From a virus, in IMG/VR virus record IMGVR_UViG_3300031669_000007, positions 28,631 to 92,630 of that record: DNA of 64,000 nt; one strand, 5' to 3'. Both the position numbers and the translations under genes were made by a program. The stretch's first letter is position 1; the number at the start of each line of letters is the position of its first letter. Below are positions 1 through 64,000 of the stretch, piece after piece. The notes below the pieces were generated by a model. The model did no database searches. It was not told the origin of the DNA and saw only the letters and a program-made list of their open reading frames with translations.

Positions 1-122
1 GAACCTAATCCAGATTCTTCAATCGTATATGTCACAGTTAGCGAAAACGGCGTAAACTCGGTGTAGATAGGAGTTATTTTGGGCGTTATTACTAACTTTG
101 ATGTAGACGATACTGCTGACAT
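1..122 (-). CDS. 5' part of a gene running off the window (MSAVSSTSKLVITPK...), possibly structural
   Basis: ATG at 120-122 overlaps the stop of the 122..421 ORF; frame is open to the window edge. Confidence 0.5.
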   Translation of the reverse strand, partial: MSAVSSTSKLVITPKITPIYTEFTPFSLTVTYTIEESGLG

Positions 123-421
123 TATGCTTTCGCTAATGTAATGCCTGTAGTCTTTTGAATATAGTGATCAGACATTTCACGCATAGTTAAACCGTGCAGC
201 ATAATATGCTGGAAATGTATTGGCATTGCCAACTCTGATTCACTTGTAAAGATTGTAGGCACTAATACGATACCCTGTTGAGTAGGCATCACTGTCATTG
301 GTTTCTTAATCATAAATCCAGTTTCTGTTTCTTCGTCGAACTTAGCAACAACCTCATCTCCGTTTGAAATTTTCATTGAGATGATGTCTCCTGATTTGTA
401 TTTCTTTTTATTTAATAACAT
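122..421 (-). CDS. conserved phage hypothetical protein (Sm-like beta fold suspected)
   Basis: GDIISMKISNGDEVVAK pattern; translationally coupled. Confidence 0.5.
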   Translation of the reverse strand: MLLNKKKYKSGDIISMKISNGDEVVAKFDEETETGFMIKKPMTVMPTQQGIVLVPTIFTSESELAMPIHFQHIMLHGLTMREMSDHYIQKTTGITLAKA

Positions 422-714
422 GTTTTTTCCTTTTTAATTGGTTGCCATGTTTGGCAGTATAGATTACTATATTTCTGACGACCCCTAAATTTTCGTCTAA
501 TGATCCTAAAATGAAACGAACATCTTTCTGAACGAGTATCAAATGTCATCGGATCGACGTAATTTTTAACATTCTTCTTTATAAAAGGAAGTATGACAGT
601 AAGATGCCAGCCGTTGTGATAGTCTTTTCCTTCAATCTGTTTCCCGAAGCAAATTATGACATCAGCTGGTGTTCTGCATCCTTCATGGCGATCTTCATAT
701 TTAAAGAGTTTCAT
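412..714 (-). CDS. hypothetical protein
   Basis: ORF coupled to both neighbours. Confidence 0.5.
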   Translation of the reverse strand: MKLFKYEDRHEGCRTPADVIICFGKQIEGKDYHNGWHLTVILPFIKKNVKNYVDPMTFDTRSERCSFHFRIIRRKFRGRQKYSNLYCQTWQPIKKEKTCY

Positions 715-905
715 TCTGTTCCTGACGAAGTAGGTTTAAACCACCCGTTACCTTTAAGAATAAAGTTTGTTCCTGATTGATCAAATGTTTTACGCATTGT
801 GCTGCCGCAGTCTGTGCAACTTGCAGGCAAATCACTTTCAGTAACTTTTCTAATCTTTGTTTCTATGTTTTCACATTTAGTGCATTTGTATGTATATAAC
901 GGCAT
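711..905 (-). CDS. FmdB-family zinc-ribbon protein
   Basis: MPLYTYKCTKC...CTDCG...FILKGNGWF. Confidence 0.85.
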   Translation of the reverse strand: MPLYTYKCTKCENIETKIRKVTESDLPASCTDCGSTMRKTFDQSGTNFILKGNGWFKPTSSGTE

Positions 906-915
906 TATATTCCCT

Positions 916-1563
916 TTAGTTTTTTAATTTACAGTTTTCGCCGTGCCATCGAGAATAATTTCCCTGAGCAATTAATTTGTGGCAATAAGGACACTCTATT
1001 TTTAATCTAGCTATCCTAAATCTTGGATTCTTTTCGCCTATTTTGCCGAACATTGGATTCTTATCTCCAAGATGCGATATTGATTTTTTAATTTTTGTTT
1101 CTTCGGAATCTTTAATAATTCCGGTTACTCCTTTATTCCATGCTACTACTCCTGGCTTACCTTTATTGTGTGCTGGTTGACCTTGTCTTGCTTCAGATAT
1201 TTTAGCTCGGGTTATGTCTGAGTGTCTGCTTCCTGGTGTTGCTCCATCTAACCCGTTTTCTGGTTTTTCATTTGCCCATATCTTTTTGCCAGTTAAACTA
1301 TCTTTGGCATTTACTATATCCCATTGATCTGAACACATTAACGCAAATTTAACTAATTCGTCTTTCTCGGTGAATAAACAGTACCAAATAGTTTCAACTT
1401 TGCTGCCGTGTTTCTTTAAGTGCCTTTTCCAATATCGGCCAGATCCTCTATATGAAATCACTCTGCCATGACTACCCGTTGTTTTACAAAAATATTTTAA
1501 GCCTGTTACAGAATGCTGTTTAATACACAAATAAGTTGTTCTGAATTCCGCCTCATTATTCAT
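916..1563 (-). mobile_element. free-standing GIY-YIG-like (Seg-type) homing endonuclease with NUMOD3-like repeats
   Basis: TYLCIKQHSVTGLKYFCKT..YRGSGRYW; NPMFGK; C-terminal CPYC..RWHGENC; inserted just after nrdB with its own TAAATA. Confidence 0.8.
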
Positions 1564-1613
1564 ACTATTCCTTGAACTATAATAGTATTTATTCTATTGT
1601 TAGAGACGATAAA

Positions 1614-2711
1614 TTAAAAGTCGGTGTCAAACATAATATCGTCGTCATCCTTAGTTACTACTCCGACCTTGTACTGGTTATTATCCTGTTCTTGTGGTGC
1701 TGCCTGTGTCTTACTAATATTAATCCAGTCTTCCATGTGAGGCATTGGATTATGACGAGGAAACTTGTACTCGCTTTCCAGATCTAAAAATTTATGAACT
1801 GGTGCTGCGTTATACATTACCCACGACTTAACTGTGGCTGCATTTGCTCCAACTAATTCTCTGCCTTCACTAAACAAATAGTCAGTCCACACCATCTCTG
1901 ATTCAACTATGTCATTAAATAGTTTTTCAATACGCGGCTTTAATCTTAAATATGCTTCTTTACCTCGCTCAGTTTGCAGTTCTACTCTCAATACTTCCTT
2001 ATCGAGCTCAACGTGTACTTCAAGCTCGTCCTGTGCAATCTTTTGAACTGCTTTTCCAATACTTTGGAACCAGCCCGTGCTGCAAATAGTAAATGTGATT
2101 GCAAAGCTTGCCATAAATTGCACTCTCTCTAATAAGAACAATGCAATGATTGCCATAAAGAGTGAATCATACGATTGTTCTGCTGTCATCTCTCCTAATG
2201 CATAACGATGTGAAACTTTGAATACATCATCAAATACTTCTTTGATAGTAGTTAAGCGAACTAAGCTTTCTCTTACTGCAAGGATATCTGTTAATACTAA
2301 CTCTGGATTATCAAAGCTCATACGAACAATTTCACTGTAGGTTGCTGAGTGAATAACCTCGTTATCTGAAATTCTTTGCCATGCTGCCCACAATGAACTA
2401 TCAGTAATGAATGGAGCTAGTACAGGAGCAATGTTTCTTGATGCAACACTGTCTGCTTCCCATTGCCACGCGAGTGTTCGTATCATCATATCATACACTG
2501 ACTTAGGACAGTTCTTAAAATCTAAGTTGCACTGACTATAGTCAAACTCATCCTCTGACCAGTCTAAGCTTTTCATTGTTTTATAGATTGCCCAAATTTT
2601 AGGATAGTGTTTATTTACTGTGTCAAACACACCAGGATCTTCACCAAAAAATAGCGGTGACTTATCGTGATATTGTTTTACTGTTTTATTTACGTTAAAT
2701 ACTTTTGTCAT
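1614..2711 (-). CDS. nrdB: class Ia ribonucleotide reductase beta subunit
   Basis: EVIHSATY, LERVQFMASF and DELEVH diiron motifs; C-terminal APQE..Y. Confidence 0.95.
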   Translation of the reverse strand: MTKVFNVNKTVKQYHDKSPLFFGEDPGVFDTVNKHYPKIWAIYKTMKSLDWSEDEFDYSQCNLDFKNCPKSVYDMMIRTLAWQWEADSVASRNIAPVLAPFITDSSLWAAWQRISDNEVIHSATYSEIVRMSFDNPELVLTDILAVRESLVRLTTIKEVFDDVFKVSHRYALGEMTAEQSYDSLFMAIIALFLLERVQFMASFAITFTICSTGWFQSIGKAVQKIAQDELEVHVELDKEVLRVELQTERGKEAYLRLKPRIEKLFNDIVESEMVWTDYLFSEGRELVGANAATVKSWVMYNAAPVHKFLDLESEYKFPRHNPMPHMEDWINISKTQAAPQEQDNNQYKVGVVTKDDDDIMFDTDF

Positions 2712-2735
2712 TTGTCTTCTTTCTTCGTTGTGTTG

Positions 2736-5042
2736 TTATAAACTGCACGACTCACAGTAGTCGTCGCCATTATTTGAATCAGATACTGTGTCGCTTGTAA
2801 TAGCGTTACTACTTTCAATTGCATTTTCATTTGATCCAAGCTCAACGCCCTTGCTTGTTAAACTATTTACATAATAGCGTGATTTCATTCCATACTTTAT
2901 CATATCTATGTAGTCTTGTATCATTTCCGTACTAGATACTTTCTGGTCACCTTGTATTTTTACAAAGAAGTCAGCACTAATTCCTTGATCGCACCATTTT
3001 TGCATAATAGCATAAACTTTAATCATGTCGCTAGTTTTTATATCCCATGCGAATTGATATTTGTTCTTTAACTTTGTTGCGTCAGGAGCACACCAATGGT
3101 TGATTAGTGTATCGTTTGTTTTCATTAAATAGAACTCACGGATTGGGTACGGCCCGTTTGTGGTGCCAGATGAAATAGTTGAGGATTCTCCTGGCATGTG
3201 TGCAACTAACACTGAATTACGAATACCACCGTTCTTAATAATGTCTTTACGCAATAAGTCCCAGTCACGCTTGTTCTCTACTGTAACTAACTCATCGACA
3301 CGTTTTTCGTATGTATCAAGCGGTAACCATCCCTGTGGCCATTTTGTTTTGTGCATCCAAGGAGCATTCCCTAGCTCTTTGCCTAATCTTAGGCTTGCGT
3401 TGATTAAGTGCCACATATGAGTCTCTGATAACTCATGAATAAAATCCCTACCGCCTTGCTCTGAGTATAAGAAACCTTTCTTCGCCATTAGATGTGCAAG
3501 ACCTAATATACCAACACCTGCGCTCAGTCTTGCTTTTGCTGTGTGTTCCAAGTTAGGGAACACATAGTCGCTTTTGAAGATACATTTGTCAATCATCTTC
3601 AGTGCATAGTAGGCTGCATCGGCGTATTGATCATCTGACTCAATATTACTGACGATAATGCCCGCAATACTGCAAAGACCAATTTCTCCGTCGCCTTCTT
3701 CGTATTCTTCTTTATACAATTCTGCTACGCTCTCGTATCCTTTAGTTACAAGGTCAATCTCTTGGCACAAATTGCTTGAATAGATTTTTTCTAAGAAAGG
3801 AGTATGCTGGTTCATCATATCAGTAATATGTAGATATTGAACACCAGTTTCGTAGCTCTGTGTTAAGGCACCAAGCAACAACTCACGAGCATTTACTTTG
3901 ATGGTTGCTTTTCCCGATTCGACATATTCGTTATATAGTCTCTCAAACTCGGATGTATCACTACTGTACTGTGCTTCGTATAAGTCGGGAGCATCGGCAA
4001 TAGAGAAGAGGTAAATGTCTTCTTTCTTTGCTACTTTGCGGGCAAAAAACTTGTTTGAACCAAAGCTGTAATGACATCCACCAATCTTTTTATTTGCTGG
4101 TGTCATTGGGTGACGTAATTTCTGAATTACTTCTACTTCTGGATCATAAGCCGTGTAATGAACAGTGCTTGCTCCGCCACGCCCATTTTGTAGATTAGCT
4201 TGAATAGCACCAACCATTGATCTATAATATGGAAGCTTTCCTTGATGCTGGATCATTCCGCTTCTAATTGAATCACCCAACGAACGTGTCTTAATATGTG
4301 TTCCGATACCTGCACTCATACATGTCATCATATATGAAATGTGATCACCTGCTGCTAAACTTGGAGCAGAATCTTTCGTAGTGTAAAGACAGCAAGATGC
4401 GTAGCCGTTTAATTTTGTTCCAAGGTTTACGAAGTTTGGTGTTGGGCAGTTAATGCGATTATAACTAAAGTGATCATACCATGCCTTCACATGAACTAAA
4501 CGTTCCGCTGGATTTTCGTCTTCGGCAAGAGCCATTGCCATACGCATATAAACAAACTGCGGAGATTCATATTCTTTACCTGTCAGCTTGTTGCGTAAAG
4601 AATATTTGTATCTGATTTGATTTAGTTGATAATGTGGATATTTAAGATCTCGCTTATGGTCAATTATCTTCTCCACTGCACTGTATTCCTCGTCTGAGTA
4701 ATCTAATGTTACCATTAAACCATCAGTGGCCAATGATCTATGTAGATCATTTACGGTAGGGCGACCGTCAGGGTAAGTTATGCGCTCAATCAATGACGCA
4801 TATAGTCTACCGGCCATTCTATTGTATTCCCAAGTTTTCTTACTCAGACACACTTTAATTAATGTTTCTTGTAGCTGTTGACTTGTGCATTCCTCTGGAC
4901 ATTGGTTAACTGTATCAATTACTATGGTTGACCAATCTACATGTGGTCCGAGAGTTTTTGCTGCCCACACTCCCCACCCATTTAATTTACTAGGAATGAA
5001 TTCTTCCGTAGTACCGTTACGTTTCAAAATAGTTTTTATCAT
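2736..5042 (-). CDS. nrdA: class Ia ribonucleotide reductase alpha subunit with N-terminal ATP cone
   Basis: ILKRNG ATP cone, CPTP, ASCC, SNLCQEI, KSRYY, C-terminal CESC. Confidence 0.96.
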   Translation of the reverse strand: MIKTILKRNGTTEEFIPSKLNGWGVWAAKTLGPHVDWSTIVIDTVNQCPEECTSQQLQETLIKVCLSKKTWEYNRMAGRLYASLIERITYPDGRPTVNDLHRSLATDGLMVTLDYSDEEYSAVEKIIDHKRDLKYPHYQLNQIRYKYSLRNKLTGKEYESPQFVYMRMAMALAEDENPAERLVHVKAWYDHFSYNRINCPTPNFVNLGTKLNGYASCCLYTTKDSAPSLAAGDHISYMMTCMSAGIGTHIKTRSLGDSIRSGMIQHQGKLPYYRSMVGAIQANLQNGRGGASTVHYTAYDPEVEVIQKLRHPMTPANKKIGGCHYSFGSNKFFARKVAKKEDIYLFSIADAPDLYEAQYSSDTSEFERLYNEYVESGKATIKVNARELLLGALTQSYETGVQYLHITDMMNQHTPFLEKIYSSNLCQEIDLVTKGYESVAELYKEEYEEGDGEIGLCSIAGIIVSNIESDDQYADAAYYALKMIDKCIFKSDYVFPNLEHTAKARLSAGVGILGLAHLMAKKGFLYSEQGGRDFIHELSETHMWHLINASLRLGKELGNAPWMHKTKWPQGWLPLDTYEKRVDELVTVENKRDWDLLRKDIIKNGGIRNSVLVAHMPGESSTISSGTTNGPYPIREFYLMKTNDTLINHWCAPDATKLKNKYQFAWDIKTSDMIKVYAIMQKWCDQGISADFFVKIQGDQKVSSTEMIQDYIDMIKYGMKSRYYVNSLTSKGVELGSNENAIESSNAITSDTVSDSNNGDDYCESCSL

Positions 5043-5126
5043 ATTGCCTTTTTTATTGTATTGTATTTACGAGTGACGCTGAGTAACCAAACTATTTACT
5101 GTTCGATTTGTGTTTTCTTGTTTATC

Positions 5127-5657
5127 TTATATAAATGATATGCTGTTGTAGGTAAGTATTGCAGGATTTCCTGAAGATGATGTGTATGTCATGCTCAGTG
5201 AGTTTGCCGTAATAGTTGTGTTTGGTATCAACGTAATACCCAGATTATTTGTTTCAACGTAATCATCTTCGTATGCTACTGCAGAACCATCGGACAACAT
5301 TGCTATTTTCATTGATCCTGTTCTCTCATCTAAATCACGAGTAATTGAGTAACTCATTATAACTGAACTGAAATTACTGTCAATTACTGTGGATAGAGTC
5401 GGTACAGAAACATTTGCAGATAACGGTGTATATAACATGGCTGCCCCGTTTCCGGAAATGCCTGCTAAATCTAAGTCAGTTAGTATTCTAGTACTCTGTC
5501 CAGGAAGAGGAGAACCTTCAGATAACGTTCCATTGCCAATATATAATTCTCTAGTATCAACTGCCCAACCAAGTTCTGCGCTTGTTAGTGTGCTTGAAGA
5601 TAAATCTGATCGTAATCCTCTTCGAAGTTGTATGCGACTGATTTGTAAAATTGCCAT
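5127..5657 (-). CDS. virion structural/tail-associated protein
   Basis: RIQLRRG..AELGWAVDTRELYIGNG N-terminal fibre-anchor-type motif; S/T-rich. Confidence 0.65.
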   Translation of the reverse strand: MAILQISRIQLRRGLRSDLSSSTLTSAELGWAVDTRELYIGNGTLSEGSPLPGQSTRILTDLDLAGISGNGAAMLYTPLSANVSVPTLSTVIDSNFSSVIMSYSITRDLDERTGSMKIAMLSDGSAVAYEDDYVETNNLGITLIPNTTITANSLSMTYTSSSGNPAILTYNSISFI

Positions 5658-5672
5658 TGTTTTATGTCCTAA

Positions 5673-6245
5673 TTACTCAATAATTGCTGTATAATCTTCT
5701 TTAATGTATGATGAACCTGTCTTAAACATTGGCCAGTCAGAAAAATCGCCAGTATTTTCTATCATAATACGCCAATCCGTAGATCCACCACTACTGTAAA
5801 AATTATTTAATGTATCAATATCAAATGGTTCATTCTGCCCAGCTTTGATATTATGCCATTGTTTCTTAAATCTTGATAATCCCTTAACTACTTCTTGCAT
5901 ATCAGGAGAATGTATCTTACCCAAAAATAATGGGTTTTTCGCCAATCTTGATTTATAAAACCAGAGCATTTTAGAAAATATCTTTTGTCCTCTATATTCT
6001 TCTTTAACCCAAATATCATCGACTATGTTCTTATCATTCAATGAAGTATATGCTATTAGTTGATTCCTGTACCATAAAGAATAATAGTCATTATATTGTC
6101 TAACTTGATATTGTTCAATATCTGCGATATATTTCCCGTGTGTTAGCCACAACTCAGAGTGTTCTTCCCCAAACTTTTTTGCAAGGTTAGAATAATCTGG
6201 ACCTCGCCAAGGCATTTCGCTTATAAATTCTATGGATCTCATCAT
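5673..6245 (-). CDS. GNAT-like acetyltransferase with N-terminal tag MRSIEFISE
   Basis: IWVKEEYRGQKIF acetyl-CoA motif A. Confidence 0.65.
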   Translation of the reverse strand: MMRSIEFISEMPWRGPDYSNLAKKFGEEHSELWLTHGKYIADIEQYQVRQYNDYYSLWYRNQLIAYTSLNDKNIVDDIWVKEEYRGQKIFSKMLWFYKSRLAKNPLFLGKIHSPDMQEVVKGLSRFKKQWHNIKAGQNEPFDIDTLNNFYSSGGSTDWRIMIENTGDFSDWPMFKTGSSYIKEDYTAIIE

Positions 6246-6254
6246 GTATTTATG

Positions 6255-6965
6255 CTAAGAGAGGCGATAGAACTTCTCAACCCTCGCCAACCATTTTTCT
6301 ACATAAATATCCCACTCATCGCCTTCGACCACCCACTGTTGATACTCACATGCTCGACTACACATTAAGATAACGCCAGTGCGTATATTTGTTTTATGTA
6401 CTTCGTTGTGTGCCATTGCATAGGCAACAAGCTGAGTCTTATAATCCTCAACCCACTCGTCCTTTTTAGGCTTATTGGTCTGTTTATAGTCGAGAATTGA
6501 CTCTTTTCCGTTCCAAATACCAGCCAAATCTGTTGACCCTGCATAGAGTCCTGGATAGTAAACGGGGACTTCCGTTCCCCATATCTCGTCCATATGAACT
6601 AGGCCCTTTTCTATAATTTGTTGTGCCATTGGATGAGCAATCTGTTGAACAGTGTTTGTTCCTGGGGCTTTGGATTCACCCAAGCAATATTGTTCGAGCA
6701 TCTTATGCATCGTCGTTCCAACTCCGGCTGCTTCTGTTGTGATAGTTTGGGCTGCTTGATGTCCTACTCTTTTACGCCAATTTTGTAGGGCTGCTTTAGA
6801 TTCCTCAGACTTGGTCTTATCTAAGATAGTTGTGACCGAGGGGAGTTTGCTACCGTCAGGAGTATCATATAATCGTTTGCCATCTACTATGGCTCTGGAC
6901 ATTGCTTGATACGTGAATTTTTCTACAATCGGTATTTGTTTTTGTGGGTTAGTTATAAGTGTCAT
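6255..6965 (-). CDS. PD-(D/E)XK exonuclease (RecB/Cas4/MGME1-like)
   Basis: LPSVTTIL, GTTMHKMLE, EVPV..YAGSTDL..ILDYKQ, QLVAY. Confidence 0.88.
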   Translation of the reverse strand: MTLITNPQKQIPIVEKFTYQAMSRAIVDGKRLYDTPDGSKLPSVTTILDKTKSEESKAALQNWRKRVGHQAAQTITTEAAGVGTTMHKMLEQYCLGESKAPGTNTVQQIAHPMAQQIIEKGLVHMDEIWGTEVPVYYPGLYAGSTDLAGIWNGKESILDYKQTNKPKKDEWVEDYKTQLVAYAMAHNEVHKTNIRTGVILMCSRACEYQQWVVEGDEWDIYVEKWLARVEKFYRLS

Positions 6966-7003
6966 GCATTAATTGTATAACAACATACCATCAAAAAGCA
7001 AGT

Positions 7004-7426
7004 TTATTGGCGATTTTTTGCTGCGCTTTTTGCCATATTCGAAACTGTTTCTTCCGAATCTTGTTCCGGCGACGTGTGTTCTTCACCGCTATCTTCGCCG
7101 TCGCCAGTATGCTCTTCATCGGAATCTTCATCCGAATCAGATGCAAGCTCGATTGTATCTTTATTGAAGGTTTTGATTAGGTCTTTTACTGCGTCATTGT
7201 TTTCGAATGCGTCAACAAGTGCATTATAATCGAATGTAGTATCGCCAGCGTTCTGAACCAATTGAATCAAGCTATCGGTGCGTAGTTTTGCAGATAGTTC
7301 TTTATCTTCAGAACGCTTCTTTAAGAACATAAGAACAGGCATAAGATTTGAAGATAGTGTATCTTCGCCGCCACCTAATTGATCTTCTGCTGATGCATCT
7401 TCAAATACTATTTCTCTTATTTTCAT
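7004..7426 (-). CDS. acidic putative internal head protein (tag MKIREIVFE)
   Basis: N-terminal tag; D/E-rich tail. Confidence 0.6.
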   Translation of the reverse strand: MKIREIVFEDASAEDQLGGGEDTLSSNLMPVLMFLKKRSEDKELSAKLRTDSLIQLVQNAGDTTFDYNALVDAFENNDAVKDLIKTFNKDTIELASDSDEDSDEEHTGDGEDSGEEHTSPEQDSEETVSNMAKSAAKNRQ

Positions 7427-8157
7427 TAACGACGCTCTCTACCAAGTGATTCCGGACCACCTGCGGCTGCATCATCTGCGCCAAATTCATCTGGAGGAGC
7501 TTCACCGCCAAACTCATCTGCGCCGCCCATTTCGTCTGGAAGTCCTGCACCAGGCATACCTTCTGCTCCTGCTACGCCCGACATATCCATTGGTTCTTCT
7601 TGAGCTTCGCCGGTTAATGCGCGAGCTGCGCCGTCTACGCCATCGCGTGATTGGTTAAGTTGTTGTGATAATGTTCCTAATACTTGTCCTACTGAGTTTT
7701 TGAATTGATCTGCTTGTGCTGCGCCAATCTGATCACGGATAGTGTCAATAAGTGCAGGAAGCTGTTCGTTCTGTAGTTTGCCTACTTTTTCGATCATGTC
7801 TTGAACTGTGTCAACCATGTCTTTTGCTGCAAGAATAGCTTCTGACTTTCCTAGCTCGCCTTCTTTTAATTTACGCTTTGTTCTTTCTTTTGATTCTACT
7901 AATTTAGTTGCATCAATGAAGCGGGATAATCCTTCAAAGACAATAAGCATTTCTAAATACTGCGGGTCTTGTTCAGCTGTATGGATTAGGCTGCTTTTAC
8001 GGATAGCATTGACTGCCTCCATAATCTTATCACGCATTGCTTCTGCTTTTGCTAGTGTTAGAGCTTCATAATTGATTTTGAATCCAAAACGTGACTCGGT
8101 CACTTTGTTTAGTTTCTTCATTGATGGCTTGTTTTTTGTCATATCTGTCAGTTTCAT
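7426..8157 (-). CDS. putative prohead core/scaffold-like coiled-coil protein
   Basis: coiled-coil, acidic G/P/E tail, LVE/LKE candidate cleavage sites; TAAATA upstream. Confidence 0.5.
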   Translation of the reverse strand: MKLTDMTKNKPSMKKLNKVTESRFGFKINYEALTLAKAEAMRDKIMEAVNAIRKSSLIHTAEQDPQYLEMLIVFEGLSRFIDATKLVESKERTKRKLKEGELGKSEAILAAKDMVDTVQDMIEKVGKLQNEQLPALIDTIRDQIGAAQADQFKNSVGQVLGTLSQQLNQSRDGVDGAARALTGEAQEEPMDMSGVAGAEGMPGAGLPDEMGGADEFGGEAPPDEFGADDAAAGGPESLGRERR

Positions 8158-8210
8158 GTTTGTGGTTTCCTATTAAAAACGCTTAATGTATTTATACTCA
8201 ATTAAATAAT

Positions 8211-8717
8211 TTAAGAAAGTTTTCTAATTAATCGCTTCACCGCTGCAACATTGTTCTCTAAATCTTGTTTAATTAATCTAAGTTTACCTTTTGTTTCTTC
8301 ATAGCGGCTTGAGTATAAGTCTATCTTAAATTGATCCTTGGCCGCATGAGCAGCATCTAATCTAACCCTGAATATAGACTTATCCAAGTCAAGTTTCCCT
8401 ACATATAAATCTATTCTATATAATTCTTTTGCGGCATCTACTCTGCCCAAGTGCATTAAAGAACAATAGAAAATAGCACTTCTCTTATCAGTGAACTCTA
8501 ACTCTTCTACACGCCAACATATATCTGACACCTTCTCTACTTTATATGTTGCAACGAGATAGTCTCCATTCTGAAGTAGCATACAGATGGGTAACTTGCT
8601 CTTTTTTTGAAGTTCTAGCAGTTCGTTTCTTGTCCACTCAGTTACGCGATGTAAGCCGTATGCCTCAATGACGTCTAATTTTTTATCGGATTTTTTTAAG
8701 ATAGATTGTTTTGCCAT
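8211..8717 (-). CDS. hypothetical protein
   Basis: ORF track; likely start MAKQ. Confidence 0.55.
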   Translation of the reverse strand: MAKQSILKKSDKKLDVIEAYGLHRVTEWTRNELLELQKKSKLPICMLLQNGDYLVATYKVEKVSDICWRVEELEFTDKRSAIFYCSLMHLGRVDAAKELYRIDLYVGKLDLDKSIFRVRLDAAHAAKDQFKIDLYSSRYEETKGKLRLIKQDLENNVAAVKRLIRKLS

Positions 8718-8892
8718 CGTTTTTAGTTCTCTTAAGGACATCTTTCTTAACTAGGCTACTGGCAATTAGCTGTTCTCTTGGATTTAGACTCTTCTTAAAT
8801 ACTCCGCCTGTCTCATTAAATTTCGACAATACTTCCCATTCCTCATTATTAAGTGGTATAGAAATATTGTTTAATAACTCGACGATTTTAAT
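8683..8892 (-). CDS. 69-aa protein absent from the ORF track, probable ATT start ((M)KIVELLNNISIPLNNEE...)
   Basis: GGAG about 7-8 nt upstream of ATT; no in-frame ATG/GTG/TTG back to the stop at 8980; fills the gap between two genes. Confidence 0.65.
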   Translation of the reverse strand: MKIVELLNNISIPLNNEEWEVLSKFNETGGVFKKSLNPREQLIASSLVKKDVLKRTKNDGKTIYLKKIR

Positions 8893-9478
8893 TTTGTATC
8901 TCCCTGTTCTTTTTACGTTTAAGCCCTGTCCTAATTTTAACCCAGGCTTCTTTGCGTTCAGCCGACCATTTCTTGTCTGTCATTGCCTTAGCTATTTTCT
9001 TGCTTGTTTCTTTTAATTTAGGGCTCGTTTCTTTAGTAAGTCCGGTATTCCAGGACGTTGATACACCAAGCTCTTTTTTAAGTTTATTGTTCTTCTTTCT
9101 TGATTCATTCAGATTACGGGTATGTTCAGCAGTGCGTGGTTTATGATAAGCATGTTTACTGCATATTCTACCCTTCTCGCCACCACCGTTTAATCCATTT
9201 TCAGGTCTTAAATTAGCCCAATTTTTTGATTCAACTATCTTTTCTTGTTCTGAAAAAATCTCAGCAAATTTTTTGCATTCTTCTTTATCATAAAATAAAC
9301 AGAACCAAACTGTTTCAACATATTCTTTACCGTGTTTCATATTATGATTTTGCCAATATTTTCCAGATCCAAAATATGTAAGCATTTCTTCATAATTAGC
9401 AACCGTTTTGCCAAAATACAACTTGCCGGTTATGCGGTGTCTCTTTATATAAAGATATGTTGGTTTAAACTCTCTCAT
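8888..9478 (-). mobile_element. GIY-YIG-like homing endonuclease (paralog of 916..1563)
   Basis: PTYLYIKRHRITGKLYFGKT..YFGSGKYW..WANLRPENGL; WNTGLTKET. Confidence 0.8.
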
Positions 9479-9909
9479 GACTGTAGCCAAGGCTCGATAA
9501 AAATATTCTTAATGGCACCGTATGGGTGAAAGATGGGTAATATAAAACGTGCCGTCTCATCTAATCCAGTGATGACTGGCACTTGCTCAAAATCGGCATT
9601 TAGTGCAGACATTGGCTTGCCAGGCAAGTCATATACGCCCTCTGCTTCAATGGCCCAAGACCACTGCCATATAGTCTGGACTCCCGAGTAGAATTCTCCG
9701 AAATTATAAAAATCTACGTTGTCTTCGAATTTCTGCGGTAATTTGATATTCAAGGGTTGTGTTTTTAATCCAATACATTGTAGCACTGTTTCCCAGTTGC
9801 GCTGCTGGTTTCTTGCGATATCTTCTGTGTCAGAGCTTCGTGTTACTCCGGTAGCAGTTATATCTACTAAGGAATAGCCTATAAAGAATTGTGGATTCGC
9901 CGCGCTCAT
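9475..9909 (-). CDS. conserved jumbo-phage protein
   Basis: SLVDITATG..RNQQRNWETVLQ; TAAATA immediately upstream. Confidence 0.55.
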   Translation of the reverse strand: MSAANPQFFIGYSLVDITATGVTRSSDTEDIARNQQRNWETVLQCIGLKTQPLNIKLPQKFEDNVDFYNFGEFYSGVQTIWQWSWAIEAEGVYDLPGKPMSALNADFEQVPVITGLDETARFILPIFHPYGAIKNIFIEPWLQS

Positions 9910-9939
9910 ACAGTATTTAGCTTATGAAGTTATAGTCAC

Positions 9940-9971
9940 AAAAAAGCCAGGTCTGACCTGGCCTGGCTTTT
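9940..9971. terminator. bidirectional-looking intrinsic terminator
   Basis: AAAAGCCAGG-N10-CCTGGCTTTT downstream of 9995..10417. Confidence 0.8.
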
Positions 9972-9994
9972 AATGTGTGGATTCTAATTAACTA

Positions 9995-10417
9995 TTAAGC
10001 TAACTTGAAACCTTCTGTGCTTGAAACTGTGAAACCTACTGGCACAATGTTAGCAACGTTTGCAGTTGTAGATAACACCGGCGAATTCAATGCTGTTGCA
10101 AGAGTTGTGTCAGTGAAGCCTGTTGCTTCAACTAACAAGCTGATTACTGAACCGTCAACTTGATACATAGTTGTTGTTGATTCAACACCAACTCTGCGTA
10201 GTGTTGATTCAACAACTCCGCCCACTCCCATTTCAACTGTCAAATCTACGTTTGAAGTAAGTTTGAAAGCTGTTGGGCTTTTTGTAAGACCAGGTGCAAT
10301 GATAATTCCAACTGAATTATCACCTGTCATACCGATATCGAAGTTAACAACACCGTCTGCATCTCCGTGTACTCTTGTTGCGCCTAATGGTTGATTATTG
10401 TTGATTGGTAATGCCAT
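9995..10417 (-). CDS. probable abundant virion (decoration-like) protein
   Basis: T/V/G/N-rich, strong AGGAG, TAAATA upstream, own terminator. Confidence 0.55.
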   Translation of the reverse strand: MALPINNNQPLGATRVHGDADGVVNFDIGMTGDNSVGIIIAPGLTKSPTAFKLTSNVDLTVEMGVGGVVESTLRRVGVESTTTMYQVDGSVISLLVEATGFTDTTLATALNSPVLSTTANVANIVPVGFTVSSTEGFKLA

Positions 10418-10522
10418 AATATTTCTCCTAAAGTAAGTGGGATCTATACGATCCGCATATACTTATTTATACGAGTGGAGAAAAATCGTCGAATTTCGAT
10501 CTGAAGATTTATCCAACTGCAT

Positions 10523-11782
10523 CTACTTTTTAATGACCTTACCGTCCTGTACGTATAGGAATCGTCTGATCCATTCTGCGGTTGATTCTAGTATTTCTCT
10601 CTCATCCCTAGTGTAGAAGTGATCTGATGACATCATATGTACAATGACGTCGTCTATATCTTTAATCATTGGCACATCTTCCTCATCGTTCATATATATT
10701 ATGGCTGCTTCTTTAAGCTTATCTACACCTGGGTTAATTGCATCTAATATCAGTTCATACTCTCTTTTTGCGTCGTCGTTATAATATAAATAACCAGGTG
10801 CATTTTCATAATCTACGTCACCGTTTTCGTCGACGAACCCTTCTTCCTGAAGCCAAGTATAATAATACTCGTCGTTCACTTCCCAGTCCGTCAGTCTATC
10901 GTCTGCTGACTCTGATGCATATTCACTGATCTGGTCAATGATCCTATTTAATACATTATCATATGCAAATATAATCATCTTAGAAAAATTAGGGTCAAAC
11001 TGACGTAAGTTATTAATTAAATTACCAAAGCGTTTAGTTAATATATCAATTGGATCAACTGGCTCATCCTCTTCGTTCATAAACTGACCTGATGCAGCAT
11101 GAACCTGATATTTTTCACCGTCGTATGCTGGCTGCTTAGGCAGAAGAATAAACATTGGTCCCTGGCGATTATATCTGTCAAACATGTTATTATTCGTCGC
11201 TGCCGTGCACCAGGTTGTGCCCTGACCATAGTAGCAGGCTGCATCAGTATCTTCTGGCTGTACAATTCTGACCGCTGCGTTACTATATATCTCTTTTGAT
11301 TTGCCCTTAGGTATTGCTGTCTGAGCAGCGGTCTTTAGCTTATCTACTAATTCTGGTGTATGGGTAATCGTATATAGATCCTTAAAATTAATTCTATTTA
11401 TGTCTCTGAGTTCGACCGGCAATATCTTTCTAAGTTTCATTTGTGCGAAGGTTTTGAGCCAGTCTGCGCCCTTTGATAATATGTCCTCTAGTGCCACGCC
11501 GCCGTTAGCATAAATTTTAGCCAGCCATGGTGTGTATTCTTTGTGTGTGGTAGGGTCTGCATTCTTCAAGAATTCAAGTATAAGATTTGAAATATGAGAA
11601 ATAGTCTGCTGGTCGAGTTCTATTCCCTTCATGTCTGGTGATAGTAATAAAGATATCTGCCTATCTAAGGCAGGAGCAGGCATATTCCTTTCGTCTTTAA
11701 GCATGGCATTGACCAGTTTGCGCCCAAAGACCTGTATTGTCTTAGCTTGATTATATTCTACTAGAAATTCATTGGCTCTCAT
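10523..11782 (-). CDS. tagged protein (MRANEFLVE) with a YG-x-GTxWCT (PcfJ-like) domain
   Basis: ADPT..KEYTPW; AACYYGQGTTWCTAA..FDRY; KYQVH..QFMNEED. Confidence 0.6.
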   Translation of the reverse strand: MRANEFLVEYNQAKTIQVFGRKLVNAMLKDERNMPAPALDRQISLLLSPDMKGIELDQQTISHISNLILEFLKNADPTTHKEYTPWLAKIYANGGVALEDILSKGADWLKTFAQMKLRKILPVELRDINRINFKDLYTITHTPELVDKLKTAAQTAIPKGKSKEIYSNAAVRIVQPEDTDAACYYGQGTTWCTAATNNNMFDRYNRQGPMFILLPKQPAYDGEKYQVHAASGQFMNEEDEPVDPIDILTKRFGNLINNLRQFDPNFSKMIIFAYDNVLNRIIDQISEYASESADDRLTDWEVNDEYYYTWLQEEGFVDENGDVDYENAPGYLYYNDDAKREYELILDAINPGVDKLKEAAIIYMNDEEDVPMIKDIDDVIVHMMSSDHFYTRDEREILESTAEWIRRFLYVQDGKVIKK

Positions 11783-11783
11783 C

Positions 11784-12434
11784 TTATGCAACCCATGGGT
11801 CGACGATCACCGGGAAGTCTGATCCTCTAGACATTACGTTGTCGTTATGTAAATCCCAATACCAGTTCTTCTTGTCGGATATATTGAATAAATCAAGTAT
11901 AGTAGACAATAATAAAGCGGTCTTCTCACGTCCAAGATTCTTGGTTAATTGATTAAACCATTTTTCTCCATCGTGCTCTGCCTCTGTGCCCAGTTCGTGA
12001 AACACATTTGATGCATTTAGTCTATGAGCTGACCAAGAAATATTTACGCCTGCTCTTGCGACTGCTAACCCAATGACATCATTTTCATTGAGTTTCTCCT
12101 GACGAATCTGTAGATATGGGTTACCATTGAACATAAAGCTCTCAAACCCATAGAACTTAGGTAGAAAAGGATTGTTTTGTCTATCCATGCAATACTTGGC
12201 CCAGAAGAAGAACATTTTTTGCCCTTTAGTAAATTGCGGTTTTCCCGACGTCGTTAGACCTTTCCCAAACTGAGTTCCAAATATCTTTAAGACTTGACCC
12301 GTGCTTGGTTCTAAGAATGCCATCTGATCGACTCCCTGACCCAACTTCTTATATCCTTTTGCCCTAAGAATCTTAGTAATGTCTACGTGATTATCGCTAT
12401 ATTCATCTATTTGTTCTATTTCGATTATTTTCAT
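11784..12434 (-). CDS. protein-kinase-like enzyme (tag MKIIEIEQIDE)
   Basis: LGQG Gly loop, VLK, FLPKFYG, QEKL, DLHNDNVM, VIVDP. Confidence 0.8.
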   Translation of the reverse strand: MKIIEIEQIDEYSDNHVDITKILRAKGYKKLGQGVDQMAFLEPSTGQVLKIFGTQFGKGLTTSGKPQFTKGQKMFFFWAKYCMDRQNNPFLPKFYGFESFMFNGNPYLQIRQEKLNENDVIGLAVARAGVNISWSAHRLNASNVFHELGTEAEHDGEKWFNQLTKNLGREKTALLLSTILDLFNISDKKNWYWDLHNDNVMSRGSDFPVIVDPWVA

Positions 12435-13030
12435 CTTATTCTCTTTGTAGCAACTAGTTCCATATTTTTAGCATCTAATAGTTCGGGACTGTATTCTCCA
12501 CCGTAATCCCAGGTATCTGTGTCTTTTGAATGAGTATATTCTGGATCGCGCATATCTACATTGACTGGCTTCCCGTTTAACCATCCGTGTATCTCAACAT
12601 TTTTATGATACTTCTGTAGTTGTTTCCACACTGCGTGGCCACCAGGCGATTGGCTTGATGCAACTAATGTCTTCCCTAATTTAGTAATTAAAAAGGCATA
12701 GAAATTATGAGCCTTGAGTGTATTATTTTTATTAATAGCGTATAGACTTATATTCGTTAATATATTATTATCTTCGTTTGCCCCAACTACTAAATCAACT
12801 TTTCCGTCTGGCGACACAGCATAATATCCATGCCAATCCCCGCCCTGAGGATCTTTCTCAAAATATACTTTGTGACCGTCTGGCATCTTAGCAATCTGAA
12901 CACCGCCAATCTTTAGAAGTTGCTTTTCGTTAGATGGATCTTCCGGGTGCCATTTCCCCTTACGTTTAGTAATATAATCAAGCTCTTCAACCTCGTCAAT
13001 TGTAGTCTGAATTACTTCATTGATTTTCAT
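12431..13030 (-). CDS. tagged protein (MKINEVI), GNAT-like fold suspected
   Basis: FYAFLI...SQSPGGHAVWKQL. Confidence 0.5.
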   Translation of the reverse strand: MKINEVIQTTIDEVEELDYITKRKGKWHPEDPSNEKQLLKIGGVQIAKMPDGHKVYFEKDPQGGDWHGYYAVSPDGKVDLVVGANEDNNILTNISLYAINKNNTLKAHNFYAFLITKLGKTLVASSQSPGGHAVWKQLQKYHKNVEIHGWLNGKPVNVDMRDPEYTHSKDTDTWDYGGEYSPELLDAKNMELVATKRIR

Positions 13031-14523
13031 AAATCTAATTCCCAATAGTTTCCGCTGTCATTATGATCAACGGACTTAAATCCTGCTTTCTTAAACATAT
13101 CTTTTGAACCCACATTAGTCCATTCCGTGTATGCCTTAACCGTGTAATAACCATGTGCTTTTGATTGCTCAACTATGTATTTAAGCAATTCTGAGCCAAA
13201 CCCTTGTCCCGTAGGTGTTGCGTCTATGCGATTAATATATGCAATTCCAGAACTATTATCTAAATCTAACGTGGCTGATCCGCGTTTTGCTTGTGTTTCG
13301 CCTATTCTATCAATCCAGTTCTTAGCTGAGTTTGTTATGTGTGCATTTAAGAATACTCTCAGATTCCAGTCGCCTTTCTCTTCTATGTCTAATCGTTCTG
13401 TTTCTGACGATTCTTTTATTGATATCGACTTAATTTTACGAACTATTTCCCAGGTGTTTAACCCCTCCGATATTGTTAATTTAGATTTAAATTCAAATTC
13501 AGGAAAATACTTACTGATAGATTTGGCAAATCTATCATATAATTTATTTCGACTTGGTAAATCTATCTTACTTGAAAAGTAAATAGCTCCTATAGATTTA
13601 TTTTCTCTGTCAAAATCAACGAGAATCAATGATAATATTTCTTTAATAGTTGCAAAAATTCTAAATGCATCCCCTGTATTTTCTATATCCTGACTCAAAT
13701 CCGACTTTTCTTCTCCTTTAATCAATGAAAATAAAACATTGATTACATTCTCATTCCCTCTAAATTCTTTTGCATATTTGACGGTAACAAGATAAGCTAA
13801 TCCCGAATCAGTCTTAAATTTATAAGATTTTTTCGGCATTAAAGAATCTGAGTTATTGCTGTATTCGGGGGAATACTTAAACGGATACGGAGCATCGGCT
13901 AACTCGGTTAGCATTTTATTATCTTCTAATACAGTAGATGACTCTGTAATCTTAAATTCTGATTTATACCACAAGTAGATGTCTGCAGAAGAACAACGCT
14001 TGTCGAACTCTCTGCGTAAGATATAATAAATTTGCTGTTTATCTGCTCTCGATAAATCATCCCAGTTACCAATGTCGCGACGCAATTGCCTTAATAAGGA
14101 ATTAGACGATAGCTTTAGATAATCTTCTAATCTCCAAAAGAATGTAACATCGTCGTTGTGAGATGATTTTGACTTAGTCTTAGATGCCAATACACCCAAG
14201 TATCTATTAATTTGGAATAACGGAATGCTCACGCCGATATGAGTTTTAATATCCTTCTTAAATGTGTCTTGGTTATTTAATACAGCAAGCAAATTGCCCA
14301 GGTCAGAGCCTGAATAATGCAGTTGATCATAGGTATTATATTTTAGTGTATCTCTTGCGTAATCTGCTGTATAATTTGGTTTGTAATGTCTTATTACTTC
14401 TAACATCATAAACATCAAAAAGACTATCTGTGCTATTTCGTCAGCAGACATGCCTTTAATGTCCTTTACTCCATAAAACATGCGAGCTTCGACGAGAGAA
14501 TCAATGAAAGGTAGTAGTGACAT
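13027..14523 (-). CDS. multidomain protein with a C-terminal GNAT domain
   Basis: INRIDATPTGQGFGSELL..N..SKDMFKKAGF; internal ITE/LTE/IKE linkers. Confidence 0.65.
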   Translation of the reverse strand: MSLLPFIDSLVEARMFYGVKDIKGMSADEIAQIVFLMFMMLEVIRHYKPNYTADYARDTLKYNTYDQLHYSGSDLGNLLAVLNNQDTFKKDIKTHIGVSIPLFQINRYLGVLASKTKSKSSHNDDVTFFWRLEDYLKLSSNSLLRQLRRDIGNWDDLSRADKQQIYYILRREFDKRCSSADIYLWYKSEFKITESSTVLEDNKMLTELADAPYPFKYSPEYSNNSDSLMPKKSYKFKTDSGLAYLVTVKYAKEFRGNENVINVLFSLIKGEEKSDLSQDIENTGDAFRIFATIKEILSLILVDFDRENKSIGAIYFSSKIDLPSRNKLYDRFAKSISKYFPEFEFKSKLTISEGLNTWEIVRKIKSISIKESSETERLDIEEKGDWNLRVFLNAHITNSAKNWIDRIGETQAKRGSATLDLDNSSGIAYINRIDATPTGQGFGSELLKYIVEQSKAHGYYTVKAYTEWTNVGSKDMFKKAGFKSVDHNDSGNYWELDL

Positions 14524-14531
14524 CTATATCC

Positions 14532-15086
14532 TTATGGCATGTTGGGCCAAGTTAAGTTATTCTTGGTAATATTTTGTTTTGCTTCTAGTATCTGCAAATT
14601 CGCGAGACAGTGTAATCCTTGTACGAGCGGCGAGTTAAGTGGCACAATGTGATCTACGTGATAAGACACACCTGTTAATTCAGTCAATGCTTTTGCTTGA
14701 GAATATAATGCCAAAATCTGATCTTTCTCGGCGATCGCCCATTGAGGTGTCGCCTGTAGCTTAGTTGCTCTTCTATTTGCGTTTTTTGCGTTGATCTTAT
14801 CTGGATTGTTCTTTCTCCATTTTCTATTTGATTCTCTATGAAATTCTGGATTATTGCGCCTGAACTTATTCACTGATTCTTTGCTTCCTTCCGGATCTGC
14901 TATATATCTTTTATGAGCCGACTTCGTTTTATACAATGCAACCTTGTCTAAGTTGGCAGATTTCCATGCATCGTTTTCAGTATTAATACAGATTTTGCAT
15001 CTTGTCGTTAAGCCGCACTTATAGCCTTTATTTTTATAGAAAGAATCAAGCGATTTACTTTCGTTACATTTTGTGCATGTTTTCAT
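14532..15086 (-). mobile_element. HNH homing endonuclease
   Basis: CTKC..CKIC; YHVDHIVPLNS..VQGLHCLANLQIL..N..K. Confidence 0.88.
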
Positions 15087-15142
15087 AATAAGTATTTATC
15101 TTAGTGATGGCTCCAGTCTGGAGCAACATACGGTGTCTCTGG

Positions 15143-15919
15143 TCATGTAATAGGAGTGCCGCCAACGCGAAGTGTTTCTAATAGATCAGATCTAACTATA
15201 ATACACGGTCCGCCTATCCACAATTCTTTATCTCGCATTCCACCGCCAGCAAATTCTTCTAAGTCATATAATTGAAACCCGGTATTTTGTGGAGCCATTG
15301 CTTCTTCAATTTCTGGTAAAAAATCCTTAGGCTCAATTGGTTTAATTTTATTATCTTTAATTAAGTAGTTCAGTTCTCTCGCGAAGAAATCAGATTGAAC
15401 TTCTTTAACCATTGAATTATAGTCCTGAGATAATCTCAGGTCTTCAAGAAATTCATTTAGGTCTGGAAAATCAAGACCACTATAGACAAACGGTAGATCA
15501 ATTCGTGTTTCCCATATATCAATGGCAGGACACACGGCAACCTTAACTCCTCTTGCTGGAAATACGGCATAGGTTGCAGCCGACCACGGTGCTCCATGAG
15601 CATAATCAGATGCTCTGTCAAATTCAGTTGAACAAATTATGCTTCTACTTCTTTTTGGCCATCCATTGAAATAAGGAGAATTATCCATTAATTCTGTGTA
15701 ATAGTTAGATGTATTTTGTGATTGTCTAACGCCTGTGCTTGGATAAATCTTTAATATCTCCTGATTATGATTGTTAAATCCGCGCCAGATAGGTTCTCTA
15801 ATTAGTTCATCTACTACGGGGCAGAATTGCCTTAGTAATGTCTCTACCTTGTCGGTGTTGATTACTTCTTTTTCGTAAGGTTTAACCTCTGCTTCAGATA
15901 TTATCTCATTGATTTTCAA
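15143..15919 (-). CDS. ADP-ribosyltransferase-like protein (tag MKINEIISE)
   Basis: IWRG...RSRSIICST...A..Y...KELWI, an R-S-E-like layout. Confidence 0.5.
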   Translation of the reverse strand: MKINEIISEAEVKPYEKEVINTDKVETLLRQFCPVVDELIREPIWRGFNNHNQEILKIYPSTGVRQSQNTSNYYTELMDNSPYFNGWPKRSRSIICSTEFDRASDYAHGAPWSAATYAVFPARGVKVAVCPAIDIWETRIDLPFVYSGLDFPDLNEFLEDLRLSQDYNSMVKEVQSDFFARELNYLIKDNKIKPIEPKDFLPEIEEAMAPQNTGFQLYDLEEFAGGGMRDKELWIGGPCIIVRSDLLETLRVGGTPIT

Positions 15920-16677
15920 AATGGGTCATCCTCTATTGAATCATTGTCATCGTCGGCAGTGTCGTTTGTATATCCTACCGTGCTACCCGAGAAAGGATTA
16001 TATCCGGCTGCAATAGAACTGCCATTGTCTTGAAGAGGATCAGTTAATACTAATTGTATGCCAGTTGGTCCAAGCCGAATCATTATATTCCCTGCGTGTA
16101 CATCAGTGCTAAACGCTGAATTAGAGTTATATACTTCTTGAATTAACTGTATAGCTTGAATTAATTTTTCATCACTGAAAATCTCGTACATATTAATGCT
16201 TGACTCAATTCCTTTTTCAATGTCACTTGAAATATTCCACAGTAATAATTCTCCTAGACGATGGTAGGCCAGAGCTTTCTCAGTGTAAATCTTTTCGGCT
16301 ATTATCTCAACTAAGTTTTCTATCTCAGAGTTTGCTTCACTAATTGTCATTAGTTTTTCCATATTATAAGCTGGTTTAACTAATCCATCGCTATATCTTT
16401 TAAAGACAACTTCATAGACTCTTGGGAAATATGGGTTGCTTTTCATAAAAGGAGAACATGCTTTGATATATTGATAATATGCATCGTTCTTTAGATTAGA
16501 TGGCATTCTTATTTTCTTACGATACATGTGAGTATCAAGAGGATCTGGTGTCCCACGAGCATACGCCCCACCATTTGTAGTGTCGATTTTTTGTCTTTGC
16601 CCCATCTTTTCAATGTTGTATGGTTTGCTTATCGGACGCTCGACATGTATTGGTTCTATTATCTCATTGATTTTCAT
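15916..16677 (-). CDS. protein-kinase-like enzyme (tag MKINEII)
   Basis: GGAYA, YFPRVYE, MEKL, DVHAGNIM, LVLTDP. Confidence 0.75.
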   Translation of the reverse strand: MKINEIIEPIHVERPISKPYNIEKMGQRQKIDTTNGGAYARGTPDPLDTHMYRKKIRMPSNLKNDAYYQYIKACSPFMKSNPYFPRVYEVVFKRYSDGLVKPAYNMEKLMTISEANSEIENLVEIIAEKIYTEKALAYHRLGELLLWNISSDIEKGIESSINMYEIFSDEKLIQAIQLIQEVYNSNSAFSTDVHAGNIMIRLGPTGIQLVLTDPLQDNGSSIAAGYNPFSGSTVGYTNDTADDDNDSIEDDPF

Positions 16678-17802
16678 TTATGTATTCCTTGCGAAATTAG
16701 CCTGGCTAAATTGGGTGCGATTAACCAATTTAATTGGTCCTCCCTCGTCGCTAGATACATAGCCCTCACCGCCACGTGCGCCTGCAATGTGTGCGATAAC
16801 TGTTCCTTCATGTGAATCTAATTGATGAAGTATATCTAATTTTAGTCCGGTAATTAAATCGAATATATTAAATACTGCCTGTAATCCTGCTGCGTTTTGT
16901 TCTGAATAGGCAATTACCTTACCGACCATTGCCTTAGATATCTTTGGGTTAGATTGAACCCAAGAACCGAACTTAGCATATAGATTGGTTAAATCTCTTG
17001 TCTTAACCTGTGCATTGACGTATGTGTATAATAGATCAGGCAATGCTGCCATCTTTTGTTCACGCAATACATCTTCGTCAAGGAACGCATCTACCACTTT
17101 GGCATTCTTCTTAACGTATTGTGTGATCTGTTTGGCTTTTACTTTGTCTGCTTGAAGAGTAGCTTCGTTCTTAATCTCCGGGCCTAAGATGCATAATGGG
17201 CCATTGAGGTTTAGTCCTGCTGTATTCTTTAATGGAACACCGTCTGCACCCACGTCTGAATAAAAGGTGTGAACAGCCATCCCAGCTTTTGATTGAGCTA
17301 TGTGATGTCCGAGTTCAGAGTTCTTATCTACTTCATACGTTACCGTATTAGGCGTAAAGATGAATCGCTTAGTTGTTTCTTTTAGTTCGCCAGGGAACCA
17401 CATAATATCGCCAAACACAAAACCACGATAATTAGAAGGCACCGAAGCCTGAACGATAGGCCAGATTGCGACGATTTTAGCGAGATAATCTTCATCTCCA
17501 CCTTTGCTGCGCTTTTGCTTAACAAATTCTTTAGCTGATTTATATAGTCCATTGTATCCTTTCGCGCCAAATCCCGCTTTGTCAGTGAAGATGAATTCTC
17601 CATCTTCATTACGACCGAATACACAACTTGGTTTTCCATCCCATTTGATTGACAAAATATCTTTACTCTTGCTTAGACTTAATAAGTTATTAACTGCTCT
17701 GAGAGCACCAGCAGATTTTTCCCAAAAAACTAAGTCCTCGGCGTGCTGAATGCGAGCACCCTCATTGAGAACTGATTCTACTATTATTTCATTGATTTTC
17801 AT
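16678..17802 (-). CDS. ATP-dependent RNA-ligase-like nucleotidyltransferase (tag MKINEIIVE)
   Basis: SIKWDG (KxDG), GDIM, GEGYV and IKLVNR ligase motifs. Confidence 0.7.
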   Translation of the reverse strand: MKINEIIVESVLNEGARIQHAEDLVFWEKSAGALRAVNNLLSLSKSKDILSIKWDGKPSCVFGRNEDGEFIFTDKAGFGAKGYNGLYKSAKEFVKQKRSKGGDEDYLAKIVAIWPIVQASVPSNYRGFVFGDIMWFPGELKETTKRFIFTPNTVTYEVDKNSELGHHIAQSKAGMAVHTFYSDVGADGVPLKNTAGLNLNGPLCILGPEIKNEATLQADKVKAKQITQYVKKNAKVVDAFLDEDVLREQKMAALPDLLYTYVNAQVKTRDLTNLYAKFGSWVQSNPKISKAMVGKVIAYSEQNAAGLQAVFNIFDLITGLKLDILHQLDSHEGTVIAHIAGARGGEGYVSSDEGGPIKLVNRTQFSQANFARNT

Positions 17803-18544
17803 TTTTTAATCGTTCCTTTAGTAATGGCAACAATGTTTTTCTAAATTCATTCTCATTCATATGCCCTTTAACAGTATTCACTATTCTAAGACAAAAGACT
17901 AAATTTTCTGCGGCGGCGGTTTTCTCAGTAGGCCAGTTATAAAAGAATGCTTCATTGACCGAAATCTTATGATCGATTGTCCTCTTCAGCGGGTCATTTG
18001 GGTTGACTTTTTCTAATAAATTGTCATTGAATGCAATGTCGGTATAATAGCATGTGTTAGGTATTAGGTTAATTTTCTTAATTTTGTCAACCTGTTTTTT
18101 AGTCATTGACTCTACTTCTTTTCTATAATTATTAAATTCCTCATTGATTTTTAATTTTTTATAAGGTATTAAGTTTTGTTTCTTGAACCCTTCTCCGGGT
18201 CGTTGGCCATTATTAATAACGCCATATCGATTAAGCATTGATGCCTGCATTTTACTTTGTCTCTTATCATTGGTGTTTTTACCGCTAATCCCTTCATAAA
18301 CACCGCCCTTCTTCAAAATTTCTGTGATCAAATTTCGCAATTTCCCACCAAAAACTTTAGTGCTTTCTTTCTCAATAACATATTTACAACATTCAGAAAC
18401 CGAATATGTCTCTAAGTAATACTTAGCTATATAATCATTGAGAACATCCTTTAATCGTAATACTTCCTTCTGATAATCAGAACAATTTCTAAAATGAGCC
18501 GTATTTCCCTTAGGTATCTCTAATCCACAAACACATTCACACAT
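17789..18544 (-). mobile_element. putative HNH-type homing endonuclease
   Basis: CECVCG..HFRNC; MLNRYGV.N; TIDHKIS..ENL..N..KG; lacks the tag. Confidence 0.55.
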
Positions 18545-18812
18545 AATAGTTCTCCTTACTATTATTTATGCTGGATAGCGTCTTATCTAATAGAAGTTCG
18601 TTAATCTTCATAACTTCCATCCTTTCTGAGATAGGTACAGTTAATAATATTTGTTCAACTTTCTCATAATACTGATATGCGTCCATAATTCTTGGAATGG
18701 CAATACCAACACCGAGAGATATAATACCGGCAGCGGCCAATTTAGCAACTTTTGCTTTAATACTTTCTTCAAGTATTTGTGATTCTGTTAATATAAATTC
18801 GCTTGATTTCAT
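18537..18812 (-). CDS. small tagged protein (MKSSEFILTESQILEE) with a hydrophobic helix
   Basis: tag; LAAAGIISLGVGIAI. Confidence 0.55.
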   Translation of the reverse strand: MKSSEFILTESQILEESIKAKVAKLAAAGIISLGVGIAIPRIMDAYQYYEKVEQILLTVPISERMEVMKINELLLDKTLSSINNSKENYYV

Positions 18813-19567
18813 AATGTCCATCCCTCATTCTGATAATAGTGTTTAGCCAAAACAAGCCAATTTGAATTAACCACTATTGCTTTGTCTGCTATTAGCATTA
18901 TTTCGTGTGATGATCTAATGCCACCTATTAAATCTTTATTAAACTGATAATCACCGTCGATCATAAAATCATTGACATAATTATAATTATCGAATACTTG
19001 TTTCATCTTTTCTTTTAAAGAAAAAGAACTAGCGTGTTCATCTCCGTCGCCAGCTGCATCAGTGAAGTGTTCCATACTTTCATACATATCGACATAATTT
19101 CTGGACCAGCAGAAGCTAAAATTACCCATTGGTATTACCACGACGGTATCACCGTATCCAGATGCCTTAGCTTCCTTACCAAAACAAAATAACGATTGGC
19201 GTCTAATTCTGATGTTTGTTCTTTCTTCAAACCAATCATCTATTGCTGCGCTAACATTCTTGGGTGTGTCTTTTGGGTTACGGTCTTTTCTGATGTTCAC
19301 AGTGTTAAACGGATGCTCTTCTGGTATATCCATTGCCTGATGGTCAGGAATACCCACACCTCTGAATAACGGGTAATTAAACAAAGCATTCTCGATGCCG
19401 CCGACCTGAGTCAGGTATGGTTGTGATGTTCTCGTCAGAAGAGCCGCTAACTCTGACAGCGACGATTTTATTTTATTTACTTCATTTGCATCTGACCATT
19501 CGATATCATTCTCTATTTTTGCTGTGTCAGAATCAAGGTCTTCTAAGATTATGTCTTTAATTTTCAT
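18809..19567 (-). CDS. ADP-ribosyltransferase-like protein (tag MKIKDIILE)
   Basis: LFRG..RNPKDT..DDWF..RRQSLFC..YG..HEIML. Confidence 0.5.
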   Translation of the reverse strand: MKIKDIILEDLDSDTAKIENDIEWSDANEVNKIKSSLSELAALLTRTSQPYLTQVGGIENALFNYPLFRGVGIPDHQAMDIPEEHPFNTVNIRKDRNPKDTPKNVSAAIDDWFEERTNIRIRRQSLFCFGKEAKASGYGDTVVVIPMGNFSFCWSRNYVDMYESMEHFTDAAGDGDEHASSFSLKEKMKQVFDNYNYVNDFMIDGDYQFNKDLIGGIRSSHEIMLIADKAIVVNSNWLVLAKHYYQNEGWTL

Positions 19568-20232
19568 TCTGGCTCCACCAATTTCTTTAAGAATTTCTGT
19601 CGTATTACTAATGCCTTTTTACAGGAGAGCATTATTTCTGTCCCGGAAAATATCGCACCTCGAATATTGGTATCAAATCGATAATCTCCTGAATCCATAA
19701 ATTCGTTTATTCTAGCTTTGTAAAACTGTTCTGCCTCATGCACAGACATGCCAGCACCTCCGTTGGGCGGCTTGTAGTTAAATTTGCCTAATGCAACAAA
19801 TAAGTCTCTATACTGGGCAGAATATGCATAGTGGTATTCTCCCATTGGTATTACAATTAATGCACCGGTTGCCATTCCTGAATAAGAAATAGCGATATCA
19901 AATCGACCAGTGCAATGCAACGATGTCTGTCTAAATCTGACACCTACACGCTCTTGAAACCAGTCGTCAATGAGAATCTGAACTCCTTCAGGGGTATCTG
20001 TCGGAATCCGATTTTGATTTACTATAACAGTTTTGGCGTGAGAACCAGGCGGAAATTCTATTTTCTCTATTCCTCGATACATTGGATAGTCGATTATTGC
20101 AGCGTCGAATCCACCTATCTCTTGAAGATATGGTTGACATTGTTCTTCTGCGAACATTCTTATGCCAGCAAACTCTTTAAGAAGCTCTTTTTTAGTGTCA
20201 CTGTCTTCAGTAATTATCTCTTGTATTTTCAC
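19564..20232 (-). CDS. ADP-ribosyltransferase-like protein (tag MKIQEIITE), paralog of 18809..19567
   Basis: MYRG..RIPTDT..DDWF..RQTSLHCT..TEIML. Confidence 0.5.
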   Translation of the reverse strand: MKIQEIITEDSDTKKELLKEFAGIRMFAEEQCQPYLQEIGGFDAAIIDYPMYRGIEKIEFPPGSHAKTVIVNQNRIPTDTPEGVQILIDDWFQERVGVRFRQTSLHCTGRFDIAISYSGMATGALIVIPMGEYHYAYSAQYRDLFVALGKFNYKPPNGGAGMSVHEAEQFYKARINEFMDSGDYRFDTNIRGAIFSGTEIMLSCKKALVIRQKFLKKLVEPE

Positions 20233-20990
20233 TTTGGGTTCACCATCTGAGATAACGATCTATACCAGGATGGAGAACCTACTTGAATAGATTCTGGCAA
20301 GTTAATTAATCCCTTTTTGGCATCTTCTCTTGCCTGTGCTAGTTTTGCATCTCTAGCTGGGTCAGATGCCAATGCTTTCATTATTGTTTTAATGCTGGCC
20401 AGGTCTGCTGCTGTTGCCTTAGGATTAAGCAGTATCTTAGCCACAGAATCTTTGTCGTCTGCTACCACCACGCCTGTCTCTCTGTTAACTAGCTTGCCCT
20501 CAAATGGGCTGAACTTTAAGCCTAATGATTTGGCAATGCTTGAATATAATATGAATAGCTGACCGCCCTTAAAGTCTGGATCATCGTATTGTCCTGACGG
20601 ACCATGCTGATGGAACGGTGCGACTTTAGCTGCATTCGGAATGACCATAATATCTAGCTGAACAAACGTGCCATCTGGCACTGGCATACGAACGTGGACA
20701 TTACGTCCCGACAATGCGACCTGAAACCCCTCTTTCTCAATGTATTGCTTTAATGCTAATTTAGTATATTTCTCGTCTGGTGTATTAAATAACTGTGCTA
20801 ATTTACCGGCATCAACAAATACATCCATGTCACCTGACTCAACCTTATATCCAGCCGATCCGATATCTGGAATAATATTAATTCCAAATGGCATTATCTT
20901 CTGAATATCTTTAATTATTCCTGGGACATATTCTCTTTTAATTGGAGATACGTCAGGAAATACATTTCCGCCTTCATTTAATTGATGCAT
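20229..20990 (-). CDS. Pol-beta superfamily nucleotidyltransferase (LNE|GGNVF start)
   Basis: IGSAG..SGDMDVFVD..VQLDIM. Confidence 0.8.
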   Translation of the reverse strand: MHQLNEGGNVFPDVSPIKREYVPGIIKDIQKIMPFGINIIPDIGSAGYKVESGDMDVFVDAGKLAQLFNTPDEKYTKLALKQYIEKEGFQVALSGRNVHVRMPVPDGTFVQLDIMVIPNAAKVAPFHQHGPSGQYDDPDFKGGQLFILYSSIAKSLGLKFSPFEGKLVNRETGVVVADDKDSVAKILLNPKATAADLASIKTIMKALASDPARDAKLAQAREDAKKGLINLPESIQVGSPSWYRSLSQMVNPK

Positions 20991-20991
20991 A

Positions 20992-21975
20992 TTAATTCCT
21001 TTTAGCTTTACCGCCATATGTTGGAGCTAACACCTGGTTCAACGTTGGCTTGTCCTTAGGCAGTGGATCATTGACTGTTTTGTGCCATTCTTTGCCGGTT
21101 CTCGGCGTATCTAAGCTATTTTTCTTCTTTTTATTTTTTGCTTCTTCTAACTTCTCTTTCTTTAAGCGTCTGACAGCCATCTCCTTAACTGTGTATTCAT
21201 TGATCAGCTTTTTAGCTTTGTTAATTGATTCGGTCATTTCTAGTTCCTCGTTATTTGTGCTGCGATTACCGACTATGCGGTTATACAGATCTGGCCGTAC
21301 TCCGACTTTATCAGTGTGCTGTTTTGTTGCCTTAGCATAATAGTTGCCGGCCAAGTTCTTAGATATTTCATTGACTTGTGATTCTTCGGTTGGCTGCGGT
21401 TCTTGCTTAGGCCGTCTATTAGCTCTAGCTTGCATTCTTCTTTGATAGCTAGGAGCCATTTTGTAAGGAGTTTGTGGAGATGGTGGAGCAGGAATAAACG
21501 TTCCTGTCTGATTGTCGGCCATTTTCTCTAATGCCTGAACTTGTGTAGGATCGACAATTTTTTGATTTAATTCATTGACCCAACCTGCATTAGTTTTATA
21601 ATATTTTCCCTTACTTCTAGGGTCAATGATCATAAACTTTTCCCCTGGCCTTAGAGCAGGCTCCTTCTGAGGCGTCTGAGACGTCTGACCTTGAGTAGGC
21701 ATATTTGATGCTCTATTTGGGTTTGGTTTTACTTGCATCTGAGCTTGGCTTCTGGCTTGCGTAACTTCTTGGCGTTTTTGTTGAAAGTTTTTTTCTGCTT
21801 GATGACTTAAACTATGCTCTAAGTCGTGGGCGCCTAACCCCCTTGCCAGACCAGAATAGGCATTAGCGTTTCTATCAATGTGGCTACTAGCTGCGGCAGC
21901 GGCGTTAGCTGCACCCTTCTTAATAGCGTCCCATATTCCTTCGTCTAACTCACTGCTAAATTCATTGATCTTCAT
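20992..21975 (-). CDS. low-complexity tagged protein (MKINEFSSELDE), likely internal head/ejection protein
   Basis: tag; A/Q/P-rich; several xxE candidate cleavage sites. Confidence 0.55.
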   Translation of the reverse strand: MKINEFSSELDEGIWDAIKKGAANAAAAASSHIDRNANAYSGLARGLGAHDLEHSLSHQAEKNFQQKRQEVTQARSQAQMQVKPNPNRASNMPTQGQTSQTPQKEPALRPGEKFMIIDPRSKGKYYKTNAGWVNELNQKIVDPTQVQALEKMADNQTGTFIPAPPSPQTPYKMAPSYQRRMQARANRRPKQEPQPTEESQVNEISKNLAGNYYAKATKQHTDKVGVRPDLYNRIVGNRSTNNEELEMTESINKAKKLINEYTVKEMAVRRLKKEKLEEAKNKKKKNSLDTPRTGKEWHKTVNDPLPKDKPTLNQVLAPTYGGKAKRN

Positions 21976-22216
21976 TCTTGTTCACTCTCCTGACTCCCCG
22001 GGCGAACTTTGATGTGTCTTGTGCTCTGATGCTATTAAGTAATCTACGCTCTAAGTCAGCGGCTGTTTCGGGGTCATAGTTCTCCCGTATCAAATTGATT
22101 AAATTAATTGCACCCTGAATAATGTGCGTGGCGCGGCTTTCTAGTAGTTTTTCTCTATCTCGATGGACTAATAGACTATCGAGCTCATCTAAGATGCTTT
22201 TTGTTTGTTTTTTCAC
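21962..22216 (-). CDS. conserved helical hypothetical protein
   Basis: GTG start with GAGG; TAAATA upstream. Confidence 0.6.
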   Translation of the reverse strand: MKKQTKSILDELDSLLVHRDREKLLESRATHIIQGAINLINLIRENYDPETAADLERRLLNSIRAQDTSKFARGVRRVNKNEDQ

Positions 22217-22267
22217 AAGAAATGCCTCTCCCCTGGGGTTATTGTATTTATTCGGAATTGTGAATGG

Positions 22268-22504
22268 TTACTTTTTAATCGACGAAGCAATGACCTTAAG
22301 GTCATTGAATTCTTCTTCAGAATACTCTTTTCCGTATAGATACCAACGCTGCCAGATCGGAAAGCATAATTCTTTGGCATATATAACTGCAGGACCATCT
22401 TCCCTATGAAAGATATTATTAAGCATATAGAATTTACTACCATTTGAATCAATGATAATCTTAGTCTTTAAGACATTGATAAGTTGATCGTCTGTCAGTT
22501 CCAT
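22268..22504 (-). CDS. HREDGPA-repeat protein
   Basis: FHREDGPAVI..WYLYGKEYSEEEF. Confidence 0.65.
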   Translation of the reverse strand: MELTDDQLINVLKTKIIIDSNGSKFYMLNNIFHREDGPAVIYAKELCFPIWQRWYLYGKEYSEEEFNDLKVIASSIKK

Positions 22505-22505
22505 A

Positions 22506-23939
22506 TTATTTCTTAGCTCCTAATCCTGATATCATTGATTTAAGTCTGGCGGCATTAATTTCTCCTGCTCCCTTACCTGTAATCTCTGCCTCAGTCTGAC
22601 TTACTGCGGTTGTGGTTGTTGATTTTGGCTTAATCTTACTCAGGATACTATTTGCTACTGATGGTGGTATTCCCGAATCTTCCTCGCCAGTTCCGGCATC
22701 TACAATACGCAAGCTGTCTACATTAAAGTCTAATTCCACCTTGGTGCCGATACCAGAGCTTGAACGAGTTTTCAACAGTTGAAGTTGATACTTGCCGCGC
22801 TCTCGCATTGCGCGGGACGTAAAGATACCAAACACGTTATCTGCTGTGTTGATCTTGCTAATACCGCCTGAAATGTGACTGTGGTCAAATTCAACTTCAT
22901 CTACTGCTGATCTATTTAACTGTGATGCTGTAATGAATAAAATATTTAATTCCCTAGCCAAGTTACGCAATTCTTCTGAAACATACTTATCCTTGACGAA
23001 TAAGTCGTTCGGGCTAACCTTGGCTGATACTGGCATCAGCAGATCCAAATAATCCACCATTAAGAAATCTACCTTCTTTCCAGTCTGAATCTGAAACTCT
23101 CTAATATAAGCACGAATATCGTTTACGTTAGATTGCGCTGGCATATATTTAATTTGAAATGCTCCAGACTTCTTAGCTGCCATTCGAACCTTAAGTTCTA
23201 CGTCGTCTAGGTTCTTAAATAGCTCACGTGTGCTTACGTTTGCAATCATTGAATCGATACGCATTGAACATAGGCCCTCGCTTAATTCTAATGTTAAATA
23301 GATACCATTTAATCCCGCCGTAATCCAGTTTACGGATATATTTTGCATGAATAATGATTTACCTGAGCCAGATCCTCCCGCAAAGATGTTTAGCTCGCCT
23401 CTATTCATACCGCCAAATAATGCTTTATCCAATGCTGGCCAACCTGTGCTAAATTGCCCGTTGCCTGACTTAATTGCCATAAGCCGCGCTCTTGGGTCTG
23501 CAAAGTAATCAGTTCCAATATCCTTAACAAGTCCAATTTGAACTGCATCTTTAATTAACTTCTCAATTGGTGCGCGATTGCCTTTCTCTAAGTAGTCTGC
23601 TGCCTTTAATATGGCGCGTTCTAATGCTTTACTCTGACTAAATCCCTCAAACTCTTCTAAGAACCAATCAGTGTGTTCTTCTGTCAGATCCTTTGTCGGT
23701 TTAAGCGTTGTGCCAACCGACGCGTTAATTTGCTCGATTGTTGGCATTGCTTTATATTTCTCTGTGTGCTCTTTAATGAATGTTGCCGCTGGCTGCAATG
23801 AACGAGCAAAGTTCTTTGAATCAAATATATTCTGCACCCTGACATATGATTCGGGGTGGTCTAACATTATTTCTAAGAATAGTTTCTGTAGGTCGTCGGT
23901 ATATTCTTTTGCTTGTGTTTTTTCTTCTTTATTATACAT
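22506..23939 (-). CDS. replicative DnaB-like helicase (T4 gp41-like)
   Basis: GGSGSGKS Walker A, LELSE, VDYLDL, TASQLNR, KTR. Confidence 0.95.
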   Translation of the reverse strand: MYNKEEKTQAKEYTDDLQKLFLEIMLDHPESYVRVQNIFDSKNFARSLQPAATFIKEHTEKYKAMPTIEQINASVGTTLKPTKDLTEEHTDWFLEEFEGFSQSKALERAILKAADYLEKGNRAPIEKLIKDAVQIGLVKDIGTDYFADPRARLMAIKSGNGQFSTGWPALDKALFGGMNRGELNIFAGGSGSGKSLFMQNISVNWITAGLNGIYLTLELSEGLCSMRIDSMIANVSTRELFKNLDDVELKVRMAAKKSGAFQIKYMPAQSNVNDIRAYIREFQIQTGKKVDFLMVDYLDLLMPVSAKVSPNDLFVKDKYVSEELRNLARELNILFITASQLNRSAVDEVEFDHSHISGGISKINTADNVFGIFTSRAMRERGKYQLQLLKTRSSSGIGTKVELDFNVDSLRIVDAGTGEEDSGIPPSVANSILSKIKPKSTTTTAVSQTEAEITGKGAGEINAARLKSMISGLGAKK

Positions 23940-25011
23940 ACTTCTTCCTCAATAATTTTATCTTTAGTGGATTAGATTCTATAGAATCTAATATAGTTTT
24001 AAGCACGAATAATTTTCCATATTTTTGAACTGCTTGGTTAATATCTACGCACGTCTCTGCCCATATTGGGAAACTAACTGACCAGGAATTGGCCAGTGCC
24101 ACATCTATAAGATTTCCGCCAGTCTTGTTCCAATCCGGAACCACAATAATTTCTCTATCTAATCCTTCTATAATATCAATTTGAGTTTTGGTTATGTCTG
24201 ATTTAAGAACAGCGACCGCATCAATACTTATCGCATCAAATACACCCTCGCAAACAATTACAACCTTCCAGTCTTTTTTCTGTTTATCAATATTAAATAC
24301 ATAACCAGTGTCGATATGCTGAATATACTTAGGCGTAATGTCATCATTTAATGCTCTGGCGGTAAATCCTATTATTTCATTTTTCCAAGTAAATGGTATA
24401 ATCACCCGTTTATTCATTTTATTTTTCGTATCTGTTGACCAATAGAAATCATATTTTTGCATGTCTATCTTACGGTCATATACATATTCAACCGAATCTA
24501 TTAATCCTCGAGGAAGTGGTTTAAAGTGTTCAGGCGTGGGTTGATGCTCGTCTATTCCTTCATTTGCTAAGATAAAGAAATCCATCATACCCATGAAAGA
24601 TAGTGCCTCGTCTGGTAAAGGTTCTTTCTTAAAGTCTACCTTTACTTCTTCTTTCTTGTGTTCAATCTTTACCAAGCCGAGAAGTTCTTGTCTTTGCTGT
24701 TCACGCTTTGCTTCAATGTTTAGCCGCTGTATCTCTGCTTCGTCTACGTTGAGCCATCTTAGCAACTTACGGAATTTGTAGTATAGCGGATAGCCTGGAG
24801 TATAACTGGCTCTGAAGTTGCAGTTGAAGCAAGAATACGACACTGTTCCATCAGCATTTGCAATCATTCCTCCACGACCACGCGTATCTGCACTTTCGCC
24901 ATTGTGCGGGCAGCAGACGGCATTACCTGAGATCCATCCCTTAGCATCGCGCCTTGTCTTCCTGCCGCTTGTCCATGCGCTTACTGCCGTCGATTGTATA
25001 GGGTTAGTCAT
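23932..25011 (-). CDS. DNA primase (Zn finger plus Toprim; gp61-like)
   Basis: CCPH..CFNC; IIPF..IIGFTAR; CEGVFDA; VPD; DIN. Confidence 0.9.
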   Translation of the reverse strand: MTNPIQSTAVSAWTSGRKTRRDAKGWISGNAVCCPHNGESADTRGRGGMIANADGTVSYSCFNCNFRASYTPGYPLYYKFRKLLRWLNVDEAEIQRLNIEAKREQQRQELLGLVKIEHKKEEVKVDFKKEPLPDEALSFMGMMDFFILANEGIDEHQPTPEHFKPLPRGLIDSVEYVYDRKIDMQKYDFYWSTDTKNKMNKRVIIPFTWKNEIIGFTARALNDDITPKYIQHIDTGYVFNIDKQKKDWKVVIVCEGVFDAISIDAVAVLKSDITKTQIDIIEGLDREIIVVPDWNKTGGNLIDVALANSWSVSFPIWAETCVDINQAVQKYGKLFVLKTILDSIESNPLKIKLLRKKYV

Positions 25012-25076
25012 AATATATTATATAGAATCGTGCTTACAAGAAGCAAGTAATTCGAAGTATTCAGCACTAAAACCGG

Positions 25077-25105
25077 TTGACATTCTAACCGAAAGAGTGT
25101 ATAAT
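25077..25105 (+). promoter_or_regulatory. sigma70-type early promoter
   Basis: TTGACA-N17-TATAAT, perfect consensus. Confidence 0.85.
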
Positions 25106-25111
25106 AGTCTT

Positions 25112-25372
25112 ATGATACATGTCAAAACACTAGTCGAGGATTTCCCGCATCTCGTGCATAAAGCACGGAAAATCTGGTGCATCGAAACCTTTGGGAAACC
25201 ATTTGGCGGTAAGCCTGCACCCGGAAAGAATTCTGAAACTAAGTGGGTAGACTGTCGCTGGTCACAGTATAATACATATTTTCGGTTTAAGTATGAAGAA
25301 GATGCAATGATATTCATACTTAGGTGGGGCGGAGAAGTTAAGAATAAAGTTAAATGGAAAGTAAAAGAATGA
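25112..25372 (+). CDS. FxLRW-family small protein, leaderless start
   Basis: ATG 6 nt after the -10 box; FRFKYEEDAMIFILRWG. Confidence 0.7.
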   Translation: MIHVKTLVEDFPHLVHKARKIWCIETFGKPFGGKPAPGKNSETKWVDCRWSQYNTYFRFKYEEDAMIFILRWGGEVKNKVKWKVKE

Positions 25373-25782
25373 AAAACACATGGGATAACTTGCCAAACGG
25401 AAAAGCCATTGATCGAGTCTTAGTCGATGTCTTTAAGAATCCACAAATTTGGGAAGAAATGTATAACGAAATGTATAATATTCCTGTAGTGTCAGACCAA
25501 AGAAATAGTAATTGTTGGAATGCAGTGTGGATCAGATCCAGAGAAAAGTTAAAAACTATGGATCGTTATGATCTGTGGTTAGACATTTCAGAAAGAATAG
25601 TCACACCGGAAAATGAAATGTCATGGGAAGGTGCAAAGATTTGTGCTAGAAGCACGATTTTAGGGTTGCTTAGTAACGACGAGTGCGGAAATCTTCTAGA
25701 CAGTGATCCTGAACATATCAAGTTACTAACGATTCTTGGTGACGATTCAATAATGATGATATGCCCGGCTGTATGTCGTTAA
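25354..25782 (+). CDS. hypothetical protein
   Basis: ORF coupled to the previous gene. Confidence 0.55.
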   Translation: MESKRMKNTWDNLPNGKAIDRVLVDVFKNPQIWEEMYNEMYNIPVVSDQRNSNCWNAVWIRSREKLKTMDRYDLWLDISERIVTPENEMSWEGAKICARSTILGLLSNDECGNLLDSDPEHIKLLTILGDDSIMMICPAVCR

Positions 25783-25794
25783 ATCCTAATCGAG

Positions 25795-26661
25795 TTAAAC
25801 ACGGTATAAAATCTGAGTCACATGTGACGGATTAACGTTTCCGCTTGTTGGCGCAACAACAAACCTAACCGCAGTATAAACACCATCAAAATTGCAATAT
25901 GATGTGGCCGTTTGTGCTGTATAATTTAAGATAGATGTGTTTCCTGACAACGGCATGACATTTGCAGTTGATGTCAATTCAACGACTCCCCAACTTACCT
26001 GTGGGCTCCCCGCTCCAACCAAAGCCAATGAATCAAGCGTTCCCTCTACAGTAATATTTCCGGTAAAGCCAACTGTATCAAAATTGATCTGCGCTGTGTG
26101 ATGTGCCGACTGTTGTAGTGAATTAATATCTGCACTAATTGCAGCAGATGTAATCGTAGTATTGTTATTGCTTGGCAAATCTACAACTATGCTAGGCAAT
26201 AGCGTTGGATATGGACCATCTCGTAGTAGTATTTCTCCACGAGATTCATAGTTTTCGTCGGTGTAGACCACCTCTGTTATTCCTGTTACTGGGTCAGATA
26301 CCGTTAATGCATAGTTATAGTAGGGTTGTGATAAGTCAATGAGATCAAAAGCAGTTAATCGAACAGAGATAATTCCTTTGACTGCATCAACGATTGTAAT
26401 TCCGCCGTTTGTGTTACTATTCTTAGTTACTACAACTGCACTCTCAGAATCTGATATCATATTAAATGTAATGACCCAACCAGTGATATTAACTGCTTTC
26501 TGATCTGAGTTTTTCCATACAAACTGTATGATGTTGTCAACGCCTTTATAAATCTTTACTTGTCTTTGATACATGGTTTTCCACCTCGCGGTAATAGTTG
26601 GGTCAAGGTTGCATTGAACCGTGACGGAGTTTGGATAAAAATAAGTGTTCATTCTTTGCAA
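25795..26661 (-). CDS. virion structural protein (BppU-like/Ig-like baseplate-type)
   Basis: IYKGVDNIIQF..NSDQKAVNITG; beta-rich; TTG start with GAGG. Confidence 0.6.
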   Translation of the reverse strand: MQRMNTYFYPNSVTVQCNLDPTITARWKTMYQRQVKIYKGVDNIIQFVWKNSDQKAVNITGWVITFNMISDSESAVVVTKNSNTNGGITIVDAVKGIISVRLTAFDLIDLSQPYYNYALTVSDPVTGITEVVYTDENYESRGEILLRDGPYPTLLPSIVVDLPSNNNTTITSAAISADINSLQQSAHHTAQINFDTVGFTGNITVEGTLDSLALVGAGSPQVSWGVVELTSTANVMPLSGNTSILNYTAQTATSYCNFDGVYTAVRFVVAPTSGNVNPSHVTQILYRV

Positions 26662-26663
26662 AA

Positions 26664-27128
26664 TTACCTCTTTTCAGAATCTGGCATATCGAGCCAAGTT
26701 CTATTTCCTTTTGATATATTTATCTTACCCTCTAATATCTGTAAATTGGATAGACAATGGAAACCCTGAACAATTTTTGAGTTAAGTGGAACGATATGAT
26801 CTACATGATAATCTATATTGGTAATTATAGATTTTGTGTGTGCAACAATATATAATTCGGTTATACATAATTTCTCTAACCAATTATCTGACCATGCAGG
26901 TGTGGCCTTTATTTTCTTGGCTCTTCGTTTAGCATTTATCTCTTTGACTTTTTCTGGGTTAGCAGTGCGCCATTTCTTATTGTATTCTGCATTCTTTTCT
27001 GGATTGGCATCTCTCCATTTTTTGATCTGTTCTGTTCCAGATTCTCTAAACTTTTTTTGATATTGCCTAACTTTATCCGCATTTTCTTTACGCCATATCA
27101 GGCGGTGATTTTCTTTTTTAGTGTCCAT
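26664..27128 (-). mobile_element. HNH homing endonuclease (paralog of 14532 and 57823)
   Basis: KATPAW..YHVDHIVPLNSKIVQGFHCLSNLQIL. Confidence 0.88.
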
Positions 27129-27184
27129 TATGTATTTATGCAAGTTTTTCTTCCGCACCTGATTCCGAATTGCTAAATATTCGT

Positions 27185-27562
27185 ATGGAAGAAAACGATA
27201 TTAAACGTATTATGGCAGACAAGCCTTACCTGTCACTATTGACGTATGGCGGCAATGATTATTTGGGTATTATTCAGAACATCGACGACACCATTACCAC
27301 AATCTATGATTTTGGTTCTCTCAAAACAGAAGATCAGAAGATTGTATTCTTAGAGTTGGCTGAGATATGGTGGATGGAGAGTAATCGACTTGTCCCAATC
27401 AATGTATTCTTGCGCGTAGAATGGGCAATCTTCCGTCCTACACTAAAGACACTAAACTCTAAGGATGTTGATGTTAAGCTAGGTCCTCATCTAAGTCTTA
27501 AAGAGATGGCTGCTAAGAAATCAAAACGTAGATCAATTACTCTTGTTCGTCGTATGCAGTAA
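27185..27562 (+). CDS. conserved jumbo-phage protein
   Basis: YLGIIQNID..IYD..WWMESNRLVPINVFL; TAAATA 5 nt upstream. Confidence 0.65.
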   Translation: MEENDIKRIMADKPYLSLLTYGGNDYLGIIQNIDDTITTIYDFGSLKTEDQKIVFLELAEIWWMESNRLVPINVFLRVEWAIFRPTLKTLNSKDVDVKLGPHLSLKEMAAKKSKRRSITLVRRMQ

Positions 27563-29542
27563 ACGGCGATCCATACTTAATAACTGCCAATGGATAGGTT
27601 TCATCAGTAAACTCTAATGAGTCGAGAGACTTATTAAACTTCCCTTTCCCCAAGTTTGCTTTACAATTCCATTCGTTTTCTAACCAGCTTAGCCAGTCAG
27701 GTATATCACCGTCGTATTGAGCACGGTGTTGATCATTTATGATTTTCTTCCAATTATACGGATATGGATTAGGACCGCTAAACGATATTTTCATAATGCA
27801 GGTGGTCCATACTTAAGAACTGCTAAGAGATAGTTATCATCCTCAAAGATTAGTGCAGCTATGCATTTATCATCACCAAATTTCCCCATCTCTACTTTAC
27901 ATTTCCATTCGTTTTCTAACCAGTTTATCCACTCAACTAAATTACCGTAATACATTATGCTGTGTTGATCTGAGATAACCATAGCCCAGTTAGTTGTCTT
28001 TTCATAATTATCTTTAAACGATATTTTCATTGTTTGCATACCTCAATAATAAAAGTGTGTAATGTTCATCATCTACTTCTATCCTCGTAATTTTTTCATC
28101 TCTGATAGTGATTACAATTCCTAGCGTATTATATGCCCACTCTATAAATATTCTCTCGCCTACAGATGACTCAAGGTCTTCTTTTGGTAGAGAATTTCCA
28201 ATGGATTCCATAAAGTCATCCCATACACCAGCTATAGGCGGCCTGTCAGGAACATTGTCTAATGTATCAATAGAAAAGAGTATCATGCGGCATACTGTAA
28301 TAAAAACATTGTTAATTCTTCATCATCTACTGTTACGGCATAGATAGCGTTTTCTTCTTTATCTTTGCCAATCTTTCTTCTTTTATAGATGACCTTGCTT
28401 GATGGTATTCTTTCAGTCAATGACTGAACATATTCTTCTGTTGTTACGTCTGTTCCATCGTCGAATACTTCTCTAAAATACCTGGCCGCTGCTCTCTTAA
28501 AGGACTCGGCGTTGTGGTCGAGATATTTTCCATCTACAGCTTCAAAACTAATTGTTATCATGGCGGAAACCTTATTAAGAGCATAGTATAGGCAGAGTCC
28601 TCTACATCTATTCCGGCAATATGCCCAGGAAAAAGTCCGCCCGGATCGTTAAGAACTGTTATCTGCCAGGTATCTTTAAGCCAGGCACGAAACTCTTCGT
28701 ATTCATTGGCATGACCAATTCCCTTCCACGGGGATTCTTCTCTAAGTGCTCGAAGTATCTTAGCCCAATGAATAGGCGAAGTGCCTCTAATTGGAAAATA
28801 TCCGGCATAATCAACGATGCGATCAGTGAAAGATACTATCATTCTCCGAACCTCAACATAAAAAACATTGCGTCCTTCTCCTCTTTGAAAGCATAAATGT
28901 GATACTTTAAGAAAACTACCGTCCAATCTTCGTTTTTCTTCCCCATACAAGTATTAAGCCAAGCTAAACGATTACAGTAGTCTTGATAGGTATGCTTCTT
29001 ATTAGCTCTAATAATATAGGGAAACCTGGCGTTATAGGGTAATTTTTCAATCATATCCGTATTTTAAGAGTAGCATGGTAAAAACTTCGTCGGGCAAATC
29101 AATATATTCAAGGTGTCTAACCATTGTATATTTTTCGGAAAACATAGCATCTATGCCGTGTTCTCCTCTGACATAATTGTAGAAATCATCATCAAAGAAG
29201 CCAAACCCGGCATCATTTCTTAAATTAATCAAGATCTCTGACATCTTCCGACGAAGAGCATACTCTTTTTCACCGGGTGCAGGAAGGTGGTTATTGTATA
29301 TTATTCTCATTCAAATATTTAAGTAACAAAAATGTATATTCTTCATCATTGACCTCTAATCCTATAATGTTCGAATTGATATCATCATTTTTAAATGTTA
29401 AATTGATTGTCCATTTTTTGTTAAGCATTGATATAAAGCCCTCTTTATCAATTTGATCGCTTTTACTGGTCACTTTATACTCTTCCGCAAGTCCGCGCAA
29501 TACAGCAAAACAGGGGTGACGGTTAGTTGGTTTTATTTTCAT
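27537..29542 (-). repeat. tandem array A1: 8 small FxL(R/K)(W/Y)-tail genes (27537-27794, 27791-28030, 28014-28286, 28283-28561, 28558-28842, 28839-29054, 29047-29310, 29291-29542)
   Basis: C-termini FTDETYPLAVIKY, FEDDNYLLAVLKY, VDDEHYTLLLLRY, VDDEELTMFLLQY, VEDSAYTMLLIRF, FKEEKDAMFFMLRF, LPDEVFTMLLLKY, VNDEEYTFLLLKY; all overlapping/coupled. Confidence 0.85.
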
Positions 29543-30155
29543 TCTTAAATTCCCACAACGAGTTTTTCTCTTGTTCTGCTATTAAATTCATATGGACCAC
29601 AACAAGGTGAGCATATCCAACAGCATGTGCTTTCTTGAAGGTGTATCCATCGTCTGTTTTATCCCATATTGTTTTTGCAATCTCTGCCCAACTCTTTCCT
29701 TGCAAGTGTTTCTTTCCTGGACGGATCAATGCTAGGAACATAGCCATGCGTGGTATTGAATTGATTGGTTCCGGCAGCTTGCTTATCGTTTCGTGATAAT
29801 TGCCAATGTGTATTAACTGCTCGCAAAAGTCTTTCTCAAGCAATCGTGTCCACGGCGGATCAGTAAGCATCAGTTTCAACAAGTGTGCCTCTGATTGAAC
29901 TTTTTCATATACTGATACATTGAGTAGGTCTACTTTAAAATACCCGCGTTCTTCCGCTGCCTTATAGTCAATTGTTGCCAAGTTATTTACATCGTGCGGT
30001 ATGTCTGTAAAATATACACCGGTCGCATGTTTACTAAGAGCTGCATCTGTTCTTATCATGCTCGCGTTGATATGCTTGAGATGAGCCAAAGCAGCATCTC
30101 TGCTGCCAAAGTCTATGTCGATGTCACCTTTAAATTTTTTAATTTCTTCGCTCAT
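29523..30155 (-). CDS. minimal DNA polymerase III alpha (C-family) catalytic core
   Basis: DIDIDF, KHATGVYF, YFKVDLLN, LALIRPG, FKKAHAVGYA. Confidence 0.88.
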   Translation of the reverse strand: MSEEIKKFKGDIDIDFGSRDAALAHLKHINASMIRTDAALSKHATGVYFTDIPHDVNNLATIDYKAAEERGYFKVDLLNVSVYEKVQSEAHLLKLMLTDPPWTRLLEKDFCEQLIHIGNYHETISKLPEPINSIPRMAMFLALIRPGKKHLQGKSWAEIAKTIWDKTDDGYTFKKAHAVGYAHLVVVHMNLIAEQEKNSLWEFKNENKTN

Positions 30156-30407
30156 GCTGTAATAAACTCCAACGGACGTGGTTCTATTCTTATTTCTACG
30201 GGAAACCTCGGTAAACTCTCGTCTAACTCTTCGTCACAGTATATACCGTCAGCTACAATGTTATCACCTAAGAAATAAACAAACTTCTCTATCGACGGCC
30301 GCGATGCTCCTGAGTCAAATATAATAAAGTATATACGGGTCAGGATTCTTCATCGCTGCTAAAATCTGCTTTGAAAATCTTGCCGTTACGTTGGTTACTC
30401 CATTCAT
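30152..30407 (-). pseudogene. hypothetical gene with a 1-nt frameshift near 30326 (probable assembly error)
   Basis: ATGA overlaps at both ends; 256 nt; removing one T from CTTTAT gives an 84-aa ORF. Confidence 0.65.
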
Positions 30408-33028
30408 TGCTGATACCTTAGAATAAACATTGTTTCGTCTTCTGGCTTATCAAATACTAACTTTGCTTTAAATGCCATTCTATGAAAATCGTAGTATTCT
30501 TGTACGACATAATTCCCAGGATAATTTTTTTGCATTTGTTCTGCCACATATAGTATTGTATCCTCTTTGCCAGGATTGAATGTTTTCTCTGAGTAGATCT
30601 TATCTAAATATCTGTTATAGTTCATGCTTTATTCTCAATGACGATTATCTTCCCCACCGCAGTGAGAACAACGTCGCATCTATATCGTTAAAAAATCTAA
30701 TGCCTGATCTTCCTGTCCCATCGTTTGCTTCCCCTATAGTCCAACGCTGTTCATCTGGAAGCGGAGGATTAGGCATGTTTTCCTCTAACCACAAGCCTAT
30801 ATCTATCTCGGACTTACCCTTTGTTGCCGAGAAGTAAAATTCTAAATCAACCATTATGCCCACTTCAATGCGAACAATATCGCATCCTTCTCGTTGTCGA
30901 AGCACCACACTACTTCTCCTTCTTTGACACCTGCGTATGTAATCATACTGCTATCGTCATCATCAAGACAAGTATTTTCTTCGCACCACTTTGCCATCTC
31001 TTCCATTTTTGCATTTCGAGACTTTCCCCAAATTGAGTCTAATATAGTTGATACTCTGTGGTCACCAAACAACGAATCTTTCTTCATGCTAACTCCACTT
31101 CAATAAAAACAAGGTAAACTGTTCTTCATCCATATATGCAGTCCACAGGGTTGATCCTTTGTATATTTCTACGGTTAGACCAAATTTTCTATCGAGTAAT
31201 CTCTTAATTTCTTCTATGCTTATTAACGCAGTAGAAAACTTGTTTGCGTTCATCTCAGATCTAAAGCAATCATAAAACTTTGGATAATCCTGGAAATCAA
31301 ACTGTATCATTTCCACCTTAATAAGAAAAGCATCAAGTCTTGTTCATTAACAAAATAATATGTATCACCATTTACTATATACCAATCTGACTCTTTAAGA
31401 TTGTCTTTCAACCAATCATATCTATTTTCGAAAAGATCGCTGTTCGTTTTTCCATATCTATTTTCGAAAAGATCGCTGTTCGTTTTTCCATGCAGCCTTG
31501 TCTTAAAGGGCCAAATCTTTTTATTCAATTCTCTCATAGCCAACGCAATGTAAACATTGTAGCATGAATTGGGTCACGAAAGTAGAAGATCATGCCGTCT
31601 CTATACCACATTTTTTCACCGAAAGTCTCCGTGCAATAGGGTTCATATTTGAATCCCTCTGACATAAATGCTCTTGTTGTCATCTCAACTCGAACCCAAA
31701 AGATTTCTTTCCACAATAGATGCAACGGCATACTTGTTATTGTTGTTAATTTATCGAACCAAGTCTCTTTTCTCATGTCAGCTACACTGTAAGATAAACA
31801 ATGTTAGATCTTCTTCTGTATTAAATATTATCGAAAATACCAAGTCTTCTGCGACTTCAACCACATAGTTTCCTGGATATTGAGATTTGATGTAACTTTC
31901 AACTTTTTCTTGTAGTCTTGTATCTATGGGTTCTCCTCGAAATCGAGTAGAAACGTCTTTATATAAATTATCTAATATCATTGCCATCTCAACCTAAAAG
32001 CAATGCGTCGGGTTCGTATTTGAACCAAAAAAGAACAGAGGTTTGGAACGTGATTGGGTTTGTGACTCCTGCAGTTTTAAACCAATTATCCTCGCCTACT
32101 CCGTGATTTAACCACTCAACTATTTTTTCTCTGTTTTCCGTAACGCAGTCGGATGACAGTTGAACCTTATATTCCATTGTTACCCATCCACCGTAACGCG
32201 AAAATAGTTGCGTCCTCTGACTGACTAAACCAGAACCGTGTTCGACCAACTGAGTATGATCCATCGCTCTCATATTCCTCGCACCATCTCTGCATTTTAC
32301 CAAACTCTTCGGGCATCAAGTGTTCAGCTATAGTCACTCTATACCAAGATCCTATCTGTTCCATATTTAATGCGCCAGAATAGTTCATCTGCTGTGCCTT
32401 AATAAGAATAAAGTAGCATCTTCGTCATTTTGAAAATATACGCTAGAATAGCTAGATGTGTATTCAAGATTGCCTTGATATTTTATATTGAACCAAGAAA
32501 TCACAAATGAATATACCTCGGCGTTAGAAAAATCTTTACCCGCAACAATATCACATTCTCGACTGAATTCATTTATAATTTTGTTAAGATCAAAGTTAGT
32601 AATTTTTGTCCCCATCTTATGACCACCGTAATAAAAATAAAGTCGCGCCTTGTTCACTCTCAAAATACCAATCTTTACCACAAGCAATAAATGTATCTCT
32701 CCCGAAGTTTTTTATTGCCCATTGATATGCTGTATGCCAGGATGTATTATCCCACAATGACAAACCAGAAACAACGTGTATCATACTAACTCCATTTCAG
32801 TAAGAACATAACAAGATCTGAGTCAGTTGCAAATTCCAACGATACTGTTTCTATCCAGGATGTACCGATTCCTTCATGCAGCACTCTATTTACCTTTACA
32901 CTGTTTTCTTTTTCCATATATTTAATGTGGTCGTCTGGCACAAGGTGATAATACTGATGTCCGCCCTCATTTCTATAAGCGTTTCGAAACGGAGTAGATA
33001 TCTTTTCGATGGGGATTACTATGCTCAT
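30404..33028 (-). repeat. tandem array A2: 12 small FxL(R/K)W-tail genes (30404-30625, 30645-30854, 30854-31087, 31089-31310, 31307-31537, 31534-31776, 31778-31981, 31978-32177 frameshifted, 32167-32388, 32385-32615, 32617-32784, 32786-33028)
   Basis: C-termini such as FNDIDATLFSLRW, FDNEKDAILFALKW, FVNEQDLMLFLLRW, FSQSEDATIFALRW, FESEQGATLFLLRWS (55 aa, not in track), FATDSDLVMFLLKWS. Confidence 0.88.
31417..31491. repeat. perfect 36-bp tandem duplication (GKTNSDLFENRY x2)
   Basis: unit catatctattttcgaaaagatcgctgttcgtttttc at 31417 and 31453. Confidence 0.95.
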
Positions 33029-33723
33029 ACTTTGGCCTCTATCAACACAGATTTAATAAACTCGGTGTCGGCAACATAGTCTTTGAATTTGCGATTCCAA
33101 AAGTCTGGGTCAATAAATCTGAAGATCAATGTGACTTGTTCTTCGTTTAGTCCAGATAAGAATGCTATGCCGCTATCGCAGTTATATAGAATCCACGGAG
33201 AGATACGACCATTGACTATCATATTGCATATCTTATTGGGTGCGCCTTCTCGGAAGATATTGTTAAACTGTTTGTCTGTATCGTCTGCCCAGTTCTGCAT
33301 CTCAGTGAATGAACGCTCTAATGCATCATTGGGATGTTCTTTACGCAGATAGTCGTGTAAGTATTCGTCGTAGAACGATTCCTTCGTCCATTGATCTAAC
33401 TTTTTGTTTTCTTTAATGATCCACGCAATAAACATAGGCACATTGATTGCGCGTATTTGCACCAAGTATTGACCAAACTTAACAAATGCAGAATAGTATG
33501 GCGAATCTACAAAGTCGGCATAGGTTTTGGTCTTTGCTGATCCCTGTGTCATCTCATAGAATTTGAGATATGCTTGCATACCAAGTCTTACTCCTGATTC
33601 GTTCTCTTGCTGATATCTGCGTTTCTTTTCACACATATGAACAGACAGCGTAGAGAGTTTTCTAAAACTCTTCTCGCAGTATTTACAAGTATATTTTTCT
33701 ACTGTTGCTTCAATATTTGCCAT
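33025..33723 (-). CDS. conserved zinc-finger protein of the replication module
   Basis: CKYCEKSF..LSVHMC; GRISPW. Confidence 0.65.
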   Translation of the reverse strand: MANIEATVEKYTCKYCEKSFRKLSTLSVHMCEKKRRYQQENESGVRLGMQAYLKFYEMTQGSAKTKTYADFVDSPYYSAFVKFGQYLVQIRAINVPMFIAWIIKENKKLDQWTKESFYDEYLHDYLRKEHPNDALERSFTEMQNWADDTDKQFNNIFREGAPNKICNMIVNGRISPWILYNCDSGIAFLSGLNEEQVTLIFRFIDPDFWNRKFKDYVADTEFIKSVLIEAKV

Positions 33724-33953
33724 ACTTTATTCATTTCCATGTAGTCTACAACACAAACAAACCTATCTTCTGAAAGTTGTTTGACCGGCAACAGCCCATA
33801 AAAAATATATTCCCCGTTATCAACAATACTAGCTTTCTTCCCCAGACTTATTCCATTACTTCTTACTGTGAACGCAGAGAATATTGCTTGCTTGTCAACA
33901 TAAGAACACACTGGCAAACTCTCTACATCAAGATCCACTTTAGTAGTTGTCAT
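33699..33953 (-). CDS. hypothetical protein ending in KVWQILK
   Basis: ORF track. Confidence 0.5.
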   Translation of the reverse strand: MTTTKVDLDVESLPVCSYVDKQAIFSAFTVRSNGISLGKKASIVDNGEYIFYGLLPVKQLSEDRFVCVVDYMEMNKVWQILKQQ

Positions 33954-33958
33954 TTGAT

Positions 33959-34115
33959 ACTAGTCTTTTCTAGTTGTTTCCACATAGCTGAGTATCTTCC
34001 GAAGAAGATCAACAAAAAATGTTAGATGTTCGAGCAACTCGAAAAGGTGCTGCTGGAGATGCAGCAAGAAAAGAGTTAGAACAAAAAAGAATTCTTGAAG
34101 AAATTAGATCAAGAA
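33959..34115 (-). ncRNA. candidate structured RNA/intergenic element with five consecutive hairpins
   Basis: stems at 33959-33974, 33994-34009 (cUUCGg loop on the minus strand), 34029-34043, 34048-34066 and 34092-34115. Confidence 0.4.
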
Positions 34116-34120
34116 ATCGA

Positions 34121-34378
34121 TCAAGAAATTGATGATTCATCTTCTCTCATGAGAATCCAGATACCAAGAATTGCACGAATTATAAATACAACTAATGCAG
34201 CAAGTGGACTAAAAATAATAGCAACTACTGCATAAAAAATACAGTTAAGTAAAAATTTAGTTGATGATTTTAAAGGGAAAATGCTTGGTTGTTCTTTAAT
34301 GATTTCGAATACTTCTGCTATTATAAAGAAAAGAATTAAAGCAACAAAAACGGAAAGAACTGAATAAAGTGCTGACAT
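34121..34378 (-). CDS. small membrane protein (2-3 TM)
   Basis: AAGGAG RBS, TAAATA at about 34406, long hydrophobic stretches. Confidence 0.55.
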   Translation of the reverse strand: MSALYSVLSVFVALILFFIIAEVFEIIKEQPSIFPLKSSTKFLLNCIFYAVVAIIFSPLAALVVFIIRAILGIWILMREDESSIS

Positions 34379-34408
34379 TAGTGACTCCTTAAAATTATGT
34401 AATAGTAT

Positions 34409-34789
34409 TTATACAAGTGTATCTGACCATTTTTTTAAATATTCAAGTTTCTCCGTTCTTCTCTGCTCTATCTCCGGGTACTTAAGAATACAAAACTCTT
34501 TTATCTGTTTGAGCATATCTGCCAGTGCTTCGTCTGTCTCTGCCAATGCAACAATTTCTTCAACCTCTGATGTTGTAAATATTTTCCCCATTTAACCTGG
34601 TCCTGGATAGTCTGTTCCTTTAATTGCTGGTTGTCGATATCTCGGTGAACCTTTGAGAACATAATATACCTCGGCCTTATCCAAGAGTTCTTTCATTGCG
34701 GGATCAGTTTCTGCAAGTTGCATGATTCCCTTCATGGTGTTTATTCTCTTTTGTTCTTTTTTTACCCAACCATCAATCCATGTTGCCAT
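34409..34789 (-). CDS. two small paralogs (34409-34591, 34592-34789) of the LAETDxAL family; third member at 35687-35869
   Basis: LAETDEALADML, LAETDPAMKELL, AQTDEGLTDLL. Confidence 0.65.
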
Positions 34790-35262
34790 TATCCAAGTTC
34801 TTTCTTAATCTGTTCTTTAGTCATTCCTAAATCTACGGCCAACTTTTTAATATCTGCCGCTGTGTTTAGATTTGCCATTAGAGTAATGTCCTCTGCCTTC
34901 ATTGTTGGATACATCTTTACTAAAAACTTTTCTGCCTTGTTGTTTGCTGCTGCCTTCTTAGGCGCTGCTAACCACTGATGATTTTGATTGCCCATACCAG
35001 GAGAAATCGTTGATGCTGCGAGCCAGTTCAGTTTATCGTGTGCTTTTTTGATATCAAAAAAGTTTTTGTTCAATCGCAAGTTAGTCGACTGTAGATAATA
35101 TTGCTGTAGTTCAGGAATACCGCTCACGCTTGAACCATATCGTATCATCAAGAAAGTGCTGAACTTTTTCTTTTCCTCATCTGTGAGACTATCGTAGAAC
35201 TCGCGGTCTTTTGAATCAAGAGCCCGCATCTCTGATGCTACGCTAAGTCTATCAATTGCCAT
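34789..35262 (-). CDS. clamp-loader small subunit-like (T4 gp62-like)
   Basis: FSTFLMIRYGS..N..LN..WL..H.W...K; replication-module context. Confidence 0.55.
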   Translation of the reverse strand: MAIDRLSVASEMRALDSKDREFYDSLTDEEKKKFSTFLMIRYGSSVSGIPELQQYYLQSTNLRLNKNFFDIKKAHDKLNWLAASTISPGMGNQNHQWLAAPKKAAANNKAEKFLVKMYPTMKAEDITLMANLNTAADIKKLAVDLGMTKEQIKKELG

Positions 35263-36481
35263 CTTTTATCACATCCAAAAGTGTTCCGTTTTTTCTAAAT
35301 CTGTCGATGAATATGTGGTCTCTTGAGTAATATGTCTTCAGCCATATAGTTTCGTCTTCGCTCATATATGTTGGTAACCAAGCAAAGCGTTTCTTCCATG
35401 GATGCCACTCTTCTATTTTTCTTGCTTCAAACACGTCTGCCCAATCTAATCCCACCGTCTTACTCCAATAACAAAACTATCGTCGTAACTATCGTTTGTT
35501 GTGCTCAGAACATTTAATAGTGTTCCATATTCACTGCTAACTGGGCCGCGTACCGATAACCACAACCAAGACTTTCGTCGATATATCCTCTTTCCCCACA
35601 CCCAGCTATTATCAATCAATCTAACTGGTCGCCAAGCATACCATTCTCTCCACCCGGTATAAACTCGCTCAAATGGCATTGGCCAATTATCCGCCGCCAT
35701 CATTTCCTCCGTTATCTTTCTCTTCGAGAAGCCGGTAATACATTATACACTGATTGAGAAGATCTGTCAAGCCTTCATCTGTCTGCGCCCTGGTGTGAAT
35801 GGCGTCCCACAGCTTTCTTTCGCCAGATGTCGTTGGTCTAAAAGTTTCCATAAGATTTATCCTCCCCACGCTTGTGATTCTCCGATGTTATTATTTTCTA
35901 CTGTTTTAATCACATCAAGTATTGTGCCGTATTCCCAACCCCAGTCTATACCATTTACATATCGTTGTCTACGGTAAATACTTTTGAACCAATACCTATC
36001 GCCGTTTATTTTAACAGGCAATATAGCAAAATGTTTTTGCCACTGCCCTCTCAGATCAGGTATATTGCCGTCGGGAAACATGCTCATTGTTCGTTGCTTT
36101 TTATTAAGTCAAGAAGTGTTCCATACTGAACATTGTAAAACTCTCCTCGTATTATTTCATATCGTCTGTAAACAGTCGTGAACCAATACTTTTGTCCATC
36201 TATATACACGGGTTTCAGGGCAAAATACTTCTTCCATTTGGTCTTTGGTGGGTATGCAAGGTTATTTGATGCCCCATCTCCCCAAGATTCCATGCTCATC
36301 CTCCATCTCCCTTTATCATATCAAACAGTGTTCCACGATCAAGATAACTACAGTATAGATTGTATCCTTGACGCTCATAGTATGACTTAAACCACACTAT
36401 GCCATTCTTTGTTTTTTTGGGTAAGAAGGCAAATTTCTTTGTCCATGGTTCCCATCTGATTCTTGTCTTATATTTTCCCAT
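35252..36481 (-). repeat. tandem array B: 5 Trp-rich small paralogs (35252-35455, 35446-35703, 35857-36087, 36084-36299, 36296-36481)
   Basis: W..(F/Y)A..P......W.K..Y.R...GT(L/I)(L/F)(D/N)(V/L/M)(I/L). Confidence 0.85.
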
Positions 36482-36574
36482 AATTGTTTATCTCTTTGAT
36501 CGAGTTGCACTTGCTTCACTCGTGGCCAGAAACCATCGTCTGAATCAACCGTGTCTTTTTCTGGATATGCCATT

Positions 36575-37078
36575 TTACCAAGCGTGTTGATAGTTTACTA
36601 CTTCGCTTTGACGCGAAATATCTTTTACAAAAAACGCGCACAGTGGCTTTTCAACATTTTCTTTCAGCGGCACTGCGAGCATCTGCCCGGGTTTTAGTTT
36701 AGGGAAGAACCACTTTACATCCTGGTAGATATCAATGACTTCTACTGGCATGAATGTTGGACTGTATCCTTCTAATGGATTAAATGTGAATACACTGAAG
36801 CCACGATCATTAATGCTGGTTAATGGCACGACTTCTAAGTCGCCCAAGTCGGGTTCCCCAATAAGTATTTGCCAATCAACAGGCATACGAATAACATCTT
36901 CTCCGATACGCAATACAAGCGCCGGACTGTTAAAGCTTTCCAAGAAGATTAGCGGAATAAAAAAGTAATCTGGGTCTTTTGGGTTGCTATTGTCAAAAAT
37001 GCAAAAGCGTAGGTCATCTACTTCATCTGGCACTTGGTCCATACTGAAGGCTTTATTTTCTAAGGTTAGAATTCGCAG
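36575..37078 (-). CDS. conserved protein, probable CTG start ((M)RILTLENKAF...); possibly Hint-like fold
   Basis: AGGAG 6 nt upstream of an in-frame CTG. Confidence 0.6.
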   Translation of the reverse strand: MRILTLENKAFSMDQVPDEVDDLRFCIFDNSNPKDPDYFFIPLIFLESFNSPALVLRIGEDVIRMPVDWQILIGEPDLGDLEVVPLTSINDRGFSVFTFNPLEGYSPTFMPVEVIDIYQDVKWFFPKLKPGQMLAVPLKENVEKPLCAFFVKDISRQSEVVNYQHAW

Positions 37079-37131
37079 AATGTTCTCCTTTTATATAAAT
37101 AGTTATATCAGTTAAAATTTTAGGAACCGAT

Positions 37132-37953
37132 ATGTATCTGCAAAACAAATATACTACATGTTATTATAACATCATAAACAAAGCAAAGTCAAGAAAGAAT
37201 ATAACCGAATATACCGAAATTCATCATATAATACCGAAATCTCTTGGTGGCGATAATTCTCCTGAAAACTTGGTTAGACTGACTGCACGAGAACATTTTA
37301 TTTGTCATTTACTTTTACCCAAAATGCTTGAAGGTAAAAATAAACGAAGCATGTCTTTTGCTATCTGGTCAATGATGAACTTAGATCATTCAAATAGTAG
37401 GCAACGATATAAGGTAAATTCTCATTTATATAATCTTCTTAAAAAGAAAGTTTCAATTGCCTTATCAGAATTACATAAAGGCAAAGTTGTTTCTAATGAA
37501 ACACGAGAGAAACAATCTAAGGCACGAAAAGGAAAAGAAAGTCCCAACAAAAACAAGCCAATGAAAGAAACGCAAAAAGAAAAATTAAGAGAATTAATTG
37601 CTAAAAAAGGAAAAAGAACATTAAGCAATAATCCTAATGCAAAATCAACTATTGTAAATAGTATGACATATGGTTCTAAATTAGAGGCGTGTGCTTCTCT
37701 TAAAATATCTAAATATAAACTTGATTGCATACTATCCGGAATAGACCGATCAACAAAGGGCAAAAAACAAAGTCCAGAACATATTGCCAAAAGAATTGCG
37801 CCGTTGCGTGGTAGAAAACAATCTATTGAGTCGTGCCAAAAAATGAAAGAGGGGCATAAAAGTAGAGAATACATAATATGTGAATATTGTGGTATATCTT
37901 TTTCAAAACAAAATTATATTAGATGGCACGGCAATAAATGCAGAAATAAGTAA
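37132..37953 (+). mobile_element. HNH homing endonuclease with NUMOD3 repeats
   Basis: EIHHIIPKSLGGDNSPENLVRLTAREHFICHLLL; TATAAATA upstream. Confidence 0.9.
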
Positions 37954-37955
37954 AA

Positions 37956-38807
37956 CTACTTACTCTTTGCTTGCCAATCTATTTTTTCTACTGAATACTT
38001 ATATTCTGCTTCTGTGTAGTATTTCTTCCGCACAGTTAGGTGTCGTTTGCTGAACTTACAGGTTGAAGTTACGTCGTAGATGTTAACTGAGTCTTTGTCG
38101 TGCGCTAATCGCAAACCGCGACCGATAGATTGAATAACACGAACGAATGATTTCCCTGGTTCTATTAGCACCACATTAAATAATCTTGGCACGTTGATAC
38201 CAACAGCGGCGATGCCATAAGTGCAGATTGTTATTGTATTATTTTCTGTTGCAATAGAGGCGTATTGTTCTTTTCTATCGTCGGCCTTTGTCTGGCTATT
38301 CATAAAGACTGCGCCAGGCATACATGCTGCCATTGCTTTTCCTGGCTCAACTCGATCAATTAGAACAAGAGTATTTCCTGTTTTGCTAATTTCCACAATC
38401 ATTTCTACCATCTTGTGCTGTCTGTCTACGTTAGTAAGAAGATATTTTAGCTCATCTTGATACTTAGGATACTCGCCATAATCAATCAATTGTTTGACAT
38501 AAACGTGGCAGTTTGATAGAATACCTTTCTCTTGCAGTTCACTGGCTTTAACTGTGCCAATAACTTCTCCAACAGAAACCTGTAGAGAGCGTTTCTCAAA
38601 TTCCTCTTTTGGAATCGTTCCAGTAATTGCCCAACGGATTGGAATACGGGCTGCTGGTCCAGTCATAAGTGATAGTAGAGCATCTGCCTTAAGACCGTGG
38701 CAATTTGATACCACTAATCCATTTGCCACATAGTTGTGATTTTCTTTAACGTGTAGATTATACGTCATTGGCGTTTTTTCAATTAGTGTTTTTTTGATTA
38801 CTTTCAT
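37956..38807 (-). CDS. uvsW: UvsW-like SF2 helicase C-terminal half with a 35-aa split-intein C fragment
   Basis: TYNLHVKENHNYVANGLVVSN|CHGLK; ITGT; QSIGRGLR. Confidence 0.9.
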   Translation of the reverse strand: MKVIKKTLIEKTPMTYNLHVKENHNYVANGLVVSNCHGLKADALLSLMTGPAARIPIRWAITGTIPKEEFEKRSLQVSVGEVIGTVKASELQEKGILSNCHVYVKQLIDYGEYPKYQDELKYLLTNVDRQHKMVEMIVEISKTGNTLVLIDRVEPGKAMAACMPGAVFMNSQTKADDRKEQYASIATENNTITICTYGIAAVGINVPRLFNVVLIEPGKSFVRVIQSIGRGLRLAHDKDSVNIYDVTSTCKFSKRHLTVRKKYYTEAEYKYSVEKIDWQAKSK

Positions 38808-39700
38808 TTAATACCTCTTATTTTTTCTTTAACATCTTCCGGCAAATCAGATGCAAGCAAAGCATACATATTCTCTTTAAGGTATTTCTGTGTGATTACT
38901 AAATACTGACCGCTATTTTCCGCAGCCCACTTCTCCGCCCACACTTTCTTTGCCTTAAATTTTTCATCGTATGTATGCTCAACTGGCTTAACCTCAATTA
39001 ATGTATTGGTTATCGGATCATAAAAATCTACGATATAAATTTTTTCTTTTCCATCTAACCAATAACTAATACGAACTGTTTCATATTCATATGTTGGATT
39101 TAATGCGAACCAGGCTGCTTCCCACGAACTTCTAAATTTCTTTCCCTTATATTCAACTTGCCAATGTGTTCCACTGTTTCGTATATTAGGAGTAAATTTT
39201 CCAGTCTTAATATTTTCCTTCATCTTGTCAGATGCTCGTTGCCGTTCTTCTTCAGTCGGGCTATATCCAAACATCGGGTTACCTTCTCCAGTTTTTTGCT
39301 GACTATACTTCATCAGTCGAGTATCAGTCTCTTTAGTAAGTCCTTTGTTCCAAGGATCTTTTTCTTTGTGCCATTCTTGATTTTTGCCAGATTCTCTTGC
39401 TTTTCTTAAATTTTCTTTAGCAATTTTTCTTATCTGCGGATTTTTCTTTTGGCAAATTATACCGCCAACTTTGGCTAATTGTGATTTATGCTGTTTGATG
39501 TATTCCTTACTAATGGCTATATCAGTGTGATAGGCCAGATCCATATTCCAACCAGATGCCAATCTTCTCTTGAACTGACCTACTTTATTTGGTGTGTCTA
39601 AGACTATCCCGTTAGATAATATTGTATATTTTTGAGAATATTGATCAACTCTAATTGTAAATCCTGCTATTTCTAATCGATTATTCCAAATAGTGTTCAT
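38804..39700 (-). mobile_element. free-standing PD-(D/E)XK (TnsA-N-like) endonuclease with NUMOD3, between the intein halves
   Basis: PWNKGLTKETD, NPMFG, FRSSWE..YEYE..YIVDF..LIEVKP. Confidence 0.8.
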
Positions 39701-39742
39701 AATGTATCTGCCTTTAGTGTATGTATTTATAGTAGATACACA

Positions 39743-40756
39743 TCAATAACTAATTATATTATCATTTTCGGTAATATCTCTCGCCTCGACCCATCCTCGA
39801 TCAGTAAGCATCTTATGATTGCCCGTAATTTGAATTTTACTACCATCTTCCATTTCAAACTCATACATCTCTGCGCTGTTGCTTTTTGGTAGATTGGTAT
39901 GTAATTTTACCACTTCATCGATGATAAATTCTTTTGTTTGTTCATTGAACGAAAATACTTTATCGCCGGGTTGCAGTGTCTCGATTGGAACTTCGCCGGT
40001 CGGTGTTTTGATCAAGGTTCCTGGAGCAAGACACTCATCAACCATAATACAGACAACTCCATCAATAAAATCCTCAAACGGAATTTGTGCTGATCCATCT
40101 TTTGTATTTTTAAATAATGAGTTTAGGCTTTGCCACGTGCAGATTGTATGAGTCTTTGTGTATTCTTTCCTATCACCATAGAATACACCAGCATCTAATT
40201 CCATATTGATATAGTCTTCTTCTGTTTGCCTTACAAGATCTTTGCTTGGCACAACCACGATTGTTCTACCATATGGCTCACACTTGTGGCTCAGCACTGC
40301 TGTTAGTATTGTTTTACCAAAGCCGGTAGCCAGACATTGAATGCCCTGTGTATTCTGTAAAAAGACATTGATTGCTTCTACTTGATCATCTCGTAAGGAG
40401 ATAGATTCTCCCTCGTGTTTGTGGCCTTTTGGCCATTTGATGTGAGAATAACTTGTCTCTGTTACTTCTTCGAAGGAGAATTCGTTATTGTAATCACGTA
40501 GATCTTCTAACTCAATGTCATATCCCTCTGAATCCAACATTGGTAGAATTTCAGGAAGCAAGTTGATATATGTTTTAGTTCCGATAGAACAAAATGATTT
40601 TTTACCGTCCCATCTTCCTAATCTTACGGCAGGCGTATATCGCGCTCCGGGGATGTCGTACTTAAAAGTGTTCGAAAGTTTTTTTCTAATACCAAGTTCT
40701 AATCCAGTGACCTGACAATTTGTTTCGTCCTGAATTGTGATAAGACATTTAGCCAT
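39743..40756 (-). CDS. uvsW: UvsW-like helicase N-terminal half with a 96-aa split-intein N fragment
   Basis: LATGFGKT; IMVDE|CLAPGTLIKT..ITGNHKMLTDRGW. Confidence 0.92.
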   Translation of the reverse strand: MAKCLITIQDETNCQVTGLELGIRKKLSNTFKYDIPGARYTPAVRLGRWDGKKSFCSIGTKTYINLLPEILPMLDSEGYDIELEDLRDYNNEFSFEEVTETSYSHIKWPKGHKHEGESISLRDDQVEAINVFLQNTQGIQCLATGFGKTILTAVLSHKCEPYGRTIVVVPSKDLVRQTEEDYINMELDAGVFYGDRKEYTKTHTICTWQSLNSLFKNTKDGSAQIPFEDFIDGVVCIMVDECLAPGTLIKTPTGEVPIETLQPGDKVFSFNEQTKEFIIDEVVKLHTNLPKSNSAEMYEFEMEDGSKIQITGNHKMLTDRGWVEARDITENDNIISY

Positions 40757-40786
40757 TGCTGTTTCCTTTAATATAAATAATAGATA

Positions 40787-41089
40787 ATGATATTTATCGA
40801 TAATAAATACACCAATTACTATTACAACATAGTTGATAGGGCAAAAGCAAGAACATTATCACCAGAAATCTATTCCGAAAAACACCATATCGTTCCGAAA
40901 AGTTTGGGTGGAGATAATTCGAAAAATAACTTAGCCAAACTTACTGCCCGGGAACACTTTATCTGCCATCGATTACTTATTAAAATGGTAGAAAATGATG
41001 ATCACAAGAAGAGTCAACATGAACAAGTGGAACTGAGTCCATTTCCCAGTGCTGTGGGAGATAGTCGCTTGCTATTTCAACAGCAGTGA
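40787..41089 (+). pseudogene. truncated HNH endonuclease (paralog of 37132..37953)
   Basis: EKHHIVPKSLGGDNS..LTAREHFICH, then similarity is lost. Confidence 0.7.
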
Positions 41090-41145
41090 ATAGTCGTTCG
41101 GCGAGTTCTCGCAAATCTTCTAACTCTTCTTGTATAGACATTTGT

Positions 41146-41373
41146 TTATTTTCCATTTAATATTTCCCTCAAAAGTTCAGCATCTAATTCTGCGGTAAGA
41201 TTGGCAATTAGCTCTTCCTCTACATCAAGGCCGTAAGTTGTATGTAAATCATAGTCTATCTTAATTGTCCAGCCTGCACTTATTGTTCTTATGGGCTTCT
41301 GAAGATTGTATTCTTTTTTTAATTCTTCCCATGCTTTATAGAACGTTCGCCGATGTTGCTTTGCTCTTTTCAT
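41146..41373 (-). CDS. hypothetical protein
   Basis: ORF track. Confidence 0.45.
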   Translation of the reverse strand: MKRAKQHRRTFYKAWEELKKEYNLQKPIRTISAGWTIKIDYDLHTTYGLDVEEELIANLTAELDAELLREILNGK

Positions 41374-41564
41374 AGTTCATCTGGCCATCTAACTATCTTT
41401 ACCTTCAATCCATCCCATGGGTTATAATGTGTTTTCTGCGGTTTACTTTTTGGCAATTCTTTAAGAGCTTGCCAAAAAAGAGGATTCTTTTTCCTCAATG
41501 GTCTTCGCTCACCCAATATTCTTTCTTTTGTCTTTGCTATTTTCATTTAATGAACGCATTAGCG

Positions 41565-42698
41565 TCATCTTGGCAATGTCGCACAGTAGTAAACAACTTT
41601 TTCGGCCTTACTCAAAAATTCCTTCTTTGTAGAGCCGTGCATTAAATTGGCATAAGTAACTAACAACGGCATACGACCCTTCCAATCAGCGATTACACGA
41701 TTAGAATAGATTAATTTGATCTTGTCGTCGTTCAATGAAGAAAAGTCTATGTTGTCTTTTAATGTTATGACCTTTATCTCATCTTCTTCAAAGAACTTCT
41801 TATATTCAGACATATCAGCTGTCAGAAAATTTGGATTGTAAACACAGATAGGCAGTCTGTCAACCTCAATTGCCCATCTAACGATGTCTTCACGCGAATG
41901 TTTTTCTTTACTATTGGGCACAAGATCAATGTTCCTATCAGCGCATAATTTAATAAACGTAGAACCATATTCTGCTTTAACCGTCGACTCTATGTCTTTG
42001 TTGATAGTGTATCCAAGAACACCCGCATTGTCAACCAGCGACAGTAGATTATCAAATCCAATATTTTCATTCAAATAATTAGCCATTGATTCTGGTGCGT
42101 TCTCCACATAGAATTTACCATCCTCATTCATGTTTAGTTCTATCTTATAGGGAGTTTTTTCTGCCTCAATAATCAGATCAAATAATTCTTGCACTTCTTT
42201 TGCGATAGCAATTTGCTCATTTTGTGCATAAGTCACCAGCCAGCTAACATTAAATTCTGTTGGTGCAAAAATCCACGCACCTTTGTCTTTACTCCACATA
42301 CATCTCCCGTGTGATAAAGGTAAGAATGCTTTAATTGCTAAAATTCTTGTGTTATTAAAGGGGAACCGAAGATAGATCATATCATCTTCAAAAGTGAGAC
42401 TTGATATATGCGAAACTTCTCGTAACGGCTTTCGATAGTTTTTATGATTAGGCTGATTAACTGATAACTTGCTTAATTGTTTATCATATTTACTGATCAG
42501 CGTTTCTACGAGAGATGCTTGCTTGTAAGATAAAGCGACACCCTTCTCCAAGGTTTGTGTTGCTACGCTTTGAACGAAGCTTACGTCGTATGACGCAAGA
42601 TGTATCACAGGTGCATTCCACGTTCCGAGATAGTTGCCACGTATATCTTTATACCCAGCAATAAACTCAATGTAGTCCTCAATAAACGGAAAAATCAT
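41565..42698 (-). CDS. conserved hypothetical protein upstream of uvsW
   Basis: start MIFPFIEDY with GAGG; TTGACT-N17-TATCAT at 42718-42746. Confidence 0.6.
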   Translation of the reverse strand: MIFPFIEDYIEFIAGYKDIRGNYLGTWNAPVIHLASYDVSFVQSVATQTLEKGVALSYKQASLVETLISKYDKQLSKLSVNQPNHKNYRKPLREVSHISSLTFEDDMIYLRFPFNNTRILAIKAFLPLSHGRCMWSKDKGAWIFAPTEFNVSWLVTYAQNEQIAIAKEVQELFDLIIEAEKTPYKIELNMNEDGKFYVENAPESMANYLNENIGFDNLLSLVDNAGVLGYTINKDIESTVKAEYGSTFIKLCADRNIDLVPNSKEKHSREDIVRWAIEVDRLPICVYNPNFLTADMSEYKKFFEEDEIKVITLKDNIDFSSLNDDKIKLIYSNRVIADWKGRMPLLVTYANLMHGSTKKEFLSKAEKVVYYCATLPR

Positions 42699-42771
42699 TT
42701 TCTTATCCTCATATGTCATGATAGCATAAAGCCGAAATACAGTCAAGCATTTCGGCTATTTGATGAGCCCG

Positions 42772-43718
42772 TTATCCGCGTTCCCACACGAGTGTGACAT
42801 ATGATGCGGCAATAACACAGAAAGGCGATATGCCCAATGAGCAAGATAGAGCCACCATTCGACTCGCATCAGTTATAGGAGGAAGAAGTAAGTAGTGAGT
42901 TATGAAATAATATCCTGCATAAGGAAGGGCAGCAAATATAAAAACTGCAATGATCAGACCAATATTTTTCATTTTCTTTCCCAATCAAGACAGTAATCAT
43001 CGCCGAGTTTAAGAGTTGCTTGATCTACAGTTAGTATCTTCCCGCTTGCTAACTGTATGACACCCGACCTGTATTCAAGTGCGAGAATTTTGTCAACCTT
43101 TTCAGACTTGGTGCAGACCATAGGATGCTGATGGTCTTCATATACACTGAATACAACCATCCCCACCATCGCCAACACAATTGCAATTATTACAATGTTA
43201 ATGTTTGTCAAGAATACTCGCTTGTTCATTTCACTTTCCCCTATTGTCCGAGTCCATCACTGGTTGCGGCGTTGTCATAAACTTCAATGTGCCTGTCGAT
43301 GTGTCAATAACTGGCGATGGCTGCACAGCAATAGGCTTCGGACGAGAACTTCTGTGTGGCTGATGCCACCTTGCAAAAAGAAGCATTATCGCAATAATCA
43401 AAATCAAAACTACATGATGTTTTTTTAGTTTGAGCATCATTATTTTATTGTCCTCAAAAGATACATCGTCACGTCTTCTCCGCCAATCAAAATTACTTCT
43501 TTTGAATAACGTAGTTTACCGTTGATTTTCATTTCACCCCACGCGTCAAGTGATTTTGGCGGAAGACCAAAATTAACGACGCGAATTTGTTTTTCTCCGA
43601 TAGAAGTTGTTGTGCCAATCAATAGTGTTGTCTTTCCATTTGCACATGCCACCGGGTCTCCAACTTTTAGAGGTCGACCAATTGCGTCAAAGTGAATAAC
43701 TTCTTCTTTCTTTGCCAT
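42772..43718 (-). CDS. four small genes (42772-42984, 42969-43229, 43231-43440, 43440-43718); three have N-terminal TM segments
   Basis: hydrophobic N-termini; coupled ORFs. Confidence 0.5.
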
Positions 43719-44599
43719 TATATTACTCTATTCAATTCAGCCCACAAAGGAATCTTGAATTTCTCAATTAAGTCATCGTCGCCATAATGCTGATAATAGA
43801 CGCGCATCTCCCACTCTCCGGGATTTACCTTTACTTCAACTAAGTCGTCTATTTCTGCTTCTTCAATGTTGAATTTATGCTTTGCTATGTCGGCTTTATC
43901 AACCCCTTCGAACCGCCAGACTCCACAAGATATCGTTCCCATCATTTCGCCAGGCGGAATAAGCGAGTTTCCTTCGTCATCATCTTCTGCATAGGCAGAT
44001 GTGATATAAATCTTGTCATCGTTGACTTTATATACCGCGCAAGACGTGTTGCCAAGTTGGCCATATGCTATGCCACGGTTTTCTGCGAGCCACTCCATTG
44101 TATTTTGCCGGCCGAGTGCGCCGTTGATGCTGAATTTCTCACCATATTTGATGTTATCTGGCAACTCGTCCATCGGACTAAAATAATTAGCAAACAGTAA
44201 TTCACCTGTTGGAAAGTTGATAGTTGTTTGTTCGCATCTCTCTTCAAATATACGATCGTAGCTTTTTGCCATTGCTATTATTTCTGTTTCACTTGCGTAA
44301 ATCGTGTCTCTCCCTCCGACATGTCGTGTCATATCACCCTCATAGTGCATAACATATTTGCCGTGTTCGTCACTATAAGTTTTGCCTATCTGCGATATAG
44401 TAATCTTGCCGACATTAAACGTATGAGTAATCACATATTCAAAAATAAGATGCATCAACATACTGCGAGTTCCATTCTCGCGCAATTCATCCCGGCTATT
44501 AGCTAACTCAATCAACTCGTCGGCAGTGCGGTGATCGGCTAACGGCCCAGCTCGAATGATATCCTCTAACTCTTTGTTTGTTTTATCCCGCAGTTCCAT
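43718..44599 (-). CDS. hypothetical protein
   Basis: 293-aa ORF. Confidence 0.6.
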   Translation of the reverse strand: MELRDKTNKELEDIIRAGPLADHRTADELIELANSRDELRENGTRSMLMHLIFEYVITHTFNVGKITISQIGKTYSDEHGKYVMHYEGDMTRHVGGRDTIYASETEIIAMAKSYDRIFEERCEQTTINFPTGELLFANYFSPMDELPDNIKYGEKFSINGALGRQNTMEWLAENRGIAYGQLGNTSCAVYKVNDDKIYITSAYAEDDDEGNSLIPPGEMMGTISCGVWRFEGVDKADIAKHKFNIEEAEIDDLVEVKVNPGEWEMRVYYQHYGDDDLIEKFKIPLWAELNRVI

Positions 44600-44748
44600 T
44601 ACTTCGTGTTCCTTGGTTTGGGAAGAATGCCTTTATCAATGAGGCCATTCCACTCTTCTCGTTCTGCGTAGATACCCATAATAAAGGCAACTATCATCGA
44701 TACTGCCACAATCAAAAGCCATAATGCTGTGCTCATTTCATTTCTCCC

Positions 44749-45075
44749 TTAGAGAACAAAAGCTGAATCGCCTGGTTTCACCTGAATGATCTCTACTTCT
44801 ACCTGAGCAGGTGAGGCAGCAGCTTGATATGCTTTACGCATAGTTGCGTCTTCCAGAAACTGTTCGCGAATCTCCGCTGTCTCAAAGACGACGTCGACTT
44901 CGACATTGTTGGTTGTCGTAACAAACATATTCTGGCTCTGCGTCATTGCTACTTGCTTGTGTTCGCTGAGGGAATACTTTGAGTCAACTAATGCGATGAA
45001 CTCGTCTATAACTGCTTGTGGTGTTCCGTAGAACCTGAAAAACATTCCGCGCTCTTTAAGATCTTGTTCTTTCAT
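44749..45075 (-). CDS. hypothetical protein
   Basis: start MKEQD with AGGAG. Confidence 0.55.
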   Translation of the reverse strand: MKEQDLKERGMFFRFYGTPQAVIDEFIALVDSKYSLSEHKQVAMTQSQNMFVTTTNNVEVDVVFETAEIREQFLEDATMRKAYQAAASPAQVEVEIIQVKPGDSAFVL

Positions 45076-45244
45076 TTCATTTCTCCTACAGTTGGTTTCT
45101 GTATCCAAACTTGGCACATGCCTGTTCATAAAAACTTGTGTCGGTCATCCATCCGGCCTTCACTGCTTTCAACCACTCGATTGCCGGCATGCCATAATAA
45201 AAATACATCACTGATTCCATTTTCTTCTCCTCAAAAACTGCGTC

Positions 45245-46291
45245 TTACGACGCAGATTTCATAACCAGTTCTTGTGCAAACGACTGCCACTTTGCTGGGA
45301 AGCTCTTATACAAGTCAGCCACTTTCAGTGCAGTCCGCAAGCTGGTTTCGCGCAATTTGGGCTGGTTAGCAAACAAGAAGTCAATCACTTCTGCTTCTTG
45401 CTCTTTCTCGAAGTCATAGCTGCTAAACAGCTCGCCAGTATTAGCGATTTGACGGATACGCAACAGCTTCTCGCGAGTTGTGTCAAGCTTCAGATCCAAG
45501 TAGTGACAACGTGATTCCAGGGCTTTCAAATGCTCTTGCAAAGTCTTGGAACGGATGTTCTCGAACTTGATGTTTGTGATGAATATGATCGAACCTTTGA
45601 AGTTGAACGAGCGAGGAATATCAGCGCCGTCAAGTGCGCGAGATTCCTTGTTCCAGGAAATCTTGCGAACTTTGCTCGTGTCGAGTGCTGCTTTCAGCAA
45701 GTTCAAAGTAGTAGTCTCATAAAACAGTTCATCGCAATCGTCCATGACAAGAACATTGTCTCTGTCGCTGAACTCATACAGTTTTTGATACAAGCCGATG
45801 TCGGACATTCCGCCCTTCACGACTTCTGATTTGACTTTGCGATTTGCGATACGATCAAACACTGCGGCGCGTTCCAGTTCAGCTTCAACGCCGAACGATT
45901 TACCTACGCCAGGGGGACCAGTTACGATCATCGCACGAATGTCCCCAGCACATGCAGCCTTTGTCATTTCATGCAAGATTTCAAAGCGATTGGAAATACG
46001 CTCCATCACTACTTCGTCGGATTCTGCTTCTGCTACTTTAACAGCAGGAGCATTTTCAATGCGGCCGTTTGCCAGGAATTCTTCGATCGTGCTTGGCACT
46101 GCATCGCGAATGCTTTCAACTTTAACGCGGATTTTTTCTTTGCCGGCGCCGAACGCATGTGATCCGTCAACTGTGACGAACGCAGGCTGATCTCCGTGCT
46201 TTGTATATGCTTTAATCAGGGGGAATACAACATTCTCAACAGCTTTGCCGCAATATGTTCCTGCAATAACTTTGATGTATGCTTGTGTCAT
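45245..46291 (-). CDS. AAA+/P-loop ATPase, early gene
   Basis: GPPGVGKS, VLVMDDCD, IIFITN, ALESR. Confidence 0.85.
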   Translation of the reverse strand: MTQAYIKVIAGTYCGKAVENVVFPLIKAYTKHGDQPAFVTVDGSHAFGAGKEKIRVKVESIRDAVPSTIEEFLANGRIENAPAVKVAEAESDEVVMERISNRFEILHEMTKAACAGDIRAMIVTGPPGVGKSFGVEAELERAAVFDRIANRKVKSEVVKGGMSDIGLYQKLYEFSDRDNVLVMDDCDELFYETTTLNLLKAALDTSKVRKISWNKESRALDGADIPRSFNFKGSIIFITNIKFENIRSKTLQEHLKALESRCHYLDLKLDTTREKLLRIRQIANTGELFSSYDFEKEQEAEVIDFLFANQPKLRETSLRTALKVADLYKSFPAKWQSFAQELVMKSAS

Positions 46292-46323
46292 TTATTACTC
46301 CTGTTGTTTAACTGTATGAAGCT

Positions 46324-46351
46324 ATTATACGCTTTCGGTAGGAAATGTCAA
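46324..46351 (-). promoter_or_regulatory. sigma70-type early promoter
   Basis: TTGACA-N16-TATAAT. Confidence 0.8.
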
Positions 46352-46378
46352 GAACTTTTTCGAATGATTTGCATCGTA

Positions 46379-46423
46379 TAATCAATGACTTACAATTCGT
46401 TGCATGACGCAAGTCATTGATTA
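46379..46423. promoter_or_regulatory. 13-bp inverted repeat TAATCAATGACTT-N19-AAGTCATTGATTA
   Basis: same motif at 47052-47077 and 48917-48929, each upstream of an early promoter. Confidence 0.6.
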
Positions 46424-46485
46424 TGTTGATATTTTTTGGTTGCTCAAAGACGATATTAGATCGTCGTGTGTGCCGTGTTACACAG

Positions 46486-46515
46486 AACAGCGGACGTTTT
46501 TTGACATCCGCTGTT
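46486..46515 (-). terminator. hairpin terminator after the Lys-rich gene
   Basis: AACAGCGGA...TCCGCTGTT. Confidence 0.6.
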
Positions 46516-46522
46516 GAATCAA

Positions 46523-46951
46523 TTACTTAGCGTTCCAGATGTCAGTTGCATACTTCTTAGCCTGCGATTTGTTCTGACCTAAGTCATTGATTCCGTAGGC
46601 GATTGCATCTTCAACTGTTTTGCCATCTTTTTTGGCTTTGGCGACGAACTCACGCATCAAGTCCGCGTTTGACTTCTTGCCCTTTGCTTTTTTGGCTTTT
46701 GCTTTTTTAGCTTTTGCTTTCTTAGCAGGAGCAACTTTTGCAACAGCATTCTTTTTTGCAGCTTCGATCGTTGCGTCAACTTTCTTGGCAACAGTAACTT
46801 CTTTGCCATCAAAAACAACGAACACACATTGCTTATTGATCTTACCACCTTGAACGTGGTCAAATTTCATTCCGCGCTGAACCATTTTGTGAATGTTAGC
46901 TGGAACAGTAACTTTGATGTTGGCAGTAGAAGTATAAGTATATTGTGTCAT
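46523..46951 (-). CDS. Lys/Ala-rich histone-H1-like DNA-binding protein
   Basis: PAKKAKAKKAKAKKAKGKK. Confidence 0.6.
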   Translation of the reverse strand: MTQYTYTSTANIKVTVPANIHKMVQRGMKFDHVQGGKINKQCVFVVFDGKEVTVAKKVDATIEAAKKNAVAKVAPAKKAKAKKAKAKKAKGKKSNADLMREFVAKAKKDGKTVEDAIAYGINDLGQNKSQAKKYATDIWNAK

Positions 46952-46983
46952 TTGTTGCTCCTCTTTATTAACTGTATGAAGCT

Positions 46984-47011
46984 ATTATACGCTTTATAAC
47001 CGAAATGTCAA
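46984..47011 (-). promoter_or_regulatory. sigma70-type early promoter; leader duplicated with the 46324 promoter
   Basis: TTGACA-N16-TATAAT; identical AAAGCGTATAATAGCTTCATACAGTTAA. Confidence 0.8.
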
Positions 47012-47075
47012 GAGATTTCTCATTTATTTTCAAGAAAGATCTGCCCTATGAAATCAATGACTTATAAGTTGTTGA

Positions 47076-47558
47076 TTATATTGAAATAATCATTTGATGT
47101 TTGTATATAGAAACACGGAAGTGTGTCAGAAAGTCTTCGCCAATTACTGAAATATCGGTCATGTTTTTAATATATTGAACGGTCACATCGTTAGCAACGA
47201 ATTTCCCCATGACCAAACTATTTACTGGTGCGCTGCATGATTGCACTTCTCCGTTAGCCGTCACAACAGTTGACGTATCGGTGCAGCTCGTAATCCCCAA
47301 TTTTTTGACGAGATCGTATGACAGAGAAGTATATGATGCTCCCGTATCGATCATAAACTTAGCTGGTATTCCGTTGACTGATCCATTTACTATGTAGACA
47401 CCAATGTCGTTATCTGTCAATACCATTGATCTACCAGGAAGCGGTGCTGGTCCATCGAAGACAATACACTGATGCATAGATTTCACATATGATGCTAATG
47501 CAGATATCAAAACAAATACCACACTAAAAATAAATATTGAGATAGCGACTGGTTTCAT
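47076..47558 (-). CDS. membrane-anchored clan AA (retropepsin-like) aspartyl protease
   Basis: FMIDTGASYTSL, TANG, VIGEDFL; N-terminal TM. Confidence 0.88.
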   Translation of the reverse strand: MKPVAISIFIFSVVFVLISALASYVKSMHQCIVFDGPAPLPGRSMVLTDNDIGVYIVNGSVNGIPAKFMIDTGASYTSLSYDLVKKLGITSCTDTSTVVTANGEVQSCSAPVNSLVMGKFVANDVTVQYIKNMTDISVIGEDFLTHFRVSIYKHQMIISI

Positions 47559-47938
47559 TGTTCTTCCTTTAAAATATTCCAAACTACATCTTTTTCTGGA
47601 GTGAGTAATCTTTTCTCTTCAAGTATTTTTCTACGCTGTTCATTTGATAACTCCAGCCATTCTTGCACTTTTTCATAAGACCCAAATGCTTGATCCGGAC
47701 CTACGTTGATTATCCATCGGCACATTGCCATTAATGCTGACCAGGTGTTTGCACGATGTGATCTAACTGCTGCACCCATTAAATCATTTGCGAATACAGC
47801 ATAATGAAAGCTTCCTGGCGGAAAACCGAGGACGAGATAGTTATACAACTCTTGTGCCCATTCTTCTGAGACTACAAGACCACGATCTGGCGTAAACGAT
47901 TCCCAAAAAACTTGATCTGTTTTAGTTGGACTTGTCAT
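47555..47938 (-). CDS. hypothetical protein ending in VVWNILK
   Basis: G.PPGSF..AVFANDL. Confidence 0.6.
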   Translation of the reverse strand: MTSPTKTDQVFWESFTPDRGLVVSEEWAQELYNYLVLGFPPGSFHYAVFANDLMGAAVRSHRANTWSALMAMCRWIINVGPDQAFGSYEKVQEWLELSNEQRRKILEEKRLLTPEKDVVWNILKEEQ

Positions 47939-48609
47939 ACTTTTGCTGTGACCATTCCTCTCATAAGCATTTCTACTTCAACAAGTGCTTTTTCAATTCC
48001 GCCCTGTTCAAACATTACATCATCTCCCCAGCCGGAATGTGCTTCAATGCTTTTAAGAAACTTTACTTGCCCCAAGCACATATCGTCCTGCGTAAGTTCT
48101 TTGCCCAAACGTATGGACATTTCTTCGCGCAATCCGTCAATGATCATTTCTTTCCACGTTGGACGAAATGCCTGCATCAAATCTGCATCACGAATAATCT
48201 TTTGTTCGATGCATACTGGCTCAAGAACATACGGGTATTCTGTCACATAGATCAACTGCTTAATCTCACGAGCATCAACTGCATTTTTGTCGCTGTTTAA
48301 GTGTGCATCAAATCGACTGAAGCCAGCAATTGCTCTACTAATATTTACTGTGTCGGTAAGTTTTCCTCCACTGTGATCAAAATCATGGAACAGTGCTGCA
48401 ATAATCAGATGCCGAATAGATCGATACGGTAAGTTGTGGAAGTTTGCTCCCTCAACAACTTTTTCGACCATGCACAATATGTGATACCAATTGTGATATG
48501 GCAAGTTATTTGACGGGTTCTTTTCAGCAACATATTGATAGACATAACCTACACCAAAACGATGGTAGAGATTTTTAACTTTGTCATGTAATTCTTCGTC
48601 GACGACCAT
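47935..48609 (-). CDS. HD-domain phosphohydrolase
   Basis: YHNWYH, ALFHDFDH, RDADL. Confidence 0.85.
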   Translation of the reverse strand: MVVDEELHDKVKNLYHRFGVGYVYQYVAEKNPSNNLPYHNWYHILCMVEKVVEGANFHNLPYRSIRHLIIAALFHDFDHSGGKLTDTVNISRAIAGFSRFDAHLNSDKNAVDAREIKQLIYVTEYPYVLEPVCIEQKIIRDADLMQAFRPTWKEMIIDGLREEMSIRLGKELTQDDMCLGQVKFLKSIEAHSGWGDDVMFEQGGIEKALVEVEMLMRGMVTAKV

Positions 48610-48833
48610 TTTTGTGCCCTTAGTTCTTTGATTTGTGCTTCGAGATTCGAAATGTGTTTGTTGCTTGCTGCTTCGTTGCCGCGCAAAGTCATCTCAGTAT
48701 TGCGGCGCATGGCGTCTTGTGCTGCTTTTTCTACATCTCGAGCGAAACGCAAAAGTGATTGTAGATCGCCACTTGTAAAAACCATCTCACGTGTTGCAAT
48801 CTCAATAATCTGAGAATCAGTTAGGTTAACCAT
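48549..48833 (-). CDS. hypothetical protein
   Basis: AGGAG RBS; early promoter upstream. Confidence 0.5.
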   Translation of the reverse strand: MVNLTDSQIIEIATREMVFTSGDLQSLLRFARDVEKAAQDAMRRNTEMTLRGNEAASNKHISNLEAQIKELRAQKWSSTKNYMTKLKISTIVLV

Positions 48834-48860
48834 TTGTTTCTCCTGAAGTGTAATGTATCC

Positions 48861-48888
48861 ATTATACACTCTTTTGATGATCTGTCAA
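48861..48888 (-). promoter_or_regulatory. sigma70-type early promoter; hairpin at 48895-48919 upstream
   Basis: TTGACA-N16-TATAAT. Confidence 0.75.
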
Positions 48889-48926
48889 GCAAAGAATCAG
48901 GAGATTTCTCTCCTGATTTCAATGAC

Positions 48927-50324
48927 TTACTTATTAGCTTCTGCTCTTACTTCGTCGAAAGTCCATTCTTTAACCAACTTGCCGTTTTTGTAAACGGTTT
49001 TGATCACTTCTACCCAACCAGCTTCTTCATACTCTTCCAAGTGATCCAGGGTAATGGCTTTAAAATGTCCGTCACGTTCTATGGTGGTGACGCGTCCTTT
49101 CTTGCTACGCTTTCCTGAATCAGTAATTGGATCTTTAAATACTTCAACCCAGGTTCCGTCGATCAATACTGCTGACATTTTTTGTGCAAACTTCAGGGTG
49201 TCGCGATCAACGGCTTGCAACAATTTTCCGCCCTGACCAAAAGTGCCAATGCAATCTGCTGAGTAACCAGCAATCTTCAAATTCAGCAAAATGCTTTGGA
49301 TTGATTTGTGGTCAATGCCGTCGCCTTGCAGAACGCGAACAGTATTCAGAACCTTGTATCCTTTTGCGTTGACGGTGCTACCAAAGTAGATGTCCAGTTG
49401 ACGAACTGCTTGCAGAACGATATCTGCTGGTATTCCAGAGTCTGGGCGAACTACCAGGGTTGCGCCTGATTCGATAATTTGCGGCTTCAGAGAAGTGCCA
49501 AACATTTTGATTGCATTCATCAAACTGTAGCTGTCTGACACGATTGAAACGTATGCGCCCGGTTTTGCAAAGTGATTCAGCATATTTCTGTATGCATCTT
49601 CTTCGCGGGACCTTCCCCACGACGTGACAGTGCTGTGTTCCATTGCAGGAACGCCCATGCTTGGTGGGACAGTTGCGCCATAGTAATCCATTGCGGCACA
49701 TATTCCTGCAACAGTATCGCTACCGCTGAAGTTTACCAAGTGAGCTGCTCCGCCGATTTCTGCTGACTCTTGGCTGGATACGCCACGAGCGCCGAAGTCC
49801 CACAACATGAATGGCAATGCTTCAACAGTTCCGGTTTCTTCCAGAAAATGCCTGATAATTTTTTTGGACTCGTAGCTGTTAGATGCAACAGTGGTGCCAT
49901 ACCACACTGCTCTCAGCAATTGGGTTTCGATGAATGCTGCTGCCCATGCCATTCCTGGTTCAGTTTCAACAGTGTAGAGAGGCAACGAAGTTGGCATACG
50001 CTTTCCTTCTGGAACCGCACGAATGGTTACGGGCCAGTATCCGCCGAACTTGTTTACTATTTCTTCAAACCCTTCGCGGTTGAAGGGCATTCCGTATGCA
50101 ATGACAAACTTTTCTGCCTGGTCAATATCTTCCAGAGTGATTGGAGTCATCATGTAACGCTTGATGAACATTTGCAACATGGCGAAAATAGTTTCTTCAA
50201 ATTCGCCACCGCGCGATTCACCGTATGCGTAACCTACGCTGGTGCCTGGTGGCAATTGCAGGTAGTGTGAGTATTTGTATCCGTCTGCCATGAGCAGCGG
50301 GTTGGAACTTAATAATTTAGTCAT
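48927..50324 (-). CDS. nadV: nicotinamide phosphoribosyltransferase
   Basis: ADGYKYSH, DFGARG, PAMEHS, SIVSDSY, VVRPDSG, QGDG, KDPITD.GKRSKKG. Confidence 0.95.
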   Translation of the reverse strand: MTKLLSSNPLLMADGYKYSHYLQLPPGTSVGYAYGESRGGEFEETIFAMLQMFIKRYMMTPITLEDIDQAEKFVIAYGMPFNREGFEEIVNKFGGYWPVTIRAVPEGKRMPTSLPLYTVETEPGMAWAAAFIETQLLRAVWYGTTVASNSYESKKIIRHFLEETGTVEALPFMLWDFGARGVSSQESAEIGGAAHLVNFSGSDTVAGICAAMDYYGATVPPSMGVPAMEHSTVTSWGRSREEDAYRNMLNHFAKPGAYVSIVSDSYSLMNAIKMFGTSLKPQIIESGATLVVRPDSGIPADIVLQAVRQLDIYFGSTVNAKGYKVLNTVRVLQGDGIDHKSIQSILLNLKIAGYSADCIGTFGQGGKLLQAVDRDTLKFAQKMSAVLIDGTWVEVFKDPITDSGKRSKKGRVTTIERDGHFKAITLDHLEEYEEAGWVEVIKTVYKNGKLVKEWTFDEVRAEANK

Positions 50325-50348
50325 TTTAAATCTCCTTTAAAAGTTAAA

Positions 50349-50371
50349 CAGATTCGGTCTATCCAAATCTG
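50349..50371 (-). promoter_or_regulatory. GAUAGAC-loop hairpin 1 (5' UTR of nadV)
   Basis: CAGAUUUG-GAUAGAC-CGAAUCUG. Confidence 0.7.
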
Positions 50372-50445
50372 ACCCGTAATTTACGGGATTTATTACCATA
50401 TTCTCCAACTTTGCATAAATAAACATATAGAGGAGAATATAGCAA

Positions 50446-51396
50446 ATGTCATCATTATTGCAAAGGCAACAACAATTTATCAGTAAAGCAAAAATCGCGC
50501 ATAATTCGGTTTATTCCTATGCCAATGTCGCATATCTAAATTCAGGAACTAAAGTATCAGTGACCTGTTCTGAGCACGGCGATTTTATGGTAACGCCCGA
50601 TAATCATACTGGTCGAAAATCTGGGTGTCCTAAATGTGCTCTACAAAAAGCATCAACTCGATATTCCGATACCACCGAATCCTTCATTACAAAAGCAATG
50701 AACATACACAAAAATTCTTACGATTATTCATCTGTTACTTACTCAAGTAGTAAAACACCAGTGTCTATTCGTTGTATTAAGCACAATGCAGTATTTCTGC
50801 AAACCCCAACAAATCATATATCTGGAGCCGGTTGCCCACAGTGTGCTTTAGACTCTCGATCTACTATCAGAACGTTACCCCTCGCCGACTTTATTTCTAA
50901 AGCTACTGCTATCCATAACAACAAATATGACTACTCAAAAATAACACTCGTCGAATATAAATCAAAGCGTATTACTATTATTTGTCCATCACACGGAGAA
51001 TTCAAACAAAATAAACACGATCATACTCGATCTAAAGCTGGATGCCCAAAATGCAACTCATCTAAAGGTGAAAATGCAGTTAGACAAACTTTAATACAAA
51101 ACAACATTCAATTCGAAGAACAAAAAACATTTAAAGATCTATACTACAAAAACAAAAAAGCAAAGCTTCGATATGACTTCTACTTACCGACACACAATAT
51201 ACTAATAGAGTATGATGGTCAGGGTCATTATCGACCATCCCACAGATCATCATTACAAGAATTTAACGAGGGATGTATCAGGGACGGGCTCAAAGATAAA
51301 TATGCCCGTGACAATGAATTATTGCTCCTTCGTATTCCATACTTCAAATTTGCCGAGATTGAGCACATTATCAAAGCCCAACTAAAGATAAAATAA
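50446..51396 (+). mobile_element. homing endonuclease with three CxxH/CPxC zinc repeats and a Vsr-like nuclease domain
   Basis: FISKA..H...YDYS...C..HG.F......H....GCPKC x3; LRYDFYLP..LIEYDG.GH. Confidence 0.85.
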
Positions 51397-52426
51397 TTTG
51401 ATAGTGATCTTCGAACATTTCTTCCTCCCTAACGTGTGAAAGGGGAATCCATTTCGCCGTTTGTGCGTCATCGCCTCCTTTTACAATCGGCAATTTTCCA
51501 GAGACTAATTCTATTAAATAGCAATGCGTAATAGTTCTTCCACGTAATGAACGTTCGGGGTGATCAAATACTGCTGTCTTCTTTATACTTCCCCTTAATA
51601 CAGGCTCCGGAACTTTAATCTTTGTCTCTTCTCGTAGTTCGCGAATCATTGCATCTTCAAGTCTTTCCTTTTGATTTACGAAACCTCCAGGTAAGGCATA
51701 TAACCCTTTGCCTGGTTCTGCTTTGCGCTTGATTAGCAGAATGTGGCCAGCGCATACCATTAAACTATCTACGGTAACGAAGGTTGGTGCGTATGGCGCT
51801 GCTTCCCACGATTTCTTGTATGCTTTGATAAACGCTTGCTCTTTTGCCAATTCAGTAAACTCACTCTTACGGCTGAACTCAACCAAGAATTTATATACTT
51901 CTGGCGGAACCACTGACTTCAGGTACTTCACGTTTGCTTCGAGATACAGCTCGCGCATATCAGTAGCATGAACTTCTTCGTTGATCGAATGTTCCACTGA
52001 TTCCCATTGCGGGAAAAGTTGCAAGTAATAACTTGATTCGTCCTTGCTATGACCAATCAATCCTCCCCTAAGAGGTTTATCAGTCCAGCCAAATGCTTTG
52101 GTCACTTCTGACTCAACTGTAGCCTGCACCCTTGCCGTCCAAGCCTGATCATTATATCGTTGATCTTGCAGTGGCGCAATAATAATGCTTGGGGACTTTC
52201 CCTCTGCTTGATCTCGTAAAGTCAGAAAGTTATATGTGTCCAGAATCATTTGCTTGCGTTCATCAAAAGTAAACGGGTTCTTGATAGTGCGTGGTTGAAA
52301 CGAGCTGCCCACCAGCACGATTACTTTGTCTGCCAGCTGAAGTGCTCTGTTCAAAACTTCTTGATGTCCTGCATGGAATGGTTGAAATCTTCCTATGAAG
52401 ACAACATAGTCAAATTGTTTTTTCAT
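51371..52426 (-). CDS. nadM: bifunctional NMN adenylyltransferase/Nudix ADP-ribose pyrophosphatase
   Basis: GRFQPFHAGH, KNPF, HATDMR; GGFVNQKE..MIRELREET Nudix box, GGDDA. Confidence 0.95.
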   Translation of the reverse strand: MKKQFDYVVFIGRFQPFHAGHQEVLNRALQLADKVIVLVGSSFQPRTIKNPFTFDERKQMILDTYNFLTLRDQAEGKSPSIIIAPLQDQRYNDQAWTARVQATVESEVTKAFGWTDKPLRGGLIGHSKDESSYYLQLFPQWESVEHSINEEVHATDMRELYLEANVKYLKSVVPPEVYKFLVEFSRKSEFTELAKEQAFIKAYKKSWEAAPYAPTFVTVDSLMVCAGHILLIKRKAEPGKGLYALPGGFVNQKERLEDAMIRELREETKIKVPEPVLRGSIKKTAVFDHPERSLRGRTITHCYLIELVSGKLPIVKGGDDAQTAKWIPLSHVREEEMFEDHYQIILSLVGL

Positions 52427-52773
52427 GACATTCTCCTCAACTCAGCAGTTTTTTCGTTCAATTTCTTTTGTATCTCATCAATTTCTGCCATTGCCGCTGC
52501 TTTTGCTGCGCTAACAATTTCTTCAGTGCTTACTATGCTGGCAATTGATTCAACTTTTAATACTTCAATTTCGATTACTTCTTTTCGCATGTAATCTTCT
52601 TTGCCGACCTGATATACATCAACCACTGCCTCAAATTCTTTTGCAGAACCATGGTAAGTAGACCAGTATGGGTATCCGCCAGAATGTGAGTCGATTGCGT
52701 AATATACGCGAGAGTTATCTGCTTTGATGCCGGATATAATAAATTTAGTGCTGAGTGTTATTTTTGTTGACAT
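52423..52773 (-). CDS. hypothetical protein coupled to nadM
   Basis: GGAGG RBS; DSHSGGYPYW. Confidence 0.65.
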   Translation of the reverse strand: MSTKITLSTKFIISGIKADNSRVYYAIDSHSGGYPYWSTYHGSAKEFEAVVDVYQVGKEDYMRKEVIEIEVLKVESIASIVSTEEIVSAAKAAAMAEIDEIQKKLNEKTAELRRMS

Positions 52774-52799
52774 TTGGAAGTCCTCCAATTAAAAAAATG

Positions 52800-52818
52800 T
52801 GTATCGTCTATCGACACA
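52800..52818 (-). promoter_or_regulatory. GAUAGAC-loop hairpin 2
   Basis: UGUGUC-GAUAGAC-GAUACA. Confidence 0.7.
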
Positions 52819-52830
52819 ATTGCTGCTCTG

Positions 52831-53130
52831 TTATCTCCACGCGGTGGCGTTATCTATTTCTTCCTGAGTAAATGCTCCGCTTTGTTTGTCTACTTCACCT
52901 TTCCACGAAGATTCAGTTGTGGGCGGCGTAGCAAGTTTATCACAACGAACAGTGATTCCCTTGAAGTTGGTGCATTCGTGTTCGCCCAGACCGATACCGC
53001 AAATTTCTTTCTTTACTTCGAAACTCATGTTTGTGACATCCATACCCGTTTCTTTTTTGATAAAGTCTTTTATGATTTTCTCACAGTCGTCTGCGCTGAG
53101 GTGAACTGTTGTGTTGTAGTTTAGATGCAT
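52831..53130 (-). CDS. hypothetical protein, first gene of the NAD operon
   Basis: ORF with RBS; promoters upstream. Confidence 0.6.
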   Translation of the reverse strand: MHLNYNTTVHLSADDCEKIIKDFIKKETGMDVTNMSFEVKKEICGIGLGEHECTNFKGITVRCDKLATPPTTESSWKGEVDKQSGAFTQEEIDNATAWR

Positions 53131-53157
53131 TTTGGAATCCCCAAATTGTGTGTTATG

Positions 53158-53176
53158 TAAGAAGTCTATCTTCTTA
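53158..53176 (-). promoter_or_regulatory. GAUAGAC-loop hairpin 3
   Basis: UAAGAA-GAUAGAC-UUCUUA. Confidence 0.7.
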
Positions 53177-53180
53177 TTAC

Positions 53181-53219
53181 TATTTATACCATTGTAGCAT
53201 CATCTGAATCAAATGTCAA
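53181..53219 (-). promoter_or_regulatory. tandem early (TTGACA-N17-TACAAT) and late (TATAAATA) promoters of the NAD operon
   Basis: direct sequence match. Confidence 0.7.
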
Positions 53220-53229
53220 GCACTTTCGG

Positions 53230-53532
53230 TTAAATTTTATTCCTTTTGAAGTCAGCTATATCGTAGTAGATCTTGGGCGGATTCTTGGGTTTTTTGCGTA
53301 GAGCGCGAGCTTTTATTTGCTGCCACCTCAGAGTTGTAAAATCAGTGTTTATGTCTTGTCCAGCCAAGATCTGAAATGTCTTATATTTTGCATTTGGGTA
53401 GAATGATTCGCATTTGTCTCCGACAGGCAGAAAATAAAAGAATGATTGTCGCTTACTGCGTTTCGCTGTGAACCGTTCGCAATAATCCGCATTTGGGCAT
53501 TCTGCATTACTGCACATTGTTATGTCAGGCAT
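53230..53532 (-). CDS. small Cys-rich protein
   Basis: MPDITMCSNAECP..YCERF; similar N-terminus at 58613..58825. Confidence 0.6.
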   Translation of the reverse strand: MPDITMCSNAECPNADYCERFTAKRSKRQSFFYFLPVGDKCESFYPNAKYKTFQILAGQDINTDFTTLRWQQIKARALRKKPKNPPKIYYDIADFKRNKI

Positions 53533-53542
53533 TTTTATTTCT

Positions 53543-53954
53543 TTATCTATTGGTAATTTTTCGATTATTATAATCGCCGCTCAGTTGTCCTTTTAATTTA
53601 TGACAAATAGGGCACAACTCTTCTAAATTTTTTGGGCTATTATCAGTATGATCACCATTCTTATGGTCTACTTCTGTCATTCCTTTAGCCCATTTAGGAA
53701 CCTTAGTCCACTTAATTAGACAGTCAAATTTCAGGTGCCCCATCTATATTACTGCACTTTCCTGTCTTATATGGTGTAACGCCTTCTGCGTGTGGGTGTT
53801 TTCCATAACTTGCCCGTTGACAATGACTGCAATGTATGCGCCAACGTCTTTTTCCGTTTTCATCTTTATGCGTAAACGTTACTGGTTTTCCACATCCGGG
53901 GTTTATACAAGTAGGTCGGTCCGATGCAGCAATCTTCTCATATTTTCTAGTCAT
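53543..53954 (-). pseudogene. HNH zinc-finger nuclease split by an extra G in GGGG at about 53738
   Basis: CINPGC..CSHC..KCSNIDG / HLKFDC..EVDHKNGDHTDN..NLEELCPICH; removing one G joins the two ORFs. Confidence 0.75.
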
Positions 53955-54029
53955 TTGTAACTCCATAAGATACTATTATAGTTAATATACACTCTTTTAC
54001 CGAAAAGTCAAGCAGAATCTTTGTCAGAT

Positions 54030-54599
54030 TTAGAATTCATATAAGTCAGAGAACGAGCTATATTTTGAGTCTTCCATCCCACGCATTGCCTTATCCCTAA
54101 TGCGAAATGCATAACTGTTTCCGTTCTTCTTCTCCCAATACCCCCACCATGTTCCGTTTATTAGACATAACTGATCAAATTTTCCTTCTGACATTAACTT
54201 TCGCCCATATTCATATGCTTGTTTAATTTTATCCTGAATATAGGGGTCAGTAAAATCAAACACTTCTGCCTCACGTACAACAATCTCATCGTGTTTAACA
54301 CGATATTGAGTTTGCACTTTCTTAAAAATAGGAGAAAACTCGTATGGTGTTTTAAGTATGTCCTCGACTGTCATTGTGCCAATTGTGTGGGCGGCGATTG
54401 AACCAATCTTTCTGGATTTTACTTCGATGCCCAATTCACCTAAATCTACTGTATCATCTCTATTGATCGGATAGTCCGCTTCTGACATCATATCTTCTAT
54501 CATACGCCCAATTTCACCTGTTTCTGTAGTTCCTTCAATAACTGATTTGCCAATTACTGCACGATTTGCTGCGGGTAGTTTTGAAACTTTGTAAGTCAT
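54030..54599 (-). CDS. restriction-endonuclease-like PD-(D/E)XK protein
   Basis: GRMIE..VDL...GIEVKSR. Confidence 0.55.
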   Translation of the reverse strand: MTYKVSKLPAANRAVIGKSVIEGTTETGEIGRMIEDMMSEADYPINRDDTVDLGELGIEVKSRKIGSIAAHTIGTMTVEDILKTPYEFSPIFKKVQTQYRVKHDEIVVREAEVFDFTDPYIQDKIKQAYEYGRKLMSEGKFDQLCLINGTWWGYWEKKNGNSYAFRIRDKAMRGMEDSKYSSFSDLYEF

Positions 54600-54610
54600 T
54601 TATTTCTCCT

Positions 54611-55202
54611 TTAGTAATCTTTCTTCAACAAAAATATCAGAAACAGATCAGCGTGTTTGTGTGTTTCTGGTGAGCGAATCCCATAAGCGATATATCCGGC
54701 GCGAGTGTCATCGTCTATGTAGTCTTTACCTTTGATACGCTTCCAACCATTGATAGACTCGAGTTCAATGCCGTCTGGCAATTGCATAAACTCTTTCATA
54801 GAGAATAGGAATAAACTATTCTCTCCCTCATCTTTCCATTTCATCATTTTACTCTGAATCCTTTTTGATATTATTAAGCAAGTCGAAAATTTTAATTGAT
54901 GCGTTTCCATCCAAAAAATATGTTAGCCAGTTTATTGATTTAAGTATATGAGTTACTTGTGCATGAATTTCTCTTGCTTGTTTGGCAGTTTCACATCTGA
55001 TCATAAATCCATCTGCTGGACCTCCCATAATCATTGTTTCAAACATTCCACCAACATGCTCTGAGGCTAAGAAAACAGTGCTCACCGTTGAGGTATAAAT
55101 ATGATCGCGGTCTATTCTTTCTGGTGCACATCCATGGTCTGACTCAACGATACAATCATCCACCAACATGTAATACTTAAATACCATATCAATTAGCTCC
55201 AT
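54611..55202 (-). CDS. two hypothetical proteins (54611-54910, 54849-55202)
   Basis: ORF track. Confidence 0.45.
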
Positions 55203-55408
55203 CTCAAGATAAACATTGCGAGTTGTTCGTCGTTAACGTGATAAGTAAAATGACTAAATCGGTCTGCCGTTGGCTCAACGTGCAACACGTTCTCTATCCA
55301 TTCAATTGCGCCGTTGCTGTTGATAACAAGAGGCGTTAAGTTTTCTTCATTTTTGTGAAAGTAATAACCAACACTACCGCCAACTATTGTGTAGTCTACC
55401 ATTGCCAT
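55193..55408 (-). CDS. dispersed FxLRW-family small protein
   Basis: VNDEQLAMFILRWS. Confidence 0.7.
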   Translation of the reverse strand: MAMVDYTIVGGSVGYYFHKNEENLTPLVINSNGAIEWIENVLHVEPTADRFSHFTYHVNDEQLAMFILRWS

Positions 55409-55409
55409 G

Positions 55410-55712
55410 CTATCGTCTCTTTCCGTGCCTAACATTAGTTTCATTGCTGCCACTGTAATAACCGGGCTCTTTCTTTGCTACCCACTTTACAAATTTGATG
55501 ATTTCTTCGTGTTCCAGTATGCGCTCAAATGTATGATAATAGTGTTGCATCTCTCTTTCTGATATTGTTGCATGAAGTTTGCGATGACATATCTTATGCA
55601 ACGAGTGTAGATTCTCAGGTGTGCTCTTACCACGAAAAGTCTTAGGCATCAAATGATGCTTATCGACATTCTCAGTACCAAGAGGTCGACCACAAATCTT
55701 ACACAAGTCCAT
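55410..55712 (-). CDS. small HNH nuclease
   Basis: CKICGR..KHHLMPK..HKICHRKLH. Confidence 0.8.
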   Translation of the reverse strand: MDLCKICGRPLGTENVDKHHLMPKTFRGKSTPENLHSLHKICHRKLHATISEREMQHYYHTFERILEHEEIIKFVKWVAKKEPGYYSGSNETNVRHGKRR

Positions 55713-57446
55713 GTTCTAAACTTTCCCATACCATAATTTTTTCTGCATCCTCAACGCTAACCCAACCTTGAAGGTTGTCGCGAGACCAAGTTCCTCGTCG
55801 ACCTTCTAACACATGCGGAACAGTTGTTATAAGTGTTTTATTAATATCATCGGAAATATCAGTAGCAACAGAAACAATTCTTCTCAAATAGAGTTTTGGC
55901 GTTGCCCTGTGTATATACTCTTCTTTAATAAGGACATACTTACCTATAAGTGATCCATCAACTTCGTCCTCAAACTTATGCACCTCTACGCCAAACTTAT
56001 TCATCTGTTTGCCTCTGTAATACATCCCACATACGGGCTGCTTCTCTCTTTGAGTCATACGGCTTGTATTCTGATATGCCGTTTAGGTAATCACTCCATG
56101 CACACTGCACAAAATAAACTCCTCTTGCAACTTCTTTTGAGAGAGCGTCGCGCTCTTCATCTGTCTTACAATCCTTCATTTTCTTTTTTTCGCCTTCAGA
56201 TAACCAGTCGGCGCTGCCTACATTCATCATTGCTTTGGATTCGTCCTCGGTCAATTCTGTCAGTCGTCTTTCAAAATTTAATAGGTGGATCAAATCGGCA
56301 ATCTTGTTGAGTCTTTCTTCTTTGTTATCGTTTGATTCATCCAAGTAATCTCGGATTGAATTTGTTGGATCTAAGTTATTCATCGCTTGCTTTCTTAGTA
56401 AGAATATCCCACATTAAAAACTGGTTTATTTCTTCTTTTTTGAGAATTCCTTCAATCTTATCTCTTGACCACTTGCCTTTATGCGATGGGCTATTCAATG
56501 AAACTGTATTCACCATCGTACTGTCTTCTTTAATAACAACACGAATTCTGCTCGATTTGATCTCCAAATGTCCGTAACTCAACGCCGCTTCCTCATTGAG
56601 GACAATAATTGTTCCTGGAGGAAGCGTGGATTCTGGTAGAGGTTCTATTTTCATTTTTTAAGTGTCTCCCAAACAAGAAATTTGTCCAAGTCTTCCCGCG
56701 TAATAAAGCCGTCAATATCTTCTTTGTCCCATGTTCCTATGTTTCTAGTAAACGGGTCATTGCTGTCCAACACATCTGTTTTTACGCAATTCCCGTAATC
56801 CTCAATCACTATGCGTAATCGTCTGTTGATCATGTTTGAGTTTAACCAAAAAATAGAATGTTCTTTAAGAACAATAATTATTCCTGCAGGAAGTGGTTCA
56901 GATGTTAGTGGACAAACTTTCATTTTTCTAATATCTCCCACATAATAAACTTGTCAATATCCTCTGCTGCAATATATCCCTCAACATCCGATCTATCCCA
57001 TTCCCCATAATTTGATCTATCTAGACTATGCGTGAGGATGCTGTTAGGTCGATCTGATACTACTTTACGCAATCTTCGAGGAAGTATGATATTTCCTAAC
57101 CACGAAACAGCTGATTCTTTAAGAACAATAATTGTTCCTTCGGGAAGCTTTTCTGCTGTGATGGGTATAATTTTCATTTTTGTAATGCTTCCCAAACAAG
57201 TATTTTTTCTGCGTTCTCAATCGTAAGCCATCCCTCTACACGATTACGGTTCCATAATTCAATAATGTTGCTATTAGGGCTTAATGGGTTGAATCTCGCC
57301 AACTTGACAAGACTGTCTATAGGGCTGCATGGATCAACCACACGGCGTAGACGATAACCAAATGATTGATCTTTGGTGTATCCAGAGATTTTCAATAGAA
57401 CGACCTTGCCGGTCAGATCCGTGTAATCAGGTGAGTTGAGTTCCAT
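55699..57446 (-). repeat. tandem array C: 5 paralogs (55699-56004, 56376-56654, 56651-56923, 56920-57177, 57174-57446), SH3-like fold suspected; unrelated ORF 55997-56383 inserted
   Basis: G..(I/V).L(K/N)E..R(L/I)R.V...W.R..(I/V)EG....E...K..(V/M)W(E/D).L. Confidence 0.85.
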
Positions 57447-57483
57447 AGCTTATATTACCGTGCGTATAATAGCACACGGTAAT

Positions 57484-57512
57484 ATATTACTACAGATTGA
57501 TTAGAATGTCAA
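57484..57512 (-). promoter_or_regulatory. sigma70-type promoter overlapped by a 12-bp inverted repeat (57451-57486)
   Basis: TTGACA-N17-TAATAT; TATATTACCGTG...CACGGTAATATA. Confidence 0.6.
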
Positions 57513-57517
57513 GGACT

Positions 57518-57781
57518 TTATTCTTCGCTAGAATCGCGATTTCGACGCTCATCCATTATCTCGTGGAAGAGATCCTTACAGTCATCGGGTTTGAACACTT
57601 TTGTAATTTTGCTTGCTGCATCCATCACAGCGAAGAAATTTGATGGGACGGGGACTCCCATATACAGATTACCCCAGGCAGACAATTGCATGGCTAGGAC
57701 ATTCTCTACGGACTCATTTAAAAAATTTGTAGTATTACTTGTGAAAGCTTCGGGCCAACAAAAAGAATTTCTATTTGACAT
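57518..57781 (-). CDS. hypothetical protein
   Basis: AGGAG RBS; TAAATA upstream. Confidence 0.55.
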   Translation of the reverse strand: MSNRNSFCWPEAFTSNTTNFLNESVENVLAMQLSAWGNLYMGVPVPSNFFAVMDAASKITKVFKPDDCKDLFHEIMDERRNRDSSEE

Positions 57782-57822
57782 AATCTTTCTCCTATATCAA
57801 ATATTTAGTATTAACTTTTTTC

Positions 57823-58380
57823 TTAATCTAAGGGCATATCTGGCCAAACTCTATTGCTCTTAACCATATTTGTCTTTGCATCTAATATTTGTAAATTAGC
57901 CAAACAATGGAATCCTTGAACTATCTTTGAATTTAGTGGCACGATATGATCTACGTGATATTTGATTCCTGTTTCTTTAGTTTTTAGTTTAGCAATCTTA
58001 TATAGTTTTTTAATTTCTTCTTTCTCAGATTCTGCCCAAGATGGGGTTGCTCTAAGTTTTTTGGCTTGATGTTTTGCGTTATTGCAAAGCAATTTATCAA
58101 CATTCTTTAATCTCCAAGATTTTGATATTTTTTTTCGTTTTTCTGGATTTGCCGCCTCCCAGGTTCTGCTGGTTTCTCTTTTCTTAGTTGCCTTTTCTGC
58201 AGCTCTTTCTGGATTATTCAATGCCCAAAATTTTCGTTTTTCTGCATTAGCTGCATACCAAAAGTTATCGTATGCACGAGTGCAATCTTTGCAACTACCC
58301 TTTAATCCATCTTTAGATTGTGAATCTTTGATAAAGTTGTCTTTTGTCTTTTTAATTTTACAAGAAGAGTAGATCTTCAT
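57823..58380 (-). mobile_element. HNH homing endonuclease (third paralog)
   Basis: RATPSWA..YHVDHIVPLNSKIVQGFHCLANLQIL. Confidence 0.88.
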
Positions 58381-58829
58381 CTACTCTTTCTCGTATAAGT
58401 TAATGTTTAATTCTATTGGAGGAAACTTGATTTTACCGAAATAGTCTAATTGCTTTCGCTCTTCGTCACACAAATCATCGCTGTGGATATGATGTGACTT
58501 ATAGACTGCTGTTGGCGGCATCTTCTTTAATGCATTGCCTAAAATGATCTCGTCATTAGTTACGTCGAGATAGTTGGGGAGATGCACTGAATATAGTGTG
58601 TTTGCTTCTGTTTTAATGATGAGACGCATATTTTGTTTTTATAAGTTTTAAGGTTACGGGCATTGCGAGGTATCTGCTGCATTCTAGCTCGTCTACGCCT
58701 TGTAGATTTGCCTCTATTCTTGTGCTTTTTTCAAGATGAATCAGATTAACTGGATCATCGTTAAATCTGCGACAAGTAGTTCTTCTTTGACAACTGCTGT
58801 TTGCACAAAGGATAAGCGAACCCATAATT

Positions 58830-59120
58830 TTACCTCGTGATGGTTATGACATTCTCGATTCTGAAGGATCTCCATTCCTGTTTGTCAGTGCAAAATGCTC
58901 TGATAACACCTGGATTTTCTTTGCGTTCCTTCTTTGGTTCTGGTGCTTCCATTAAATCTGCCATTGGTGTTGGCGGAAATAAATCTGGGTTTAGTGTGCA
59001 TGGCATCTTTCTGAGGGTGCCATCCACTTTTGTGAATTCTACTGTTGCTTCACCTTCGTGAAGTATAGCAGTGATAACTTCTCGTTTTTCATCAATTGTT
59101 AAATCTTTGATATCGGCCAT
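58830..59120 (-). CDS. WYL-like/SH3-fold phage protein
   Basis: VEFTKVDGTLRKMPCTL..WRSFRIENV. Confidence 0.75.
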   Translation of the reverse strand: MADIKDLTIDEKREVITAILHEGEATVEFTKVDGTLRKMPCTLNPDLFPPTPMADLMEAPEPKKERKENPGVIRAFCTDKQEWRSFRIENVITITR

Positions 59121-59132
59121 GTTATATTCCTT

Positions 59133-59336
59133 TTAAAAAGTCCAGTTTTCGGCGTCGAACACGATATGAACCCATCCTGTGGGAATGATATGTTTTCTGC
59201 CGTCTTTTGTATTGATTCTGTGAGTGCCGCTTTTGCTGACATTGATACTTACCACATCTGCTATCATCACAATCTCATTTCCTGGAAAAACATACGTTCT
59301 ATTTTGTTCATTTACTTCCGTAAATATTAATTTCAT
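59133..59336 (-). CDS. small conserved phage protein
   Basis: RTYVFP..SGTHRI..HIIPTGW. Confidence 0.6.
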   Translation of the reverse strand: MKLIFTEVNEQNRTYVFPGNEIVMIADVVSINVSKSGTHRINTKDGRKHIIPTGWVHIVFDAENWTF

Positions 59337-59543
59337 TGTGCTTGCTCCTTATAATGATTTTGAAATCGCTTATCTTCTTCTTCAGTTAAAAGCCCACCTT
59401 CCCAATCCAGTATTCCAAGTTGCCTATCTATTCTCCATTGTTCTTGTGGTGATAACTTGAAATAGTTGCTTGGTCGTTTGAATGATTCTTCGAACATTTC
59501 ATCGTTTGTCATTATAATACCTCCAATGACAGTATAGCAGGTT

Positions 59544-60314
59544 TTAGAAGTAGAAGCAATCCGGACGGTTGAAAAACACCTCGCTTGATGCCAGTGGCCT
59601 ATCTGGATTTATTTCCAGCGAAAGCGGCTTACCTAATCCTTGTGCCAATGTATAGACAAATGTTTGGTTACTTATTATATGATCGGCTGCCGAAATAGCC
59701 TGTGAAAGTTCTAAGAAATCTTTTGGCTTATAGTGCGGAAGAGTTGTATTAAAAGTTTTTTTAAAATCTTCATACTCATCGTTGTGTCCCACAAAAACAG
59801 ACAAAGTATCAAAGTTATCCATCGCAACAAACTGTTTCCACCGTATTACGGATGATGGATTACGGTAACGAAATGTTCTAGCAATAATAATTGGGGCAAT
59901 AAATTTTGGTTGTGCGATAAGCCAGGGAGAAATAAGATCTTGTGCTGTATAAGGAACGTTGAATGTTTTGTAATATGCTTCTACGTAGTTGCCAGTAAAA
60001 CTTCTCCATAATACACCACGAAACTTATCTAAATCATAATCAACTTTGGGCTCATGTTCTTCGGTTGATATAACTCTAGTAATGTATGGCTGTTCTTCAA
60101 GTAACGGAGCAAGCATTTTAAACTCTTCCTCAGACATTTTTTGCAAATGAAAAGGCTGTTTATGTTCTGTTCTATATCCATACTTGTTTGCTGTATATTC
60201 CATACATCTCAATTTAATATAGAAGTCTCCTTTTCCAAAATGTTTTATGACTGGCAAAGAACAGATCAAATCACCAAGTGCTCCGCTATGAGAATAGGTA
60301 AGGTTAGAAATAAT
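59544..60314 (-). CDS. GT9-like (heptosyltransferase-type, GT-B) glycosyltransferase, probable ATT start
   Basis: HSGALGDLICSLP..PLLEEQPYI..FVG..LELSQAISAA..ISNQT. Confidence 0.7.
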   Translation of the reverse strand: MISNLTYSHSGALGDLICSLPVIKHFGKGDFYIKLRCMEYTANKYGYRTEHKQPFHLQKMSEEEFKMLAPLLEEQPYITRVISTEEHEPKVDYDLDKFRGVLWRSFTGNYVEAYYKTFNVPYTAQDLISPWLIAQPKFIAPIIIARTFRYRNPSSVIRWKQFVAMDNFDTLSVFVGHNDEYEDFKKTFNTTLPHYKPKDFLELSQAISAADHIISNQTFVYTLAQGLGKPLSLEINPDRPLASSEVFFNRPDCFYF

Positions 60315-61029
60315 GACAATTCTCCTTCTCAATATAACAATCAACGGATCGTAGTTCGAGAAAAGTTTCTTTGTCTAGACCACGAGCAAGACCATTGGCA
60401 AATGTTTGATTACCTATAAATCTATCTGCACCAGCAATTACTTCTGCTATTTCTAAAAAGTTATTGACTTTATAATGTGTGATTGTTATGTTGAATAGAT
60501 CTTGAAATGCTTTATGTTCGTCGGGTAACCCAACAAAGATTGCTTCAGTAGATGCTTTGTGTTCTCGTAATAGCTTTATCCATGTCGGAATAGTTGATGT
60601 TTTTGGAGAATGGTATCTAGTAGTGCGAGTGATAACAGTCTTTGCTATCTTCTTCGGCGTTACTGTTAACCACGGAGAATAATCTGCGGGAATCTTAAAG
60701 GTTTCTGCGTAGGTTTCAATGAAATTTTTTGTGAATGCTTGACCCACTGTTCCTCTAAACAAATCTAAATCGTAGTGAAATGCTTTATGTTTTTCAAAAG
60801 TAACTTCGGTAATGTATGATTGTGCTTCTAATAGAGGTGCGATCATATCAAAGTCTTTTTGTGAGAGTCTATTCTCATACTCTGGAAAAACTGGACCGTT
60901 GTTGTATTTGCGTATAGCATTGGGTATGCCGCCTGGTATAAGGTTAAGTTCTCCTCCGCCAAGTTGCTTGATAACAGGAAGACCCCAGATGATGTCTCCT
61001 AGGTTGCCCGATGTCGAATATACGGGCAT
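60304..61029 (-). CDS. GT9-like glycosyltransferase (paralog)
   Basis: SGNLGDIIWGLP..PLLEAQSYI..FVG..LEIAEVIAGADRFIGNQT. Confidence 0.75.
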   Translation of the reverse strand: MPVYSTSGNLGDIIWGLPVIKQLGGGELNLIPGGIPNAIRKYNNGPVFPEYENRLSQKDFDMIAPLLEAQSYITEVTFEKHKAFHYDLDLFRGTVGQAFTKNFIETYAETFKIPADYSPWLTVTPKKIAKTVITRTTRYHSPKTSTIPTWIKLLREHKASTEAIFVGLPDEHKAFQDLFNITITHYKVNNFLEIAEVIAGADRFIGNQTFANGLARGLDKETFLELRSVDCYIEKENCHYF

Positions 61030-61664
61030 TACTTTACTTTCTTAAAGTAATAACTCATTATGCTTTCTCTACCCAACACAGTCTCAAAGTCACTTGTATA
61101 ACGTGCAGCAAAGCCCATCTGAGACATAAAGTTTTTTACTCCCATATCAGTAAAATACCAGATATGTTCACCTGGTTTTAAGTGTTTTGATTTAAGGCAA
61201 GCATCAAGGTCTTTATACACCGGAGTTGAGATAAAAACATTTTCTACCTTTGCTAATAACGGTCTTGGGTCGTCGATGTGCTCAATAACATCCCATAGTG
61301 TCAACGACGTAAACTCTTCTGGGTGATCTGTATAACGTCCTTGATCTTTAAGCCAAGTAATTGCTAGTGGATTAACATCTGCACCTTTACAGTTAGCAAA
61401 CTCAACAAACTGTCCTGATCCTACACCCACATCACATAAGCTCTCAAGTGATACTTCATTTTTCGTAACAAAGTCTGCTCTTAGTTCAGTTAGTCGTTCT
61501 CCGAACCAACCGTGTGAGCAATCAAGATAATGTTCCCAATATGCCTCTCCGTATTCGTATCCATCAGATGGCAGATATCCAATACCAAGACTTTCTATCC
61601 ACTGCAACTTATGTGAATAATCTTTAATTGTGTGCTCTGTTATCTTTGTTAGTTGCTTAAACAT
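61029..61664 (-). CDS. class I SAM-dependent methyltransferase
   Basis: LCDVGVGSGQF, GADVN, WDVIEHIDDP, ISTP, EHIWYFT. Confidence 0.88.
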   Translation of the reverse strand: MFKQLTKITEHTIKDYSHKLQWIESLGIGYLPSDGYEYGEAYWEHYLDCSHGWFGERLTELRADFVTKNEVSLESLCDVGVGSGQFVEFANCKGADVNPLAITWLKDQGRYTDHPEEFTSLTLWDVIEHIDDPRPLLAKVENVFISTPVYKDLDACLKSKHLKPGEHIWYFTDMGVKNFMSQMGFAARYTSDFETVLGRESIMSYYFKKVK

Positions 61665-61705
61665 TATTATCCTTAATTTGTGAAATCATCGATTCTATCG
61701 TTTGA

Positions 61706-62656
61706 TTAAAATACAAATGAGTAAATAGCTTTTTTATCAATGTTTTCTTTGCGAATCCAGGTATCGCGCATCTTAACCAAATCAGGAAACCAAACCATAG
61801 CAGTCTGTACGCCAAATTCTTCTGCTATCATACACAACCCACTTTGATAGGCAACAAAATAATCAGCATTTTTTATTATATGTGTGCTTTTCTTAATATC
61901 TGCAAACATCGGAATACAATTAAAAGGCAACGTCTTCATTGCATTAATAACAGACTCAACCTTCCATCTATCATATTCTGCCCCAATAAAGATAATATTA
62001 TTGAGGTTTTTCTCTATTGCTGTTTCTCCAATTAACCTAACCCAGTCACCGTCTGCCATTTGTTTAATTCTATTTGCATGGCGCTCACTTCCACTTACAT
62101 AAACAAGAAGATATTTTTCGGGTAGGTTTTCTGTCTCTTCTGATTTTAGATTCATATCCCACAACACGGGATTAGTATCAATATCATCTAGGTGTATACC
62201 GTCTTCTAGCCATGCATTAACTGCATAATCAAAGGCGTCGCTATTCTGAATTACGCACTTTGATTTTGCAAGTTGATCATATTTATGCCCGGGAACCATC
62301 GTAAACTCTACTCCTGCACACTTGTCAAGAGTGGCTAAGAAGTCTCCGCTCCGCCTTTGAGTAGTGTCATTGTTAGTCAATAAAATATTGAACTTAATTC
62401 CATCTACTAATGGTGCTAGCTTTCGATAAACCCACATAAGGTCACCTATTCCCTGCACGGTATTTACTTTAATAATTTTTTTATCCATGCTTACTTCCCT
62501 ATTAAAAAATATTATACTGTTGCTATCAATCCTATGACTAATGTGCGGTGTGTCTCTTAGAAAGACGTCAGCTTCTTTCTGTGAATTAACCACCCTCTCC
62601 TCAACCCTAATTTTATTATCAACCCACTTATGGATGGTTATCTTATATTGGCTCAT
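61706..62656 (-). CDS. GT9-like glycosyltransferase
   Basis: QGIGDLMW..FIGAEYD..IIKNADYFVAYQSGL. Confidence 0.7.
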   Translation of the reverse strand: MSQYKITIHKWVDNKIRVEERVVNSQKEADVFLRDTPHISHRIDSNSIIFFNREVSMDKKIIKVNTVQGIGDLMWVYRKLAPLVDGIKFNILLTNNDTTQRRSGDFLATLDKCAGVEFTMVPGHKYDQLAKSKCVIQNSDAFDYAVNAWLEDGIHLDDIDTNPVLWDMNLKSEETENLPEKYLLVYVSGSERHANRIKQMADGDWVRLIGETAIEKNLNNIIFIGAEYDRWKVESVINAMKTLPFNCIPMFADIKKSTHIIKNADYFVAYQSGLCMIAEEFGVQTAMVWFPDLVKMRDTWIRKENIDKKAIYSFVF

Positions 62657-63403
62657 TTAGTCCCTTACTGCCACGCCGTTAGGTCCAAGCAATCCCTGAA
62701 CCCCCACTGGCGCAACTTCTAATATATTTATCTTACTATCATTCACTGTTATTTTTTGTGGATTTAATTTACAATTATCAAAGTGCCATCTTTTCATCGG
62801 TCCAAAAGCACCAATTTTATCGCAGTAAGGACATTCGACTTTAGTATTACTGGGATTATTCGTCAAAAAGTGATGTTTTCCTTCTTCCATTAATTTTTTA
62901 GCATTTTTCTTCTGCCACTCAATGTCTGAAAAATGATGTGATCCATTGGCTACTCTATCTGCTGAGAGACTTGAACCGTCAGATCTAAACTGAAAGTTAT
63001 GTATTCCATCAATAACTTTTTGGTTTTGTGTTTTTCGTTGAATCTCTCCACCCAATAATTCATGTGTTCCATTGGCTACTCTGTCAGATGCCATAGACGA
63101 TCCGTCTGATCTTCTCATAAAGACATGCGTTCCTTCTTGAACCTGTTTTTTATTTAACTCGCTGACAGCCGCAGATATTTCTTCGGGAGTTTTATTCATC
63201 CTTACTATTATAGAACGACATGCTCCATAATCACCTTGAGTATAATGAATATGGTAATGTTCTTGTATCGTTATTGCTTTTAAATTATCGGGAGAATCAT
63301 TGCCATGATCACCGTCTATATGATGAATTTCATACGATCGACCATCTTGGTCTTTTGGTATTTTACCATAATGTTGCTTATAAATTTTACGATAGTTGCT
63401 CAT
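62657..63403 (-). mobile_element. HNH homing endonuclease fused to a duplicate of the upstream gene's C-terminus
   Basis: YEIHHIDGDHGND..NL..EHY.IH; GTH repeats; CPYC..RWHFDNC; tail NILEV..VGVQGLLGPNG. Confidence 0.85.
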
Positions 63404-63404
63404 G

Positions 63405-64000
63405 CTAATCTTTAACTAATATTCCATTTGGACCTAACAATCCTTGCACACCAATCTTTTCAACTTCTAATATATTTAGTTCTGCGGCGAGATACAAAAA
63501 AAGTAAATGTTCGATATCCAAGTAACCACCCTTCTGGAGAATATCTACTTGACAAAGACGCATTGCAGTATACGCCTTCTGTATTTTTTCTATTTCGCTC
63601 GCAGGGAATGACCAGCAACGTGACATAAACTGTTCGGCAACACCGCCCGTTAGCTTTGGGTCGAACTGGCTCTTGCGGCGACCGGCAAACACGATCTTGT
63701 CTTTGCGATTATCATAATCTGATATCTTGAAATCATCATTTAACACATATCGTCCAGACAGTTTGAAGAATCGGTCAACGCCCTCATATTCTTTTTTGTT
63801 ATCGAGAATCATCTGCAACACCTGACCAAAACAGGTAATCTCAGTTAGATTTTTCACCACATCCCAGTTATCAGTGCTGTGATAAAGTTTTTGAACAGCT
63901 TCTTCTTTTGAGAAATCAATCAATACATTGACGAATTGTTGAATTATATCTCGTTGTTCATTTGACAACGGCAATCCACCCATCTCCACGAAAGTTATAT
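63405..64000 (-). CDS. glycosyltransferase-like protein, 5' truncated by the window end
   Basis: RFFKLSGRYVLN..LDIEH; frame is open to the edge. Confidence 0.55.
   Translation of the reverse strand, partial: ITFVEMGGLPLSNEQRDIIQQFVNVLIDFSKEEAVQKLYHSTDNWDVVKNLTEITCFGQVLQMILDNKKEYEGVDRFFKLSGRYVLNDDFKISDYDNRKDKIVFAGRRKSQFDPKLTGGVAEQFMSRCWSFPASEIEKIQKAYTAMRLCQVDILQKGGYLDIEHLLFLYLAAELNILEVEKIGVQGLLGPNGILVKD

Follow-up and report, generated by a model that had tools for sequence, protein, structure and literature searches.

Gene content of the array

The window analysed here is a 64,000-nt stretch (positions 28,631 to 92,630 of IMG/VR record IMGVR_UViG_3300031669_000007) of a 92.6-kb contig, which covers about 26% of the ~350-kb genome of an uncultured giant phage distantly related to T4. 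Between 5.6 and 22 kb, the window carries an array of genes, all on the minus strand, in which proteins with different bodies begin with the same short peptide (Table 1). An anchor gene opens the array; in related loci, 61 homologues of it immediately follow the helicase gene. An ATAAATA motif precedes the first array gene by 25–33 nt in 56 of 61 related loci, compared with 8% of all ORFs. The 243-aa coiled-coil protein matches phrog_14154, a 'virion structural protein' family (E 3e-11), and has 15 homologues in relatives.

Table 1. Features of the array, in order of transcription (all positions are those of the window).
Feature	Position	Strand	Remark
T4-late-promoter-like motif AATAAATA	22245..22252	-	29 nt upstream of first gene of the array operon
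'Anchor' gene, 84 aa, untagged, opens array	21962..22216	-	conserved
Tagged 327-aa basic (pI 9.8) low-complexity protein	20992..21975	-
253-aa protein, M-x-x-L-x-E leader before conserved GGNVF motif	20229..20990	-
Tagged (GTG start) 222-aa protein, putative ART-like fold family	19564..20232	-	paralogue of 18809-19567
Tagged 252-aa protein, putative ART-like fold	18809..19567	-	predicted model
Tagged 91-aa protein with hydrophobic segment	18537..18812	-
Untagged HNH/endonuclease VII-like gene inside array	17789..18544	-	phrog_1035 match
Tagged 374-aa DUF6267 protein	16678..17802	-	Pfam PF19782, E 9e-37
Tagged 253-aa kinase-like protein	15916..16677	-	phrog_15752 (T7 gp0.7-type kinase), E 8e-7
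Tagged (TTG start) 258-aa protein, putative ART-like fold	15143..15919	-	family expanded in Atu_ph07
Untagged HNH/endonuclease VII-like gene inside array	14532..15086	-	phrog_1035, E 2.6e-24
498-aa protein, C-terminal GNAT domain	13027..14523	-	Pfam Acetyltransf_1
Tagged 199-aa protein, fold unassigned	12431..13030	-
Tagged 216-aa kinase-like protein	11784..12434	-	phrog_15752, E 6e-7
Tagged 419-aa protein	10523..11782	-
Perfect TATAAATA	10464-10471	-	within feature block 9940..10471
Untagged conserved 140-aa gene	9995-10417	-	present in 14 related loci
Intrinsic terminator hairpin	9940-9971	-
Small 69-codon tagged gene, ATT start	8683..8892	-	overlaps stop codon of homing-endonuclease gene 8888-9478
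Perfect TATAAATA	8189-8196	-	within feature block 7426..8196
243-aa coiled-coil protein, acidic Gly/Ala-rich tail (position of the feature block that includes TATAAATA)	7426..8196	-
Tagged 140-aa very acidic protein (pI 4.2), Asp/Glu/Ser-rich tail	7004..7426	-
Tagged 189-aa protein	5673..6242	-	sub-threshold GNAT match

A peptide tag specific to the locus

The first-pass annotation had listed about 14 tagged N-termini. Eleven read as described (starts 6242, 7426, 11782, 12434, 13030, 15919 [TTG], 16677, 17802, 19567, 20232 [GTG] and 21975), and the variant at 18812 is longer by one residue. The two others are weak: the leader at 20990 has only six residues, M-x-x-L-x-E, kept within its family, and the gene at 8892 has an ATT start in the window versus ATG in relatives, where five variants with a Met start occur. 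An [ILV]-x-E motif ends at residues 6–14 in all 13 tagged proteins, compared with 11% of other ORFs. Codons for the tag residues vary between genes (ATA/ATC/ATT, GAA/GAG), and the DNA 5′ of the tagged genes is unrelated from one gene to another, so conservation acts at the peptide level.

The pattern M-K/R-I-x-E-I/F-I/V-x-E, derived from the tags themselves, was sought at all start codons followed by at least 50 open codons on both strands of the contig (n = 1625). It occurs at 12 starts, every one a true array gene start, and is absent from the other 76 kb. Because the pattern was fitted to these data, the independent test comes from relatives: among the ORFs of 80 related contigs, the tag was found on 82 of the 788 that lie downstream of the corresponding helicase, on 0 of 772 upstream of it and on 0 of 1981 antisense ORFs. 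The tag is conserved across a large clade. As claimed earlier, the homing endonucleases (14532–15086, 17789–18544 and 8888–9478) are untagged, and so are the exonuclease, helicase, primase and RNR.

Enzyme-like bodies and their turnover

The bodies behind the tag had been called unrelated. BLASTP links only one pair, the 222- and 252-aa proteins (E 4e-40); profile comparison joins to it the 258-aa protein, whose family is homologous to that of the 252-aa protein (alignment A2, in which R69-G70, S155 and E222 are invariant) with 98% probability. The three bodies are distant paralogues, and their resemblance to the ART fold is weak (Z 4.6–6.3). Structure prediction, proposed as a check, gave models of the 252-aa (pLDDT 85.7) and 258-aa (pLDDT 88) proteins; the best structural neighbours of the former are ART-superfamily proteins (Z 6.2–3.4), and those of the latter include Arr (Z 6.3), cholix toxin (5.1) and diphtheria toxin (4.7). 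The 222-aa protein also matches phrog_11975.

The other functional labels fared unevenly. Both kinase-like proteins match their PHROG weakly, at E about 1e-6, and have a catalytic-loop-like motif, D-x-H-x-x-N followed by D-P in the 253-aa protein (which gave no Pfam match and no PDB sequence match) and D-L-H-x-x-N with D-P in the 216-aa protein (one tagged homologue, in locus L011), so that a kinase label is suggested by PHROG and motif together. Of two proposed GNAT proteins, the 498-aa one scores above the Pfam cut-off for Acetyltransf_1 (25.1 versus 20.7 bits), and the tagged 189-aa one falls below it (19.5 bits). The N-terminus of the 498-aa protein is different but conserved, ending L-V-E at residue 12, and is similar in 16 homologues. 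The Pol-beta NTase and PcfJ labels are protein atlas leads. For the GGNVF protein, which has 35 homologues with the same short leader and no Pfam match, the atlas places NTP_transf_2 closest among named clusters (score 0.94), a lead only to a nucleotidyltransferase-like function; for the 419-aa protein it places PcfJ closest, a weak lead only, since the score of 0.89 is under the limit that the tool sets for a reliable call.

The ligase-like label points to a ligase-type K-W-D-G motif at residue 53 of the DUF6267 protein. The PF19782 match begins at residue 18, leaving the tag outside the domain, and in the models of the 252- and 258-aa proteins the tag is disordered, which likewise places it outside the fold. 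Close relatives encode the DUF6267 body with a tag, others have it fused behind the GGNVF body, and in Vibrio phage 2.275.O and cyanophages it has no tag; the tag is portable between bodies.

Among the remaining proteins, the basic 327-aa protein has the character of T4 internal proteins, and all five of its homologues in relatives are tagged, one being fused to the next body. The acidic protein has tagged homologues in three related loci (L062, L026 and L008). The 91-aa protein, with a second, internal tag-like stretch from 18611, has no homologues among the 80 related loci, and the 199-aa protein has no Pfam or PHROG family match and no homologue in related loci. Altogether, five cargo genes of the window have no homologue among the 80 related loci, where the helicase and the anchor gene are conserved.

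Duplication and recombination at gene boundaries (cassette shuffling) might leave a shared N-terminus as a by-product with no sorting role, retained since an A/T-rich start of the coding sequence helps translation to initiate where genes are tightly coupled. The array genes do overlap start-to-stop, five tags are nearly identical over their first five to seven codons, neighbouring bodies are fused or split in some related loci, and three bodies in the window and eleven in a cultured relative, Agrobacterium phage Atu_ph07, are paralogues. However, other tags encode the same residues with different codons, the tag is missing from some 170 other coupled genes on the contig, and it is found on bodies of different predicted folds and family matches. 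Moreover, it is present on 21 of 21 aligned homologues of the 258-aa protein, with M1 and E9 invariant although identity falls to 33%, and distant lineages keep a hydrophobic-hydrophobic-x-Glu pattern with other residues. We therefore find this explanation improbable.

Likeness to T4 head propeptides

The T4 gp24 propeptide (M-A-K-I-N-E-L-L-R-E) is nearly the array tag. The N-terminus of T4 Alt reads M-E-L-I-T-E-L-F-D-E, and the capsid-targeting sequence (CTS) of T4 internal proteins, MKTYQEFIAE, in which targeting depends on residues 4 and 7 and processing on residues 8 and 10, has the same spacing of residues, with hydrophobic residues and Glu at matching positions. Tag and T4 peptide alike are N-terminal, 9–14 residues long and terminated by [I/L]-x-E, and in both phages one peptide is common to otherwise dissimilar proteins. 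T4 Alt also parallels the ART-like cargo class. Because the contig contains no head genes, the protease is deduced from relatives with helicases 65% identical: relatives G001 and G004 encode, in the same gene order as T4, a Peptidase_S77 protease (gp21 family; E 1e-27) and a Gp23 capsid protein (E 1e-99). The array differs from T4 in having 12–13 tagged genes in one operon-like cluster rather than a handful, and in cargo, known from sequence, that is mostly 190–420 aa and enzyme-like rather than small and basic.

These observations suggest, with a probability of roughly 0.7, that the shared peptide is this lineage's version of the T4 CTS and head-protein propeptide, and the virus particle probably carries a variable complement of enzyme-like proteins encoded by the array. 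The array would be transcribed late, from the T4-late-type promoter that precedes the anchor gene; the tag would dock each cargo protein on the prohead scaffolding core, a gp21-family prohead protease would cut after the Glu of the terminal [I/L/V]-x-E, and the mature proteins would remain in the head and exit with the DNA. This hypervariable cargo would comprise the three ART-like-fold paralogues, two kinase-like proteins, the ligase-motif DUF6267 protein, a nucleotidyltransferase-like protein, the basic internal-protein-like and the acidic protein, and several of unassigned fold. The earlier proposal of a portable capsid-loading tag on swappable cargo is well supported, if indirectly, by the T4-like propeptide, the relatives' gp21 and gp23 genes, the late promoter motif, the portability seen with DUF6267 and the mass spectrometric detection of Atu_ph07 homologues in virions; from these we infer the head-internal site, cleavage, ejection and activity in the host.

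Alternatively, the tag could act inside the infected cell as a degron, as a handle for chaperones or export, or as a localisation signal: it is short, N-terminal and amphipathic, and is disordered in both structure models (residues 1–10 of the 252-aa and 1–7 of the 258-aa protein). Such a role is very improbable, given the close likeness to T4 propeptides, the homologues in virions and the absence of signal-peptide or transmembrane character from the tag.

Virion proteins of Atu_ph07 and other systems

The Atu_ph07 array is syntenic with the window (primase/helicase, small virion protein, then tagged genes), and its gp53–gp63 have their own tag version, M-R/K-W-x-Q-L-T/N-E. Six window genes have homologues among gp53–gp65 and gp68; ESI-MS/MS of virions detected gp53–65, gp67 and gp68 (Attai et al., 2018). 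The detected homologues are gp57, gp60, gp61 and gp62 for the 222-aa protein, gp58, gp53, gp54 and gp56 for the 258-aa protein, gp64 for the 498-aa protein (E 5e-9), gp65, weakly, for the GGNVF protein (E 5e-4), and gp68 for the anchor (E 3.5e-10; five peptides, 64% coverage). That proteome (Attai et al., 2018) is of PEG-purified particles and reports no N-termini; it indicates association with the virion only, rather than a place inside the head or cleavage. A single expanded ART-like family makes up much of the Atu_ph07 array, so the shared N-terminus there could be partly inherited.

The tag went unremarked in that study, which labelled the proteins hypothetical or structural and read the cluster as encoding new structural components of a whiskered virion (Attai et al., 2018). 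That reading would fit a peptide for incorporation at a non-head site (tail, baseplate, whisker or surface docking), the proteins being structural or accessory parts instead of injected cargo, and in several lineages the arrays adjoin tail-sheath-like and other tail genes. We consider this unlikely, since the tag matches head-core propeptides of T4 (gp24, internal proteins, Alt) and no tail adaptor, a prohead-protease motif ends it in every tagged protein, and the bodies have the look of soluble enzymes or of charged, disordered proteins rather than of fibres.

Loading of head cargo by such a tag is already published for T-even phages, and the array extends that principle. The T-even internal-protein locus is hypervariable (Repoila et al., 1994; reviewed by Rao and Black, 2010; Kuhn and Thomas, 2022), its cargo genes having only the CTS in common; as in the array, flanks are conserved while the genes between turn over fast. 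The array differs in scale and cargo classes, and its tag varies between lineages, other jumbo lineages having their own versions with T4-like spacing. In phiKZ-like phages and SPN3US, a different phage group, many head-packaged proteins are processed by a related prohead protease that cuts after Glu, but the propeptides mostly exceed 100 residues and the cleavage motif is A/S-x-E. MuF/portal-fused effectors and polyvalent proteins embody the same idea, with ARTs and other enzymes in myovirus heads, packaging being deduced from structural-domain fusion or gene neighbourhood (Iyer et al., 2022); the array proteins, by contrast, stand alone and carry a short, detachable tag.

A shared N-terminal peptide in a gene array

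Twelve genes between window positions 5.6 and 22 kb begin with M-K/R-I/S/A-x-E/D-I/F/V-I/V/L-x-E or a close variant. When a scan pattern written from these tags themselves was run over both strands of the whole contig, it hit 12 of 1625 candidate start codons. Every hit is a real gene start within this interval, and the 28 kb upstream of the window is free of hits. The proposal of the first-pass annotation that neighbouring array proteins share a tag is thereby borne out. Its list of about 14 tagged N-termini stands for 12 gene starts and is weaker for two entries: the one at 20990 has only a six-residue M-x-x-L-x-E leader, and the small gene starting at 8892 has ATT in place of the ATG found in five relatives. 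It was also right that neither the replication genes nor the homing endonucleases inserted among the tagged genes carry the peptide. Because codon usage differs among the tags and the DNA upstream of the tagged genes is unrelated, the conservation resides in the peptide. Array genes, flanks and signals are listed in the table.

Features of the tagged array and its surroundings (window positions)
Feature	Position	Strand	Remarks
Primase and DnaB-like helicase	22506-25011		One flank of the tagged region
Late-promoter motif	22245-22252		ATAAATA match upstream of the anchor gene
Anchor gene	21962-22216		84 aa, untagged, opens the array
Tagged gene	20992-21975	-	Basic, low complexity, like T4 internal proteins
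GGNVF body	20229-20990	-	Nucleotidyltransferase-like as a lead; near NTP_transf_2 clusters in the protein atlas
ART-like	19564-20232	-	No Pfam match
ART-like	18809-19567	-	No Pfam match
Tagged gene	18537-18812	-	91 aa; second tag-like stretch at 18611
HNH endonuclease	17789-18544
DUF6267 body	16678-17802	-	Pfam 127.7 bits, above the gathering score (cut-off 27)
Kinase-like	15916-16677	-	phrog_15752 (T7 gp0.7-type kinase), E 8e-7, weak
ART-like	15143-15919	-	No Pfam match
Untagged-type gene	13027-14523	-	GNAT Pfam match, 25.1 bits, above the cut-off of 20.7
Kinase-like	11784-12434	-	phrog_15752 (T7 gp0.7-type kinase), E 6e-7, weak
Tagged gene	10523-11782	-	PcfJ lead
Hairpin	9940-9971	-	Strong, G+C-rich, then a T run, typical of an intrinsic terminator; between genes 9995-10417 and 9475-9909, inside the cluster
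Homing endonuclease	8888-9478	-	Just upstream of 8683-8892
Small tagged gene	8683-8892	-	ATT start codon
Tagged gene	7004-7426	-	Strongly acidic
Tagged gene	5673-6242	-	Sub-threshold GNAT Pfam match, 19.5 bits (cut-off 20.7)
Exonuclease and ribonucleotide reductase			Other flank of the tagged region

Two of the array genes carry possible traces of endonuclease insertion. The T of the ATT codon at 8892 belongs to the TAA stop of the homing-endonuclease gene, the insertion of which may have silenced the small tagged gene or forced an ATT start. In the 91-aa protein, the second tag-like stretch (M-K-I-N-E-L-L-L) lies 24 codons from the protein end and directly ahead of the HNH endonuclease gene, and may be what is left of the start of a cargo gene that the insertion broke up. 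Separately, the protein at 13027-14523 and its homologues in five related loci (L008, L011, L018, L023 and L060) have their own conserved N-terminus, hydrophobic-P-F-I-x-x-L-x-E-A-R, which ends in L-x-E at residue 12, while their C-terminal parts vary (GNAT in the window, other extensions elsewhere). This N-terminus may be a second leader type or part of a domain.

The bodies behind the tag had been described as unrelated, which is mostly so, except that the three ART-like ones are distant homologues. BLASTP among the bodies gave a single link, between 18809-19567 and 19564-20232, and profile comparison joined this pair to 15143-15919 (98% probability, E 1.5e-13). The remaining bodies match different families (DUF6267, the T7 gp0.7-type kinase PHROG twice, a sub-threshold GNAT) or none.

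Likeness to T4 capsid targeting peptides

The internal proteins of T4 are loaded by a capsid targeting sequence (CTS), taken here as a stretch of about 10-20 residues at the N-terminus in which positions 4 and 7 are hydrophobic and an [I/L]-x-E processing site occupies 8 and 10. Mutational work on T4 IPIII has shown that residues 4 and 7 govern targeting and residues 8 and 10 processing (reviewed by Kuhn and Thomas, 2022). With a one-residue length difference allowed, the window tags align with the T4 version MKTYQEFIAE and with the T4 gp24 propeptide, have the sequence features of a CTS, and place hydrophobic residues and Glu at the matching positions. In T4 itself, gp24 begins M-A-K-I-N-E-L-L-R-E and Alt begins M-E-L-I-T-E-L-F-D-E, and L-I-E or I-A-E occurs among the first ten residues of gp21 and gp22. 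An [I/L/V]-x-E ending at residues 6-14 is present in all 13 tagged proteins as against 11% of the other contig ORFs. The two structure models obtained for array proteins both show a disordered tag in front of the folded part. A role as signal peptide or membrane segment was considered and rejected, the tag being acidic, amphipathic and without a hydrophobic core.

We put the probability that the peptide is a T4-type capsid-loading and processing tag at about 70%. The core of the first-pass annotation, a load-into-capsid tag, is supported indirectly; the functions of tag and cargo are inferred.

Virion proteins of a cultured relative

The window covers positions 28631-92630 of a 92.6-kb IMG/VR contig that is 26% complete by CheckV, which implies a genome of about 350 kb, and almost all genes of the window are on the minus strand. 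When the region was compared by Megablast with 50,697 phage records, no deposited phage matched it at the nucleotide level. Its relatives at the protein level are Agrobacterium phage Atu_ph07, Salicola phage SCTP-2, Ralstonia phage RsoM2USA and a 484-kb uncultured phage; one window gene only has protein relatives also in Vibrio phage 2.275.O and T4-like cyanophages.

Atu_ph07 has the layout of the window, with primase/helicase gp70, the small proteins gp69 and gp68, and then gp67 to gp53; its tag version, M-R/K-W-x-Q-L-T/N-E, starts gp53-gp63. Its virion proteins include gp53-gp65, gp67 and gp68, with 3-31 unique peptides each (Attai et al., 2018, Supplementary Table S5), among only 131 of 714 proteins detected overall; the common N-terminus goes unmentioned in that study (Attai et al., 2018). 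By homology, the window anchor gene corresponds to gp68, the ART-like protein 15143-15919 to gp58, gp53, gp54 and gp56, the other two ART-like proteins to gp57, gp60, gp61, gp62 and gp63, the GGNVF body weakly to gp65, and 13027-14523 to gp64. These data associate homologues of window proteins with virions; placement inside the head and removal of the tag by the prohead protease are predictions. In RsoM2USA, which has three tagged paralogues, virion proteomics covered only ten abundant bands.

Among the Atu_ph07 proteins, gp53 (L002:13533-15869) is a tagged virion protein of 778 aa. BFVD names it for a zeta-toxin domain, and the window's ART-like protein finds its best structural match in the N-terminal part of gp53 (TM 0.77). 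The protein thus seems to combine an ART-like domain with a kinase domain of the zeta-toxin type.

Head genes and late-promoter-like motifs

No protease, convincing capsid gene or other head gene was found on the 92.6-kb contig. Two relatives, G001 (289 kb, 80% complete) and G004, each have a gene for a Peptidase_S77 (gp21) protease (E 1e-27 to 5e-29) as well as one for a Gp23 capsid protein (E 1e-99 to 6e-101). Their head genes are in T4 order, with acidic gp67-like and scaffold-like genes between the portal and capsid genes. Atu_ph07 likewise encodes a gp21-family protease and gp22/gp23-type head genes, and in the capsid proteins of all three, hydrophobic-x-Glu sites stand at the place of T4 gp23 cleavage.

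In 56 of 61 loci, the anchor gene is preceded at a distance of 25-33 nt by ATAAATA, the core of the T4 late promoter, while the surrounding DNA has diverged; among ORFs in general the figure is 8%. Within the window cluster, the genes that start at 10417 and 8157 each have a perfect TATAAATA upstream. On this sequence evidence, the array may be expressed late, together with the head genes.

Predicted functions of the cargo

The activities of the cargo proteins are predicted from sequence and models. Nine of the 13 tagged proteins are without any Pfam match, and PDB sequence searches with five bodies gave nothing meaningful. Structure prediction, proposed at first pass for every body, was obtained for two ART-like bodies (pLDDT 88 and 86), whose nearest solved structures, found independently for each model, belong to the ART superfamily (Arr, BC2332, cholix toxin, diphtheria toxin, exotoxin A, DarT and PARPs), with VIA-align Z scores of only 6.3-3.4, middling by the tool's own rating. 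Foldseek of the 15143-15919 model against the PDB gave nothing significant, and BLASTP showed no similarity of this protein to T4 Alt. An Arg (in an x-R-G motif), a Ser and a Glu are invariant in both ART-like alignments and are candidate catalytic residues of the R-S-E or H-Y-E type. Viral models of the family come from jumbo phages only.

Both kinase-like proteins share the motif pair D-x-H-x-x-N and D-P, and neither has a Pfam or PDB sequence match. The DUF6267 protein has a K-W-D-G motif, like ligase motif I, and an E-G-Y-V motif, and on these it may be read as a ligase; BLASTP found no similarity to the RsoM2USA RNA ligase or Atu_ph07 gp66. The earlier GNAT label for 5673-6242 stands on a score below the gathering score, and the PcfJ label of 10523-11782 persists as a protein-atlas lead below that tool's reliability line.

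Known principle and possible significance

T-even internal proteins are a highly diverse set with only the CTS in common (Rao and Black, 2010), and the CTS has been proposed as an evolutionary device for loading various proteins (Kuhn and Thomas, 2022). ARTs and other enzymes have been argued to be often packaged in heads, as inferred from MuF or portal fusions and gene context (Iyer et al., 2022); the name Atu_ph07 is absent from that article, and its passages on 'packaged', 'capsid' and 'virion' that were searched are without short-tag arrays. No paper describing such arrays was found in the literature on Rak2/Atu_ph07-type jumbo phages. The loading principle is already published for T-even phages. 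Compared with T4, the window array is larger and richer in enzyme-like cargo, and its lineage has a ready experimental model in Atu_ph07. Because this phage is cultured and its virion proteome exists, the prediction is directly testable.

If the tag works as in T4, sequence alone could tell which proteins are carried into the cell by these giant phages, a large and abundant group with few cultured members, and enzyme families such as the expanded ART-like one and two kinase-like proteins would act before phage genes are transcribed. A more tentative proposal is that the tags are an address code, specific to each lineage and able to evolve along with the head core of each phage, by which T4-related jumbo phages of a very large, mostly uncultured clade load a fast-changing arsenal of 10-16 stand-alone enzymes into the capsid. 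Such an arsenal would comprise expanded ART-like families, kinases and ligase/nucleotidyltransferase pairs. Were this true, the injected proteome of hundreds of uncultured phages could be read from their sequences, as a phage counterpart of secretion-system effector repertoires. Like the T4 CTS, the tag might in addition be used to bring foreign proteins into the heads of jumbo phages.

The array in other loci and lineages

As an independent test, the tag was sought in 80 IMG/VR loci reached through the helicase, out of 587 confirmed relatives. Tagged ORFs recur there, and only downstream of the helicase (82 of 788, against 0 of 772 upstream and 0 of 1981 antisense). In 61 loci the 84-aa anchor gene follows the helicase and tagged genes come next; a locus has between about two and at least nine of these. 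For five of the window cargo genes, no homologue turned up in the 80 loci, which makes the array hypervariable between conserved flanks. In 64 loci found via the ART-like family, N-termini of neighbours were compared: of 1182 ORFs, 285 have 5 or more of the 8 residues at positions 2-9 in common with a neighbour, and 41 reach this at control positions 26-33. Tag versions differ by lineage, and several have the exact T4 spacing (e.g. M-I-T-F-K-Q-F-L-x-E).

The tag also proved portable, as had been supposed. The DUF6267 body is tagged in the window and close relatives, untagged in Vibrio phage 2.275.O and cyanophages P-TIM40 and S-WAM1, and in other relatives fused behind the GGNVF body with a single leader. 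The fused forms, with the ligase-motif DUF6267 body, are ORFs of about 600 aa in L080, L036 and L065, and in L004 (4819-6426) the GGNVF body is joined to the first, basic cargo protein. These fusions suggest that the neighbours (basic protein, GGNVF and DUF6267) work together.

Two more small gene groups with CTS-like leaders occur in G001, at about 32.5-34.6 kb and 185.6-189.3 kb (L089-L103); one leader, M-K-T-F-I-D-Y-L-T-E, is very near the T4 CTS, and the second group is syntenic with arrays of other jumbo lineages. In cyanophages P-TIM40 and S-WAM1 (L170:2692-3765 and L171:2694-3749), an annotated cytidyltransferase starts with the CTS-like M-R-F-x-x-F-I-x-E and its gene adjoins the untagged DUF6267 gene; T4-like cyanophages may also package a nucleotidyltransferase.

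Follow-up and report, generated by a model that had tools for sequence, protein, structure and literature searches.

The window analysed here, 64,000 nucleotides of a viral record (IMGVR_UViG_3300031669_000007, positions 28,631 to 92,630), holds at 27537-33028 a run of tiny open reading frames (ORFs) whose products differ over much of their length and resemble each other at their C termini. The question raised by this locus is whether the ORFs are genes of a single family and, if so, why the end of each protein is kept while the beginning varies. An earlier note, made from the letters of the window, had proposed a repertoire of adaptors, in which a constant terminal helix docks every member onto one shared partner.

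Twenty family ORFs were located on the minus strand within 27537-33028, where that note had placed them, with overlaps of 1-26 nt or gaps of 0-20 nt between them. Two hidden Markov models (HMMs), one of the tail and one of the full-length protein, matched 20 of the 20 and also matched the ORFs at 24806-25372(+) and 55193-55477(-), which unites the array and the dispersed members at 25112 and 55193 in one family, as had been claimed. The 22 genes of the original count were thereby confirmed, and the extent given for the family proved too small: the whole contig (92.6 kb, part of the genome of a giant phage that is uncultured) carries about 42 copies, or 10.9% of its DNA, including two further arrays outside the window at contig positions 6191-9732 and 23000-25777. 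When each member was left out of the profile in turn, 33 of 38 were still recognised at E<1e-3, and those recognised weakly were mostly Y-type members to the left of a DnaE-like gene. The isoelectric point lies below 6 in 31 of the 42 members (median 5.1), and each member has 0-3 Cys.

The array is split by a non-member, a mini-DnaE-like protein of 210 aa (29523-30155, minus strand) that matches phrog_11778 ('DNA polymerase') at E 4e-58 and is 46-50% identical to proteins of PA5oct, Atu_ph07 and Phosso. Eight members, all on the minus strand, lie to its left. Member 1 (27537-27794, 85 aa) has a Y-type tail ending in LAVIKY, an HMM E-value of 1e-11 and a leave-one-out E-value of 0.024, and is 47% identical to member 2 (27791-28039, 82 aa), which probably starts at 28030 (MKISF). 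Members 3 (28014-28286, 90 aa), 4 (28283-28561, 92 aa), 7 (29047-29310, 87 aa) and 8 (29291-29542, 83 aa) are of the Y type, member 7 having a paralogue at contig 6426-6704 and member 8 an orthologue in L053 at 97% identity. Member 5 (28558-28842, 94 aa) is of a Y/F type, and member 6 (28839-29054, 71 aa) joins a W-type body to a tail ending in FFMLRF. Members 2, 3, 4 and 6 were all matched by the HMM.

To the right of the DnaE-like gene, and also on the minus strand, members 9 (30404-30625, 73 aa) and 15 (31778-31987, 69 aa, alternative start 31981) form a YPGNYVV subgroup. Member 10 (30645-30854) has 69 aa, member 11 (30854-31087) has 77 aa with a WCEEN helix, and member 12 (31089-31316, 75 aa) probably begins at ATG 31310, after an RW-nn-ATGA junction. 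Member 13 (31307-31543, 78 aa, likely start 31537) contains a perfect in-frame tandem duplication of 36 bp at 31417-31491, and is followed by member 14 (31534-31776, 80 aa). Farther along are member 17 (32167-32388, 73 aa), member 18 (32385-32615, 76 aa, tail ending in LFLLRH), member 19 (32617-32784) and member 20 (32786-33028, 80 aa), the start of which overlaps the stop of a C2H2 gene (33025-33723). HMM matches were obtained for members 9, 10, 11, 13, 14, 18 and 19. Member 19, reported as missing from the ORF track, is a real ORF of 55 aa and is close to the minimal core of the family.

Member 16 (31978-32177, minus strand) is disrupted. Its frame stops at 31989 (...PDALLLG*), its body alone matches the HMM at E 0.003, and the canonical tail LRWQ* is found beyond a T4 run, in a different frame; an extra T in that run would give ...LLFRLRWQ* ending at 31978, so the one-base repair suggested previously was reproduced. 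Programmed frameshifting within 31989-32177 was rejected because no canonical slippery heptamer is present there; mutation, or a sequencing error in the homopolymer, is therefore the simpler explanation.

Of the two dispersed genes in the window, 25112-25372 (plus strand, 86 aa) gave an HMM E-value of 1e-14 and a leave-one-out E-value of 7e-10, and 55193-55444 (minus strand; candidate ATGs 55444, 55408 and 55402) gave values of 1e-7 and 9.5e-5. A candidate promoter with the perfect sigma-70 consensus TTGACA-17-TATAAT (25077-25105, plus strand) ends 6 nt before ATG 25112; this may be counted toward a promoter for host polymerase. Production of PA5oct is blocked by rifampicin (PMC7318152), and dependence of that phage on the host RNA polymerase has been concluded from this block (PMC7318152). 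The replication genes of the contig are related to those of PA5oct, which belongs to the same wider clade as 121Q (preprint 10.1101/406421).

Curated libraries were scanned with all 38 members and 10 database relatives, and no significant match to the family was found in Pfam-A, PHROGs v4, NCBIfam 20, PADLOC 2.0 or PDB sequences. The best E-values (0.005-0.09) came from one member each and from different families, and the profiles phrog_4148 and phrog_28039 matched no member; the earlier remark that no characterised family was recognised is in line with these scans. A profile search, by contrast with the curated libraries, returned 2,167 protein clusters (50% identity) at E<=1e-3. Arrays of 4-26 copies per 20 kb are present on IMG/VR contigs, genomes of uncultured phages of 192-354 kb carry 14-28 copies each, and neighbours of the family in the ESM Atlas are 94-100% viral. 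A motif-pattern scan of 185,579 prokaryote genomes revealed no relative; against cultured phages, megablast of the array region gave no match, and tblastn of three family proteins gave chance-level matches only (E>=0.06). A word-indexed homologue search yielded only 5 matches, two of them close orthologues, and the same kind of search for longer proteins, a weak test, returned no fusions. Natural two-domain fusions of the family are represented by P0010, P0015 and P0025.

Family orthologues are under purifying selection, with pN/pS about 0.2. The ratio was 0.23 for the family genes compared with a near-identical contig and 0.21 for 14 pairs of orthologues from two further phage contigs, where 249 changes are synonymous and 215 non-synonymous.

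The proteins can be aligned well beyond the tail. Across 192 sequences the conserved stretch comprises profile positions 30-72 and not just the last 15 residues: in helix 1, W is conserved at 93%, C at 70% and G at 79%; a strand Trp at 87%; the helix 2 residues D, A, L, F, L, R/K and W at 67-96% each; and the Trp of the terminal motif at 89%. The bodies had been described as barely alignable, which does not hold, whereas the division into a variable N-terminal and a constant C-terminal part within one paralogous family does. An AlphaFold model of member 17 (pLDDT 85.6, pTM 0.73) has the order strand-strand-helix-strand-strand-helix, and a second model, of member 5 (pLDDT 76.8), has the same C-terminal helix-strand-strand-helix, so a common fold, for which structure prediction had been proposed as a check, is predicted in both. 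Each protein would thus be one small alpha/beta domain with the tail as the final third of its fold. The core of about 45 aa would consist of helix 1 (W-C-x-E-x-F-G), a two-strand hairpin (W ... F-x-F) and helix 2 (E-x-D-A-x-L-F-x-L-R/K-W), to which an N-terminal hairpin or helix would be added in many members.

These models do not favour a modular docking helix, for in both of them strand 4 and helix 2 of a compact domain make up the tail; its conserved residues, mostly aromatic or aliphatic with the helix N-cap E-x-D, co-occur with the conserved core residues of helix 1 and strand 3. Two stripes of conserved residues run along helix 2 (A, F, W and L, L, R), and either could be surface and not core. 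Foldseek found nothing in the PDB at E<=1e-3, matches in BFVD were only to uncharacterised proteins of uncultured phages, and a wide search with VIA matched only generic two-layer alpha/beta domains (Z<=6.7); the fold therefore provides no functional lead. For member 17, homodimer prediction scored 0.17 against a mark of 0.42, which is counted neither for nor against binding.

Part of the tail conservation lies at the nucleotide level, which also weakens the docking claim. The tail had been said to be encoded by different codons; this is correct for L, F, D and A and incorrect for the motif Arg, which is AGG or CGG in 16 of 22 cases in the contig versus 11% genome-wide (p 2e-11). At 24 other loci the motif Arg codon is AGG in 115 of 150 cases (77%), while the share of AGG is 6.7% in long ORFs and 8.8% at other positions of these family ORFs (Fisher 4e-61), and 142 of 235 family genes at other loci (60%) end in RW-nn-NTGA. 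From this bias and these gene ends the tail appears to double as a Shine-Dalgarno (SD) site, the last two codons of each gene serving as a putative ribosome-binding site of the next cistron; both the bias and the double use are new in this analysis.

At family junctions the stop and start codons overlap or are a few nt apart, and the SD-like sequence lies inside the upstream gene, where AGG is enriched at the motif Arg. Arrays may accordingly be pictured as chains of genes whose transcription belongs to the replication-gene operon and whose translation is coupled; AGG-TGG of the terminal Arg-Trp would supply an SD-like AGGUG directly upstream of the next start codon, itself often overlapping the preceding stop (RW-nn-ATGA). 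AGGUG is complementary to CACCU at the 3' end of 16S rRNA. In aligned junctions the spacing from putative SD to start is probably about 5 nt. An SD constraint as the sole cause of the tail was considered and rejected: members that no gene follows still have the Trp and the remaining motif, and alternative dipeptides that encode an SD are unused.

Arrays occupy two junctions of a conserved replication block made up of the C2H2 protein, the mini-DnaE and an opposite-strand gene, which adjoin in phage PAC2 and many uncultured relatives. The three genes also adjoin in PA5oct-like phages. Here the two gaps measure 2,870 bp with 12 members and 1,961 bp with 8; at the same junction related phages have 0 to 12 copies. 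A link between the family and the DnaE-like gene is unlikely, since in most relatives that gene has no adjoining member. The arrays would have arisen by lineage-specific insertion and duplication at the two junctions, after which the copies would have diverged and each been retained.

The explanation favoured here takes the ORFs for real genes that belong to a single large and undescribed family of mini-proteins (55-95 aa) restricted to viruses, each a single small domain, and takes the members to act independently as small binders of proteins from host or phage. Taken as a whole it has, in our judgement, about an even chance of being right. Each mostly acidic, Trp-rich copy would act alone and would bind or inhibit its own host or phage target protein, with specificity supplied by the variable N-terminal part and exposed surfaces and with action timed to early or middle infection. 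Several observations count against it. The tblastn searches did not find the family in cultured phages, and the fold matches generic domains only. Purifying selection with stable orthologues is not an arms-race signature at this timescale, and the place of the arrays is a replication block instead of a classical early region at a terminus.

It is unlikely that the invariant C-terminal strand and helix form a common interface, whether for interchangeable adaptors on one machine or for mutual co-assembly. The first form, in which the strand and helix dock all members onto one polymerase, protease or chaperone and the variable part selects targets, would account for a helix 2 conserved on more than one face, for its conserved charged residue (R/K) and for bodies differing in length and N-terminal architecture. 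We nevertheless hold it improbable: both models make the tail an integral strand and helix of the compact 45-aa core, its presence co-varies with that of the strand Trp and helix 1, both conserved, the embedded putative ribosome-binding site explains part of the R-W conservation, and the adjacent mini-DnaE does not co-occur with the family as a partner would. The second form, equally improbable, has members co-assembling through edge-strand or helix pairing in proportions fixed by coupling. Tightly coupled junctions, two-domain fusions and structural neighbours that include oligomerising domains and designed beta-sheet heterodimers (Z about 6) speak for it, as does the finding that the products of gene pairs which overlap in the same orientation are often subunits of one heteromeric complex (PMC10666635); a defined complex is, however, hard to reconcile with 0-12 copies at the same junction and 14-28 per genome, and the structural matches are generic.

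Still less probable is that the genes are filler or selfish cassettes whose 3' end is kept mainly as a ribosome-binding site and as microhomology for duplication. The extreme AGG bias at one codon, the variable presence at junctions, the disrupted member 16 and the fresh duplication in member 13 would fit such cassettes, but whole-gene pN/pS of about 0.2, a protein motif kept although the codons for L, F, D and A vary synonymously and found also in members with no downstream start (25112 and contig 12006), the confident model of member 17, and a highly conserved Trp where SD need alone would allow other dipeptides all argue for protein function. Nucleic-acid-binding regulators are very improbable, for the weak Foldseek and VIA matches to eIF1/SUI1, RNA-polymerase subunit L (Rpo11/L) and a domain of vaccinia RNA polymerase do not rise above chance (E>0.05, Z<7), and the mostly acidic members have no conserved basic patch.

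With more than 2,000 clusters at 50% identity and as many as about 40 copies in one phage, and in none of the curated libraries searched, the family makes up a sizeable, recognisable part of the unannotated genes of these uncultured large phages, and with its profile thousands of ORFs could be annotated. The AGG-TGG junction would be a clean natural case of a protein motif and a putative ribosome-binding site on the same six bases; it affects how conservation at a C terminus is interpreted and offers a simple, testable model for the translation of long chains of tiny genes. If members bind host proteins, the arrays are a ready-made library of small inhibitors; if they co-assemble, a coupled array is a combinatorial set of small subunits in fixed proportions.

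Lineage-specific expansions of tiny domains have been described in jumbo phages, such as the approximately 35 Zn-ribbon copies of Bacillus phage G (Iyer et al. 2021, PMC7824862). In the present family, too, a single very small domain recurs in a giant phage genome as dozens of diverged copies, but it has no zinc-binding Cys/His pattern with two CxxC/CxxH pairs (one conserved Cys, 70%, in helix 1), its predicted fold is alpha/beta, it is spread over many uncultured phages and its coupled junction is stereotyped. The order of secondary-structure elements resembles that of PCD/DCoH, the ArgR C-terminal domain, ACT-like domains and eIF1/SUI1, and VIA scored two-layer alpha/beta domains at Z 5.5-6.7 over 54-70 residues (PCD, Z 5.8), a range that the tool gives as common for unrelated folds; the family differs from these proteins in having no sequence similarity to them and no common ligand or active-site residues. 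Translational coupling at ATGA/TGATG overlaps with an SD site inside the upstream gene is known (Huber et al. 2019, PMC6728339). Family stop and start codons overlap in the same manner, with the putative SD within upstream coding sequence, but here it is fixed in a conserved Arg-Trp and recurs at most array junctions. T4-type phages have plastic regions between conserved core genes. The arrays are similar in that variable small ORFs lie between syntenic replication genes and their content varies among relatives, and they differ in that the inserts are dominated by one expanding family and not by assorted unrelated ORFs.

Among ORFs of at least 40 aa in the region 24500-34500, small minus-strand ORFs form an unbroken run, with 8 genes at 27537-29542 and 12 genes at 30404-33028, between which lie a 210-aa ORF (29523-30155) and about 250 nt. 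All 20 C-termini are a strand-turn-helix near x-F-x-F-x-x-E-x-D-A-x-x-F-x-L-(R/K)-(W/Y/F), followed by 0-14 residues. An HMM of this tail, run on six-frame ORFs from the entire contig, matched all 20 (E 1e-12 to 4e-6), and a full-length HMM matched 20/20 ORFs of the span plus 24806-25372(+) and 55193-55477(-), so that the 20 packed tiny ORFs and two dispersed members described in the earlier note do belong to one family. With each member left out in turn, 33 of 38 were still recovered at E<1e-3; weak scores came mainly from members with a Y-type tail that lie left of the 210-aa gene, which are connected to one another by BLASTP. The member placed at 31978-32177, said to regain its tail on restoration of one base, behaves as described: ORF 31989-32177 stops after ...PDALLLG, and one T added to its T4 run yields ...LLFRLRWQ, with a stop that would overlap an ATG of the next gene. 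The gap of about 250 nt between array and 210-aa gene (30156-30403, minus strand) holds only a 30-codon ORF (MNGVTNV...), and the stop-to-stop frame of the 210-aa gene reaches upstream to 30233.

The window covers bases 28631-92630 of a virus contig 92,630 bp long. Further copies lie upstream of it, namely about 15 at contig 6191-9732, with a lytic-transglycosylase-like gene on one side and a 224-aa gene on the other, about 5 at contig 23000-25777, and a single copy at contig 12006-12182. The contig total is 39 HMM-supported copies and 3 plausible by eye, together 10,083 nt or 10.9% of the contig. Since the best paralogue pair shares only 47% identity, no duplication of whole copies is recent. 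Member 31307-31543 carries a perfect in-frame 36-bp tandem duplication (31417-31491, 2.1 copies, unit GKTNSDLFENRY), by which the variable N-terminal part seems to have changed length very recently. Seven database relatives (P0010, P0015, P0025, P0038, P0051, P0073, and P0130) are two-domain proteins built from two tandem family domains, as would be expected where a coupled junction lost its stop; the internal tail of P0010 is FALTW, with Thr where Arg is usual. Comparison with the near-identical metagenome contig L053 gave a pooled pN/pS of 0.23 for five members (0.09 for the neighbouring enzyme), and two other phage contigs, L018 and L022, gave 0.21 over 14 orthologous pairs with 249 synonymous and 215 non-synonymous changes. 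Single copies are therefore kept and constrained and, judged by these substitution patterns, the family ORFs are real genes.

AlphaFold2 was run on member 32167-32388 with 38 paralogues as the alignment, and the model (pLDDT 85.6, pTM 0.73, rated confident) has the order strand-strand-helix-strand-strand-helix, the tail forming strand 4 and helix 2. The model of Y-type member 28558-28842 (pLDDT 76.8) has the same C-terminal helix-strand-strand-helix; its N-terminus is unlike that of 32167-32388 and partly disordered. Conservation was scored on 150 database relatives and 42 local copies aligned to the profile. Conserved positions fall in helix 1 (W 93%, C 70%, F 45%, G 79%), strand 3 (W 87%), strand 4 (F/Y, then F 92%), and the turn and helix 2 (E 65%, D 86%, A 67%, L/M 87%, F 93%, L 96%, R/K 93%, W 89%), and fewer than half of the aligned sequences have the N-terminal hairpin. 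What stays constant is thus a core some 45 residues long instead of the separate tail of about 15 residues that had been assumed. The conserved residues are mainly aromatic or aliphatic, plus a helix N-cap, a pattern that looks like a fold core with these side chains probably buried.

The tail had also been described as conserved with differing codons, which holds for L, F, D, and A and fails for the motif Arg. Among 22 L-R-W Arg codons in the contig, 12 are AGG and 4 CGG, against 8.0% and 3.2% in 62 long ORFs (p 2e-8 for AGG, 2e-11 for AGG+CGG). Across 24 other loci with 235 family genes, AGG accounts for 115/150 motif Arg codons; its background share is 6.7% in long ORFs and 8.8% where Arg occurs elsewhere in these family ORFs (Fisher 4e-61). 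The motif Arg is NGG (AGG/CGG) in 104/123 cases with an ATG within 15 nt and in 15/27 without (p 0.003), and a stereotyped RW-nn-NTGA junction ends 142/235 family genes. AGGUG is complementary to CACCU at the 3' end of 16S rRNA. Because of this pairing and an aligned spacing to the start codon of apparently about 5 nt, the following cistron most likely has its ribosome-binding site in the final Arg-Trp codons. This role was rejected as the whole reason for the motif, since Trp and the rest of the tail are kept in members lacking a downstream gene (25112 and contig 12006), since the L, F, D, and A codons are mixed, and since no other SD-encoding dipeptides were seen at the motif in the family genes.

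The gene at 29523-30155(-) encodes a mini-DnaE-like protein (phrog_11778), a fragment-sized Pol III alpha homologue; the jumbo phages PA5oct, Atu_ph07, and Phosso encode proteins 46-50% identical to it. Such a stand-alone gene adjoins a C2H2 zinc-finger gene in jumbo phages of the PA5oct, Atu_ph07, and Rak2 types, as well as in many uncultured relatives. The PA5oct-like phage PAC2 has the order UvsW ... C2H2 protein, mini-DnaE, opposite-strand gene, 290-aa gene, primase, helicase, with C2H2, mini-DnaE, and opposite-strand gene directly adjoining; the window has the same gene order. Junctions were compared in roughly 45 related loci where each was measurable. From C2H2 to DnaE, relatives span -7 to 2,802 bp with 0-11 members and the window 2,870 bp with 12; from DnaE to the opposite-strand gene, relatives span mostly -37 to +25 bp and the window 1,961 bp with 8 members. 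It follows that the arrays were inserted and expanded in particular lineages, at two junctions within a conserved replication block, and, on these gene orders, family members and the DnaE-like gene have no obligate link. Overlap of the first array gene with the C2H2 stop makes it probable that arrays and replication genes share a transcript. An endonuclease VII/HNH-like gene (26664-27158, minus strand) and a homing-endonuclease gene (37132-37953, plus strand) are inserted within this block close to the arrays, perhaps as mobile elements that occupy the same plastic junctions.

The plus-strand member is preceded by a perfect 12/12 sigma-70 consensus (TTGACA-17-TATAAT, 25077-25105) ending 6 nt before the ATG at 25112; a transcript from this predicted promoter would be leaderless or nearly so, and the promoter would also drive the 142-aa ORF 25354-25782. 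Tabulated PA5oct promoters have conserved TTGAC / TATAATA intergenic motifs, and rifampicin blocks PA5oct production, so that phage depends on host RNA polymerase (PMC7318152).

Searching 1.84 billion cluster representatives with the profile returned 2,167 clusters at E<=1e-3; among the 150 matches listed, nearly all were 55-110 aa long and carried the domain C-terminally, and a few were two-domain fusions. ESM Atlas neighbours were 94-100% viral. No relative was found by a motif-pattern scan of 185,579 prokaryote genomes, and no credible match among 50,697 cultured phage records. IMG/VR contained 21 loci with same-strand arrays (4-26 copies per 20 kb), and whole records of 192-354 kb, including two at CheckV 100% complete, of which one has direct terminal repeats, carried 14-28 copies each.

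The members are small and Trp-rich, 31/42 are acidic (pI<6), their core is conserved with a variable periphery, their presence or absence varies between relatives, and they are placed among genes likely read by host polymerase. These features fit a reading in which each member would act independently, as a small binder or inhibitor of a host or phage protein; taken together with its well-supported structural and genetic parts, this reading is given an even chance. Adaptors docking through the conserved tail, as the earlier note proposed, are considered improbable, and assembly into hetero-oligomers equally so.

As that note suspected, no characterised family accounts for these proteins: members and database relatives had no significant match in Pfam, PHROGs, NCBIfam, PADLOC, or PDB sequences, no member matched PHROG 4148 in particular, and Foldseek found none in the PDB at E<=1e-3. 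An exhaustive structural search reached a top Z of 6.7 with generic two-layer alpha/beta domains (ArgR C-terminal domain, ACT, PCD/DCoH, microcompartment shell proteins, designed sheets), a range common for unrelated folds, and every BFVD match was an uncharacterised protein from uncultured Caudovirales. The expansion of a tiny domain in a jumbo phage has precedents, such as the Zn-ribbons of phage G (PMC7824862). The family is therefore new and widespread and the phenomenon known, and the feature added here is a probable ribosome-binding site embedded in the motif.
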